Assembly: GCA_003194425.1 (NCBI GenBank)
Contig: PQXB01000001.1
Coordinates: 130,444-162,443, forward strand
Origin: Candidatus Methanophagaceae archaeon
GTDB taxonomy: Archaea; Halobacteriota; Syntropharchaeia; Alkanophagales; Methanospirareceae
Length of the DNA: 32,000 nucleotides
Direction: 5' to 3'
Shown here: piece by piece, positions 1 to 32,000 of the stretch
How the letters are laid out: each line of letters begins with the position of its first letter
Numbering within the stretch: the first letter of the stretch is position 1
The notes under the pieces: model-generated
What the model was told of the DNA's origin: nothing
The model's database searches: none
Seen by the model: only the letters and a program-made list of their open reading frames with translations
Made by a program: the position numbers and the translations under genes

Positions 1-1
1 G

Positions 2-721
2 AAGGTTGCAGTGCTGGACAAAACGAAATGCGTAGAGTGCGGACTCTGCGAGGAAGCCTGCAGGTTCAACGCCGTCTACAGCAGCGAGGAGCAAGGCTAC
101 GCGGTCAACCCTGCACGCTGCGAGGGCTGCGGGGCGTGCGTCTTTGTCTGCGCAGCGTACGGGCAGAAGGCACTCGCACTGAAAGAGCGTGTCTCTGGCT
201 ACGCGTTCGTGTCAAAGACGAGCTACGGCACGATGGCGCATGCGCAGCTAAAAGCCGCGGAAGAGACCTCTGGAAAACTGGTTACAGTTGTCAGAACGAA
301 CGCACGGCAGGCTGCGGAAGCGGAGGGTTGCGAGCTCGTTCTGATTGACGGCTCGCCGGGTATTGGCTGCCCTGTGATCGCGTCCCTGACTGGCGTGGAC
401 CTCGCACTTGTCGTTACCGAGCCAACGATGTCAGGGCTGCACGACCTTGAGCGAATCTTGGATGTAACTCGGCATTTCGGGATTGCCTCCGCGGTCTGCA
501 TCAACAAATACGACATTAACGAGGAGAACAGCCGTAGGATTTCAGAGTTTTGTCAGGAGCGCGGAATTCCGGTGGCTGGAAAAATTCCCTACGACCCCTT
601 TGTTACCGCAGCGATGGTCGCGGGCTTGCCTGTCGTTGCGTTCTCGGCTGGAGAGGGAGCGGGGCAGGGAGCGGTCGTGAATGCGATAAAAAATGTGTGG
701 CAGGCTGTAAATTCATGTTAA
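2..721 (+). CDS. MinD/CooC-superfamily P-loop ATPase with inserted 2x[4Fe-4S] ferredoxin domain (5' truncated by window edge)
   Basis: The frame is open to the window edge. Two ferredoxin motifs (CVECGLCEEAC, CEGCGACVFVC) are followed by a MinD/CooC-like core (LIDGSPGIGCPVIAS, VVTEPTMSGLHDLERI, INKYD). The architecture matches COG1149-type ATPases. The Walker A motif would lie upstream of the window. Confidence 0.8.
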   Translation, partial: KVAVLDKTKCVECGLCEEACRFNAVYSSEEQGYAVNPARCEGCGACVFVCAAYGQKALALKERVSGYAFVSKTSYGTMAHAQLKAAEETSGKLVTVVRTNARQAAEAEGCELVLIDGSPGIGCPVIASLTGVDLALVVTEPTMSGLHDLERILDVTRHFGIASAVCINKYDINEENSRRISEFCQERGIPVAGKIPYDPFVTAAMVAGLPVVAFSAGEGAGQGAVVNAIKNVWQAVNSC

Positions 722-741
722 CTACCCTACTCAAAACTACC

Positions 742-1230
742 CTACTCAACACCGTACCCCAACTGCACGCACAACTCTCGGCGCTCCTTCTTCTCCTCCT
801 CGCTCTCTACCCTCGTCGCCGAGGTGCCGTCGACAACGCCAAGCACCGCCCTTCCAAGCCCGGTCTCGGCAACAACAACTTCTAACGGGTTCGCCGACGC
901 GACGAAAATATTCGCAACCGCGGGGTGCGACTTCAACGCCCCCAGCACATTTATCGGAAACGCGTTCTCCATCAAAATAAAAAAGCAGTGAGAAGCCCCG
1001 ATTTTGAGGCAGTTCTCACTCGCTAACTCTTTCAGTCCTTCGTCGTTCCCTGTAACCCTCGTCAACCGCGGCACCGCCTCGTTCATCGCAACCGCGCACT
1101 TTAGACCCGGCACCGCGGTTAAGAGCGTCCTGAAGAGGTCGTCGCAGGCGAAGACCGTGAAGTTCCCCTGCCCAATTATCACCTGTTTCTCTTCTGGGTT
1201 CTTCACCGCCACCTGCTCGATCTTCATCAT
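742..1230 (-). CDS. Adenosine-specific kinase family protein (COG1839-like)
   Basis: 162-aa ORF with motifs I recognise from the archaeal adenosine-specific-kinase family: IIGQGNF, MENAFPINVLGALKSHP, ANPLEVVVAETGLGRAVLGVVDG. It is preceded by a purine-rich leader. Confidence 0.7.
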   Translation of the reverse strand: MMKIEQVAVKNPEEKQVIIGQGNFTVFACDDLFRTLLTAVPGLKCAVAMNEAVPRLTRVTGNDEGLKELASENCLKIGASHCFFILMENAFPINVLGALKSHPAVANIFVASANPLEVVVAETGLGRAVLGVVDGTSATRVESEEEKKERRELCVQLGYGVE

Positions 1231-1294
1231 TTCTCTACCTGTTTTTTCTCTACTTGTTTGTTCTCTTCGCCTCGTTCTCTTTTCCGCCCCTTTT

Positions 1295-1489
1295 TTATTC
1301 CACCTCCATCATACTTATCGCACCTTTCTCGCAGGTGTCTACACAGGTCTCACAGTCCGTACACTCCTCTGCGTTAACCACTGCGTGCTTCTCGTCGCCT
1401 TCGCCCTCTAACGAAATGCACTCCACTGGACACTCCTCTACACAGCTTCCACAGCCGTCGCACTTCTCCAAATCCACTACTGCTGGCAT
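1295..1489 (-). CDS. Small 2x[4Fe-4S] ferredoxin (64 aa)
   Basis: This is the internal ATG of the 225-aa ORF; cat at 1487-1489 on the plus strand. Two cluster motifs are present: CDGCGSCVEECP and CTDCETCVDTCE. GGAG lies about 14 nt upstream. The longer ORF extension overlaps elp3 in another frame and looks non-coding. Confidence 0.8.
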   Translation of the reverse strand: MPAVVDLEKCDGCGSCVEECPVECISLEGEGDEKHAVVNAEECTDCETCVDTCEKGAISMMEVE

Positions 1490-1542
1490 TTTTTCTTCAC
1501 TCTCCTTTGTTTGCTTTTTTATTTCTGTCTGTTGTTTTCGTG

Positions 1543-3186
1543 CTATATAAAAGTTGTTATTTTTTCCTGCGAAATATTTTTCACCACAAACGGTCCCTCC
1601 CGCCTGTAGCCGAACCTTGCGTAGTAGTCTCGCACCCCGATCCCGCTCATCACCGCAACTTTCTTGAACCCCGAGTCCTGCGCCAACTCCTCCGCTCTTC
1701 GCAGCAACCGTGCTCCGTAGCCGCGGTGCTGCCAGCTGCCTGCTTTCCGCTCGCCCAGACCCGTCAGTTCCCCGAAGACGTGCAAGTCCCGAACGAGAGC
1801 GGCGTCCCTCAACTCCGCCCGCCGGTGCGGTTTGGACTTGCACTCGAACTCGCTCTCGGACTTGCACGGAAACCGCTTCTCGCACTCGCGGGGAAACCGC
1901 AGCCGCAGGAGAGCCACCAAAATCTCCTTCTCCTCGTCCTCGTAAGACAGGAAATATTCCGTGCCCCCGCAAGCCTCGTAACTCTCGGACAGAAATTTCA
2001 CGCTCCCTTCGTCCGCGATTTTACCGTCGAGCAGCTGAGAAAGCCCCGCTTCCCTGCACCGCACGCACCTGCACTTGTAGCCCTCCTCGTGCAGCCGTTC
2101 CTGGACCAGCTGCCTCAGGTTGCTCTTCTTCACACCCGCCTCGATGAACTGCGCCGGAATGTCGCGTTGAATTCGTTGAATCCGCACCCACTTCGGAATT
2201 ATTCGCTTTGCGTGCGAAATTATTTCGACCGCCTGCTCCTCGCGAATCGGCTCGTACTCGCCCCGCTTCCACCGTTCGTGCAACTCCGTCCCTCTCACCA
2301 CCAGCGTCGGATAAATTTTTAAGTAGTCGGGCTTGAACTCCGGCTCGCGGAAAATCCGCTCAAACATTTTCTTATCCTCCTCGACCGAGGAGCCTGGCAA
2401 CCCCGGCATCAAGTGAAAGCCCACTTTCAGTCCGCTCTCCCGCGCCGTTCGGTTCGCTGCGACCGAGTCTCCAACCGAGTGCCCCCGCCCAATATTTTCC
2501 AAAATCTCGTCGCTGGTGTGCTGCACACCAAGTTCAACTTTTGTGGCGCCCATTTCAAGCATTCGGTCAATTTCGCCCGCCGTTGCGTAGTCGGGTCGCG
2601 TCTCAAAAGTAATGCCCGTGTTTCTCACTCCGAACGCCTGCAACGCTTCCAAGCACCTGCTCACGAACCACTGCTGGTAGTCCAGCGGTCTCGCAGTCAG
2701 CGTCCCGCCCATCAAAATCAACTCGACCTTCCCGAAGTCGTGTCCAATCTCCGCGAGTTGCCGCAGCCGTGCCTTCACCTGCTCGTAAGGGTCGAAGCGG
2801 TGTTGAGCAGCGCGAACCGCAGCCGGCTCCCTGCCCACGTAACTCTGCGGCGACCCGAACTCTGAGAACGGACCGCCAGGGCAGACCGCACACTTACCGT
2901 GCGGGCAGGGGTAAGGCGAAGTCATCACCGCGACCGGGGCAACACCCGACGCGGTTCGCATTCGCTTCCTCCTCAGCCGCTCTTTTAGCCGCTCTTTTAG
3001 CCGCTCTTTTAGATTCTGGTTTAATCTCAGCACCTCTGAATTCCGAGGGACGCCACGCAGCCCGTATTTCTTGCTGACCTCTTTTTTTAGCTTGTTTAGG
3101 CTTTCGGGGCTGTTTATTCGTCTCTCCGCAACTGCGTCTGCGATCTCACGGCAGGCGTCCTCGTAGGCGGTCGTGTTTGTTGGCAT
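1543..3186 (-). CDS. elp3: Elp3-type radical-SAM / GNAT acetyltransferase (tRNA U34 carboxymethylation)
   Basis: 547 aa. It has a radical-SAM region (PCPHGKCAVCPGG, ELILMGGT) and a C-terminal GNAT region (VRDLHVFG, WQHRGYGARLL). It contains an in-frame (KERL)x3 repeat. Confidence 0.9.
   Translation of the reverse strand: MPTNTTAYEDACREIADAVAERRINSPESLNKLKKEVSKKYGLRGVPRNSEVLRLNQNLKERLKERLKERLRRKRMRTASGVAPVAVMTSPYPCPHGKCAVCPGGPFSEFGSPQSYVGREPAAVRAAQHRFDPYEQVKARLRQLAEIGHDFGKVELILMGGTLTARPLDYQQWFVSRCLEALQAFGVRNTGITFETRPDYATAGEIDRMLEMGATKVELGVQHTSDEILENIGRGHSVGDSVAANRTARESGLKVGFHLMPGLPGSSVEEDKKMFERIFREPEFKPDYLKIYPTLVVRGTELHERWKRGEYEPIREEQAVEIISHAKRIIPKWVRIQRIQRDIPAQFIEAGVKKSNLRQLVQERLHEEGYKCRCVRCREAGLSQLLDGKIADEGSVKFLSESYEACGGTEYFLSYEDEEKEILVALLRLRFPRECEKRFPCKSESEFECKSKPHRRAELRDAALVRDLHVFGELTGLGERKAGSWQHRGYGARLLRRAEELAQDSGFKKVAVMSGIGVRDYYARFGYRREGPFVVKNISQEKITTFI
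2977..3012 (-). repeat. 12-nt tandem repeat x3 inside elp3, encoding (KERL)x3
   Basis: ccgctcttttag occurs three times in perfect tandem on the plus strand. Confidence 0.95.
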
Positions 3187-3342
3187 TAGTAAAATATTTC
3201 ACCTCTTTTTATCTTGCTTTTACGAGCCCGCAGGCGTGGAGTTCTGTGTTCTGCGGCTGAAAAAGTCCAGGGGATGATAAGAGGAGCGTGACAAGGTTTT
3301 GTTAGCCCTTTTCCATTTCACCTTTTTCACCCATTTTTTCAT

Positions 3343-4227
3343 CTACTCTTTTTTCACCACATCTAACGAGAAGCCCAGACTTCGTGCCGAATGCGTAATC
3401 GCGCCGATTGAGACGACGTCAACGCCAGTAGCAGCGAACTCCTTCACATTCTCCTGTTTTATCCTGCCCGACGCCTCCAAAATCAAGCCGCCGCTGCCAC
3501 CGCTGCCGCTGTCCCGAAGACTTCGCTCGGTCAGCAGCCGCACGCACTCTCTCACCTCCGCCACGGGCATATTGTCGAGCATAATTATGTCAACGCCCAA
3601 CTCCGCGGCTTTGAGTGCGTCCTCAACGCTCTCGACCTCGACCTCAATCTTTCGCGTAAAACTCACCCGCTCTTTCGCCCGCCTGACCGCGTTCTCAAGC
3701 CCCATCAATTTTATGCAGTTGTCTTTAATTATCACCGCCTCGTACAGCCCGAACCTGTGCGGGTCGCCGCCGCCGATGGAAATCGCCTTCTTCTCGTATT
3801 TCCTGAACCCCGGCGTCGTCTTCCTCGTCCCCGCCACCCGTACTTCCTCCTGCTTCCCCCCCTTCTCCTGCTTTCCCCGCTCACTCACTTTTCTCACCTC
3901 TTTTACAAACCTGCTCGTCAAGGTCGCTACGCCGCTCATTCTGCCCAGGAAATTAAGCACGAGCCGTTCCGCCTTCAAAACCCTCGCTCCCGCACCTCGC
4001 ACCGTCAAAATAACATCTCCGCTCTTTACCTCGTCCCCGTCCTCAAACTCGGAGGAGCACTGAACCGAGAAGTAGTCAAATATCTGTTTCGCCTCCTCCA
4101 GACCCGCGAGGACGCCCTCCTCTCTCGCCGTTATTTCCGCTCTGCAGTCCGTGTACGGCACGATCTCCTCGTAGTCCTCGTGCCCAACATCCTCTTCCAG
4201 AAAACTTTCTATCTCCTTTAACAGCAT
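3343..4227 (-). CDS. nadC: Nicotinate-nucleotide pyrophosphorylase (quinolinate phosphoribosyltransferase)
   Basis: 294 aa. Motifs: GTRKTTPGFRKYEKKAISIGGGDPHRFGL, IIKDNCI, IMLDNM, EASGRI. Low-complexity inserts: ERGKQEKGGKQEE and SGSGGSGG. Confidence 0.9.
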   Translation of the reverse strand: MLLKEIESFLEEDVGHEDYEEIVPYTDCRAEITAREEGVLAGLEEAKQIFDYFSVQCSSEFEDGDEVKSGDVILTVRGAGARVLKAERLVLNFLGRMSGVATLTSRFVKEVRKVSERGKQEKGGKQEEVRVAGTRKTTPGFRKYEKKAISIGGGDPHRFGLYEAVIIKDNCIKLMGLENAVRRAKERVSFTRKIEVEVESVEDALKAAELGVDIIMLDNMPVAEVRECVRLLTERSLRDSGSGGSGGLILEASGRIKQENVKEFAATGVDVVSIGAITHSARSLGFSLDVVKKE

Positions 4228-4284
4228 TTGCGTTAAACCCTTTCTTAAAAAAGAGCTTTAGCAAAAGAAAGGTGTGAAGGGAGA

Positions 4285-5736
4285 ATGAAAATAAGCAGCC
4301 CGATGGAAGTCTGGAAATATCTTCCGGGAACGAATTGCAAGGAGTGTGGGGAGAAGACCTGTCTGGCGTTTGCGTCGCTGCTGTTAGAGCGGAAGAAGAA
4401 GTTGGAGGACTGTCCGCCGTTGTTTGACCCGCTTGCGAAATCTAAATACGGGGAGAAGGGGCGGAAGTTGGCGGAGTTGCTGGCGCCGGAGGTGCGGGAG
4501 GTCGAGATTGGAGTGGGCGAGAGAGCGGTGAAAATTGGCGGCGAGGATGTCTTGCACAGGCACGAGAGGACTTTCTTTAACCGAACGGCGCTGGCTTACG
4601 ATGTTTGGGACACGATGCCAGAGGCGGAGTTGCGGGCGCGGGTGAGGCGAATTTCGGAGTGGCAGAAGTTTTATGTCGGCGAGTTTTTGCGGTTGGACGC
4701 GGTTGCGGTTCGCTCGGTCTCGGACGACGCGGAGAGGTTCGCGGAGTGCGTGAGGCAGGTGTCGGAAGAGACGGACTTACCACTCGTGCTCTGCTCGTTC
4801 GACGCGAGGGTAGTGGAGGCGGGTTTGAAGTTGGCGGGTGTGGCGGAGCGGCGACCGCTGATTTACGCTGCGACCGAGAGGAATTGGAGAGAGTTTCTGG
4901 GGCTTGCGAAGCAGTTTGAAGTTCCTGTAACGCTCTTCTCTGAAAACCTCGACACGCTAAACCGTCTTGCTCTGACCTTCTCTTTGGCGGGCGTAAAAGA
5001 TCTTGTCTTGGACCCGGGGACGCAGCCGGTGGGGGCGGGGCTTGAGGAGAGTTTTTCAAAGTTCGTGCGGCTGAGGCGTGCGGGAATTGAGGGGGAGGAG
5101 AAGGGGAAGGAGGTTGCGTTTCCTTTGATGGCGGTTCCGATGACTACGTGGGTAGGGCTGGCTCGAGAGGCTCGTGAAAATGAAGGGAATTCAGAGACTT
5201 TAGAGGCATCTTACTGGGAAGCAATTCTCGCAGACTTGTTCATCCTAAAATACGCGGACATAATGATTCTACACTCGACGGAGCCGCACTCGTTGATTCC
5301 TGTTCGGACGCTCGTTGCGAATATTTACACTGACCCGCGGCGGCCGGTGAGCGTGAATCCGGGGTTGAAGGCGGTTGGAAATCCGAGCGAGAGCTCGCCG
5401 CTCTTTGTCACGACCAACTTCGCCTTGACTTACTACACGGTAGAGAGCGACATTTCGTCTAACAAGATTGACTCGTTCTTGGTCGTGGCGGACACGGACG
5501 GGTTGGGCGTGGAAGCCGCGGTTGCGGGGGGGCAGCTCAACGCAGAGGTGATGAAAGAGACTTTGGAGTCGTTTGCGGTGGCGGAGAAGGTAAAGCACAA
5601 GACAGTGGTACTGCCGGGGCTTGCAGCACGGATTTCGGGCGAGACCGAGGACGCTACGGGGTGGAAGGTGGTTGTGGGTCCGCGGGACAGTGGTCAGATT
5701 CCGGGCTGGCTGGAGAAGAATTGGCCGCCGGAATAG
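4285..5736 (+). CDS. cdhE: Acetyl-CoA decarbonylase/synthase complex gamma subunit (corrinoid Fe-S protein large subunit)
   Basis: 483 aa. The N-terminal [4Fe-4S] motif LPGTNCKECGEKTCLAFA is typical of CdhE/AcsC, followed by a TIM-barrel-like body. GGGAG lies upstream of the ATG. Confidence 0.9.
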   Translation: MKISSPMEVWKYLPGTNCKECGEKTCLAFASLLLERKKKLEDCPPLFDPLAKSKYGEKGRKLAELLAPEVREVEIGVGERAVKIGGEDVLHRHERTFFNRTALAYDVWDTMPEAELRARVRRISEWQKFYVGEFLRLDAVAVRSVSDDAERFAECVRQVSEETDLPLVLCSFDARVVEAGLKLAGVAERRPLIYAATERNWREFLGLAKQFEVPVTLFSENLDTLNRLALTFSLAGVKDLVLDPGTQPVGAGLEESFSKFVRLRRAGIEGEEKGKEVAFPLMAVPMTTWVGLAREARENEGNSETLEASYWEAILADLFILKYADIMILHSTEPHSLIPVRTLVANIYTDPRRPVSVNPGLKAVGNPSESSPLFVTTNFALTYYTVESDISSNKIDSFLVVADTDGLGVEAAVAGGQLNAEVMKETLESFAVAEKVKHKTVVLPGLAARISGETEDATGWKVVVGPRDSGQIPGWLEKNWPPE

Positions 5737-5768
5737 GCTGGCAAAATAACCTAGCTTAGAAAATCTGG

Positions 5769-6239
5769 ATGAAAGTGGGGGTAGGTGGGACTTTTGACCC
5801 GCTGCACGACGGGCATAAAAAACTTTTGAAAAAGGTGTTTGAGTTGAGTGAAGGCGGAAAAATCGTCGTAGGCGTGACTTCAGACCGCTTTGCACGAGCC
5901 ACTAAAAAGGTTCTCCTCCGTCCGTACGCCGCAAGAGCAGCGAGGGTCAGGCGGTTTTTGCGCGAGGAATGCGGGGTAGGGGGGGAAGGGGTAAAAGTGG
6001 AGACGGTGGAGTTGAACGACAGGTTTGGGGTTGCGTTGGACGAGGATTTTGAGTGCCTCGTGATTTCGCCGGAGACTTACGAGGTCGCGTTGGAGATAAA
6101 CAGGCTTCGAAAAGAGCGTGGCAGGAAGCCGATAAAAATAGTTAAGGTAGAGCACCTAAAGGCAGCCGACGGAAAACCAATCTCTTCTACGAGGATAAAA
6201 AAAGGCGAAATAAACGAGCACGGGGCTTTGTTGCAGTAA
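5769..6239 (+). CDS. coaD: Archaeal phosphopantetheine adenylyltransferase (cytidylyltransferase fold)
   Basis: 156 aa. GGTFDPLHDGHKKLL (HxGH nucleotidyltransferase motif), VGVTSD and ISSTRIKKGEI match the archaeal PPAT family. Confidence 0.85.
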   Translation: MKVGVGGTFDPLHDGHKKLLKKVFELSEGGKIVVGVTSDRFARATKKVLLRPYAARAARVRRFLREECGVGGEGVKVETVELNDRFGVALDEDFECLVISPETYEVALEINRLRKERGRKPIKIVKVEHLKAADGKPISSTRIKKGEINEHGALLQ

Positions 6240-6252
6240 TGTTGCATAAAAG

Positions 6253-7458
6253 TCAGAGTGAGAGTCGCTTCTCAAACCTCGTCAGGTTCTCGCACCCGCC
6301 CTTCAAGACCAGCACCAAATCCTCCAGCCGAACGCCGCCCACTTCGGGGTCGTACAACCCCGGCTCAATTGTAACCACATTCCCACTTCGCAGCAGGTAG
6401 TCGTTCTCGCCAACGCTGGGAGTTTCGTGCAAATCCAACCCCACGCCGTGCCCGGTGGAATGAATAAACCCGGTTTTCGAGCCTTTTCTAACCGTCCCGT
6501 AACCCCTCTCCTCAAAGACCTCGCAGACCCTGTTGTGCACCTCTCGGCAGGTTACACCCTCTTTCACAAGCCCTAAAGCAGCGTCTTGAGCGTGCTTGAC
6601 CGCCTCGTACATTTCTTGCACCTCCTTTGCAGGCTCGCCCTTGACCACGGTTCTTGTCATATCCGCAAAATACCGCTCTGACTTCAGTCTCGGGAAAATG
6701 TCGATGACCACGGGTTCGTTCGCGAGAATCGGACCGCTGCCAGTAAAATGCGGGTCGGCAGCTCTTTTTCCACACGCCACGATCGGCTCTCCGCCGTCGC
6801 AGTTGCACCCGGAATCAATTAAATCGTGCTCAATGCAGGCTTTCACTCTTTCGGAGGTTAGTTTTTCAGAGGTCAGTTTTGAGACGGATTTTATCAGGGC
6901 TACGGCGGTCTGCATTGCGTGCTCGCAGGCTCGCTGTGCCTTCCGAATGCAATTTATTTCGTACTCATTTTTCGTCTCTCGCTCTTTTGTTATTTCTGTC
7001 TCACCGCCTGCTGCCGTTTCGCCCGCCACCACTTCTACTTCCACGCCCCTCTTCCGCAGTTCCTCGGCTGTGTAGAGCGGAAAATACCTCGGCACCTCCA
7101 CCGCGTTCAGTCCCTCCTGTTGAAGAATTCTTAGAAGAAGCTCTTCGGTTTTTAGGTTTGGGTTGTAGCCGTAGTCGAGCGTAGAGCGGACTTCTTTTGC
7201 GGTTGTCTCCTTTCTCGCCCGTTCGTACTCCATTTGCGAGACGACGAGAATGTCTTTTTCTTCGTGGGGAGCGGAGGATGGAGTGGAAGCGGAGGGAAGA
7301 GTGGATGAGGGAGTGGAAGCGGAGGGAAGAGTGGAGGAGGGAGTGGAAGCGGAGGGAAAGCGGAGGTAAATAAAAGGGTCTGCGGCGAGGAAGTGAGAGG
7401 CGTAAAACATATCAGCGTTGTGCGTGCTCTCGCTGACCATTAAAAGAGGTTTTTTCAT
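6253..7458 (-). CDS. M24B family Xaa-Pro peptidase
   Basis: 401 aa. Pita-bread fold metal-ligand context: VVIDIFP, DMTRT, HSTGHGVGLDLHE, VVTIEPG, RLEDLV. It carries an N-proximal STPSSTLPSA repeat insert. Confidence 0.85.
   Translation of the reverse strand: MKKPLLMVSESTHNADMFYASHFLAADPFIYLRFPSASTPSSTLPSASTPSSTLPSASTPSSAPHEEKDILVVSQMEYERARKETTAKEVRSTLDYGYNPNLKTEELLLRILQQEGLNAVEVPRYFPLYTAEELRKRGVEVEVVAGETAAGGETEITKERETKNEYEINCIRKAQRACEHAMQTAVALIKSVSKLTSEKLTSERVKACIEHDLIDSGCNCDGGEPIVACGKRAADPHFTGSGPILANEPVVIDIFPRLKSERYFADMTRTVVKGEPAKEVQEMYEAVKHAQDAALGLVKEGVTCREVHNRVCEVFEERGYGTVRKGSKTGFIHSTGHGVGLDLHETPSVGENDYLLRSGNVVTIEPGLYDPEVGGVRLEDLVLVLKGGCENLTRFEKRLSL
7269..7358 (-). repeat. 30-nt tandem repeat (about 3 copies) inside the M24 peptidase gene
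   Basis: gagtggaagcggagggaagagtggaKgagg occurs at 7281-7310 and 7311-7340, with partial copies on both sides. It encodes PSASTPSSTL repeats. Confidence 0.9.
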
Positions 7459-7464
7459 CGTGCT

Positions 7465-7492
7465 TCCTATTTATTTCTTTTCCTATTTATTT
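7465..7492. promoter_or_regulatory. Duplicated A/T-rich 12-mer (tcctatttattt x2) in a divergent promoter region
   Basis: Copies lie at 7465-7476 and 7481-7492, between the divergent starts at 7458 (minus strand) and 7518 (plus strand). Each copy contains a TATA-like core. Function is not demonstrated. Confidence 0.25.
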
Positions 7493-7517
7493 TTCAGAGA
7501 TAAGAAAATAGTTAAGA

Positions 7518-8855
7518 ATGAAAATTGGAGTGGTAATTCACGGACCCGAGGTAGTGGACGAAGGCGAGGCGGAGGAGGCGGTAAAACGGCTGAAGGCTGC
7601 GAACGCGGGGTTTAAAGTAGAAGCGGCTTTGGGCGGAATAACAGGTAAAACCGCGGTTGTTGACGCAGGCTTACGGCGTCTAATTGACATCAGTAAGGAC
7701 TTGAGACCCTCTGAAGTAGTGCGGGATTTTGTCGCTCGGGGAATAGATTTTGTCGTCTTGGTAAATCGTGCGAAGACCAGCGAGAGCGGGTTTCGGCTCG
7801 GCGAGGGGATTCTGCGGAATTTCTTCGCGACTGGCGGTACTGGCGGTACTGGCGGTACTGGCGGTACTAAAGGCGGTGCAACGGCAACGGCGAAGATTTC
7901 GTTTCTGCAGTTGGAATTCTGTGGCAGGAGGATTCTTCGTTGGGTCGTGAAGCCCGGGGACGAGGAGGTGTGTAAAAGGCTGACAAGAGTTTTTAGCGAG
8001 TTTAGGGTTGAAGAGGTTGCGGAGAGCAAACACGAACTCGGGTCGAGGTCGAGGTGCCGAAGAGACGCTCGTTCGGGTTTAGTGTACCGCGAGATAAGAG
8101 GAGTGAGTCCCGGTGAGAAAATCGTTGTGGACGGCGTAGTTGTCGGAGTGGCGTCGCAGGCTAACGCGGTTACGTTGGTTGCGAGGGAGGGGCGACTCGT
8201 AGAAATTCTGGGCGGCACGTTGATAAAGCACAACCTTGAAAAGCTGCCGAGTTTGGATCTGGAGCGGGAGATGGTTAAGACTGCGAGTGTAATTCGGAGG
8301 ACGAGACCGAGAAGGAGGGGGAAAAAAGAAAAGTCAAAAGGAGGAAAGAGAAAGAAGAAGGCGTGCTTCTTCTACACGGTTGAGGGCATTTTCCCGAGGC
8401 TCGTGGGAAGGGGTGCTGGAGCAGGAGCCGAAGCAGGAGCCGAAGCAGGAGCCGAAGCAGGAGCCGAAGAGGCGGAGGTTGCGGTTGCGGTGACCGTGGG
8501 GGACGACACGACGAGCATTGCCGGCGACATCTTGAAGCGGTTCGGAGTTCGGCTGATTGGGATTACAGACGGCGACGCAGACGGGCTGATTGACGGAATT
8601 AAGACAGGAGCGTTGGAGGAGTACGAGAAGTTTCTGCCGCCTGGCTCGGTGGTAGTGAGGTTGAAACCCGAGACGGACGACCTTGTAGGGCAGCGGGTGA
8701 AGGCAGAGATTTTTAATGGAGGAGAAGAGATTGAGTTGGAAGGAGTAGGGGAAGAAGAAGTTGCGAGGTGGTTTGAGGAGTTGAAGCGTCGGGTGCTTGA
8801 GTTGGCAGGCGAGGAGGTTGTTGGGGTGCTGAGTTCTTCGACTTATGAAGGTTGA
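7518..8855 (+). CDS. Conserved archaeal hypothetical protein (possibly DUF2117-like); function unknown
   Basis: 445-aa ORF with coding-like composition. The N-terminus MKIGVVIHGPEVVDEG and the central IRGVSPGEKIVVDGVVVG, HNLEKL and GITDGDADGLI resemble uncharacterised methanogen proteins from memory only. It contains (TGG)x4, (AGAE)x4 and a polybasic stretch. Confidence 0.55.
   Translation: MKIGVVIHGPEVVDEGEAEEAVKRLKAANAGFKVEAALGGITGKTAVVDAGLRRLIDISKDLRPSEVVRDFVARGIDFVVLVNRAKTSESGFRLGEGILRNFFATGGTGGTGGTGGTKGGATATAKISFLQLEFCGRRILRWVVKPGDEEVCKRLTRVFSEFRVEEVAESKHELGSRSRCRRDARSGLVYREIRGVSPGEKIVVDGVVVGVASQANAVTLVAREGRLVEILGGTLIKHNLEKLPSLDLEREMVKTASVIRRTRPRRRGKKEKSKGGKRKKKACFFYTVEGIFPRLVGRGAGAGAEAGAEAGAEAGAEEAEVAVAVTVGDDTTSIAGDILKRFGVRLIGITDGDADGLIDGIKTGALEEYEKFLPPGSVVVRLKPETDDLVGQRVKAEIFNGGEEIELEGVGEEEVARWFEELKRRVLELAGEEVVGVLSSSTYEG
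7830..7868 (+). repeat. 9-nt tandem repeat x4 (actggcggt), encoding (TGG)x4
   Basis: Perfect tandem copies, in frame with the 7518 ORF. Confidence 0.95.
8421..8468 (+). repeat. 12-nt tandem repeat x4 (gcaggagccgaa), encoding (AGAE)x4
   Basis: Perfect tandem copies, in frame with the 7518 ORF. Confidence 0.95.
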
Positions 8856-8922
8856 AAAGATTTATGTATTTTCAGTTATTTTCAATTTAAATTATGCGTA
8901 GGGCGAAAGGGCGAAATTTAGA

Positions 8923-9495
8923 ATGAAAGAAGAAGAGAAGGAAGTGCTAAAGGTATTGGAAGAGAATGCGAGGCTGAGCTACGGGGAAATTGCGAGGCTG
9001 GTCGGAGTGGCGGGCGGGGAAGCAGGCGGGGAAGCTGGAGGGGAAGCTGGTGGGGAAGCTGGTGGGGAAGTAGGCGGGGAAGCTGGTGGAGAAGCGGCGG
9101 TGAAAAAGATTATTTCAGAGTTGGAGAAGAAGAAAATTATAAAAAAATATACAGTGGTGGCGGACTGGGAAAAGGCGGGAGTAGAGAGCGTGCAGGCGTT
9201 AATTGACATAAAAGTCAGTCCTGAAAGGGAGACTGGGTACGACCCGGTTGCAGAGCGGATTTCGCGGTTTCCAGAAGTGCGGTCGGTGCGGCTGGTCTCG
9301 GGCGAGTACGACCTCTCGGTGCTGGTGGAGGGGAAGACGATGAGAGAGGTTGCGTATTTCGTTGCCGAGAAGATTGCACCGCTGGAGCAGGTTCGGAACA
9401 CGCTGACGCACTTTTTACTGAAGACTTACAAGGAGGACGGAGAGATTTACGGCGAGGAGGAGGGGGAGGGGAAGAGGCTGGCGGTGACGCTGTAA
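8923..9495 (+). CDS. Lrp/AsnC family transcriptional regulator with (GGEA)x7 insert in the HTH
   Basis: 190 aa. N-terminal HTH (LSYGEIARLVGV ... AVKKIISELEKKKIIKKY) and a C-terminal RAM/AsnC_trans_reg-like domain (IDIKV, VRSVRLVSGEYDLSVLVEG). Confidence 0.85.
   Translation: MKEEEKEVLKVLEENARLSYGEIARLVGVAGGEAGGEAGGEAGGEAGGEVGGEAGGEAAVKKIISELEKKKIIKKYTVVADWEKAGVESVQALIDIKVSPERETGYDPVAERISRFPEVRSVRLVSGEYDLSVLVEGKTMREVAYFVAEKIAPLEQVRNTLTHFLLKTYKEDGEIYGEEEGEGKRLAVTL
9013..9096 (+). repeat. 12-nt tandem repeat x7, encoding (GGEA/V)x7
   Basis: ggcggggaagcw-type units, with six GGGG runs spaced every 12 nt on the coding strand. Confidence 0.95.
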
Positions 9496-9560
9496 AAACA
9501 CTTTCTTTCTAAAGAAAGAACCTGTGCTAAAAGAGAGAAGAGAAAAAGAAAAAGAGGGAA

Positions 9561-10784
9561 ATGTCAAATAAAATAGCCGAGCGGGTGAAAGGGCTAAAAG
9601 GCTCGGGCATAAGAGAGTTTTTCGATGTCGCAGAGCAGATGGAGGGGGCGATTTCGTTGGGCGTCGGCGAGCCTGACTTTGTAACACCCTGGAGCATTCG
9701 GGAAGCGTGCATATTTTCGCTTGAAAAGGGCTACACTTCTTACACGAGCAACTGGGGGCTGCTCGAATTGAGAGAGGCGATTTCCGAAAGGACTTACAGA
9801 GAAAGTGGCGTGTTCTACGACCCAGAGGGCGAGATTCTCGTGACGACCGGAGTGAGCGAGGCGTTCGATTTGGCGCTGCGTGCGGTTGTCAACCCAGGCG
9901 ACGAGGTCGTGCTTCACGAACCCTCGTACGTCTCCTACAAGCCCTGCACGGTCTTTGCTGGCGGTACGCCGGTCTGCGTGGAGACGCGGGTAGAGGACGA
10001 GTTCAAACTGCGGGCGGAGCAGCTGGCGGAGCGGGTGACCGAGAAGACGAAGGCGGTTGTCCTGAACTACCCAAACAACCCCACAGGAGCGGCGTTGAGC
10101 AGGAAGGAGTTGGAGGAGATTGCGGAGGTTGCGGAGGAGCGGGATTTGGTGGTTATTTCGGACGAGATTTACGGCAGTCTGACTTACGGCGACAACGGAG
10201 ACAGCGGGGAGCGGGGGAGGGGGCACACCTGCTTCTCGTCGCTCAACGGAATGCGGGAGCGGACGGTTCTGCTGAACGGTTTTTCGAAGGCTTACGCGAT
10301 GACAGGGTGGCGGATTGGGTACGCTGCGGGAAACCGGGAGCTCTTGGAGGCGATGATGAAAATTCACCAGTACGTGATGCTTTGTGCTCCGATTACGGCA
10401 CAGAAGGCGGCGCTGGAGGCGCTGAGCCCGAGGTGCGACTGCGAGACCGAGAAAATGGTCGAGGAGTACAACAGGCGACGGCGGTTAATGCTGGCAGGGC
10501 TGCGGGAGGTTGGGCTGGAGTGTTTTGAGCCGAAGGGTGCGTTCTACACTTTCCCCTCGGTTGAGAGCACGGGCCTCTCGTCCGAGGAGTTTGCAAAGCG
10601 GCTGCTCTTGGAGGAGAAGGTGGTCGTGATTCCGGGAAGCGTCTTCGGGGCTTGCGGCGAGGGGTTCGTGAGGTGCTCTTACGCGGTCTCGCAGTACGAA
10701 ATAAAAGAGGCGTTGGAGCGGATTGGGCGGTTTTTGGAGGGGTTGGAAGGGGGTGGAAGGGGTTTGAGAGGGGAAGGGGTTTGA
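9561..10784 (+). CDS. Class-I PLP-dependent aminotransferase (aspartate/aromatic aminotransferase-like)
   Basis: 407 aa. Motifs: GVGEPDF, NYPNNPTGA, NGFSKAYAMTGWRIGY (PLP lysine context), VRCSYA. Confidence 0.9.
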   Translation: MSNKIAERVKGLKGSGIREFFDVAEQMEGAISLGVGEPDFVTPWSIREACIFSLEKGYTSYTSNWGLLELREAISERTYRESGVFYDPEGEILVTTGVSEAFDLALRAVVNPGDEVVLHEPSYVSYKPCTVFAGGTPVCVETRVEDEFKLRAEQLAERVTEKTKAVVLNYPNNPTGAALSRKELEEIAEVAEERDLVVISDEIYGSLTYGDNGDSGERGRGHTCFSSLNGMRERTVLLNGFSKAYAMTGWRIGYAAGNRELLEAMMKIHQYVMLCAPITAQKAALEALSPRCDCETEKMVEEYNRRRRLMLAGLREVGLECFEPKGAFYTFPSVESTGLSSEEFAKRLLLEEKVVVIPGSVFGACGEGFVRCSYAVSQYEIKEALERIGRFLEGLEGGGRGLRGEGV

Positions 10785-10789
10785 GAGGG
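10749..10789 (+). other. Canonical G-quadruplex-forming motif (five G3-5 runs, loops 2-7 nt)
   Basis: GGGGGtggaaGGGGtttgagaGGGGaaGGGGtttgagaGGG spans the last codons and stop codon of the aminotransferase gene. The motif is certain; folding is not. Confidence 0.4.
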
Positions 10790-10812
10790 AGTGAAATTGA
10801 GAGGGAGTGAAA
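10781..10812 (+). repeat. Perfect 16-nt tandem duplication (ttgagagggagtgaaa x2) covering the aminotransferase stop and the argD Shine-Dalgarno
   Basis: Copies lie at 10781-10796 and 10797-10812. Each contains GAGGGAGTGA. Confidence 0.95.
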
Positions 10813-10814
10813 AA

Positions 10815-12056
10815 ATGTTTTCGTCGCAGGAGGAACAGGAGGAACAGGAGGAACAGGAGGAGCAGGAGGAACAGGAGGAGGTTTTTGAGAAAGAGCGGAG
10901 ATATTTGATGCCGACCTACAAGCGATCGCGGGTCGTGCTGAAATCCGGAAGAGGGGCGGTGGTGAAGGATTTCTCGGGTCGCGAGTACTTGGACTGCGTC
11001 GCTGGAATTGCGGTGAACGCGGTCGGGCACTGCCACCCCGCGGTAGTGAAAGCGTTGAGAGAGCAGGCGGAACGGCTCATTCACACCTCAAATTTGTTTT
11101 ACACCGAGCCACAAGTAAAACTCGCGGAGAAACTTTCGGGACTAACAGGACTGGAGAAGGCGTTCTTCTGCAATTCCGGTGCAGAGAGCGTGGAGGCGGC
11201 GTTGAAGTTAGCGTGCAAAGAAACAGGGAAAACCGGGTTCGTTGCCGCGGAGGGAAGTTTTCACGGCAGAACGCTCGGCTCGCTGAGTGCTACTTTTGAC
11301 CCGAAGTTCAGAGGCGTGTTTGAACCTTTGCTTTTGCCTCGGGTGGGGAACGGTGTGAAATTCGTGCCGTACGGCGACGCAGAGGCGATTCGAGCTGCGA
11401 CTGACGACAAAACCGCTGCGGTCATTTTGGAGCCTGTTCAGGGCGAGACAGGCGTGATTATTCCCCCCGCGGGCTACTTAAAAGAGGTGCGGGAAATCTG
11501 CGACGAGAAAAGGGTCTTGCTGATTTTTGATGAAATTCAGACCGGGTTCGGTCGTACTGGAAAGTGGTTCTGCAAGGAGCACGAGGGCGTGGAGCCGGAT
11601 ATTTTGACACTCGCGAAGGCGTTGGGAGCAGGGTTTCCAATCGGCGCGATGCTCGCACGAGAGGGCTTGGAATTTGAAGCCGGCGAGCACGGCTCGACCT
11701 TCGGCGGCGGTCCGCTGGCGTGCTCCGCCGCGCTGGCGTCTGTAAAAGTGATTGAGCGGGAGGGGCTGGTGGATCGGTCGAGAGTGCTGGGTGCGTATTT
11801 TTTGGAGCGGTTTGCGGCTGAGTCCACGGCTGCAGGCTCGGACTCCAACCCTGCAGTGAAGGAAGTGCGGGGCAAGGGGCTGATGATTGGGATTGAATTG
11901 GCGAAGCCCTGCGGGGAAGTGGTCGAGCGGGCGTTAGAAAGAGGCGTTCTGGTAAATTGCACTGCAGAGAGAGTGGTAAGGCTGGTGCCGCCGCTGGTCG
12001 TAAGCAAAGAGCAGTTGGACAAGGTGATTTCGGTCCTGCTCGAATTCATCAAGTAA
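10815..12056 (+). CDS. argD: Acetylornithine / class-III aminotransferase
   Basis: The ATG at 10815 lies 5 nt after GGAGTGA; the ORF track starts at the GTG at 10791. Motifs: LMPTYKR, GIAVNAVGHCHP, FFCNSGAESVEAA, LIFDEIQTGFGRTG, TLAKALGAGFPIGA. It has an N-terminal (QEE)x6. Confidence 0.9.
   Translation: MFSSQEEQEEQEEQEEQEEQEEVFEKERRYLMPTYKRSRVVLKSGRGAVVKDFSGREYLDCVAGIAVNAVGHCHPAVVKALREQAERLIHTSNLFYTEPQVKLAEKLSGLTGLEKAFFCNSGAESVEAALKLACKETGKTGFVAAEGSFHGRTLGSLSATFDPKFRGVFEPLLLPRVGNGVKFVPYGDAEAIRAATDDKTAAVILEPVQGETGVIIPPAGYLKEVREICDEKRVLLIFDEIQTGFGRTGKWFCKEHEGVEPDILTLAKALGAGFPIGAMLAREGLEFEAGEHGSTFGGGPLACSAALASVKVIEREGLVDRSRVLGAYFLERFAAESTAAGSDSNPAVKEVRGKGLMIGIELAKPCGEVVERALERGVLVNCTAERVVRLVPPLVVSKEQLDKVISVLLEFIK
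10827..10880 (+). repeat. 9-nt tandem repeat x6 (caggaggaR), encoding (QEE)x6
   Basis: Directly visible, in frame at the argD N-terminus. Confidence 0.95.
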
Positions 12057-12097
12057 TTTTAATATGTCTAATTAAAATATAATTTAGAGGTTGTAAA

Positions 12098-12808
12098 ATG
12101 GAATACGAGATAATTGGGGATAATCTCCAGATGGTCGTTGTAAAGATCTCTTCTGGAGAGATGGTTTACGGAGAGGCGGGTGCAATGATTTATATGAGCG
12201 AGAATATGGAGATGAACGCGAAGGCGAAGGGCGGGTTTCTGAAAGGGGTGATGCGAAAATTTGCGGGAGAGTCATTTTTTATGACAGAATTCTCGCCGAA
12301 AGGATACGGTTTCGTGGCTTTTGCCGGCAACGCACCAGGGCGGATAAAAGCGATTGAACTCAGGGGCAACGAGTTCATTGCAATGAACGATGCTTTCTTG
12401 TGCGCTCAGGAGGGCGTTGAACTCGAGATCAAGGCTGCCTTATCAGCGAAACAGAGAGGGGGGTTGCTGTTCGGTGGAGGACGACCATTTATTCTGGAAC
12501 GGCTGGGTGGAAGGGGGTCTGCGTTTATCCACGCCTGCGGCGATTTTGTAGAGATTGACCTTGCACATGGCGAAGTTGTGAAGGTGGACACCGGCTCTAT
12601 CGTAGGATTCGAGAGCAGCGTGAGTTACGACATCGTGAGGGCAGGGAACGTAAAGACAATGCTCTTCAGTGGCGAACACTCCTATTTGACTACCTTGACC
12701 GGTCCAGGTCACGTGATTCTGCAGTCAATGACCATGCCGAACTTGGCGGCAGCGCTCAGACCTTTCCTGCCTTCATCTTCAGGAACATCCGAAGGATCCG
12801 TAGAGTAG
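12098..12808 (+). CDS. AIM24 / DUF124 (TIGR00266-type) family protein
   Basis: 236 aa. MEYEIIGDNLQMVVVKI, GEAGAMIYM, GESFFMTEF and ILQSM are typical of this family. Confidence 0.75.
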   Translation: MEYEIIGDNLQMVVVKISSGEMVYGEAGAMIYMSENMEMNAKAKGGFLKGVMRKFAGESFFMTEFSPKGYGFVAFAGNAPGRIKAIELRGNEFIAMNDAFLCAQEGVELEIKAALSAKQRGGLLFGGGRPFILERLGGRGSAFIHACGDFVEIDLAHGEVVKVDTGSIVGFESSVSYDIVRAGNVKTMLFSGEHSYLTTLTGPGHVILQSMTMPNLAAALRPFLPSSSGTSEGSVE

Positions 12809-12918
12809 GATCCGAGAGTAGGTAGTCGCAGTTCAGTATCGAGAGGTTGCAGGGGGTTGAGGTCAAAACAAAAGAAGCACGTTCCGATTTTCAAACGAGC
12901 GTCAGGGCAGAAACGCTT

Positions 12919-13866
12919 TTATCTTTTTTCTTTTCTTATTTGAGGGTAGAAAAAAACCGCCAACGGAACGAGAAAGAGGACGCCAATCACGATTTTGCCG
13001 ACGACCGAGCCTGAATTGAAGAGAATAAAAAAAACAGGCTCTTCCTCACGCTGCATCTCAAACAGGCAGGGAAAAACATCTCCCAAGAACTCTTTTGTTA
13101 CATTGAGAATCCCGTCGTAAGAGCCTTCGGGTGGTGCGAGTGCCGAGACGCGAATCATTGTAAAGTTGGCACTGTGAAACGGCTCCTCCTTCACATAAAA
13201 ATAGAGGACGACCCGCCGGTCTGTTACATTTCCGCTTTCTCCCCCCCTCTTTACGACGACGAGCTTCTTTACCGAGACTGTGCCGTTGAAGTAGCCTAAC
13301 TCTCCTTTTCTGCTCTCGAAAGTGGAGTACAGAGGTCTCCCTGCCCAACTCACATTCTGCACAAACACCTCCTCTTTCCCCACCTCCTCAATCTCGTAGC
13401 CAAGAGCGGGGTAGCAGACGATAGGGGAGTGGAAGCTTGAACGAGCGTTGGACTGCAGAATGAGGAGATCTATTGAGTAGTATGATTTTGGCTGTGAGTA
13501 AGCACGCATTAGCATCACATCCGCACCCAGAGTTTCTGCAACACCCGTAGTGTTGTAATCTGGTTCTAAGGCGTTCCACTCGTCAATCTGCTTTGGAAAT
13601 GCCAGCATATGCTCGTTGTTCCCGAAATCCTGCAGCGTTTGAACGAACATTGCATCTTCTGTAGCCTGCGAGAGCTCGGTGTCAATTGTCTTGATGCCCT
13701 TGGCTAAAATCATTGAAGGCGTCGAGAAGAGCAGGATAATTACGAGTGCGAACGAAAGCAGTCCAATAATCCTTGAATATTCCACGAAGAAATCTTTCAG
13801 CTCCTCCCTCTCTTCCTCTTTTTCCTTCTTCTTCTCTCCTTCTCTCCCCTCCTTCTCTTTTGCCAC
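12919..13866 (-). CDS. EpsI-like (exosortase/archaeosortase-associated) membrane protein
   Basis: 315 aa with N- and C-terminal TM helices. The central region fits the EpsI pattern: FPKQIDEWNA ... GADVMLMRAYSQ ... IDLLILQSNARSSFHSPIVCYPALGYEIEE ... RRVVLYFYV. It has a K/E-rich N-terminal tail. Confidence 0.6.
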   Translation of the reverse strand: MAKEKEGREGEKKKEKEEEREELKDFFVEYSRIIGLLSFALVIILLFSTPSMILAKGIKTIDTELSQATEDAMFVQTLQDFGNNEHMLAFPKQIDEWNALEPDYNTTGVAETLGADVMLMRAYSQPKSYYSIDLLILQSNARSSFHSPIVCYPALGYEIEEVGKEEVFVQNVSWAGRPLYSTFESRKGELGYFNGTVSVKKLVVVKRGGESGNVTDRRVVLYFYVKEEPFHSANFTMIRVSALAPPEGSYDGILNVTKEFLGDVFPCLFEMQREEEPVFFILFNSGSVVGKIVIGVLFLVPLAVFFYPQIRKEKR

Positions 13867-13970
13867 TTCAAACCTTACCTCCTCTCTCTAAACTTCTTTT
13901 CGTCTAAATGTTTAAACACCTGCTAAACACTTCACTTGCAAATTCGCTGTTCTTAAAACCTTTTTAAAAT

Positions 13971-14013
13971 AAAAAAAATGAGAGGAGCAGAAAATCTGAA
14001 AAAATCTCCTCTC
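13971..14013 (-). terminator. Hairpin plus T8 run downstream of the 14042-14746 gene
   Basis: An 8-bp perfect stem, gagaggag (13980-13987) / ctcctctc (14006-14013), is followed on the minus strand by tttttttt (13971-13978). Confidence 0.45.
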
Positions 14014-14041
14014 TTCTCCTCTTTGGTCCTCTTTTATTGTC

Positions 14042-14746
14042 CTATTTCCTGTCCTCTTTTCTGCGGTTGTACAGCACGAATCCAGCGAGTGCGAGCAGTC
14101 CGGTACCAAACAAGACCACCGTCGGCAGCTCTGGCGTTGGGTAGGGGTCGCCACAGGTTGGAGAAGACACAGTGGTTGCTGAGGAGCCCTCTGTATTTAT
14201 GTACGCCTCCGCACCATCCCCAGCCATCGAGAGCCTAAGAGCGAGATAATCTCCCTGTGGCACTGTAAACAATGGACAACTCACAACAAAATGGCTAGCA
14301 CCATCACTGCAGACATTTACAATTCCTACGATTGATTTTTCGCACTTTTCGTCGAACTCTCCTGTGCTGTGGTCGAGGATTCCAACTTTCGCTGTAACCG
14401 TTTCGGTACTATCGAGATAACCACTACACTCCGCATCAATAGGCTCATAATCGAGATGTACAACCCAGTTTCCCGCGCAGAAGGAAACCTCGCATTGAGC
14501 CGATTCGTTTGCACTCCAGGTAAATGAGTCGGTCTCATTTAACCAGAAATCATTTGAAGTTCCCGTTCTCGCTCCTCTCGTCATCCAATAATTTGCTCCA
14601 GCTGGAACTTCTGTTTCATTTGTAGTTGGGTACCACGTGATGCTCACCGCGCTCGCCGTTCCGACCACCGAAACCAGCACTACCGCTGCTACCAAAAAAC
14701 TTACAACCGCTTTTTTCGTTTCTGTTTTCGTTTCTGTTTTGTTCAT
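14042..14746 (-). CDS. Secreted Cys-rich protein with PEP/PEF-CTERM-like sorting tail
   Basis: 234 aa. N-terminal signal peptide (KKAVVSFLVAAVVLVSVVGTASA). Tripartite C-terminus: PTPELPT, then a hydrophobic helix VVLFGTGLLALAGFVLY, then a basic cluster NRRKEDRK. It has several N-x-S/T sequons and 7 Cys. Confidence 0.65.
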   Translation of the reverse strand: MNKTETKTETKKAVVSFLVAAVVLVSVVGTASAVSITWYPTTNETEVPAGANYWMTRGARTGTSNDFWLNETDSFTWSANESAQCEVSFCAGNWVVHLDYEPIDAECSGYLDSTETVTAKVGILDHSTGEFDEKCEKSIVGIVNVCSDGASHFVVSCPLFTVPQGDYLALRLSMAGDGAEAYINTEGSSATTVSSPTCGDPYPTPELPTVVLFGTGLLALAGFVLYNRRKEDRK

Positions 14747-14886
14747 TTTTTCTTTTTTTCACCTCCTAACTTTTTTTCTTTTTTTCCTTCGCTTCCCTCT
14801 TTTTCCTCCTCCTCTTTTTCTACTCTCTTTTCTTCCTCTGCCCTCTCCCTTTTTGGCTCGTTCTTACCGAGGGCAATTAGTATATT

Positions 14887-15555
14887 CTATCTCACTCTAT
14901 AAAAATGTTTTCGATATTTTAGCGTTATTTTCAAGATTTCAGGGGAATTTAGGTTGCTAAATGTCTCGAGGGCGGGATTTTTTTCCCGCACCCTGCTCAC
15001 GGGGAGGAGGCAAACGTTCTTGAGCCGCGGGAGGAGAGAAGAGAGTTTCTTCTCGCCGCACTCCGCCGCTGCCTTCGTCGCTGCCAGCGTCGGCTCTTTT
15101 TTGTAAACCGCGTGCAACGGCTCCAGCAACCCGTTCTCCCAACACGGCACTACCGCGTCGCAGCAGCCTGCCACTGCAGTCTCGAAGAGAAGTTCTACAA
15201 CAGCCTCGCAGACAAAAGGCATGTCGCAGCCAAGAACGAAGCAGTAGGCAGACGAAGCCCGCTCCAAGCCCGACTGAACGCCTGCAAGCGGACCAAAACC
15301 CTTCAGCGTGTCAAAGACAAAGACGATTTTTGTTTTTGTAGCTGTTTTAAGAGCGTTCTTAATTCGTTCGCCCTGCACTTCGTCGCGTGCTGCCACGATT
15401 ATTTCGTCCGCCACGCCCGAGATTCTCTCGATCGCGTGCTGCAGGAGCGGTTTGTTGTTTAAGCAGGCGAGGCATTTCTCGACGTGGGGATCTTGAAATC
15501 TTTGGCTCTTCCCGCCCGCGAGAATGACCGCGGTCTTTTTTCTTTCGCTTTGCAT
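14887..15555 (-). CDS. mobA: Molybdenum cofactor guanylyltransferase
   Basis: 222 aa. AVILAGGKSQRF, NNKPLLQH and LGCDMPF are typical MobA motifs. Confidence 0.8.
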   Translation of the reverse strand: MQSERKKTAVILAGGKSQRFQDPHVEKCLACLNNKPLLQHAIERISGVADEIIVAARDEVQGERIKNALKTATKTKIVFVFDTLKGFGPLAGVQSGLERASSAYCFVLGCDMPFVCEAVVELLFETAVAGCCDAVVPCWENGLLEPLHAVYKKEPTLAATKAAAECGEKKLSSLLPRLKNVCLLPVSRVREKNPALETFSNLNSPEILKITLKYRKHFYRVR

Positions 15556-15631
15556 TGGTTTTTAACTCTAAATTAAACTTAAGAAAGAAGAGGGTTTTTA
15601 AGGTGTAACGAAAGAATAAAAGGGAGGAAAG

Positions 15632-15949
15632 ATGGAAGCGAGGGAAGTAATATCTTCGGTTGTAATGGTTTTTTCTACCTTCGTGCTGGCGTACAAATGG
15701 GTGTACAAGTACAAGGCAGGAGACCCAGTGGTCGTGCTCTCGTCGGTGGTTTTGATGGGGATGTTAGCGGTTCTGTTTCTAAGTACAGCAGAGCGGTTAA
15801 AGAGGCTGGAGGAGGAACTAAACGAGAAAGAGCGGTCTTTGCGAGTGAGCATGCAGTCAGTCGAGGAGGAGGTGCGGGAGAAGGTGAGTGCTGCGACGAG
15901 GCGGTTGGACGAGGTTAGGGAGGAGATTGTAAGGAGGGGGTACCGGTAA
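15632..15949 (+). CDS. Small membrane protein (2 TM helices plus coiled-coil tail), function unknown
   Basis: 105 aa. It has two hydrophobic segments followed by the charged heptad-like ERLKRLEEELNEKERSL...EEEVREKV. The antisense 184-aa ORF has shadow-like S/T/L/R composition. Confidence 0.5.
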   Translation: MEAREVISSVVMVFSTFVLAYKWVYKYKAGDPVVVLSSVVLMGMLAVLFLSTAERLKRLEEELNEKERSLRVSMQSVEEEVREKVSAATRRLDEVREEIVRRGYR

Positions 15950-15960
15950 AAAGACATCTG

Positions 15961-16551
15961 ATGTGGAAAGAGGTAGTGGCGAAGTTTGAGGGTCTGCCCT
16001 CGCAGAAGAGGGTCGTTGAACTGCTCTTGGAGCGAGGGTTTCAAGTCAGTGCGGAGGGCAGTGCGGAGGGCAGTGCGAAGGGCAGTGCGAAGGGCAGTGC
16101 GGAAGGAAGGGTGAAGGGAAGAATTGTCTCGGGCGGGATTGAAATTCCGCACACGCAGGTGGCGAACGAGACAGGCGTGGACAGGCGGGTAGTAGACGAG
16201 ACGGTGAGGCGGATTTTGAGGGACGCGGGGCTGCGGGAGATTTTTGAAAATATCAGGTCGGTCGCGTTTCTTGCGGAGGTCGCGCCTTTGCTGGGGCTGT
16301 GTGTGGTTGTAATTTACCCAACGGACGCGAGGGAGAAGGGGATTCTCGGCGAGGTCGCTACGGTGATTGGAAAGCGCGGGGTTAGCATTCGTCAGGCAGT
16401 CAGCGACGACCCCTACCTCGTGGACGACCCGAAACTCACGATCATCGCGGATAAAAATATTCCAGGCGACTTAATTGCGGAAATCGGGCGGATAAAGAGC
16501 GTGAAAAGCGTGCAGATTCTCTCGCCCCGTCTCCCGTCCCGCAGAGCGTAA
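15961..16551 (+). CDS. ACT-domain putative regulator of amino-acid metabolism (COG2150-like)
   Basis: 196 aa. LPSQKRVVELLLERGFQV, IEIPHTQVANETGVDRRVV, GILGEVATVIGKRGVSIRQAVSDDP and KLTIIADKNIPGDLI match the archaeal family from memory. It carries a (SAEG/SAKG)x5 insert. Confidence 0.7.
   Translation: MWKEVVAKFEGLPSQKRVVELLLERGFQVSAEGSAEGSAKGSAKGSAEGRVKGRIVSGGIEIPHTQVANETGVDRRVVDETVRRILRDAGLREIFENIRSVAFLAEVAPLLGLCVVVIYPTDAREKGILGEVATVIGKRGVSIRQAVSDDPYLVDDPKLTIIADKNIPGDLIAEIGRIKSVKSVQILSPRLPSRRA
16048..16107 (+). repeat. 12-nt tandem repeat x5 (agtgcgRagggc), encoding (SA[E/K]G)x5
   Basis: Directly visible and in frame. Confidence 0.95.
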
Positions 16552-16555
16552 AAAA

Positions 16556-17476
16556 GTGCACATTGGAATTGTCACCTGTGAGATTTTAAGAAGCGAGATT
16601 GCAGCGGTAATTGAAAAATCGGGCGTGGAGAATGTTTTTTTCGTGCTGCCCGAGTTCGAGCCTGAGACCTGCAGTTTGGCTCTAAACATAACATCTAAAA
16701 GAATGAACGCTCGGTTTTCGAGCGAGGCAAAAACGAAAACAGGGAGAAGAACGAAAAGAAGAACGAAATTAAAGATAAAAGAGAAGACAATTGCGGGGAT
16801 AAAAAGGGAGATTCGTGAGAGGCGGATTAGGAATTCTGTTATCGTTAAGGTCTTGGATTTGAGGATGCACGACTACCCGGACAAACTGCTGGCTGAGGTT
16901 GCAGGCTGGGTGAAAAAGATGAGTTCGGTTTTAGGCGTGGATTTCGTGTTGCTGGGCTACGGCTTGTGCGGAAGCACGGCGAGCGAGGTGGAGCGAGTGG
17001 TGGTCGACGAGGCAGAGGTGCCTGTAGTAATTCCTCGGGACGGCGGAGGCGGCGACAGCGGGCGGGACAGCGGAGGCGGCGGCGAAATACTAAACAACTG
17101 CGTCGAAATTGCACTTGGCAGGGAACGGGTTCGGGAACTGCTGAAGGAGGAGGTCGGGACTTTTTTTATGACTCCCGCAGGGGCGTCGATCATAAAAGAA
17201 CCTCAAGTAATCTTGGAGTCGTCTATAAATATTAGGGCAGGCAGGCTGAACCGAAGTGCTACTTGCGCTGCTACTGACACGCCAAAAATCGTAAAACTTA
17301 TGAAGAACCACTACCGCAGGGTCGTGAAAATCTGCTACTCTGACGCCGACGAGAAGGACAGGGAGTACTCAAAGACGGTTGAGAAGTTCGCCAAGAAGTT
17401 CGGGCTTGAGGTAAAAGTCGAGCGTGGGTCGGCGAGAATTATGCTCGCGGCGTTGGAGGAAGCCCTCCAACCATAA
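16556..17476 (+). CDS. DUF1638 domain protein
   Basis: 306 aa with a GTG start 4 nt after the previous stop. IGIVTCEILRSEI, DFVLLGYGLCGS, VVIPRD and NNCVEIALG resemble DUF1638. It has a large K/R-rich insert and a GGGGDSGRDSGGGGE insert. Confidence 0.65.
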   Translation: MHIGIVTCEILRSEIAAVIEKSGVENVFFVLPEFEPETCSLALNITSKRMNARFSSEAKTKTGRRTKRRTKLKIKEKTIAGIKREIRERRIRNSVIVKVLDLRMHDYPDKLLAEVAGWVKKMSSVLGVDFVLLGYGLCGSTASEVERVVVDEAEVPVVIPRDGGGGDSGRDSGGGGEILNNCVEIALGRERVRELLKEEVGTFFMTPAGASIIKEPQVILESSINIRAGRLNRSATCAATDTPKIVKLMKNHYRRVVKICYSDADEKDREYSKTVEKFAKKFGLEVKVERGSARIMLAALEEALQP

Positions 17477-17494
17477 AACCTCGCTCTTCTATTT

Positions 17495-18679
17495 TCACTT
17501 GCATTTCTTATAAATTCTTTTAAATATATTTACATTTTTCACTGCCGCAGCAAACGCTTTTGCTCGGGTCTCGCCGACGCCAATTCCTGTGGCTACGGGC
17601 TCTCCGGGTTTTATGATTCTGCCTTTTTCAGGAATATCCGCTACTCCTACCCTTCTACCCCAACTCCCACCGAAGTCCTCTGCCACCACCATTTCCCGCT
17701 CTGCAAAGAGAATCGCTTTTGCGGCGCACCTTTGCCTTTTTGCCTTCACTCTTTCCGGTAGCTCCTTCCCCTCTCCCCCTCCTGCAACAACCGCTTTAAG
17801 ATGCTCGTCCACCAAATTCAAGCCCGTAGAAAGCTCCACCGTGTCGAGGCTGCCTTGAAATCGCGGGTTCACTTCGATCACGACGGGTCGCCGCCCGTCC
17901 GCGGTAACAACAAAATCCACGCCGTTAGAACCCACCAAACCCAACTCAACCACCAACTCCTCCGCAATCTCGCTCATTCGCTGCACCTCCTCCGAAAATC
18001 TCGTCTCAAACGGCGAAATATTCCCGCAGTAGACGAACGGACCGGGAGCGCCGAGACTCTTCAACCCGATTAACTGCTCGTTCACGCAGACCGAGACCGC
18101 CTCGTTCTTTTTAGAAATCGTGGAGACCGAGGCAGGCGTTCCTTTTAAATATTCCTGAAACAGAAATTCGGGCAACCGCTCTGCCCACCGAACCAACTCC
18201 TTCCCGGTCCTGCAGAGGAAATTCGCAGTCCCTCCGCCGCCGTAAGCCGGCTTCGCAACCACCGGGTACTTTAGGTCTGCTCCTTCTCCTTCGGCTATTT
18301 CTTTCCCGGTGTAAGTGCGGGGGTGAGGGACGCCCAAGTCGTCCAATCGGGCGGAGAGCCACGCCTTGTTCGCCACCGCTCTCGTCTTCTCCAGCGAGTT
18401 ACCCACTATTTTTCGCCCCAAGAAATCAGAACCCGCCCTCTCAAACCCTGACCCCAGAATTACGCCGTCTGCTTTGCTTACCTCTCCTCTGAGGAGTTTG
18501 AGACTGCTGAGGAGTTTGAGACTGGCTTGAGGCTGAAGCGGGTCCAAGTGAAAATATTTTTTCGCGCACCTCCTCGTGTCCAAGTCGCCAAAAGCGTCGG
18601 CAGCAGACATTTCGTAGCCCGCTCTGCTGCCTGAACAGACAATGTGCCGAACCGAGTAGCCCACCGCCAACAATTTCAT
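17495..18679 (-). CDS. ATP-grasp superfamily enzyme (COG2232-like carboligase)
   Basis: 394 aa. YPVVAKPAYGGGGT, FQEYLKG, GSNGVDFVV and VIEVNPRFQGSL are typical ATP-grasp elements. It has an (A/S)SLKLL x2 repeat. Confidence 0.7.
   Translation of the reverse strand: MKLLAVGYSVRHIVCSGSRAGYEMSAADAFGDLDTRRCAKKYFHLDPLQPQASLKLLSSLKLLRGEVSKADGVILGSGFERAGSDFLGRKIVGNSLEKTRAVANKAWLSARLDDLGVPHPRTYTGKEIAEGEGADLKYPVVAKPAYGGGGTANFLCRTGKELVRWAERLPEFLFQEYLKGTPASVSTISKKNEAVSVCVNEQLIGLKSLGAPGPFVYCGNISPFETRFSEEVQRMSEIAEELVVELGLVGSNGVDFVVTADGRRPVVIEVNPRFQGSLDTVELSTGLNLVDEHLKAVVAGGGEGKELPERVKAKRQRCAAKAILFAEREMVVAEDFGGSWGRRVGVADIPEKGRIIKPGEPVATGIGVGETRAKAFAAAVKNVNIFKRIYKKCK
18491..18526 (-). repeat. 18-nt tandem repeat x2 inside the ATP-grasp gene
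   Basis: gaggagtttgagactgSY occurs twice, encoding ASLKLL-SSLKLL. Confidence 0.9.
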
Positions 18680-18850
18680 TTTTACTACTCTTATTTGGAT
18701 GGCAAACTAAACAAACTAAAATACAAGGGCTCGTAATTATTATCGGACGGCGGAATGCAGAATCAGTAAGAGCAAGTAAGAAAATATTAGATAGGGGAAA
18801 TAAAATTGCGAATAATAAAAAGAACCTAAACTATTCAAACCTTTAAGTAC

Positions 18851-18859
18851 TTTTAAATA
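18851..18859 (+). promoter_or_regulatory. TATA-box-like element (ttttaaata) about 30 nt upstream of the ATG at 18888
   Basis: It matches the archaeal TATA consensus by eye and lies in an AT-rich 208-bp divergent intergenic region. The spacing implies a very short or absent leader. Confidence 0.3.
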
Positions 18860-18887
18860 CTAATAAAAACAAAATAGAGCAAGAGAG

Positions 18888-20171
18888 ATGAAAATGAAGG
18901 AAAAGGAGAAGAAGGAAAGAGGGGAGAAGCGAAACAACGGCAGCAGCGGCAGGGCGAGAAGAAGGGAAGCAGTGATTTTTACAGGACTTACTTGCGTGTT
19001 TGTGTGTGGTTTTGTCTTCGCGGCAGTAGGGACGCCGCCCCCCACCGCCGCGGGCGCAGAGGGCGCAGAGGGAGGCGGCGGCGCAGGGGGAGGGAAGACC
19101 TGGTACGTGGACGACGACGGCAGCACGAACGCGTGGGACAACGGCACAACCGACGGCGGGAACTACTGGAGTGACCACGCCTGCACGGGCAACCCGTCAG
19201 ACGGAAGCGAGCCGTACGAAATCGACGCGGACAGCACAGACCGCTACCCGTTTGAAGATGTGAGCTGGTGGGCAGCACCACCACCGCTACCAACACTACC
19301 ACCGCCATCAAAGCCCGCGGTCACAATCGCGACCGACAAGACAGAATATTCGCCGTCTGGCAAAGGGAAAACAATTGGTTATTTCACGGTGAGCGGTGAC
19401 GAAATCTGCCTAGAAGAAAGGAAGCCAATTGTTTATTTCTTCGGTTCCGAAGGGTGCGGGTACTGCAAGTGGGAGCATCCAGTGTTCCTAAGTGTTACCT
19501 CAAGGTTTGGGGATTTCATTTCGCTGCACGACAATATGGGAAATTTCAGCGCGGACAAGGAGATTTTTGAGAAATATAATCCCGGTGGTAGCGTGCCGAC
19601 ACTGGTTCTGGGCTGCAAATATTACCGACCCGGCGCTGGCACAAGCATCGGCGAGGAGCAGGAAGCGAAGGTCTTGACAGCTTTGATTTGCGATTTAACT
19701 GACAGTAAGCCAGTAGAAGTCTGCTCTGACCCTGAGGTTGAGGATTTGATGAAGAAAAACACGATGAACCTCACAGACGAGATGAAAATCACAATCGGCT
19801 TGAAGAACCCAACGAGCAGCCCGGTAAACGCTTACTTCGTCTGGAATCTCAGTCTGCCGGACTACGGCTACGAGTGGACGATGATGGTAGTGCCACTGGC
19901 GCCGCTGCCTGCGGAGTTCGAGCAGTGCTACAACTTCTCGCTGCTTATTCCTGACTGGGGTGCGGTTGGGTTTAACGCGAGTTGGACGGTAGCGCTGCTG
20001 GAGGAAACGGCGCCGTACGAGACGATTTGCGAGGACTCTGCGGACTGGAGGTACGTGCCTGCAGGGTCAGGGAGAGGGGTAGTAGAAGAAGAAGGAGGAG
20101 TAAAGCCTGCTGAGGTAGGAGAGGAATTGAAGAGAAGGGTAGAGGAAGAGGGAGTGGAGTTGCCGTTTTAG
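18888..20171 (+). CDS. Membrane-anchored/secreted chimeric protein: beta-helix head/tail remnant, Pro-rich linker, thioredoxin-fold CxxC domain and a C-terminal domain
   Basis: 427 aa. It has a basic N-terminus and a TM/signal anchor (AVIFTGLTCVFVCGFVFAAVG). KTWYVDDDG is followed directly by GGNYWSDH...EPYEIDADSTDRYPFED (NosD/CASH-type ends). The linker is APPPLPTLPPPSKP. The thioredoxin fold shows GCGYCKWEHP with a cis-Pro context (SVPTLVLG). Confidence 0.7.
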   Translation: MKMKEKEKKERGEKRNNGSSGRARRREAVIFTGLTCVFVCGFVFAAVGTPPPTAAGAEGAEGGGGAGGGKTWYVDDDGSTNAWDNGTTDGGNYWSDHACTGNPSDGSEPYEIDADSTDRYPFEDVSWWAAPPPLPTLPPPSKPAVTIATDKTEYSPSGKGKTIGYFTVSGDEICLEERKPIVYFFGSEGCGYCKWEHPVFLSVTSRFGDFISLHDNMGNFSADKEIFEKYNPGGSVPTLVLGCKYYRPGAGTSIGEEQEAKVLTALICDLTDSKPVEVCSDPEVEDLMKKNTMNLTDEMKITIGLKNPTSSPVNAYFVWNLSLPDYGYEWTMMVVPLAPLPAEFEQCYNFSLLIPDWGAVGFNASWTVALLEETAPYETICEDSADWRYVPAGSGRGVVEEEGGVKPAEVGEELKRRVEEEGVELPF

Positions 20172-20205
20172 GTTAGGCGGCTCTCCTCTTTTTTTATTTT
20201 TTAGT
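20112..20205 (+). repeat. Direct repeat copy 1 (94 bp): last 20 codons, stop and terminator of the 18888-20171 gene
   Basis: 92/94 identical to 20727-20820, offset 615 bp. Confidence 0.95.
20157..20202 (+). terminator. Hairpin (gagttgcc/ggcggctc, 2 G-U pairs) followed by T7-A-T6
   Basis: The stem is 20157-20164 / 20176-20183, with T runs at 20189-20202. It overlaps the stop codon of the upstream gene. Confidence 0.45.
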
Positions 20206-20209
20206 TAAA

Positions 20210-20464
20210 ATGAAAAAATATAAGGTCCGAGTAATAATTGACCCCTGTGAAGAGGGGGGATATTTTGCTACGTGCCCAGCCTTGCAGGGCTGCCACGCAG
20301 AAGGAGAGACCTACTTAGAGGCTTTGGAGAACATTCAGGATGTTATCAAAATTCATCTTGAAAGCCGAGCGGAATTGGGAATGTTGCCACCCGATCAAGC
20401 AGAAGTTGTTAGCGTGCTGGACACATTCAAAGTGGAATTAATGGTACCAGTGGCGGAAGCGTGA
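20210..20464 (+). CDS. hicB: HicB-like antitoxin (short UPF0150 form, no DNA-binding domain)
   Basis: 84 aa. YKVRVIIDPCEEGGYFATCPALQGCHAEGETYLEALENIQDVIKIHLE is a textbook HicB N-domain. Confidence 0.8.
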   Translation: MKKYKVRVIIDPCEEGGYFATCPALQGCHAEGETYLEALENIQDVIKIHLESRAELGMLPPDQAEVVSVLDTFKVELMVPVAEA

Positions 20465-20694
20465 GTAAAAAGCTGCCCTCTGTAACCGACAGGGAAGTTA
20501 TCAAGGTTGCCAAAAAGCTTGGTTTCACATTTTACAGGCAGGCAAAGGGCAGTCACGAAGTTTGGCGTAGGGCGAGTGACGGGCGGCATACTGTGATACC
20601 AAGACACGCAGGTAAAATTATCAAACGGAAGACGCTGAAAAGTATCATAAATGATTTTGGAATAACCGTTGAGGTCTTTAACGGGCTGAGATAA
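20461..20694 (+). CDS. hicA: HicA-family mRNA interferase toxin
   Basis: 77 aa. The GTG start overlaps the hicB stop by 4 nt (GTGA). Motifs: VIKVAKKLGFTFYRQAKGSHEVW, VIPRHAGKIIKRKTLKSIINDFGI. Confidence 0.85.
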   Translation: MSKKLPSVTDREVIKVAKKLGFTFYRQAKGSHEVWRRASDGRHTVIPRHAGKIIKRKTLKSIINDFGITVEVFNGLR

Positions 20695-20726
20695 ATATAT
20701 CCAACAAAGAGATTGCATCCCTCTCC

Positions 20727-20820
20727 GAGGTAGGAGAGGAGTTGCAGAGAAGGGTAGAGGAAGAGGGAGTGGAGTTGCCGTTTTAGGTTAGGCGGCTCTC
20801 CTCTTTTTTTATTTTTTAGT
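20727..20820 (+). repeat. Direct repeat copy 2 (94 bp), an orphan copy of the gene 3' end and terminator
   Basis: It has two mismatches to copy 1 (K to Q in the relic reading frame). No upstream ORF is attached: an in-frame stop lies shortly upstream and there is no ATG. Confidence 0.95.
20772..20817 (+). terminator. Duplicated copy of the hairpin plus T-run terminator
   Basis: Same sequence as 20157-20202. It would terminate hicBA transcripts. Confidence 0.35.
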
Positions 20821-20858
20821 CAAGGTTTTTAGCACAGGTAAAAAAGTTGTTGTCTATA

Positions 20859-21152
20859 ATGAATCTTCGGTTTTACAGAGACCCAGCGACAAATCTTCCA
20901 CACATCTACAAACACGGGGTAACAGAGCGGGAAGTAGAAGAAATTTTAGCACAGCCCGGCGAAGACCGTCTTGGAAATGAGGGCTCGCGAGTTGCTGTTG
21001 GTCAGACTCGAGAAGGCAGGTTTCTTCGTGTCGTTTATGTGCCTGACAAAGAGCCTAATAGTTTATTTGTGATAACGGCGTATAATTTAATGGGAAAAGC
21101 ATTGTTAGCGTACCGAAAGCGAAAGCGAAGGAGGAGAAGGAGAAGAAAATGA
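20859..21152 (+). CDS. BrnT/DUF497-like putative toxin
   Basis: The ATG is at 20859; the ORF track starts at the TTG at 20847. IYKHGVTEREVEEIL, GQTREGRFLRVVYV and LFVITAYNL resemble BrnT-type toxins. It has a poly-Arg tail and overlaps the downstream gene by 4 nt. Confidence 0.55.
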   Translation: MNLRFYRDPATNLPHIYKHGVTEREVEEILAQPGEDRLGNEGSRVAVGQTREGRFLRVVYVPDKEPNSLFVITAYNLMGKALLAYRKRKRRRRRRRK

Positions 21153-21382
21153 AGCAGCAGGATAAGTTTCCACCTGGCTGGAAAGAAGAGCGAGTGCGGC
21201 GTGTTTTAACGCACTACGAGAACCAAACAGACGAGGAAGCGGTAGCTGAAGACGAAGCCGCTTTTGAGCTTGAACCTGAAATTGAACCAGAACCCGAAGG
21301 GCAGAGAGGCCAGACGATTATGGAGATCCCGCAAGAACTGGTTCCTAAGGTTCGTGCTCTAATTGCTGAATGTCAGTGCTGA
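21149..21382 (+). CDS. Putative cognate antitoxin (small acidic protein)
   Basis: 77 aa with an ATGA overlap with the upstream toxin-like gene. WKEERVRRVLTHYENQTDEEAVAEDEAAFE ... IMEIPQELVPKVRALI is a pattern I recall next to DUF497-type toxins. The family name is uncertain. Confidence 0.5.
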   Translation: MKQQDKFPPGWKEERVRRVLTHYENQTDEEAVAEDEAAFELEPEIEPEPEGQRGQTIMEIPQELVPKVRALIAECQC

Positions 21383-21475
21383 ATCGTCCCTTTTCAATCC
21401 CGACGACCCTTTCTTCACTACAACTAAAATGCTCATAGGAATATATCTGAAGAAGTAGGAGAGAGGGATGGAGTT

Positions 21476-21520
21476 ACCACACACCCACTCACCACACCAC
21501 TCACCACACACCCACTCACC
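21476..21520. repeat. Imperfect CA-rich tandem repeat (ccacacacccactca-like units x3)
   Basis: It lies immediately 3' of the trpC stop, between convergent genes. Confidence 0.8.
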
Positions 21521-22316
21521 TCGCACCCACAAACTCCCGCACCTTCTCCTCAATCTTCTCAGTCCCAGAATTCATAACCGCCGTGCCCACGAGCAGAGCG
21601 TCCGCACCCGCCGCAAACATTCTCGACGCCTCCTCCTCGCCTTCAATTCCGCTCATCGCGACCAAAACGACCTCGGCAGGGAGTTCGGCTAATCTTGGCT
21701 TCACCTCTGCCGCAACCCGCTCAAAAGTCTCCAAATCCACCTCAAGCCTCTTTAAGTCACGGTTGTTCACGCCCACCAAAACCGACTCCGAAATCCCCTC
21801 CAAATCCGCCTCAAAAATCTTCCTCCACGACTCCCCGTCCACCTCGACCAACGCCTCCAGCCCGAACGAGGCGGCTTTCCTCGCCAACTCCCGCAGCCTC
21901 TTGGCACTCAAAAATCTCGCAATTAGCAGCACCGCGTCCGCACCGCTCGCGTACGACTCGTGCACCTGAAACTCGTCAAAAATAAAATCCTTCCTCAAGA
22001 CCGGCAGCTCAACCTCCGAGAGTTTAACAGCCCTCAAATCCTCCAAACTCCCTAAAAACGCCTCGTCTGTCAAGACCGAAATCGCACACGCCCCGCCGTT
22101 CTGCATTCTCCTCGCTGCTTCTACAGACCCAATTTCTGTTTGTAATTTTGTCCCTTCTTCTTTCAACCCCCTCCGCTTCACTTCCGCGATTACAGCCCTT
22201 TTTCCCGCTCCTTCCCCCGCTCTCTTCGTCTCTAAAATCGCCTCCTTCAGACTCCTCCGCTCCTTTAACCGCTCAACCGTCTCCCGCTTCCTCTTTAAAA
22301 CTTCTTTTACATTCAT
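21516..22316 (-). CDS. trpC: Indole-3-glycerol-phosphate synthase
   Basis: The start was chosen at MNVKEVLKRKRETVERLK (cat at 22314-22316). Motifs: VIAEVKR, ISVLTDEAFLGSLEDL, LPVLRKDFI, ALVEVD, VGVNNRDL. It overlaps the GT4 3' end by 44 nt. Confidence 0.85.
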   Translation of the reverse strand: MNVKEVLKRKRETVERLKERRSLKEAILETKRAGEGAGKRAVIAEVKRRGLKEEGTKLQTEIGSVEAARRMQNGGACAISVLTDEAFLGSLEDLRAVKLSEVELPVLRKDFIFDEFQVHESYASGADAVLLIARFLSAKRLRELARKAASFGLEALVEVDGESWRKIFEADLEGISESVLVGVNNRDLKRLEVDLETFERVAAEVKPRLAELPAEVVLVAMSGIEGEEEASRMFAAGADALLVGTAVMNSGTEKIEEKVREFVGAR

Positions 22317-23463
22317 CGTAAATTTCAAAATATTTCTCCGCTGTTTTCTCCCACGAGTACTGCTTCGCCCTTTCCCTGCCACGCCTGCTCAGCTCTGCAC
22401 GAAGTTCAGGCTCACGAAGCAGTCTAGACATTCCTGCGGCTATTTCGTCAGTGCTGTAAGGGTCGACGAGAACCGCAGCGTCGCCCGCTACTTCTGCCGT
22501 GCCCGTGAATTTTGAGGTTACCACAGGCGTTCCTACCTGCATCGCCTCGATCACAGGCAGCCCAAAGCCCTCACAGGGCGAAGGATAAACAAGAAACTTG
22601 GCACGCCGTAAAAGCGTGTCCAACTCCTCGTCAGAAATAAAACCCGTAAAAATCACCCGCTCTTCCATTCCCGTTTTCCTTACGGCAGCGTCACAACGCT
22701 TCTTCATTTTTCTCAAATACGGGTTGTTGGAGTAGTTGCCGGTGATGAGCAGCTTGCCCGCGTACCCTTCCTGACGCACCAGCCTTGAGAAAGCTGAAAT
22801 TAAACGCCCAATGTTCTTCCGCTCGTGAATCCCGCCAACATTAAGAAGAAAGCCGTCGGTCGAGCCGCTGCTCAACTGAAACCGCTCTTCAAGGCTCTTT
22901 TCGGTCGCAGCGCTCGGCGTTGTGGGTCTCCGCAAGCCGTTGGGGACGACCCTGACCTTCTCTGCAGGAACGCCAACCTTCTCCACGATTTCGTGCTTCG
23001 AGAACTCGGAGACCGTTGTTACGACATCGTTCAGGCGGCACGCGAGCCGAGTGCCGGACTTGTAGAGGAGGTGGTTTCGGAAAAAACCCATCGCCTCGCG
23101 GAAAGTGAAAGGAATTACATCGTGAATCGTGAGAACGCACGGGGCTTTCTTGCGGAACGGAAAACTCCAGTTGTACGGAAAATGAACGACCTCCGCACCC
23201 TCTTGCTCGGCAATCTTCTGAATCGTGACAGAATCCAACCAAGCGTTCTTCAGCGACATTGCGTGCGAACGGACGGGCAGAGGACGAGTTGCAACATTTG
23301 GGTCGCTCTCAAAAATCCGCTTCGCCTCTGCGAGCCGGTTTGACTTGCAGAGCAGGACAACTCGGTGCCCCTTCGCGGCGGCATATTTCGTTATTTGGAT
23401 GACTCCCTGCTCCACGCCGCCGACCACGCCGTCAAACTTCCGAAAATCCATCACTATTTTCAT
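22273..23463 (-). CDS. GT4-family glycosyltransferase
   Basis: The start was chosen at MKIVMDF (cat at 23461-23463), 4 nt after the GH130 stop. GGVEQ, the C-terminal EGFGLPVIEAM motif and a SWEKTAEKY tail are present. The 76-aa upstream extension of the ORF overlaps GH130 and is R/S-rich. Confidence 0.85.
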   Translation of the reverse strand: MKIVMDFRKFDGVVGGVEQGVIQITKYAAAKGHRVVLLCKSNRLAEAKRIFESDPNVATRPLPVRSHAMSLKNAWLDSVTIQKIAEQEGAEVVHFPYNWSFPFRKKAPCVLTIHDVIPFTFREAMGFFRNHLLYKSGTRLACRLNDVVTTVSEFSKHEIVEKVGVPAEKVRVVPNGLRRPTTPSAATEKSLEERFQLSSGSTDGFLLNVGGIHERKNIGRLISAFSRLVRQEGYAGKLLITGNYSNNPYLRKMKKRCDAAVRKTGMEERVIFTGFISDEELDTLLRRAKFLVYPSPCEGFGLPVIEAMQVGTPVVTSKFTGTAEVAGDAAVLVDPYSTDEIAAGMSRLLREPELRAELSRRGRERAKQYSWEKTAEKYFEIYDECKRSFKEEAGDG

Positions 23464-23467
23464 CGTT

Positions 23468-24664
23468 TCAAAAACTACCGAGCAGGCTCTCGACGTCCGT
23501 GACCGCCACGCAGACCGACTCGTCCGACGCACCGTAGTACAGAAAAACCTTCCCGTCTCCGTCTTGCTTTCTCTCCTGCTCTCGCTCTCTCTCCCTCTCC
23601 TGTTCCCTCTCTTTCTCCCTCTCCTGTTCCCTCTCTCTCTCCCTCTCCTGCTCTCGCTCCACAACGCCGTTCGAGAAGACGACATTTCCAAAGAAGCCCT
23701 CGGTCTCGTAAGGCTCGGTCGGGGTCAGCAGCGGCACGGAGGCTCGCCTCACTACGCGGAACGGCTCCTCAAGGTCAAGCAGCAGGCAGAAAAGCGAGTA
23801 AGCGTCGTCCGCCCCTTTACCGTGGCAAATTACCAGCCAACCCTCGGAAGTCTTAATCGGCGGTGCTCCCGCCCCTACCCGCTCCGACTCCCAGTTCTCC
23901 TCCTTCCTCTTACTCTCGCGGTCGCGGGTGCGGAGGACGCACTTGTGGTTGCCCCAGTGCAGAAGGTCGGGCGACTCGGCGTACCAAATCGCAGGCTTCC
24001 CGAAGCCCGAATTGTTGGGGCGGTGGAGAGCCACATATTTCCCACCTACTTTCTCTGGAAAGATTGCGACATCCTTGTTCTCGGGGCAGAAAATCAGCCC
24101 CTTCCTCTCGAGGTTCTTGAAATCCTCGGTAACCGCCAACGCAGTCGCCCACGAGTCTTCGGAGACTGCGGTGTAGTTGATGTAGTATTTTCCGTCGATG
24201 AAAGTCACTCGGGCATCCTCTACGCCGTACCTCTCCGCCTCGCACGCGGGGTAAATGAACGGCTCGTCCTCTACGGTAAAATTGACCCCGTCCCTGCTCC
24301 TGGCTACTCGGATGTGGCTCAAGGTCGAGAGGAACTCCCGCCCTTTGTAGGCGACGGCACGAGTGTCTTTCAGCGTCACCGCGGGGTCCGACGCCTTGAA
24401 CTCCAAAATATCCGGGACTGCAGTGCCGTCACCAGTGCCGTCACCAGTGCCGTCTCCGTCGTCCTCAAACCGACAGACTGGCGTGCGGACGTAGCCTTCT
24501 CTGGGTTCGCAGCCCTCCGCGACTCGCACCAGCAGAATAATTTCGTCGCCGAAGTTCACAGCACCCGGATTAAAAGCACCGAGCACCTTGTAGCCGTCTC
24601 TTGTAGGCTTTACATCGCGGGGCTTAATTATCGGGTTGTTTTTATGCCTCACAATCATTTTCAT
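23468..24664 (-). CDS. GH130-family glycoside phosphorylase/hydrolase (beta-mannoside type)
   Basis: 398 aa. NPIIKP, GAFNPGAV, VEDARV, YYINYTAVS, NKDVAIFPEK and YYGASD are typical of GH130. It carries two repeat inserts. Confidence 0.85.
   Translation of the reverse strand: MKMIVRHKNNPIIKPRDVKPTRDGYKVLGAFNPGAVNFGDEIILLVRVAEGCEPREGYVRTPVCRFEDDGDGTGDGTGDGTAVPDILEFKASDPAVTLKDTRAVAYKGREFLSTLSHIRVARSRDGVNFTVEDEPFIYPACEAERYGVEDARVTFIDGKYYINYTAVSEDSWATALAVTEDFKNLERKGLIFCPENKDVAIFPEKVGGKYVALHRPNNSGFGKPAIWYAESPDLLHWGNHKCVLRTRDRESKRKEENWESERVGAGAPPIKTSEGWLVICHGKGADDAYSLFCLLLDLEEPFRVVRRASVPLLTPTEPYETEGFFGNVVFSNGVVEREQEREREREQEREKEREQEREREREQERKQDGDGKVFLYYGASDESVCVAVTDVESLLGSF
23571..23660 (-). repeat. 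About 24-nt tandem repeat x3-4, encoding an E/R/Q/K stretch (EREQEREREREQEREKEREQ...)
   Basis: ctccctctcctgttccctctcttt-type units are visible on the plus strand, in frame in GH130. Confidence 0.9.
24421..24456 (-). repeat. 12-nt tandem repeat x3 (cagtgccgtcac), encoding (DGTG)x3
   Basis: Directly visible, in frame in GH130. Confidence 0.95.
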
Positions 24665-24693
24665 CTAATTTTGATTCTTTTTTATAAAAACGA

Positions 24694-25446
24694 TTACCTC
24701 CTCTTCAAGCCCACACCAGCGAGCAGCCCGAAGAACAGCCCTGCCAAATGCGCCGTAAACGCAATCGGGTAGGCAGAGCCAATCATTAAGAAATTGAGCA
24801 CCGCAAAAAGAATAACTACCATCCACATCTCCAACGGCACCGGCAACGGAAAAATATACATCCGCATCCTCGGCATCAGCACCGCAAGCGCTCCGAAAAC
24901 GCCGTACAACGCTCCGCTCGCTCCAAGCGACGGGTTAATCGCGGTTAGACCGTACACAAGCCCTGCAAAGATTCCCGAGCCGAAGAAGACGAGCAGGAAC
25001 TTTGAACTGCCGATTTTTCGCTCCAGCACCGGCCCGAAGAAGACCAAAAAAAACATGTTGAAGAAAAGGTGCCAGAGACCGCCGTGTAGGAAAACGTGCG
25101 TTACCAGCGTCCAGGGTCGCTCTGAAATGTGTGCTGGCATCAAAACCAACTGCCTCTCGTAGCCCGGAACGAGTAGTTGCAGAGCGAAAGAGGCGGAAAT
25201 GAGGAGCAGGAGCAGGTAAGAGTAGTTGTGAGAAAAAACGCCAAAATTCGTGCCAAAGTTCTTTCGAATTTCTTTTTTGTTTTCTTTTCTGCGTACCTCA
25301 TCAAACCCAGACCCGACGCACCAGTGCTTCTCGGGTGGCAGGTGCTCCTCGCAGAGGCTGTCGCCGCAGTATTTGCATTTCTGGGTCGCGGGTCTGCCGC
25401 AGACCGTGCACCGTGCTCGTGTTGCTCGTGTCGTCGTGCGTACCAT
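24694..25446 (-). CDS. Rhomboid intramembrane serine protease with N-terminal AN1-type zinc finger
   Basis: 250 aa. CTVC-x7-CKYC-x4-CEEH-x5-HWC fits the AN1 spacing. Rhomboid motifs are HVFLHGGLWHLFFN and GASGALYG, with a catalytic His near AHLAG. Confidence 0.85.
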   Translation of the reverse strand: MVRTTTRATRARCTVCGRPATQKCKYCGDSLCEEHLPPEKHWCVGSGFDEVRRKENKKEIRKNFGTNFGVFSHNYSYLLLLLISASFALQLLVPGYERQLVLMPAHISERPWTLVTHVFLHGGLWHLFFNMFFLVFFGPVLERKIGSSKFLLVFFGSGIFAGLVYGLTAINPSLGASGALYGVFGALAVLMPRMRMYIFPLPVPLEMWMVVILFAVLNFLMIGSAYPIAFTAHLAGLFFGLLAGVGLKRR

Positions 25447-25473
25447 TTTATTTTAAAAAGGGTAGTTTTTTAT

Positions 25474-26745
25474 TTAAACCTTGACCTCGCCCACCAAATA
25501 ACCGCTCCTCGCCTCCGCTACCCGCACCTTACAAGTAGCACCGAGTGCAGGAGGCGGTTCCGACTTTACCACGACCGTCCTGTACAAAGCGTCTCTTGCA
25601 ACTACGCCCCCTCTCTTTCCCTTCTCGGTCACTAAAACCCGCAGCACCGTTCCCTCTAATTCTTTGTTCTTTGCGAGTGCAAGCCTGCGACACGCTGCGG
25701 AGAAAATTCTCGACCGCCGCTTCTTCTCCCGCTCAAGCAAGTCCTTCAGCCCCGCCGCTTCTGTCCCTGGTCTCGGCGAGAACCTCGTCACGTTCACCCT
25801 CTCCGGCTTCACCGCCCCCAACAAATCCAGCGACGCAACAAAATCCGCCTCGGTCTCAGTGGGGAAACCAACGATGAAATCCGTACACACAGTGCAGTCT
25901 TCAAACCGCCTCCTTATGCTTTTCACAATTTCAACGAAGTCCGCAGCCTTGTAGTTCCGCCGCATTTCGCCCAGCACCTTGTCCGACCCCGACTGCACAG
26001 GGAGGTGAAAGAACTTGAAGACCTTCTCGGAGTCAAACGCTTCAAGCAGGTCGTCCAGAATGCGAGCCACCGAAAACGGGTTCATCATTCCCACGCGAAT
26101 TCTAAAATCGCCTGCCACCTCCACAGTGGCTACCCGCTCCAGCAACTCAGGAAGTCTTGTCCTCGATCCCACGCCTGCACAACCTTCTCTCCGGTCGTAG
26201 CCGTAGGCACTGCAGTCCTGCGAAGTAATTCTTATTTCTCTCGCACCCCTCGCCACCGCGCTTCGCACCGCTTCGCAGACCTCCTCAGGCTTGCGGCTTC
26301 TCAGCTCCCCCCTCGCCCGCTTTACGATGCAGTAGGAGCAGTTTCCGAGGCAGCCTGTTGAGATTGGAATTACTGCAACCACACCGTCAAACTCAAGTGG
26401 CACTTCAACTTCAAAATCAAAAAGGTCCCGAGGTGTTATCATTTTTACATTCTCTCCCAAAACACTCCTCACTAACTCAGGCTGTGCCGCCGCAATGCAG
26501 CCCGCCACGACAACCTCTTTTCCCTGACCCCGCTCTTTCAACGCCTTCAACGCCTCCAACTCCCTCAACCGCTTTAAGACATTCAATTCCGTCCTCTTCG
26601 TTACGGTGCAAGTATTCACGACGACAACATCGGCTTCTTCGGCTCCCCCCACCAGCTCGTGCCCCGAGTTTTTAAAAATCGCCCTCATTTTCATCTCGTC
26701 GCCGACATTCGCGGTGCAGCCGAAGGTCTCGATGTGAAATTTCAT
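25474..26745 (-). CDS. MiaB/MtaB-like radical-SAM tRNA methylthiotransferase
   Basis: 423 aa. It has an N-terminal UPF0004 domain (ETFGCTANVGD, VVNTCTV), a radical-SAM CxxxCxxC motif (GCLGNCSYC) and a C-terminal TRAM-like domain. Confidence 0.85.
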   Translation of the reverse strand: MKFHIETFGCTANVGDEMKMRAIFKNSGHELVGGAEEADVVVVNTCTVTKRTELNVLKRLRELEALKALKERGQGKEVVVAGCIAAAQPELVRSVLGENVKMITPRDLFDFEVEVPLEFDGVVAVIPISTGCLGNCSYCIVKRARGELRSRKPEEVCEAVRSAVARGAREIRITSQDCSAYGYDRREGCAGVGSRTRLPELLERVATVEVAGDFRIRVGMMNPFSVARILDDLLEAFDSEKVFKFFHLPVQSGSDKVLGEMRRNYKAADFVEIVKSIRRRFEDCTVCTDFIVGFPTETEADFVASLDLLGAVKPERVNVTRFSPRPGTEAAGLKDLLEREKKRRSRIFSAACRRLALAKNKELEGTVLRVLVTEKGKRGGVVARDALYRTVVVKSEPPPALGATCKVRVAEARSGYLVGEVKV

Positions 26746-26765
26746 CTTTTAACTTTGAGAAAGGG

Positions 26766-26794
26766 GTAAAGGATAAAAGAGTAAAGGATAAAAA
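26766..26794. promoter_or_regulatory. Tandemly duplicated A/T-rich 14-15-mer (gtaaaggataaaa x2) in a divergent promoter region
   Basis: Copies start at 26766 and 26781, between the divergent starts at 26745 (minus strand) and 26805 (plus strand). On the minus strand it reads ttttatcc (TATA-like). Confidence 0.25.
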
Positions 26795-26804
26795 GAGGAG
26801 AGGA

Positions 26805-27929
26805 ATGACCCAGACGACGAGACGGAAAATTGAGCAGCTCCGAATCTGTGCAGAGCAGGAGGTGGAGGCAGAGGAGGCTACGAGCTGCTTTGCAGACGTT
26901 AGGCTCGTTCACGTCGCACTACCGGAGATTGACAAGGAGGAAATTGAACTGAAGACCGAGTTCTTGGGCTTCTCGCTCAACTACCCAATAATGATTGCCT
27001 CGATGACCGGCGGGCATCCAGAGACGAAAAGAATAAACGCCGTGCTTGCAGAAGCCGCGGAAACGCTTAGCGTTGGCATTGGCGTTGGCTCGCAGCGGGC
27101 GGCGTTGGAAGGAGTAGGAAGTCAAGAGGACTCTTTCCGTGTGGTTCGGGACACTGCACCCAACGCGTTTGTTTACGCGAACTTGGGTGCTCCGCAGTTG
27201 AAGGAGTTTGGGGTTGCGGGTGTAGAGCGGGTTATTGAAATGGTCGACGCGGACGCAGTCGCAATTCACCTCAACTTCTTGCAGGAGGCGATTCAGCACG
27301 AGGGGGACGTGGACGCAGGGGGGTGTTTGGCGGCGATAAAAGAGGTCTGCGAGGCGGTAAAGAAGCCCGTAATCGCGAAGGAGACGGGTGCGGGGATTAG
27401 TTACGGGGTTGCGAAGAAGTTGCACGAGGCTGGTGTAGCCGCGATTGATGTGGGCGGTTGGGGCGGCACGAGCTTGGCTGCTGCCGAGATTTACCGTGCT
27501 AAAGCTGAAGGAGACGAGTTGAGCGAGCATTTGGGGCGACTCTTCGGCTGGGACTGGGGCATTCCAACAGTGGAGAGCATTTTGGAGTGCTGTGCGGCGC
27601 TCTCTGCTCCTGCTCCCGTTCCCGTTTCTACCCCGGTTCCCGTGGTCGCGACTGGCGGAATTCGAACTGGACTTGACGCTGCGAAGAGCATCGCTCTTGG
27701 TGCGAGTCTCTGCAGTGCTGCTCTGCCGTTCCTGAAGCCTGCGATGAAAAGTGTGGAGGAAGTGGTGAAAAAAATAACCGAAATGGGCGAGGAGTTGAAG
27801 GTTGCAATGTTTTTAACGGGCTGCAGGACTACGGCGGAACTGAAGGGAGCGGAGGTTGTTCTGACAGGGAAGGCGAGAGAGACGGCAGAGCAGCGAGGGT
27901 TTTTACGCTCTCTTCTCCGCAGTCCGTAG
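26805..27929 (+). CDS. fni: Type-2 isopentenyl-diphosphate delta-isomerase (FMN-dependent)
   Basis: 374 aa. RKIEQLRI, PIMIASMTGG, GVGSQR, AKETGAG and VATGGIRTG are present. It has an APAPVPVSTPVPV insert. Confidence 0.9.
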   Translation: MTQTTRRKIEQLRICAEQEVEAEEATSCFADVRLVHVALPEIDKEEIELKTEFLGFSLNYPIMIASMTGGHPETKRINAVLAEAAETLSVGIGVGSQRAALEGVGSQEDSFRVVRDTAPNAFVYANLGAPQLKEFGVAGVERVIEMVDADAVAIHLNFLQEAIQHEGDVDAGGCLAAIKEVCEAVKKPVIAKETGAGISYGVAKKLHEAGVAAIDVGGWGGTSLAAAEIYRAKAEGDELSEHLGRLFGWDWGIPTVESILECCAALSAPAPVPVSTPVPVVATGGIRTGLDAAKSIALGASLCSAALPFLKPAMKSVEEVVKKITEMGEELKVAMFLTGCRTTAELKGAEVVLTGKARETAEQRGFLRSLLRSP

Positions 27930-28016
27930 ACACTTTTTTAGGCGGGAAGCCCAAATAGTTACCGCCTCATTGAATATTCAACAAAGCACTTAATTTCTAA
28001 ATGCTTATTAAATTTA

Positions 28017-28793
28017 ATGACCTTAGAGATAAAAGGCGTGGACGCGTACTACGGCAGCGTGAAAGTGCTGGAAGGAGTGGATTTCAAAGCACAGCAGGGC
28101 GAATTTCTGGGCGTCGTCGGTCCGAACGGCTCTGGCAAGACGACGCTGCTGCGGGCGGTTAGTCGGATTCTGAAGCCGCGGGTGGGAACGGTCTTGTTAA
28201 ATGGGTCGAATGTGCTTGAAATGAAGGACAAAGAGTTCTCGAGAAACTTCGCCGCAGTCCCGCAGGACACGACCATAAATTTCGAGTTCTCGGCTCTCGA
28301 CATCGTGCTGATGGGCAGGAATCCGCATTTGGGCAGGTTAGAACTGGAGAGCGAGCGGGACATTGAAATTGCGAGGCGGTCGATGAAACTCACCAACTGC
28401 TGGCACCTTGCTGAACGCCCGGTTACAGAATTGAGCGGTGGTGAGCGGCAGCTTGTCATAATCGCGAGAGCACTCACGCAGCAGCCAAAAGTCCTCCTCC
28501 TCGACGAGCCCACCTCGCACCTCGACATCAACTACCAAATAGAAATAATGCAACTTCTGAGGCGGCTGACTTTGGACGAGGGTTTAATTGTGGTTGCGGT
28601 AATTCACGACCTCAATTTAGCTGCTATCTTCTGCGACCGCCTGGCGCTGCTGCACAAGGGTAGAATCGCTGCTCTTGGCACGCAAGAAGAAGTCTTAACC
28701 GCGGAAAACATCAAAAGAATCTTCGGTGCGAATGTGGTTGTCAGTAGGCTCCCCCAGACCAACCAGTGCTACATTTTACCTGCTAAAACATAA
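28017..28793 (+). CDS. ABC transporter ATP-binding protein (BtuD/FepC/FhuC iron-siderophore/cobalamin type)
   Basis: 258 aa. Walker A GPNGSGKTT, signature LSGGERQ, Walker B LLLDEPTSHLD and H-loop IHDL are present. Confidence 0.85.
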   Translation: MTLEIKGVDAYYGSVKVLEGVDFKAQQGEFLGVVGPNGSGKTTLLRAVSRILKPRVGTVLLNGSNVLEMKDKEFSRNFAAVPQDTTINFEFSALDIVLMGRNPHLGRLELESERDIEIARRSMKLTNCWHLAERPVTELSGGERQLVIIARALTQQPKVLLLDEPTSHLDINYQIEIMQLLRRLTLDEGLIVVAVIHDLNLAAIFCDRLALLHKGRIAALGTQEEVLTAENIKRIFGANVVVSRLPQTNQCYILPAKT

Positions 28794-28802
28794 AAAATAA
28801 AA

Positions 28803-28826
28803 GGGGGATAAAAAACAAAATCCCCT
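28803..28826. terminator. Short hairpin flanked by T-runs on both strands between convergent genes
   Basis: gggga (28804-28808) pairs with tcccc (28821-28825). T-rich runs follow on the plus strand, and tttatttttt follows on the minus strand. Confidence 0.35.
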
Positions 28827-28866
28827 CATTGCTTTTCTTTTTCTCTCTTTTTCTTTTTTTTCTTTT

Positions 28867-29841
28867 TCACGCGCCCATTTTCAGAATCGGGTGCGGTTCC
28901 ATCGCCTCGATCTCGTGCTCTGCCTTGTTCGCCTCAGAGACAATCATATCCGCCATTCCAACCAGCGGGAAGACCTTCGGTGCGTTCTCAATCGGTCCGT
29001 AGAGCACGAAATCCTGCCCAGCGATTACAGGAATAATATTTGAGGCAATGTCGCAGATGCTGTGGACGTCTGCGCCCAGACCTTCCCAGCCGCCCGGTCC
29101 TTTCGTCGCGTGCTCCTTCCTGAAAGTCTTCAGCCAAGTCCAAGCCGAGGGTGCGTTGTGAATGCCCAGACCCACTGAAATGCCGAACTTCGATTTAATG
29201 ACGAAGCCCGAGGCGACCGCAGAGCCGACGCCTGCCCCGATTGGCAGTGTAGCGGGGTCGCACATCTGTTTCGTCACGCCCATATCCCGCGCAAGCTGAA
29301 CCAACCCCTTCTCAAAGGTGCCTGCTCCTGTCTCCAACAAGTCAATCTTCCCTGCTACCGTCGAATCTTTTGGATTGAACGCTAAGATAATCGCTGCTTC
29401 CAGTCTAGACTCTCTGATTACTTCCAGCTCCTCTGGCGAACACGAGACGTTTATTGAGTTGTAGACTGCCCTGTCAATCAGCCCCACCTCGTCAACGTAC
29501 TTCAGCCCCGCAACCTTCGCCTCCGCAACCGTCGAGTCAATCAAGAAAGGCGAGTCACTTTTCTCTGCGCAGAACTCGATCTCTTTCTCCATTGCCTCCG
29601 GCGATTCTGAAAATATCTGCATCATGCACGGGTTCCCTGTTAAATCCGAGAACTCGTCCTGCTTGTTTAACACATCTTCCGCTGCTTTCTTGTCAAATAT
29701 CCCCTTCTCCGCGTCCTCTACCAAGTAATGCTTTGCGTAGAATATCGTGCCACAAAGAACCGTCGCGCACTCGCCTGGCTGTCCCCCGACTTTCGTTCCT
29801 CCAATTTCATAAATATCCTGCTTCCTGTCAAATACATACAT
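28867..29841 (-). CDS. mtrH: Tetrahydromethanopterin S-methyltransferase subunit H
   Basis: 324 aa. FDRKQDIYEIGGTKVGGQPGE and the operon position after mtrG support the call. Confidence 0.95.
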   Translation of the reverse strand: MYVFDRKQDIYEIGGTKVGGQPGECATVLCGTIFYAKHYLVEDAEKGIFDKKAAEDVLNKQDEFSDLTGNPCMMQIFSESPEAMEKEIEFCAEKSDSPFLIDSTVAEAKVAGLKYVDEVGLIDRAVYNSINVSCSPEELEVIRESRLEAAIILAFNPKDSTVAGKIDLLETGAGTFEKGLVQLARDMGVTKQMCDPATLPIGAGVGSAVASGFVIKSKFGISVGLGIHNAPSAWTWLKTFRKEHATKGPGGWEGLGADVHSICDIASNIIPVIAGQDFVLYGPIENAPKVFPLVGMADMIVSEANKAEHEIEAMEPHPILKMGA

Positions 29842-29940
29842 TTTTCTTCTGTCCTCCTTTTTCTCTCTCCTTTCCTTTTTCCTTTCTCTCTCCTTTCCCT
29901 TTTCTCCTTTCTCCTCTGCTCTCCCTCCTTCTCCTGTTTT

Positions 29941-30228
29941 TTATCCTCCTATCAGGAAAATCACATACACAAGAATCCCTACAATCAGCCCGTATAAAAT
30001 GCCGATTGCGAAGCCCATCTTCTCGCCCTGTCTCTGCGCCAGCTCGCCCATCACGAACTCCACCTTCTCGTCCATCGCTGTCAACCTGCCCTGTAGTTTC
30101 GTGTGCTCTGGCGGTGTAATCGCGACCGGAACCGCTAACTCCTTCAGCTCCTCCTCCAGCTTCTCCAGCACCTCTGTCTCTACTTCTTTCTCTATCTTCT
30201 CCTCTCCTCCTTTTGATTTTTCGCTCAT
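29941..30228 (-). CDS. mtrG: Tetrahydromethanopterin S-methyltransferase subunit G
   Basis: 95 aa. RLTAMDEKVEFVMGELAQRQGEKMGFAIGILYG plus a C-terminal TM helix. Confidence 0.85.
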   Translation of the reverse strand: MSEKSKGGEEKIEKEVETEVLEKLEEELKELAVPVAITPPEHTKLQGRLTAMDEKVEFVMGELAQRQGEKMGFAIGILYGLIVGILVYVIFLIGG

Positions 30229-30309
30229 TTTCTCTTCCTCCTTTTCTTTCCTTGTCTCTCCTCTCCTTGTCTTTCTCCTTCCTTTCCTCGTCCTTCCCTT
30301 CTCCTACTC

Positions 30310-30498
30310 CTACATAATTCCAAGCCCGGCGAGAAGCAGACTCACGAAAATACCGATTGCCAGCCCTTTCACGAACCCGACCCAGAGACCTGCTGCGAAC
30401 CGCGAGTCCCTACCGATCAGTGTTATGTTTTTTCTTAAGTCCTCAATTCTCGCGGTTAGGAGCGCTGTTTCCGGCGTCTGTTGAATTACTTTTGCCAT
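30310..30498 (-). CDS. mtrF: Tetrahydromethanopterin S-methyltransferase subunit F
   Basis: 62 aa. IEDLRKNITLIGRDSRFAAG plus a TM helix. The start abuts the mtrA stop. Confidence 0.8.
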   Translation of the reverse strand: MAKVIQQTPETALLTARIEDLRKNITLIGRDSRFAAGLWVGFVKGLAIGIFVSLLLAGLGIM

Positions 30499-31242
30499 TT
30501 AGACCACCCCCTGTAAGCCCCAGTAAATGAGTGGCAGAAGGAACACGACTGCGATTAGTAGCCCAGTAAAAAGCCCCAACGTAGCGTTCATCGAAATCCC
30601 TGACGATAACTTCTGGTCTCTCGCGATTAACTGTGCCTTGTACTGAATGTCAGTCGCGGCGTGATTTATCACTTCCATATAAGGTGTGGCGGGCATTGCC
30701 AAAGGCATCTCCAAGACTGCACCCAGCGCCTCCTCTTCGCCCACCTTCACAATCATCGGGTCTTCAGGAAAAGCACCAGGGTCCCTCGCTTTCAGCTCGT
30801 TCACCTTCGCATTTATCGCACCGTAGTCCTCCACCCCGATCATATCGATTACTTCTACTTGGTTTCTGAACCGCTCGACCGCAGCGTCAGGTAGGTTCTC
30901 AATGAACGGAATCGCACCTGTTGTGTCAATTATTTTACGGTTAGACGGGTCAATGCCGTTCTTCCAGAGTGCGAGCATCGAACCGCCGCTAATGTGCCCC
31001 GGAACCTCCGCTCCTGCGATGATGAGGAATCTGATGTTCGGATTTGAAATGATGTTTGTAATCATCTTCTCTAACCCGATGTTCTCTGTCTTGTCAGGTC
31101 CCTGAATCGCAATTCCTTGCAGGTTCTCGATGTGGAAGTACGAGCCTGTCGAGGAAATCGCGACGCAACTCTTCGGGTCGCCGACCTCGTAGTCACCTGT
31201 AACGAGCGGCCAACCATCTGGAACTTCTTTCTTCTCTACCAT
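30499..31242 (-). CDS. mtrA: Tetrahydromethanopterin S-methyltransferase subunit A (corrinoid-binding)
   Basis: 247 aa. WPLVTGDYEVGDP, IRFLIIAGAEVPGHISG and a C-terminal TM anchor. Confidence 0.95.
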   Translation of the reverse strand: MVEKKEVPDGWPLVTGDYEVGDPKSCVAISSTGSYFHIENLQGIAIQGPDKTENIGLEKMITNIISNPNIRFLIIAGAEVPGHISGGSMLALWKNGIDPSNRKIIDTTGAIPFIENLPDAAVERFRNQVEVIDMIGVEDYGAINAKVNELKARDPGAFPEDPMIVKVGEEEALGAVLEMPLAMPATPYMEVINHAATDIQYKAQLIARDQKLSSGISMNATLGLFTGLLIAVVFLLPLIYWGLQGVV

Positions 31243-31245
31243 TTT

Positions 31246-31563
31246 TTATGCTCCTCCCACTTTCAGCCCTATTCCCAACTTGAACAACGCAAGCGTCACC
31301 GCCAGCACGCCAAAAATCACGCCGAAGACGAGCATCGTCACGAAGCCTGCGGTGTTCAACGCTCCTTCTCTGCGTGGCTGCGACATTACAAACCCGCTTG
31401 TAGGGTCAAGGCAGTTGAAGAGGTCGTCTACTGAAGTTTCCAATGCTGTTATCTGCTCCTCTATCGGTGCGAGGTTTACCTTGTAAAATCCTGGTCTTGC
31501 CACACCCACGGTAAGCGAGTCAGGATCCAGAACCACACCAAATTTCTCATTTATTACCAACAT
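31246..31563 (-). CDS. mtrB: Tetrahydromethanopterin S-methyltransferase subunit B
   Basis: 105 aa. Supported by its position between mtrC and mtrA, IEEQITALETSVDDL and a C-terminal TM helix. Confidence 0.85.
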   Translation of the reverse strand: MLVINEKFGVVLDPDSLTVGVARPGFYKVNLAPIEEQITALETSVDDLFNCLDPTSGFVMSQPRREGALNTAGFVTMLVFGVIFGVLAVTLALFKLGIGLKVGGA

Positions 31564-31678
31564 TTTCCTTCTTCTCTCTCCCTCCTCTCTTCTCCTTTTT
31601 CCCTCCTCTTCTCTACTCCTTCATCCTCTCTTCTCATCTTCAATTTCATTTCTTCCCTCCCCTTTTCTCTCCTGTCTC

Positions 31679-32000
31679 CTACTCGATCGTCTTGATCATC
31701 CCTGTACCTACTGTCGAGTACGCTTCCTCAAAGCACATTCTCACGAACTTCACGAAGCAGACCAACCACACGACCGCGCCGAAAATCACTAAAAGCACTC
31801 CGTCTACTACTCCACTAACGCCCCAGGTCGTAGTCGCGACCGCTGCCACCACAATTCCGAGAATTACGCAGAGCAGCCCTGAAACCTCAACCGAGACAAT
31901 CATCGTTCGCGGTCTTCGCTCGTCAGGACCGAGGCAGGCGTTGTACGGGTGAAACATTGCCATACAAGAGAGAATGAACATCACTGCGATGAGCCCGTTG
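31679..32000 (-). CDS. mtrC: Tetrahydromethanopterin S-methyltransferase subunit C (3' part; 5' end outside window)
   Basis: The frame stays open to the window edge. The sequence is polytopic and hydrophobic. Its position upstream of mtrB matches the canonical mtrEDCBAFGH order. Confidence 0.75.
   Translation of the reverse strand, partial: NGLIAVMFILSCMAMFHPYNACLGPDERRPRTMIVSVEVSGLLCVILGIVVAAVATTTWGVSGVVDGVLLVIFGAVVWLVCFVKFVRMCFEEAYSTVGTGMIKTIE

Follow-up and report, generated by a model that had tools for sequence, protein, structure and literature searches.

Copy-number-variable tandem repeats lie in frame within conserved genes of one ANME-1 lineage

Our analysis of a 32-kb stretch of DNA (the window) from ANME-1 (Ca. 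Methanophagales), a methane-oxidising archaeon, revealed short tandem repeats that lie in frame within conserved housekeeping genes and differ by whole units among strains of the same species. The pattern probably results from short tandem duplication and slippage, which would occur at a high rate specific to this lineage and yield products that selection filters.

Tandem Repeats Finder detected 25 arrays in the window (7.8 per 10 kb; Table 1), which is about 14 times the density in control prokaryotic DNA (65 loci, 1.13 Mb in total; mean 0.54 and maximum 2.9 arrays per 10 kb). Archaea have been reported as the most repeat-poor domain, and the density is thus highly unusual for a prokaryote, as an initial annotation of this DNA had proposed. 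Fourteen arrays lie wholly in coding sequences (CDS), far above chance, as 200 codon shuffles gave an expectation of 0.27 +/- 0.52 with a maximum of 3. The initial annotation had put the affected genes at about one third. This was a fair estimate, since a strong array is present in 10 of the 38 window genes (26%) and the count rises to 15 of 38 (39%) when NadC, the class-I aminotransferase (AT-I), DUF1638, IDI-2 and MtrG are added for their weaker low-complexity inserts. All repeats that it had named were recovered in place, and its claim that every period is a multiple of three holds inside genes but not in intergenic DNA and at gene ends, where it had missed arrays with units of 13, 16, 17 and 23 nt. 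Four in-gene arrays were also absent from its list (Elp3 1834-1900, M24 6849-6880, hypothetical 14713-14740 and IGPS 21772-21827). Pfam upheld the gene identities except for the 'ACT' protein, which had no Pfam match and is named an amino acid-binding protein by NCBI.

Table 1. Tandem arrays and low-complexity inserts in the window (TRF, Tandem Repeats Finder; AF2, AlphaFold2).
Feature	Positions	Strand	Basis	Alleles and remarks
Elp3, imperfect 24-nt x2.8	1834-1900	-	TRF	18-aa insertion vs Methanocaldococcus Elp3
Elp3 N-terminal domain, 12-nt x3.2, (LKER)3	2975-3012	-	TRF, strain alignment	1, 2, 3 units among strains; single-copy progenitor in L086; length excess vs PDB 6ia8 only 3 aa
NadC, 12-aa G/S-rich insert LRDSGSGGSGGL	3484-3519	-	vs PDB 5hul	weak TRF row 3487-3507
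NadC, second insert, 13-aa K/Q/E/G	~3853-3894	-	vs PDB 5hul	
M24 peptidase, 15-nt x2.1, KLTSE x2	6849-6880	-	TRF	4-aa excess vs PDB 1wy2
M24 peptidase N-terminal domain, 30-nt x3.3, (SSTLPSASTP)n	7269-7366	-	TRF	x2.3 and x3.3; gene 401 aa vs 391 aa in other strains; sense strand pyrimidine-rich, an exception
DUF2117 ORF, perfect 9-nt x4.3, (TGG)4	7830-7868	+	TRF	x3.3, x4.3, x7.3, x7.4; low-confidence loop in AF2 (pLDDT <50 at residues 108-122); missing from 14 orthologues
DUF2117 ORF, perfect 12-nt x4.2, (EAGA)4	8420-8469	+	TRF	~2, 4, 5 units
Lrp/AsnC regulator, 12-nt x7.8, (GGEA)7	9013-9104	+	TRF	2, 4, 5, 6, 7 units
AT-I, low-complexity insert GDNGDSGERGRG	10188-10223	+	weak TRF row 10186-10207	orthologue in L003 has GGK in its place
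AT-I last codons, spacer and ArgD start, overlapping 10-, 17-, 16-nt repeats	10734-10812	+		17-nt duplication in window strain alone; AT-I C-terminus altered (..EGV* vs ..SEIERE*)
ArgD N-terminal extension ahead of aminotransferase fold, 9-nt x5.9, (QEE)6	10827-10879	+	TRF	~3, 5, 6 units
Hypothetical secreted/membrane protein N-terminus, 12-nt x2.3, (KTET)2	14713-14740	-	TRF	single copy in two other strains
Amino acid-binding ('ACT') protein, 12-nt x4.8-6 (GSAE/GSAK)	16047-16118	+	TRF	192, 196, 200 aa at 98-99% identity; TRF call x4.8 at 16047-16103
ATP-grasp enzyme, perfect 18-nt duplication x2.0, SSLKLL x2	18489-18524	-	TRF	population also holds single-copy allele (388 aa)
IGPS (TrpC), weak 24-nt x2.3, 78% matches	21772-21827	-	TRF	least convincing of the in-gene arrays
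GH130, 24-nt x3.7, (REREQERE)n	23571-23660	-	TRF	TRF call at 23571-23659; follows last residue alignable to PDB 5b0p; gene 398, 386, 378 aa across strains
GH130, perfect 12-nt x2.8, (DGTG)3	24421-24454	-	TRF	5-aa excess vs PDB 5b0p
IDI-2, A/P/V-rich insert, ~9 aa	27594-27644	+	vs PDB 2zru	
mtrG-mtrH intergenic spacer, 23-nt (also 18-nt) x3	29841-29935	.	TRF	homopurine on mtr sense strand
Intergenic/gene-end array	720-749			
Intergenic/gene-end array	1230-1266			
Intergenic/gene-end array, 13 nt	12793-12822			
Intergenic/gene-end array	14796-14839			
Intergenic/gene-end array	21476-21530			
Intergenic/gene-end array, 16 nt	26768-26804			
Intergenic/gene-end array, 16 nt	28833-28868			
Intergenic/gene-end array	30259-30301			
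Intergenic/gene-end array	31568-31640			

Comparison of four independent assemblies of this one species (97.5-99.5% nucleotide identity) showed that nearly every array differs by whole units among them, and for Lrp and the 'ACT' protein discrete protein alleles are present in NCBI, ENA, JGI and Logan clusters. The arrays are thus true variable-number tandem repeats, the copy-number polymorphism that the initial annotation had suggested looking for. Relative to L087 (0.52% divergence), copy number differs at 7 of 12 arrays, which puts the rate of change of an array locus at roughly 100 times that of a nucleotide site. Of the indel alleles that span at least 3 nt, 24 of 28 are tandem copies of neighbouring sequence. 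Moreover, single-copy progenitor alleles were found for the Elp3, ATP-grasp, hyp234 and 17-nt units, with 1-4 nt of microhomology at their bounds, indicating that the arrays were born from native sequence.

Strict codon phasing holds in coding DNA only. No reading frame is broken by the arrays within CDS, where all 14 periods are multiples of three vs 6 of 11 in non-coding DNA (p = 0.009); the latter share lies above the one-third expectation, in small numbers. Among the strain indels, multiples of three make up 20/20 in CDS interiors vs 3/8 outside, a class comprising intergenic DNA and gene 3' ends (final 45 nt; Fisher p = 0.0006). Units of 4, 8, 11, 13, 14, 16, 17 and 23 nt are duplicated where the frame is unconstrained, and variable 11-nt and 8-nt arrays occur just beyond the window in the same species. 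Since frame-breaking units thus exist outside CDS, codon phasing reflects a selection filter rather than a phased mechanism. The 2.3 kb of non-coding DNA hold 7-11 arrays, or 30-48 per 10 kb vs 4.7 in CDS (6-10x), an excess that may partly reflect composition (homopurine/homopyrimidine low-complexity DNA) and not weaker selection.

The repeats are a property of this lineage. For the four strains, array density is 7.5-8.1 per 10 kb; flanking DNA has 4.4-7.7 and five other ANME-1 lineages have 0-1.4. The inserts were not found in orthologues from other ANME-1 lineages or in PDB homologues, and are lineage-specific additions to conserved genes. Purine loading of the sense strand does not explain them, as it is equal (0.55-0.59) in repeat-poor ANME-1 lineages. 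The window lineage sits on a long branch, its next relatives sharing 63-80% protein identity. Mapping onto structures, another check suggested by the initial annotation, placed the inserts in loops or termini according to PDB alignments and low-confidence coils in AF2 models. In Lrp/AsnC, for example, the 26-aa insert falls in the HTH, at the turn that joins helix 2 to the recognition helix (between residues 41 and 42 of PDB 7fby), and the AF2 model has helix 20-27, coil 28-53 (pLDDT <50 at 32-52) and helix 54-69. These models suggest that the inserts are probably disordered within otherwise conserved, functional housekeeping proteins. Differences between units of the same array are synonymous in 19 cases and nonsynonymous in 7 (27% synonymous expected, p = 1e-6), which points to selection on the repeat peptide. 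Furthermore, pN/pS of the repeat-bearing genes (0.16-0.21) is not above that of repeat-free genes.

An assembly or sequencing artefact is extremely improbable. Repeats are described as a cause of assembly errors (PMC6868369) and one Logan contig terminates beside the M24 array; however, the same arrays are present in assemblies from different samples in NCBI, ENA, JGI and Logan, they keep the frame of the conserved genes that contain them, and exact units are gained or lost between alleles. Collapse artefacts behind some short-read copy-number differences are unlikely as well, given that reads exceed the arrays (30-98 nt) in length and that several sources yielded the same alleles. The initial annotation had also raised a dedicated mechanism, which would be an enzymatic system, integrase-like or template-switching, that inserts codon-phased units into genes. 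The consistent multiples of three among arrays and indels in CDS agree with such a system, and a CRISPR-like alternative was raised for the Borg repeats (PMC9879509). Yet units not divisible by three are duplicated alike outside frame constraint, and each unit is a locus-unique copy of local native sequence; a shared motif, spacer or associated gene was not found in the window. We therefore consider this reading highly improbable, whereas the other proposal of the annotation, slippage under a selective filter that preserves the frame, fits the indels and periods of coding and non-coding DNA.

It is also unlikely that the mutation rate is not raised at all and that slightly deleterious in-frame duplications accumulate through a small effective population and relaxed selection in a reduced genome. 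In line with this, the genome probably corresponds to the G37 ANME-1 draft, an unusually small one (1.4 Mb) of atypical GC (PMC5947290), the branch is long, and some insert sites, such as the HTH turn, are awkward. However, pN/pS values of 0.16-0.34 give no sign of grossly relaxed selection, the rapid variation of perfect young arrays relative to site mutation speaks of rate and not retention, and in other ANME-1 loci intergenic arrays are far sparser, though selection on intergenic DNA is weak in any lineage. Unlikely too, finally, is adaptive retention, by which an ordinary mutation process would supply variable disordered inserts that positive selection drives or keeps as useful, for instance as tunable linkers (e.g. 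in the Lrp HTH) or interaction motifs. Such uses have been proposed, and adaptive retention argued, for the analogous Borg amino-acid repeats (PMC9879509). The mostly synonymous variation between units implies a constrained peptide, arrays are kept across strains in host genes under purifying selection, and the inserts are predicted to form flexible loops. Nevertheless, the synonymous excess is equally expected from purging of harmful residues, Lrp copy number drifts from 2 to 7 among near-identical strains with no favoured length, and orthologues of all other ANME-1 lineages work without the inserts. Moreover, the greater density of arrays in non-coding DNA and the frame-breaking periods at gene ends argue for a mutational origin.

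In bacterial VNTRs and in contingency loci, which bring about phase variation through simple sequence repeats, slippage likewise alters the number of copies, and strains are hypervariable. Contingency loci have units of 1-8 nt, and frameshifts in them turn genes for surface, virulence or restriction functions on and off, whereas the genic arrays of the window lie in housekeeping genes and never shift the frame, the sole frame-changing case altering the last few residues of the aminotransferase. In the eukaryote Plasmodium falciparum, whose genome is extremely AT-rich, housekeeping proteins carry N/K-rich inserts thought to be born from slippage under such a compositional skew. The analogy to Plasmodium drawn in the initial annotation is reasonable, as both have lineage-specific, length-polymorphic inserts of biased composition in loops of conserved enzymes, but the window genome has 53% GC and its E/G/S/A-rich inserts derive mostly from clear minisatellites of 9-30 nt. 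The closest known parallel is the tandem repeats of Borgs and the amino-acid repeats that they encode (Schoelmerich et al. 2023, PLoS Biol, PMC9879509). Borgs and the window species share pervasive short tandem repeats in an archaeal methane-oxidiser setting, genic units that are all divisible by three while most intergenic units are not (per the Borg comparison), within-population copy-number variation, locus-unique units, partial repeats or microhomology flanking the arrays, a T-poor composition, encoded repeats that are mostly predicted to be disordered, and absence of the trait from close relatives or hosts, making it genome-specific. In contrast to the giant extrachromosomal Borgs, the window repeats lie on a cellular chromosome, of ANME-1 and not Methanoperedens, in core syntenic housekeeping genes (Elp3, ArgD, NadC, the Mtr operon neighbourhood), and their targets are mostly cytoplasmic enzymes and regulators instead of extracellular or membrane proteins. 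Their units are rich in purines, chiefly G (G 33%, A 27%), whereas Borg units are A-dominated (48%), and about half of the genic arrays are imperfect at the level of nucleotides; the (EAGA) array of DUF2117 alone passes the strict criterion of the Borg paper (at least 3 perfect units and at least 50 nt).

From the pattern we infer that slippage is the molecular process at work and that mutational input is elevated. A repair or replication defect may underlie the high rate. In vitro slippage by PolB and PolD, described biochemically for Pyrococcus enzymes (Castillo-Lizardo et al. 2014, as cited in PMC9879509), could offer a plausible enzymatic basis for the gain and loss of units in Euryarchaeota, by analogy with polymerases other than those of this lineage. 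Under the favoured explanation, in which selection filters the products of rapid duplication and slippage, tandem duplications of 8-36 nt would arise, expand and contract unusually fast throughout the genome of one ANME-1 species, where genome-wide is an extrapolation from about 50 kb sampled. Duplication would first affect a native stretch with 1-4 nt of microhomology at its borders, and whole units would then be gained or lost by replication slippage or an equivalent out-of-register realignment. In genes, selection would spare only unit lengths divisible by three. Most of the surviving arrays would be found in loops and termini, coding for residues that are small or hydrophilic (E, S, G, T, K, R, A). 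The outcome would be inserts of variable length, probably disordered, in conserved housekeeping proteins.

Variable tandem repeats that keep the reading frame pervade this stretch of an ANME-1 chromosome. The initial annotation had placed codon-phased repeats in about one third of the conserved genes, and our analysis confirms this observation and extends it by further arrays inside genes, between genes and at gene ends as well as by polymorphism among strains. Tandem Repeats Finder (score of at least 50, overlapping rows merged) recovered every repeat originally listed, in its place, and identified 25 arrays in the window (7.8 per 10 kb, 4.2% of bases), including four additional arrays within genes and about 11 that are intergenic or lie at gene ends. 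Built of units repeated head to tail and differing in copy number among strains, these arrays count as variable-number tandem repeats (VNTRs). A strong array is present in 10 of 38 annotated genes, and 15 are affected if weaker low-complexity inserts are counted, in keeping with the proportion first proposed. The genes occupy 29.7 kb, and array density in the non-coding remainder of 2.3 kb is 6–10 times that of the coding sequence.

Archaeal and bacterial chromosomes are repeat-poor as a rule. Among 65 unrelated prokaryotic loci used as controls (1.13 Mb), array density averaged 0.54 per 10 kb and nowhere exceeded 2.9, and 200 within-gene codon shuffles led us to expect 0.27 ± 0.52 arrays inside coding sequences (maximum 3), compared to the 14 observed. 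Moreover, a survey of 117,861 genomes ranked archaea last of all domains in short-tandem-repeat density and saw no enrichment over simulated genomes (PMC12699852). In view of the control loci, the shuffles and this survey, the repeat content lies far above chance.

An exact protein look-up matched the window proteins to PXF50984–PXF50992, encoded in a metagenome-assembled genome of Candidatus Methanophagaceae (Methanophagales archaeon, ANME-1). The gene identities proposed from the sequence agree with the Pfam assignments, which comprise Elp3, NadC, a CdhD-family protein, an M24 peptidase, DUF2117, Lrp/AsnC, class-I and class-III aminotransferases, DUF1638, an ATP-grasp enzyme, IGPS, a GT4 glycosyltransferase, GH130, a MiaB-like enzyme and IDI-2; according to the ORF translations, an mtrCBAFGH cluster follows. 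The protein first called an ACT regulator has no Pfam match at E <= 0.001 and is named amino acid-binding protein by NCBI. Judged by Pfam family, nine of the ten repeat-bearing genes encode cytoplasmic enzymes or regulators. Long spurious ORFs, which arise from a strong strand composition skew, overlap real genes at two places (see table). One spurious ORF extends the GT4 gene from a TTG start and translates the E/R repeat of GH130 in a different frame; the true GT4 length is 396 aa in related assemblies.

We aligned the window with its syntenic counterparts in separately assembled genomes of the species (ENA ERZ27248118, ENA ERZ27227318 and NCBI GCA_026133975.1) and found that nearly all arrays vary by whole units at a nucleotide identity of 97.5–99.5% (see table). 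Further alleles emerged from protein clusters (NCBI, ENA, JGI and Logan), among them Lrp proteins of 170, 182, 186 and 190 aa and ACT proteins of 192, 196 and 200 aa. For practical purposes we can dismiss an assembly artefact, as the alleles differ by whole units across independently assembled genomes. Even relative to the closest strain (locus L087; 68 SNPs in 13.1 kb, 0.52% divergence), seven of 12 arrays differ, and array changes are thus about 100 times as frequent as changes at a nucleotide site. The strains differ by 28 indel alleles that reach 3 nt or more, and 24 of these are tandem copies of neighbouring sequence. For several units single-copy progenitor alleles exist, and these units are bounded by 1–4 nt of microhomology. 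From the tandem copies, the microhomology and the stepwise alleles we infer that the arrays are generated by replication slippage.

Repeat arrays, their alleles and other features of the window (coordinates are those of the window unless another locus is named)
Feature	Coordinates	Alleles or description	Basis
Elp3 array		1, 2 or 3 units	strain alignment
M24 array		2.3 or 3.3 units	strain alignment
DUF2117 9-nt array (TGG)		3.3 to 7.4 units	strain alignment
DUF2117 12-nt array (EAGA)		about 2, 4 or 5 units	strain alignment
Lrp array (GGEA)		4 to 7 units	strain alignment
ArgD array (QEE)		3 to 6 units	strain alignment
ACT protein array		one strain with one additional unit	strain alignment
ATP-grasp array		1 or 2 units	strain alignment
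17-nt tandem duplication	10755-10784	3' extremity of class-I aminotransferase gene
Perfect repeat of the window	8420-8469
ACT protein gene	15961-16551
Spurious ORF	22273-23691	other frame of GH130
Spurious ORF	1295-1972
AIM24-family gene	12098-12808	region 12039-12900
Variable region	18888-21400	between ATP-grasp gene and IGPS
HicB/HicA pair	20210-20694
DUF4258-like pair	20847-21382
mtrG-H spacer	29842-29940
mtrF-G spacer	30229-30309
mtrC-B spacer	31564-31678
M24 orthologue, locus L086	6658-7848	called as 326 aa
M24 orthologue, locus L082	3006-3986	called as 326 aa
RFC/Rad17-like gene array, loci L099-L101	12407-12504	15-nt unit; 3.4 vs 5.3 copies

All 14 arrays that lie wholly within coding sequences have a period that is a multiple of 3 and leave the frame unbroken, as originally claimed, whereas only six of 11 periods in intergenic DNA and at gene ends are multiples of 3 (p = 0.009). 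Likewise, all 20 strain indels in the interior of coding sequences are multiples of 3, compared to three of the eight that are intergenic or no more than 45 nt away from a stop codon (4, 8, 8, 12, 14, 15, 17 and 21 nt; Fisher p = 0.0006). The exclusively codon-sized units within genes could suggest a dedicated mechanism for codon-phased duplication, one of two explanations offered at the outset, but units that are not multiples of 3 are duplicated as well wherever they fall outside coding interiors. Immediately beyond the window, in the same species, an intergenic 11-nt array is present in 0, 4.1 or 8.1 copies and an 8-nt array at the end of a GHMP-kinase gene in five or seven. A single repeat was seen to change the frame of a gene, a 17-nt duplication in the class-I aminotransferase gene; this duplication is restricted to the window strain and turns the C-terminus from RGSEIERE into RGEGV, rewriting the last 3–6 residues. 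Because such indels, periods and arrays occur where the frame imposes no constraint, and because non-coding arrays are denser, the duplication process is not codon-aware, and both comparisons support the other explanation, slippage filtered by selection on the frame. Selection would let through units which preserve the frame, are placed in loops and encode benign residues. Differences between units of the same array are synonymous in 19 cases and nonsynonymous in seven, with 27% synonymous expected (p = 1e-6), a pattern that shows selection acting on the encoded repeat peptides. Pseudogenisation of the repeat-bearing genes is ruled out by their pN/pS of 0.16–0.21, which does not exceed that of repeat-free neighbours, and by intact frames in all strains.

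That the repeats are insertions into core genes was borne out by homologues in the PDB, which align on both sides of the arrays and have gaps facing them, and by orthologues that lack the units. In Lrp, the seven GGEA units add 26 residues where positions 41 and 42 of 7fby adjoin, in the turn of the helix-turn-helix (HTH) that leads from helix 2 to the recognition helix; no GGEA unit was found in Lrp orthologues of other ANME-1 lineages. Elp3 carries an 18-residue insertion relative to 6ia8, its KERL repeat standing in for a slightly shorter segment. Compared to 5b0p, GH130 is five residues longer at the DGTG site, and its E/R array begins past the last alignable residue. NadC has insertions of 13 and 12 residues relative to 5hul, IDI-2 has about nine additional residues relative to its PDB homologue, and the QEE array of ArgD is an N-terminal extension that precedes the fold. 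At the sites of (TGG)4 and (EAGA)4, 14 DUF2117 orthologues from other ANME-1 lineages (56–63% identity) have short variable loops. AlphaFold2 models of two proteins retained the folds and rendered the Lrp insert and both DUF2117 inserts as coil with pLDDT below 50; these encoded repeats are thus predicted to be intrinsically disordered. The effect of a variable 26-residue loop in an HTH turn, whether cost or benefit, is open to direct test.

The repeat richness is specific to a lineage. Array density is 7.5–8.1 per 10 kb in four strains of the species and 4.4–7.7 in its DNA past both ends of the window, compared to 0–1.4 in five other ANME-1 lineages, among them ANME-1-THS as well as the closest relatives available (class-I aminotransferase identity of 77–80%). 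The public protein collection contains no intermediate relatives, and DUF2117 identity falls directly from 97% to 63%. In the GTDB representative genomes the best matches reached 80% and 77% identity, and the locus is thus absent from that set. Purine loading or strand composition might appear a sufficient cause, but sense-strand purine content (0.55–0.59) and GC skew are equal in repeat-poor ANME-1 loci, and composition skew alone is therefore not the cause. GC content is 53% here and 43–51% in the repeat-poor lineages, which hints at a changed mutational regime. Units prone to form G-quadruplexes are also unlikely to be a general cause, since on inspection only about six of 14 units contain a GGG or CCC run, and structured RNAs or tRNAs as an account of the intergenic arrays found no support, with zero matches in an Rfam and tRNA search of the window. 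The root cause could be a mutator-like difference in replisome or repair, or weak selection in a small genome. A bolder proposal, which we consider unlikely, is that an altered replisome or repair component confers a heritable, lineage-specific "tandem-duplication mutator" state by the same process that forms the Borg repeats, with in-frame arrays serving as evolvable length tuners in core proteins, such as a spacer of 2–7 units in the Lrp HTH. Adjoining the window, an RFC/Rad17-like gene of the AAA+ clamp-loader type itself contains a variable 15-nt array (alleles of 359 and 369 aa), which deserves note as clamp loading bears on replication fidelity.

Of the phenomena described so far, the tandem repeats of Borgs, giant extrachromosomal elements of Methanoperedens, come closest (PMC9879509); our arrays are not part of the Borg system but behave like it. 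It is mainly in Borgs that pervasive in-frame repeats have drawn attention; the mechanism of their formation there is unresolved, and host genomes are without them. In both systems every genic unit is a multiple of 3 nt long, a rule that most intergenic units escape in Borgs (14–38% divisible; PMC9879509); here, six of 11 periods and three of eight indels outside coding interiors are divisible. Both also share copy-number variation at the population level, partial repeats at the flanks and T-poor units unique to their locus (only trivial 8-mers recur among our 14). In both, the amino-acid repeats are predicted to be disordered, and related genomes lack the trait. However, Borg units are dominated by A, whereas ours contain 33% G, 27% A, 25% C and 16% T on the sense strand, and Borg repeats are enriched in extracellular and membrane proteins, in contrast to the cytoplasmic targets found here. 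The arrays described here reside in core housekeeping genes of a chromosome, as indicated by the mtr operon, cdh, Elp3 and ArgD and by synteny that is conserved across contigs 363 kb and 1.19 Mb long. Unlike Borg repeats they are often imperfect: perfect repeats (at least three units and 50 nt without mismatch) number one in 32 kb and one in locus L086, most arrays being shorter or 79–95% matched. On these counts, perfect-repeat density would be of the same order as the approximately 0.5 regions per 10 kb of Borgs. Phase-variable contingency loci, in which a change in units shifts the frame or promoter spacing and switches a gene on or off, are likewise built of variable repeats but do not fit; no genic array alters the frame, and the one frame-changing duplication touches only the extreme C-terminus of its protein.

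Other parts of the window are variable as well. About 800 bp including the AIM24-family gene are present in the window strain and L087 and absent from L083 and L086, a presence/absence polymorphism within the species. A second variable region encodes a 427-aa hypothetical secreted protein, a HicB/HicA pair and a DUF4258-like pair; L086 lacks the HicAB pair and most of the 427-aa gene. Variable hotspots with hicAB were reported in ANME-1 in 2026, in a study that counts only structural variants above 50 bp (PMC13385816). The mtr spacers are long sense-strand homopurine tracts packed with imperfect repeats, and MtrG has an E/K-rich N-terminal extension and a length of 95 or 100 aa depending on the strain. 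In L086 and L082 the M24 orthologue was called with a start past the 30-nt repeat, and a 69-aa ORF was called on the opposite strand across it; other assemblies have the full frame of 391–401 aa, and the truncated calls are probably annotation artefacts due to the repeat.

Our literature search found no published description of tandem repeats in ANME-1 chromosomes. The arrays provide ready VNTR strain markers for ANME-1 population work and also call for caution, since genes with repeats are split or cut short in gene calling and assemblies are interrupted at arrays. Repeat richness can belong to a cellular lineage and not to mobile elements alone, with hypervariable arrays in core enzymes and regulators, and the repeat-poor ANME-1 of similar strand composition offer a natural comparison for a difference in replication or repair. 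If the mutator reading were true, this lineage would for the first time open the machinery behind Borg-like repeats to study in a tractable cellular system, because the organism probably grows in laboratory enrichment (G37). This lineage represents a cellular, possibly culturable counterpart of the Borg repeats and, by comparison with its relatives, a clean way to ask why some archaeal genomes turn repeat-rich.

What the first reader, a model, noticed from the sequence alone, without database searches (positions are those of the whole stretch)
12919..14746. EpsI-like protein adjacent to a PEP/PEF-CTERM-like cargo, with no archaeosortase in the window
The 315-aa minus-strand ORF has the hallmark EpsI layout: FPxxIxxW, then L-x-R-x-Y, then a short hydrophobic block and FHSPxxCxPxxGY.

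Its upstream neighbour on the same strand encodes a signal-peptide protein. That protein ends in PTPELPT, a hydrophobic helix and NRRKEDRK. This is the tripartite architecture recognised by exosortases and archaeosortases, but with a PEL-type motif rather than the named PGF, PEF or VPXXXP variants.

In bacteria EpsI is an established exosortase partner, either adjacent to or fused with EpsH/XrtA. Archaeal EpsI-like proteins next to their cargo are poorly described as far as I know. The transpeptidase itself is not encoded within 32 kb.

Both genes are visibly more A/T-rich than the surrounding core genes. They are separated by a hairpin plus T8 terminator, so they are probably separate transcripts. 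This may be a variant sorting system or a cargo-recognition module.
Basis: partly seen in the sequence, partly recalled or inferred. Interest (0 to 1): 0.65.

Follow-up and report, generated by a model that had tools for sequence, protein, structure and literature searches.

The report
Sortase-less exosortase cargo–EpsI pair, ANME-1
An ANME-1 methane-oxidising archaeon carries two parts of a bacterial-type surface-protein sorting system: a hypervariable surface protein with a conserved "PEL" C-terminal sorting tail, and the helper protein EpsI. The cutting enzyme that normally sits between these two genes is missing, so this is a stripped-down copy of a system not yet described in archaea.

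Summary
ORF 12919-13866(-) is an EpsI-family protein (Pfam PF11984 32.1 bits, cutoff 26.1) with a TM helix at each end. ORF 14042-14746(-) is a Sec-exported jelly-roll protein ending in PTPELPT, a TM helix and a basic cluster.

The tail is a true sorting-signal class. 140 of 150 family representatives (all under 50% identical to each other) end in P-[VI]-P-E-L-[PS]-T..L..GLLAL.GYV..RRR. Dozens of unrelated proteins next to sortase genes carry it too.

The partner enzyme in relatives is a bacterial-type exosortase (passes TIGR02602; fails ArtC/ArtE), not an archaeosortase. The usual gene order is cargo, exosortase, EpsI, often followed by a CPBP protease. 39 of 53 assessable loci have the exosortase abutting EpsI. 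These loci come from ANME-1, GoM-Arc1 and Dehalococcoidia.

The window's lineage (Methanophagales) has lost the exosortase from between the two genes. No sortase lies within 32 kb. I could not establish whether one exists elsewhere in the genome.

EpsI is still constrained (51 of 55 invariant residues kept). The cargo's mature domain is a hypervariable cassette (35-70% nt identity) between 98-100% identical flanks.

Verdict: new variant of a known kind. NCBI names these proteins automatically, but I found no paper describing the system. Interest is moderate.

The parts
14042..14746 (-). Cargo gene (234 aa): signal peptide, jelly-roll beta-sandwich and PEL-type C-terminal sorting tail
   Evidence: ORF. 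Family of 405 representatives with E<=1e-3. Homolog of the first gene of the cargo-exosortase-EpsI clusters (E 6e-18 to the L004 cargo; jackhmmer). No Pfam domain. AF2 model pLDDT 86.7. Foldseek matches jelly-roll domains: CocE/NonD C-terminal domain (E 4e-7), TNF-like proteins, phage tail-fibre and knob domains.
14648..14746 (-). Cargo signal peptide (aa 1-33, ...VVGTASA|VS)
   Evidence: Hydrophobic segment aa 13-31. Conserved between window, L001 and L065 while the mature domain diverges.
14160..14640 (-). Hypervariable cassette: the mature jelly-roll domain of the cargo
   Evidence: 35-70% nt identity with indels among three lineage-mates whose flanks are 98-100% identical. dS 0.345 and dN 0.286, against dS 0.02-0.04 in neighbouring genes.
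14045..14140 (-). PEL-CTERM-like sorting tail (aa 203-234: PTPELPT, TM helix, NRRKEDRK)
   Evidence: Fits the family logo P-[VI]-P-E-L-[PS]-T..L..GLLAL.G[YF]V..RRR, seen in 140 of 150 representatives (124 with PEL exactly). About 40 ORFs flanking exosortase-EpsI loci carry it. TIGR02595 PEP-CTERM scores 14.1, below the cutoff of 16.
13867..14041 (-). 175-bp A/T-rich spacer where relatives carry the exosortase gene; T8 run at 13971-13978; possible TATA-like elements for EpsI
   Evidence: GC 0.337. No exosortase remnant by tblastn. Hairpin not significant. In L008, L009, L034 and L014 the exosortase gene lies between cargo and EpsI.
12919..13866 (-). EpsI-like gene (315 aa): cytoplasmic K/E-rich N-terminus, TM1, extracytoplasmic beta-rich domain, TM2
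   Evidence: PF11984 32.1 bits, above GA 26.1. 331 homologs, named by NCBI 'exosortase-associated EpsI family protein'. AF2 pLDDT 78. Keeps 51 of 55 family-invariant residues.
13396..13434 (-). Hallmark motif FHSPIVCYPALGY (aa 145-157), with invariant His146 and Cys151
   Evidence: Invariant columns in alignment A1. The family consensus FHPP is FHSP here.
13705..13761 (-). EpsI TM helix 1 (aa 36-54)
   Evidence: Kyte-Doolittle 2.37. Lies inside AF2 helix 2-47.
12949..13005 (-). EpsI TM helix 2 (aa 288-306), followed by the basic C-terminus QIRKEKR
   Evidence: Kyte-Doolittle 2.61. AF2 helix 288-305. Conserved across the family.

Best explanation
The two genes are a satellite 'cargo + EpsI' module of a bacterial-type exosortase sorting system. 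This system is widespread in ANME-1 (Methanophagales), GoM-Arc1 and related archaea, and in Dehalococcoidia bacteria.

The full system is an operon. It starts with one or more cargo genes ending in a P-[VI]-P-E-L-[PS]-T / TM helix / Arg-Lys tail. Next come an 8-TM exosortase with Cys-Arg-His signature residues and a two-TM EpsI-like protein. A CPBP intramembrane protease gene often follows.

In the window's Methanophagales lineage the exosortase gene is gone from between cargo and EpsI, and no CPBP gene follows.

Proposed mechanism (inferred by analogy with exosortase and archaeosortase systems; not shown here):
1. The cargo is exported by Sec and its signal peptide is removed.
2. It is held in the membrane by the C-terminal helix and the basic cluster.
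3. An exosortase encoded elsewhere in the genome cleaves at the PEL motif and transfers the jelly-roll domain to a surface acceptor.
4. EpsI is tethered by a TM helix at each end, with its conserved His/Cys domain outside the cell. It acts as the exosortase's extracytoplasmic partner at the tail or acceptor step.

The displayed jelly-roll domain is swapped between strains as a hypervariable cassette. The export and sorting signals stay fixed.
For: Shown:
- EpsI family membership.
- An exosortase abuts EpsI upstream, on the same strand, in 39 of 53 non-redundant loci with enough flank.
- These sortases pass TIGR02602 and keep the GLPCSGMN, ANILR and FFH motifs.
- The cargo domain family sits directly upstream of the exosortase in L008, L009, L034, L014 and L030, and between exosortase and EpsI in L052.
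- The tail logo is conserved across representatives under 50% identical to each other and across unrelated proteins such as a Peptidase_C1 protein.
- A tail variant (PVPDVS) tracks one EpsI clade, L044-L046.
- Orphan EpsI copies are scattered across the tree, and the window nests among exosortase-adjacent copies.
- In 5 of 7 archaeal MAGs with an orphan copy, an exosortase is seen in another or the same fetched locus. L024 has the same cargo-to-EpsI layout, and its MAG has an exosortase-EpsI pair in L031.
- The window's tail is almost unchanged among three strains while the mature domain has turned over.
- EpsI keeps 51 of 55 invariant residues.

Inferred: the processing chemistry, the acceptor, the role of EpsI, and the existence of a trans-encoded exosortase.
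Against: - No exosortase in the 32-kb window or within 10 kb of EpsI in two sister genomes.
- None of the 120 best exosortase clusters lies on a contig over 100.5 kb, although the window's genome has a 1.19-Mb contig and a sister MAG a 363-kb contig. A close cognate exosortase may therefore be truly absent from this lineage.
- EpsI dN/dS between window and L001 is 0.60, based on few substitutions.
- The window's EpsI has slightly more changes at invariant sites than any sortase-adjacent member, including FHPP to FHSP.
- The sister MAG's copy is frameshifted before TM2.
- No processing of any protein in this system has been shown experimentally.
Confidence: 0.6

Rival explanations
1. Decaying remnant. 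This lineage lost the exosortase (and CPBP) altogether. The cargo's tail now serves only as a plain C-terminal membrane anchor, and EpsI is a relic drifting towards loss.
For: No sortase locally in three genomes. No top-ranked exosortase on the large contigs of this lineage. EpsI dN/dS 0.60. Extra substitutions at invariant sites. Frameshifted copy in GCA_026133975.1. Orphans mostly lack both exosortase and CPBP.
Against: EpsI keeps 51 of 55 invariant residues against 45% identity at variable columns. Twelve sequence variants of the intact gene exist across samples. The PEL motif and the Gly/Leu pattern of the tail stay conserved while the adjacent mature domain diverges to 35-70% nt identity. 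A plain anchor would not need this. The frameshift lies in a T-run and may be an assembly error.
Confidence: 0.22
2. EpsI works on its own. The two-TM EpsI-like protein, with its invariant His146 and Cys151, itself processes or retains PEL-tail proteins and needs no exosortase. The cargo-EpsI pair would then be a minimal self-sufficient module.
For: Cargo-to-EpsI pairs without an adjacent sortase recur independently (window lineage and L024). EpsI has an invariant single Cys and a His in its hallmark motif. Its fold matches nothing in the PDB, so an undescribed activity is not excluded.
Against: Most family members are encoded directly next to an exosortase (39 of 53). MAGs with orphan copies usually also show an exosortase. 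No protease or transpeptidase fold or family signal was detected in EpsI.
Confidence: 0.1
3. An archaeosortase of a named type (ArtA-ArtE) encoded elsewhere processes the PEL tail.
For: Archaeosortases are the known archaeal enzymes for tripartite tails (PMC6098224). PEL resembles the PEF motif of ArtC substrates.
Against: The tails never hit the PGF-, PEF- or VPXXXP-CTERM models. The enzyme genetically linked to this EpsI and cargo family scores as an exosortase and fails ArtC and ArtE. Timmers et al. report that ANME-1 lack ArtA and ArtC (PMC5244752).
Confidence: 0.05

Closest known systems
PEP-CTERM / exosortase (EpsH, XrtA) / EpsI system of Gram-negative bacteria (Haft 2006, PMC1569441; TIGR02595, TIGR02602, TIGR02914)
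   Same: Tripartite C-terminal tail (motif, TM helix, basic cluster). In relatives, an 8-TM exosortase that passes TIGR02602 and has Cys/Arg/His signature residues. An EpsI gene directly downstream of the exosortase, with the H-x-P-x-x-C-x-P-x-x-G-Y motif. Multiple cargos per genome.
   Different: Hosts are archaea (ANME-1, GoM-Arc1) and Dehalococcoidia. The founding paper reported no PEP-CTERM in Archaea and linked the system to organisms with an outer membrane. The motif is P-E-L, not P-E-P, and most tails fall below the TIGR02595 cutoff. EpsI is about 290 aa with a second, C-terminal TM helix, against about 200-220 aa in bacteria, and falls below the TIGR02914 cutoff. Loci are not in EPS gene clusters. 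A CPBP protease often follows. In the window the exosortase is missing.
Archaeosortase systems (ArtA/PGF-CTERM of Haloferax; ArtC/PEF-CTERM; ArtB/VPXXXP-CTERM) (Haft 2012; PMC6098224)
   Same: Archaeal host. Same logic: a Sec substrate with a tripartite tail is processed by a polytopic Cys enzyme of the exosortase/archaeosortase superfamily (TIGR04178 signature met in relatives' sortases).
   Different: The linked enzyme belongs to the bacterial exosortase branch (ArtC 41-48 bits vs cutoff 100; ArtE 28.7 vs 95). The tail does not match the PGF, PEF or VPXXXP models. I did not find EpsI partners mentioned for Art systems in the papers read.
CPBP-family sorting proteases (myxosortase MrtX, MrtS, MrtJ, archaeomyxosortase MrtA; Haft 2023, bioRxiv 10.1101/2023.06.07.544157)
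   Same: In 22 related loci a CPBP intramembrane protease gene abuts EpsI. Its best NCBIfam matches are MrtS, MrtJ and the myxosortase core.
   Different: All scores are far below cutoffs (31-46 bits vs 75-130). Those systems use Cys-containing signals and have no exosortase. The window has no CPBP gene.

Membership tests
EpsI family (Pfam PF11984 / NCBIfam TIGR02914) | Profile HMM score above the curated threshold | tested here: inconclusive
   PF11984 32.1 bits, above GA 26.1. TIGR02914 20.7 bits, below cutoff 42.8. EpsI type V 28.6 vs 228 and type B 22 vs 220. Only aa ~88-193 align. Member of the Pfam family, outside every NCBIfam subtype.
EpsI family (Pfam PF11984 / NCBIfam TIGR02914) | Hallmark motif F-H-x-P-x-x-C-x-P-x-x-G-Y, preceded by FP..I..W and L-x-R-x-Y | tested here: met
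   AFPKQIDEW, LMRAY and FHSPIVCYPALGY are present. His146, Cys151, Tyr152, Pro153, Gly156 are invariant in the 25-sequence alignment.
EpsI family (Pfam PF11984 / NCBIfam TIGR02914) | Encoded next to, or fused with, an exosortase | tested here: not met
   For the window: no exosortase in 32 kb. For the protein's family: met in 39 of 53 assessable loci.
PEP-CTERM sorting domain (TIGR02595 / PF07589) | Tripartite C-terminus: short motif, hydrophobic helix, basic cluster at the very end of a signal-peptide protein | tested here: met
   PTPELPT, aa 207-225 helix, NRRKEDRK. Signal peptide aa 1-33. AF2 helix 208-233.
PEP-CTERM sorting domain (TIGR02595 / PF07589) | P-E-P motif and HMM score above cutoff | tested here: not met
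   The motif is P-E-L (124 of 140 family tails). Window tail TIGR02595 14.1, below 16. Other family tails score 12.3-18.0 and one passes. PF07589 is reached by 2 of 50 members.
PEP-CTERM sorting domain (TIGR02595 / PF07589) | Co-occurrence with an exosortase in the same genome | not testable with these tools
In relatives, PEL-tail genes cluster with exosortase genes.
Archaeal sorting signals PGF-CTERM / PEF-CTERM / VPXXXP-CTERM | Match to the curated signal model | tested here: not met
   None of these models appears at E<=10 for the window tail or for 9 other family tails.
Exosortase (TIGR02602 8TM_EpsH), for the enzyme linked to this family in relatives | HMM above cutoff and Cys/Arg/His signature residues | tested here: met
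   L004 125.8, L006 139.3 and L052 143.1 bits, cutoff 105.55. GLPCSGMN, ANILR and FFH are invariant in A2. No such gene is present in the window.
Archaeosortase subfamilies ArtA-ArtE, for the enzyme linked to this family in relatives | HMM above the subfamily cutoff | tested here: not met
   ArtC 40.9-47.8 vs 100. ArtE 28.7 vs 95. Only the general exo/archaeosortase signature TIGR04178 passes (56-64.5 vs 23).

The most novel reading that the evidence does not exclude
In this ANME-1 lineage the cargo-EpsI pair works with no exosortase at all. The double-anchored EpsI-like protein, with its invariant His/Cys motif, would itself process, retain or present PEL-tail proteins. This would give EpsI its first function. 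It would also define a minimal two-gene module that displays a strain-variable jelly-roll protein, possibly for partner recognition or virus evasion.
Probability: 0.12. Interest if true: 0.8.

Novelty: new variant of a known kind. Interest (0 to 1): 0.55.

Why it matters
EpsI has had no known function since 2006. PEP-CTERM/exosortase sorting was described as a trait of bacteria with an outer membrane, and archaea were thought to use only archaeosortases. This analysis defines a bacterial-type exosortase/EpsI system with its own PEL signal. It occurs in uncultured methane- and alkane-oxidising archaea and in Dehalococcoidia. It carries a large, fast-evolving family of small jelly-roll surface proteins.

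ANME-1 cell-surface biology is poorly known, and one review infers from domain searches that ANME-1 make no S-layer (PMC5244752). Surface proteins matter for syntrophic partner contact and virus attachment.

The naturally sortase-less cargo-EpsI pair, with a hypervariable displayed domain between fixed export and sorting signals, makes a clean test case. It can show what EpsI does and whether it can act apart from its exosortase.

Tried and rejected
1. Exact look-up of the window's EpsI in the contig index found nothing. The identical cluster member P0241 shows the genome is held in NCBI, but it could not be reached.

2. The species-representative genome scan did not contain the window's species (best 64% identity). 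That used the only genome-contig scan, so no whole-genome sortase search was possible.

3. I tried to link an exosortase to the window's lineage through cluster membership and source patterns. No link was found. The absence of large-contig hits is only a heuristic.

4. A tail-only homolog search for other proteins with the lineage-specific tail failed because the word index returned no candidates.

5. Foldseek and PDB sequence searches for EpsI gave no significant match. The weak PsbO, MTC28 and Tsi3-like hits (probability 0.5 or less) were not used.

6. No exosortase remnant is in the 175-bp gap. A weak phmmer hit at window 20553-20819 (E 0.005, 12.7 bits) was rejected. It corresponds to L001 3078-3344, which overlaps the HicA gene on the opposite strand.

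7. Viral origin was rejected. No EpsI relatives occur on IMG/VR contigs. The cargo alignment was too diverse for that tool.

8. A DGR-type mechanism for cargo variability was considered and rejected. The alleles differ by indels and at all base types.

9. Haft et al. 2012 (PMC3256604) could not be read. Statements about ArtA-E rest on reviews that cite it.
Full report
**1. What is in the sequence**

Both ORFs are on the minus strand at the stated coordinates.

The 315-aa ORF (12919-13866) starts at a GTG that follows GGAGGT. It has a K/E-rich N-terminus and hydrophobic helices at aa 36-54 and 288-306.

- It passes Pfam PF11984 (DUF3485/EpsI): 32.1 bits against a gathering score of 26.1.
- It fails NCBIfam TIGR02914 (20.7 vs 42.8) and the EpsI type V and type B models.

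The 234-aa ORF (14042-14746) has a Sec signal peptide and ends in PTPELPT, a helix and NRRKEDRK. As a whole protein it hits no curated sorting-signal model.

The two genes are somewhat A/T-rich: GC 0.48 and 0.49 against a window mean of 0.532 (sd 0.032). The 175-bp spacer has GC 0.34 and a T8 run. The hairpin in front of the T8 run is no better than shuffled sequence (z -1.44).

No exosortase or archaeosortase is encoded anywhere in the window.

**2. The EpsI-like family and its usual partner**

The protein has 331 homologs at E<=1e-3.

- One cluster is 96% identical. The rest are 53-66% identical.
- They come from Methanophagales/ANME-1, Syntropharchaeia, Ca. Argoarchaeum and 'Methanosarcinales' MAGs.
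- NCBI already names several of them 'exosortase-associated EpsI family protein'.

The family is about 290 aa and keeps both TM helices and about 50 invariant residues.

I fetched 58 loci from species-representative genomes. Of 53 non-redundant loci with at least 900 nt upstream, 39 have a co-directional ~275-aa polytopic gene abutting or overlapping the EpsI start.

That gene is a bacterial-type exosortase:

| Model | Score (bits) | Cutoff |
|---|---|---|
| TIGR02602 8TM_EpsH | 126-143 | 105.55 |
| XrtA | 143-172 | 208 |
| ArtC | 41-48 | 100 |
| ArtE | 28.7 | 95 |

. It keeps the GLPCSGMN, ANILR and FFH motifs. These correspond to the Cys/Arg/His triad proposed for this enzyme family (bioRxiv 10.1101/2023.06.07.544157).

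Homologs at 34-42% identity, with the same neighbours, occur in Dehalococcoidia/Chloroflexota MAGs. The flanks of L052 look bacterial (PepA, FadD-like, GcvT, FdhD).

**3. The tail is a real sorting signal**

In L004 the gene order is: a 235-aa homolog of the window's cargo (29% identity, E 6e-18), a Peptidase_C1 protein, the exosortase, then EpsI. Both upstream proteins end in VPEL[SP]T..LFSTGL.ALAGYV followed by basic residues.

- Across the fetched loci, about 40 ORFs of many lengths carry this tail.
- An exhaustive search with the window's cargo found 405 representatives at the 50% clustering level.
- Of the best 150, 140 end in P-[VI]-P-E-L-[PS]-T-x-x-L-x-[SG]-x-G-L-L-A-L-x-G-Y-V-x-x-R-R-R, and 124 have PEL exactly.
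- The window's tail fits every near-invariant position except Tyr to Phe.

One caveat: these hits were retrieved with the full-length cargo, tail included. Most alignments still span the whole protein.

Tail-only scans give bacterial PEP-CTERM (TIGR02595) as the recurring best model, at 12-18 bits against a cutoff of 16 (window 14.1). They never give PGF-, PEF- or VPXXXP-CTERM.

One EpsI clade (L044-L046) uses PVPDVS instead, so the tail variant tracks the enzyme clade.

**4. The window's layout is a derived, sortase-less state**

The cargo domain family lies directly upstream of the exosortase in L008, L009, L034, L014 and L030. In L052 it lies between exosortase and EpsI. The ancestral order is therefore cargo, exosortase, EpsI.

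- The window, its 96%-identical relatives L001/L002 (ENA) and L065 all have cargo followed by a ~175-bp gap and then EpsI. L065 is GCA_026133975.1, named 'Methanophagales archaeon'.
- The gap holds no exosortase remnant.
- Fourteen loci have such 'orphan' EpsI genes. They are scattered across a neighbour-joining tree, and the window nests next to exosortase-adjacent copies (L008, L007, L061).
- L024 has the same cargo-to-EpsI layout, and its MAG carries an exosortase-EpsI pair elsewhere (L031).
- In 5 of 7 archaeal MAGs with an orphan, an exosortase is visible in the fetched loci.

**5. A further component: a CPBP protease**

A CPBP/Rce1-type intramembrane protease gene abuts the 3' end of EpsI in 22 loci.

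| | CPBP present | CPBP absent |
|---|---|---|
| Exosortase adjacent | 19 | 15 |
| Exosortase not adjacent | 1 | 10 |

. Its best NCBIfam matches are the sorting proteases MrtS, MrtJ and the myxosortase core, all below cutoff. The window has none.

**6. Is the orphan still functional?**

For function:
- The window's EpsI keeps 51 of 55 residues that are invariant in 23 other members. Identity at variable columns is only 45%.
- Twelve intact or near-intact sequence variants exist across samples.

For relaxation:
- It has four changes at invariant sites, the same as or more than any sortase-adjacent member (0-4). They include FHPP to FHSP.
- dN/dS against L001 is 0.60, on few substitutions.
- The GCA_026133975.1 copy is frameshifted in a T-run before TM2. 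This may be an assembly error.

The strongest functional signal is in the cargo. Window, L001 and L065 are 98-100% identical in flanking genes, signal peptide and tail. The mature domain (~14160-14640) is only 35-70% identical at the nucleotide level, with indels. Both dS (0.345) and dN (0.286) are about ten times the flank values. That indicates allele replacement by recombination rather than local mutation. Keeping the PEL tail unchanged through this turnover argues that the tail is still being read by something.

**7. Folds**

The cargo models confidently as a jelly-roll beta-sandwich (pLDDT 86.7). It resembles three kinds of non-catalytic binding or display domain:
- the C-terminal domain of CocE/NonD hydrolases (E 4e-7);
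- TNF-like proteins;
- phage tail-fibre and knob domains.

EpsI models as a beta-rich domain between two TM helices (pLDDT 78). It has no significant PDB match by fold or by sequence.

**8. What could not be settled**

I could not determine whether the window's genome has an exosortase elsewhere.

- The window's protein is identical to a cluster member on a 1.19-Mb NCBI contig.
- None of the 120 best exosortase clusters (down to ~53% identity) lies on a contig longer than 100.5 kb. This hints that a close cognate enzyme may be absent from the large contigs of this lineage.
- This is a heuristic only. 1,739 exosortase homologs exist and only 120 were listed.

**9. Literature**

- The founding paper found no PEP-CTERM in Archaea, Firmicutes or Actinomycetes, and stated that EpsI has no known function (PMC1569441).
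- A 2018 review lists only ArtA-ArtE for archaea (PMC6098224).
- Timmers et al. 2017 tabulate EpsH-type domains in ANME metagenomes and say that ANME-1 lack ArtA and ArtC. They describe no signal, EpsI or operon (PMC5244752).
- No paper in the library pairs exosortase with Methanophagales or Dehalococcoidia.
- Haft et al. 2012 was not readable.

**10. Verdict**

This is a new variant of a known kind: a bacterial-type exosortase/EpsI system with a PEL-type signal in archaea. Here it appears in a reduced cargo + EpsI form with a hypervariable displayed domain.

My best estimates:
- 0.6 that a trans-encoded exosortase processes the cargo;
- about 0.2 that the module is a decaying remnant;
- about 0.1 that EpsI acts on its own.

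Noticed in passing
window 14160-14640 (cargo mature domain); L001 9230-9700; L065 9210-9700: Hypervariable cassette. Three near-identical genomes (flanks 98-100% nt identity) carry three very different alleles of the jelly-roll domain (35-70% nt identity, with indels). The signal peptide and sorting tail are conserved. dS and dN are both about 10 times the flank values, which indicates recombinational allele replacement.
   Followed up: partly
L004 11306-12100(-), L016 2239-3204(-), L030 911-1702(-) and 11015-11869(-), L044 10824-11621(+), L052 7460-8269(+), and others: A CPBP/Rce1-type intramembrane protease gene abuts the EpsI gene (or, in L052, the exosortase) in about half of related loci. 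Its best matches, all below cutoff, are the sorting proteases MrtS, MrtJ and the myxosortase core. It may be a fourth component of the system. The window has none.
   Followed up: partly
L047, L052, L054, L055, L056, L060: The same exosortase-EpsI(-cargo) module, with PEL-type tails, occurs in Dehalococcoidia/Chloroflexota MAGs (34-42% EpsI identity). These sequences sit near the base of the midpoint-rooted tree. This suggests cross-domain transfer. L052's flanks look bacterial.
   Followed up: partly
L044 6803-7807, L045 7021-8886, L046 7946-8866: One EpsI/exosortase clade has cargo tails with PVPDVS in place of PVPELxT, so the signal variant co-varies with the enzyme clade.
   Followed up: no
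window 12098-12808 (+): A 236-aa ORF (MEYEIIGDNLQ...; it looks like the AIM24/TIGR00266 type, judged from memory and not scanned) lies between EpsI and the argD-like gene. It is absent from the sister genomes L001 and L065, where EpsI and the aminotransferase gene are about 40-120 bp apart. This is an indel difference right next to the module.
   Followed up: no
window 20172-21515: A low-GC (0.46) stretch without long ORFs. The matching position holds a HicA/HicB pair in L001 and a DUF4258 gene plus small ORFs in L065. It appears to be a variable toxin-antitoxin islet.
   Followed up: no
window 10791-10900 (+); L001 12150-12240 (-): The N-terminal extension of the argD-like ORF has an (EEQ)n repeat that is longer in the window (SSQEEQEEQEEQEEQEEQEEV) than in L001 (SSQEEQEEQEEV). 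This is a trinucleotide-unit length polymorphism. It may lie upstream of the true start codon.
   Followed up: no
L065 10001-10876 (GCA_026133975.1, JAOQIL010000001.1): The EpsI copy in this sister MAG is frameshifted after about aa 280, inside a T-run, and loses the C-terminal TM helix. It is either an assembly error or early pseudogenisation.
   Followed up: no
L020 1647-4460, L022 4129-6978, L025 3-1544, L028 6535-8367, L032 4734-5744, L014 7824-8036: Many large PEL-tail proteins have a Cys three residues before the motif (C-A-P-[VI]-P-E-L), and the window's cargo has ...PTCGDPYPTPEL. CPBP sorting proteases act on Cys-containing signals, so this may relate to the CPBP neighbour.
   Followed up: no
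window 15961-16551 (+): The 196-aa ORF contains a short tandem repeat (GSAEGSAKGSAKGSAEG). The opposite strand reads as ALRT repeats in a spurious 184-aa ORF (15598-16152).
   Followed up: no

Follow-up and report, generated by a model that had tools for sequence, protein, structure and literature searches.

A predicted hicBA toxin-antitoxin pair bracketed by a duplicated gene 3′ end varies between strains of ANME-1 archaea

Introduction

How "naked" toxin-antitoxin (TA) pairs move between chromosomal sites without a mobility gene is an old and poorly resolved question. In the uncultured, methane-oxidising ANME-1 archaea, hicAB operons were recently located in structural-variant hotspots, where they are inserted or deleted at the level of strains and show evidence of horizontal transfer; another ANME-1 HicA was found to be toxic in E. 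coli and to be neutralised by HicB (PMC13385816, Nat Commun 2026). These insertions and deletions are highlighted there as drivers of strain diversification, and no insertion mechanism is proposed; the main text of that paper contains neither "direct repeat" nor "homologous recombination". The hicBA pair analysed here comes from the same clade and belongs to the same gene family, and to this picture we add the duplicated 3′ end of a neighbouring gene that brackets it.

A related architecture has been described in bacterial polymorphic toxin systems. [quoted passage not shown] In these systems an incoming module recombines through homology with the conserved part of a resident gene and is closed by one illegitimate joint. 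The resident 3′ end is pushed downstream, where it persists as an orphan, and the repeated segment permits more recombination.

Other routes leave repeats of their own. Direct repeats that rebuild the 3′ end of a target gene, together with a single copy at the empty site, are the classic signature of integrase-mediated integration, and TA modules are often retained at the edges of integrated elements. A transposase and terminal inverted repeats mark transposons and IS elements, whose target-site duplication is short (2-15 bp).

Results

A duplicated gene end brackets hicBA

The whole stretch of DNA that was analysed, the window, is 32 kb long and its genes are housekeeping genes, such as those for CdhD, MtrA and MtrH. 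A repeat search of the window revealed two direct copies of a 97-nt sequence, R1 and R2 (Table 1), which are identical at 94 of 97 positions, share an exact core of 75 nt and lie at a spacing of 615. This pair is the sole long dispersed repeat in the window, and a 52-nt core of R, found exactly twice there, never occurred in 100 dinucleotide shuffles. The initial annotation had recorded a repeat of 94 nt, which is borne out over that span (92/94); with the full 97 nt, the insert that it had put at 521 bp becomes 518 nt.

Table 1. Features of the X-trpC site, with positions counted from the first letter of the window
Feature	Position	Strand	Description
Gene X	18888..20171	+	anchor gene with duplicated 3′ end; secreted or surface-type mosaic protein
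R1	20112..20208	+	functional copy: last 19 codons and stop of X, terminator, AGTTAA
hicB	20210..20464	+	84-aa antitoxin; PF15919, 32.4 bits (cutoff 27)
hicA	20461..20694	+	77-aa toxin; PF07927, E 4.7e-18, 65.5 bits (cutoff 27)
Spacer j	20695..20726	+	32 nt, hicA stop to R2; unique in window
R2	20727..20823	+	orphan copy of X 3′ end and terminator, no ORF attached
DUF4258 toxin-like gene	20859..21152	+	PF14076, 26.4 bits; BrnT E 0.02, sub-threshold
DUF4258 partner gene	21149..21382	+	77 aa, presumed antitoxin, 4-nt overlap with DUF4258 gene
Third antitoxin-like ORF, relic (..FNPDDPFFTTTKM..)	21391..21434	+	88.6% over 44 nt to L019 7229-7272
X-trpC intergenic remainder, ancestral	21445..21515	.	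diverged version (GGAATAGAAAATATAG...) in haplotypes without DUF4258 pair
trpC (indole-3-glycerol-phosphate synthase)	21516..22316	-	PF00218, E 2e-53; convergent with X

R1 is in frame with ORF X, to which it contributes 19 sense codons followed by a TAG stop (20169-20171), and it carries a small hairpin (20162-20181) and a T7AT6 tract (20189-20202). R2 has the same hairpin (20777-20796) and T7AT6 tract (20804-20817), which is followed by AGTCAA, and its reading frame is closed by upstream stops and has no start codon. The first copy is thus the genuine end of X with its T-rich terminator and the second an orphan relic, as initially proposed. The duplication, at 97 nt, is also too long for a transposase target site. 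No terminal inverted repeats flanking the hicBA insert were detected in the window, and domain searches across its 32 kb agreed with the first reading that neither an integrase nor a transposase is encoded by any major ORF; the flanks of related contigs likewise contained no integrase.

Between the two copies lie only hicB, hicA and the 32-nt spacer j. A HicA domain and an adjoining HicB-type antitoxin are combined in one operon, as in HicAB type II modules, with the GTG start of hicA overlapping the hicB stop as GTGA, and on these domain matches the pair is a predicted toxin-antitoxin pair. Its base composition is deviant, as had been noticed: GC3 is 0.47-0.49 in hicBA and 0.39-0.45 in the following gene pair, against 0.60-0.72 in the flanking genes. 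Within spacer j, a stretch of 27 nt reads CCAACAAAGAGATTGCATCCCTCTCC. The final ~13 nt of the spacer repeat the beginning of R2 imperfectly and in inverted orientation, and a hairpin spans the joint (20714-20746; -9.1 kcal/mol, z -2.96), placing it in the top 2% among windows of similar GC.

Surroundings of the site

The product of gene X has an N-terminal transmembrane or signal region, a thioredoxin-like middle and a conserved C-terminal domain that starts at 19781. It is homologous to Methanophagales proteins of the thioredoxin and NosD/beta-helix families, and with 680-aa NosD-type alleles it has only the C-terminal portion from 19781 in common. An exact look-up of protein X gave no record, a genome-collection scan found no relative of its C-terminal domain, and NCBIfam offered no name for any of the five proteins. 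On the other side trpC forms the conserved right flank of the variable site and is 99.5% identical in the empty-site contig L022. A genome-collection scan with trpC returned species representatives at 61-66% identity only, and therefore no close reference genome and no further view of the locus.

R2 is followed by a pair of genes that the initial annotation called BrnT-like. The DUF4258 assignment passes, whereas the likeness to BrnT is weak (Table 1). The 77-aa partner has no Pfam or NCBIfam match and accompanies the DUF4258 gene in every case. The DUF4258 gene is missing from contigs L007, L018 and L022 and is frameshifted in L024 and L017; with its partner it is a second TA-like cassette, which varies independently of hicBA. 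This cassette has R at its left end only, and its right end abuts ancestral intergenic DNA. The third small ORF is a relic in the window and intact in L019 and L020, where it lies downstream of a distant X homologue; the L019 match falls inside a 57-aa ORF. In haplotypes without the DUF4258 pair the sequence GGAATAGAAAATATAG... stands directly after the terminator T-run, following the single R in L022, which is empty, and R2 in L007, where hicBA is present. The same junction after the T-run of R2 is seen in L018, at the contig end. We had suspected a third, degenerate copy of R at 21450-21485, which was dropped because empty-site contigs carry this stretch as ancestral intergenic DNA, with no cassette.

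Strain variation at the X-trpC site

Among related strains with flanks 96-99.5% identical to the window, the site exists in four states: empty, with hicBA only, with hicBA and the DUF4258 pair, and with the DUF4258 pair only. R1-hicBA-R2 with the 615-nt spacing and copy-specific variants recurs in 13 more contigs, which come from 13 samples and from the MEGAHIT, SPAdes, JGI and NCBI pipelines, and a misassembled second copy, raised as a concern at the outset, is therefore ruled against. Sites with a single R, which the initial annotation had proposed to look for, are found in two contigs that lack hicBA, one reading X-R-trpC (L022) and the other X-R-DUF4258 pair-trpC (L124). Relative to these strains, hicBA with one copy of R amounts to a 615-bp insertion or deletion. 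This unit, comprising one R, hicBA and the 32 nt of j, is an insertion that varies between strains of an ANME-1 (Methanophagales) population and lies at the 3′ end of X. Among about 20 contigs none carries the duplication without hicBA, an arrangement that would have spoken for an ancient local duplication, and none carries a longer version of the element, the spacing being always 615.

The polarity of the change is ambiguous, as L022 and L124 may be secondary pop-outs instead of ancestral empty sites, and the contigs without hicBA could in principle be assemblies that skipped the loop across the 75-nt exact core. The single R of L124 was first taken for an R1/R2 chimera, and thus for proof of pop-out, but is not diagnostic because L023/L127 have an R1 with that very combination of variants.

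Recombination signals in and around R1

Positions 15/19 of R1 read A..A or G..C and position 95 reads T or C, and each of the four possible pairings is represented. This four-gamete pattern suggests exchanges between positions 15/19 and 95, and could in part reflect consensus mixing of strains. Across 12 contigs hicBA and j have 2 variable columns in 518 nt, while 19 are found in the adjoining upstream 331 nt of X. At 14 of these 19 sites L003 departs from the window, yet its hicBA is identical, which places breakpoints in or next to R1. Presence of hicBA showed no linkage to the C-terminal allele of X; the alleles track X type. Comparison of the strains shows the two 97-nt copies to be, to all appearances, ordinary substrates for homologous recombination that places hicBA on different strain backgrounds. 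In the window R1 and R2 have 2-3 differences only, too few to show whether either derives from a donor or a resident allele, and homologous and site-specific recombination yield the same product.

A second bracketed hicBA in ANME-1

The identical HicA protein is present on 18 contigs, and homologues with 88-95% identity occur in other ANME-1 genomes. The window hicB is about 84% identical in nucleotides to hicB in three other ANME-1 contexts. In the four genomic contexts of hicBA the coding module is the only common part, and homology with the others stops at 20695-20699. The window and ANME-1 GoMg2 have HicA proteins that are 92% identical and trpC at 59%; judged by these identities and the differing contexts, hicBA is horizontally mobile in ANME-1.

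Bracketing repeats are found in two of the four contexts. In GoMg2 (contig L120) hicBA, about 84% identical to the window gene pair at the nucleotide level, lies between two copies of a 238-nt sequence that belongs to a convergent AAA-ATPase gene and is its 3′ end. The anchor gene again keeps its functional copy intact, with the orphan gene-end copy beyond hicBA. Between the two repeat copies there are 19 differences, of which 3, 4 and 12 fall at first, second and third codon positions (p = 0.007; dN/dS 0.14). Since the differences are mostly synonymous, they point to diverged alleles joined by recombination rather than a copy made in place. The illegitimate joint falls at an imperfect microhomology, AAAAAC..CAA, and in the related contigs L116-L119 hicBA occupies the same position with no orphan copy, a donor-like arrangement. 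This second case is one MAG contig and its pattern of similarity to L116 is complex. Similar repeats at other TA cassettes, for which the initial annotation had suggested a check, flank GoMg2 hicBA; the DUF4258 cassette lacks R on its right. Elsewhere the pattern is not common, as judged by a direct-repeat scan of about 1 Mb of loci.

Searches for R elsewhere and for attachment-site structure

A metagenome scan with a 24-nt core of R returned two contigs, both from this locus, and R in no other context. Scans of IMG/VR gave nothing close to the R core, HicA, HicB or the DUF4258 protein, and no match to R or hicBA came from GenBank phages or PLSDB plasmids. The further repeat copies that had been envisaged were accordingly absent outside the locus in the window, the metagenome scan and IMG/VR. 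Neither a circular form nor a donor arranged as X-R-hicBA-j and lacking R2 turned up in the metagenome scan or IMG/VR. The only fold predicted for R, whichever strand is taken, is a terminator-like hairpin of 9-15 bp (z about -2.5 to -2.9), the first 34 nt, the X-coding end, being unpaired on both, and inspection found no RYYYAAC/GTTRRRY cores. The proposal of an integron- or attC-like repeat is not supported: R is coding sequence plus a terminator with a small hairpin, has no core-site motifs and forms no imperfect palindrome over its full length.

Discussion

Because related strains carry or lack hicBA, the repeat looks like both the scar and the handle of a recombination-driven insertion. 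We favour, with moderate confidence, a homology-anchored recombination (Campbell-type or homology-facilitated illegitimate recombination) that displaced the resident gene end, with host recombination driving later gain and loss. The second option of the initial annotation, homologous recombination carrying a copy of the target, is the best fit to the data. The incoming DNA would have combined hicBA with a copy of the 3′ end of X and its terminator. This DNA may have been a circle that integrated by a single crossover through the X-end homology, or a linear fragment taken in by one-sided homology-facilitated illegitimate recombination, with the other side closed in either case by a single illegitimate joint (j|R2). 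A homology crossover with one illegitimate joint would leave the X end intact as R1 and the displaced resident end and terminator as the orphan R2, and in the window the orphan X end indeed lies beyond hicBA with the functional copy intact. Recombination between the repeats would also permit pop-out loss of hicBA, and it is possible that the TA pair counter-selects such deletions. The T-run of R2 would terminate hicBA transcription, and host recombination could do the work without a dedicated recombinase.

Such a history would resemble that of the Rhs, CDI and T6SS loci in the use of homology to a conserved part of the resident gene, in the displaced and persisting 3′ end with its scope for more recombination, and in the single illegitimate joint, with microhomology there in GoMg2. 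It differs in that hicBA is functionally unrelated to its anchor gene and X is not a toxin with a swapped tip. Moreover, the displaced piece here, which hardly differs from its replacement, comprises only 60 coding nucleotides and a terminator, and the host is an archaeon.

The X-trpC locus offers a testable picture of TA movement: one population contains the site empty and in three filled forms, a gene end and its terminator supply a 97-nt handle of homology, and a different gene provides an independent second example. If general, archaeal gene 3′ ends with terminators would be landing pads and hinges for defence or TA cassettes through host recombination alone. We consider it quite unlikely that minimal TA cassettes in ANME-1 spread recurrently in this manner, without a recombinase, joined to a host gene 3′ end and terminator and by a single crossover. 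Were it true, TA modules and displaced terminators would form small arrays resembling integrons downstream of conserved genes, two examples being the X site, with hicBA, the DUF4258 pair and the third antitoxin relic, and the GoMg2 AAA-ATPase locus.

An alternative that is unlikely but distinctly possible is that hicBA was captured in place. In a haplotype of the form X-R-DUF4258, a staggered break at the terminator of X, or a replication template switch there (MMEJ or MMBIR type), would have captured a ~518-bp hicBA fragment, with fill-in duplicating the 97 nt that separated both nicks or switch points and homology being used only later. One such event in an H3-type background would explain the window with fewer steps, and the 6 nt (AGTYAA) by which the duplicated unit extends past the ancestral homology, exactly to the left end of the DUF4258 insert, are expected if it arose in that background. 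The coding module alone is common to other hicBA contexts, so a very small fragment moved, and no donor haplotype has been found. Comparison of upstream sequences gives a possible TCAA microhomology at the left joint, and the inverted-repeat hairpin across the right joint is a possible fold-back signature, although as a top-2% feature it is a modest one. Against capture, the third-position bias between the GoMg2 copies is unexpected for an in-place copy with decay of the orphan, unless a later allelic replacement is added, and we know of no prokaryotic transposition or end-joining system whose target duplications come near 97-238 nt.

We regard as very unlikely that R is an attachment site (attL/attR) for a recombinase encoded elsewhere, with hicBA a remnant or non-autonomous, CIME-like passenger of an integrative plasmid or virus targeting the 3′ end of X. 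As in elements bounded by attL/attR and in CIMEs, which lack an integrase, the target 3′ end is duplicated, the gene is intact and the empty site has a single copy; reversible gain and loss is plausible, and the TA content suits the edge of an integrated element. Unlike those elements, the insert has only 518 bp and no longer form, and its repeat is 97 nt of plain homology, in which the variant combinations of R1 suggest crossovers along its length and not at one core, unless strains are mixed in the consensus. No integrase was found in the window or beside related contigs, although one might act in trans, R and hicBA are unmatched among the viruses, phages and plasmids of the collections searched, and the unrelated repeat in GoMg2 would require a second specificity.

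An integron-like cassette, in which R would serve as an attC-type site and recombine in single-stranded, folded form, is extremely unlikely. The Vibrio superintegron with its VCR/attC sites does offer a parallel, as small TA pairs stand in tandem, separated by a repeated unit of ~100 nt within the attC range, and a TA pair may stabilise the region against deletion. In contrast to it, the window has no intI, the repeat is the coding end of a host gene with neither attC folding nor core sites, the DUF4258 cassette has no R on its right and R occurs nowhere else in the collections searched. It is scarcely conceivable that the second copy is an assembly misjoin, for although contigs L014, L017, L024 and L129 end inside the repeat, copy-specific variants distinguish R1 from R2 in the 13 other contigs from several assemblers. 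If the favoured picture is general, it would also have practical weight for metagenome assembly, as contigs break, or may collapse, at such repeats.

A duplicated gene end brackets hicBA

A repeat search of the window revealed a 97-nt direct repeat, R, whose two copies are 94/97 identical and spaced 615 nt apart. A 52-nt core of R occurs exactly twice in the window, compared with no occurrences in 100 dinucleotide-preserving shuffles, and no further long dispersed repeats were found in the 32 kb. The functional copy, R1, is in frame with the upstream gene X; the orphan copy, R2, has no ORF. The interval between them contains only hicB and hicA, which overlap by GTGA, and a 32-nt spacer. The GC3 of hicBA is 0.47-0.49 and that of the next gene pair 0.39-0.45, with far higher values (0.60-0.72) in the neighbours. 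Formally, the toxin-like gene after R2 belongs to DUF4258 (PF14076), its BrnT match being sub-threshold. At its end, the spacer repeats R2 positions 7-20 in imperfect inverted form over ~13 nt (TGCATCCCTCTCC), giving a hairpin exactly across the illegitimate joint that falls in the top 2% of similar-GC windows. Fold-back or template switching may have left this hairpin as a signature, or it may have arisen by chance.

The window represents core chromosome from a methanogen-like archaeon: its genes include CdhD, MtrA, MtrH and trpC, and neither integrase nor transposase is present. Source names of X and HicA homologues indicate Methanophagales (ANME-1); the best trpC matches are from Methanophagales (ANME-1) and also Syntrophoarchaeum, and the TrpC of the closest species representative is no more than 66% identical. 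Several housekeeping genes carry in-frame tandem arrays of 12-nt units encoding low-complexity inserts, charged or Gly/Ala-rich (for example EREQEREREREQ in a GH130-family gene), which vary in length among strains, called gene products being 376-398 aa in related contigs.

Coordinates of features in the window and in related contigs (L-numbers)
Feature	Location	Description
X, window form	window 18888-20171	427 aa; thioredoxin-like domain (~19273-19780) in place of most of the beta-helix
X, NosD/beta-helix form	L003 1-2045	680 aa
X, short form	L124 1989-2638	
Common to all three X forms	window 19111-19272; from 19781	motif; C-terminal domain
R1	window 20112-20208	19 sense codons, TAG, short hairpin (20162-20181), T7AT6 tract
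hicB	window 20210-20464	PF15919
hicA	window 20461-20694	PF07927
Homology to other hicBA contexts	window 20194/20207 to 20683-20702	coding module
Hairpin across joint	window 20714-20746	-9.1 kcal/mol, z -2.96
R2	window 20727-20823	
Antitoxin-like ORF, relic	window 21391-21434	44 nt
Antitoxin-like ORF, intact	L019 7183-7356; L020 5334-5507	
Frameshifted DUF4258 gene	L024 ~430-450 (minus strand); L017	11-nt insertion
12-nt-unit arrays	window 8409-8482; 8998-9107; 16035-16118; 23562-23657	
L120 repeat copy A	L120 3468-3704	orphan
L120 hicBA	L120 3753-4237	
L120 repeat copy B	L120 4350-4587	3' end of convergent AAA-ATPase gene
MITE-like element and related motif	L109 3255-3382, 5150-5313; L019 7535-7660; L120 3462-3500, 4345-4385	

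The site is polymorphic among related strains

Related contigs were recovered by exact-protein look-ups across many metagenomes. R1-hicBA-R2 recurs with the same 615-nt spacing in 13 further contigs, which come from 13 samples and were built by several assemblers, so the bracketing of hicBA by a duplicated gene end, as described in the initial annotation, is real. Some related contigs end within the repeat. Four states of the site were found, with flanks 96-99.5% identical: H0, X-R-trpC (L022); H1, X-R1-hicBA-R2-trpC (L007); H2, X-R1-hicBA-R2-DUF4258 pair-trpC (the window and most contigs); and H3, X-R-DUF4258 pair-trpC (L124, a 363-kb contig of GCA_026133975.1). Empty sites with a single R exist in both H0 and H3 form, and one JGI sample yields both the empty L022 and the filled L024. 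Pop-out may account for the H0 and H3 contigs, and contigs without hicBA could be assemblies that skip the loop across the 75-nt exact core of R. In sample ERZ2433807 (L016, L008), the SPAdes assembly gives 556x coverage to the trpC-side contig, whose end falls at window ~21463, and 333x to the contig with X-R1-hicBA-R2-DUF4258, which suggests that a sizeable share of the population is without the DUF4258 cassette or otherwise arranged.

The duplicated unit extends 6 nt (AGTYAA) past the H0-site homology and ends at the exact left edge of the DUF4258 insert, so the duplication is most simply assigned to an H3-type background. H1 would most simply be a recombinant with an H0-type chromosome. 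Recombination within R is indicated by R1, where the variants at positions 15/19 (A..A, G..C) are found in every one of the four possible combinations with those at position 95 (T, C), a pattern to which strain mixing in consensus contigs may have contributed. Across 12 contigs hicBA and spacer have two variable columns in 518 nt, with 19 in the 331 nt of X directly upstream and 10 in 801 for trpC. In that X segment, 14 sites separate the window from L003, and the X architecture differs too (thioredoxin-type versus NosD-type), yet the hicBA of the two is identical. Near-invariant hicBA on diverged X backgrounds means that the cassette is young, with breakpoints in or adjoining R.

Gene X is a hotspot of structural variation in its own right: near-identical strains carry three different architectures. 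A relic of a small antitoxin-like ORF remains at the right end of the DUF4258 insert; the ORF is intact just 3' of a distant X homologue (~70% nt identity) in L019 and L020, where a PIN-like C-terminal remnant comes after it. The site 3' of X seems repeatedly to gain and lose TA modules. In L024 and L017 a local duplication (GTGATAAAGG) frameshifts the DUF4258 toxin gene and leaves the partner gene intact, an early stage in the decay of the second TA-like module.

hicBA in other ANME-1 genomes

HicA homologues of 88-95% identity are present in other ANME-1 genomes, including GoMg2, where TrpC identity is only 59%. Three other contexts were found (ATP-grasp -> hicBA -> purM-like; eCIS core <- ... 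hicBA -> <- AAA ATPase; small ORF -> hicBA -> <- methyltransferase), and their nucleotide homology to the window (~84%) is confined to the coding module. By this comparison hicBA is a mobile minimal module. In several ANME-1 genomes a MITE-like element bounded by terminal inverted repeats GACACAGATTAACGCAGATTAACAC ... GTGTAAATCTGTGTCTTAAATAGAAGGAAGCTATAC is interspersed in intergenic DNA, and in L109 it directly abuts the hicB start codon.

One MAG contig of GoMg2, L120, carries a second, independent bracketed hicBA, between 238-nt direct repeats that are 89.5% identical. The left edge of this repeat is marked by a CTCGTGTAATCTCGTGG motif related to the MITE-like element. Copy A meets the sequence upstream of hicB at an imperfect microhomology (AAAAAC..CAA) that the AAA gene has in common with the hicB leader. 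Within the coding part the copies differ at 19 sites, split 3/4/12 among the codon positions (binomial p = 0.007), and dN/dS is 0.14, showing that the copies are diverged functional alleles joined by recombination; this contradicts one sequence duplicated in place and then decaying. In the relatives L116-L119, hicBA occupies the corresponding position but the orphan copy is absent. Between L120 and L116, dS is 0.085 for hicA and 0.57 for the adjoining AAA gene end, so the module has recently been exchanged between lineages.

Origin of the duplication

Homology-anchored insertion is the best-supported reading; homologous recombination, offered as an alternative in the initial annotation, is most likely given the single-R empty sites, the recombination indicated in R, the absence of mobility genes and the diverged alleles in L120. 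Incoming DNA would have carried hicBA together with a linked copy of the neighbouring gene's end and recombined through that homology, either by Campbell-type single crossover of a circle or by one-sided homology-facilitated illegitimate recombination. One illegitimate joint would finish the event, leaving the resident gene end pushed downstream as an orphan. We infer the form of the incoming DNA and the direction of individual gains and losses. Similar logic, with homology-anchored entry and a displaced orphan end, has been put forward to account for the orphan arrays of T6SS, Rhs and CDI loci (PMC5361080). The T-run of R2 presumably serves as the hicBA terminator, and pop-outs are presumably counter-selected by the toxin.

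The strongest competing explanation is a single in-place capture, in which a staggered break or template switch duplicated the 97-nt target. For the window this is the more economical account, and the inverted repeat across the joint gives a hint of it; it fits poorly with the L120 codon-position pattern. Involvement of a site-specific recombinase acting in trans has a low probability, and we found nothing in its support. Transposon and resident-integrase readings failed with a window free of both enzymes and no inverted repeats flanking the insert. The integron-like reading of the initial annotation is wrong: whichever strand is folded, R yields just a small terminator-like hairpin and leaves 34 nt at its X-coding end unpaired, inspection found no attC core motifs, and R is absent to the right of the DUF4258 cassette. 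R was not found outside this locus in the JGI metagenome collection or IMG/VR, and R-hicBA had no match among GenBank phages or PLSDB plasmids.

In ANME-1, hicAB operons are abundant, lie in structural-variant hotspots and act as toxin-antitoxin pairs in E. coli, according to a 2026 study whose main text contains neither an insertion mechanism nor any reference to direct repeats or homologous recombination (PMC13385816). Full-text literature searches returned no matching description of TA cassettes with duplicated 3' gene ends. The finding would gain wider significance if a systematic survey showed that this homology-anchored route recurs.
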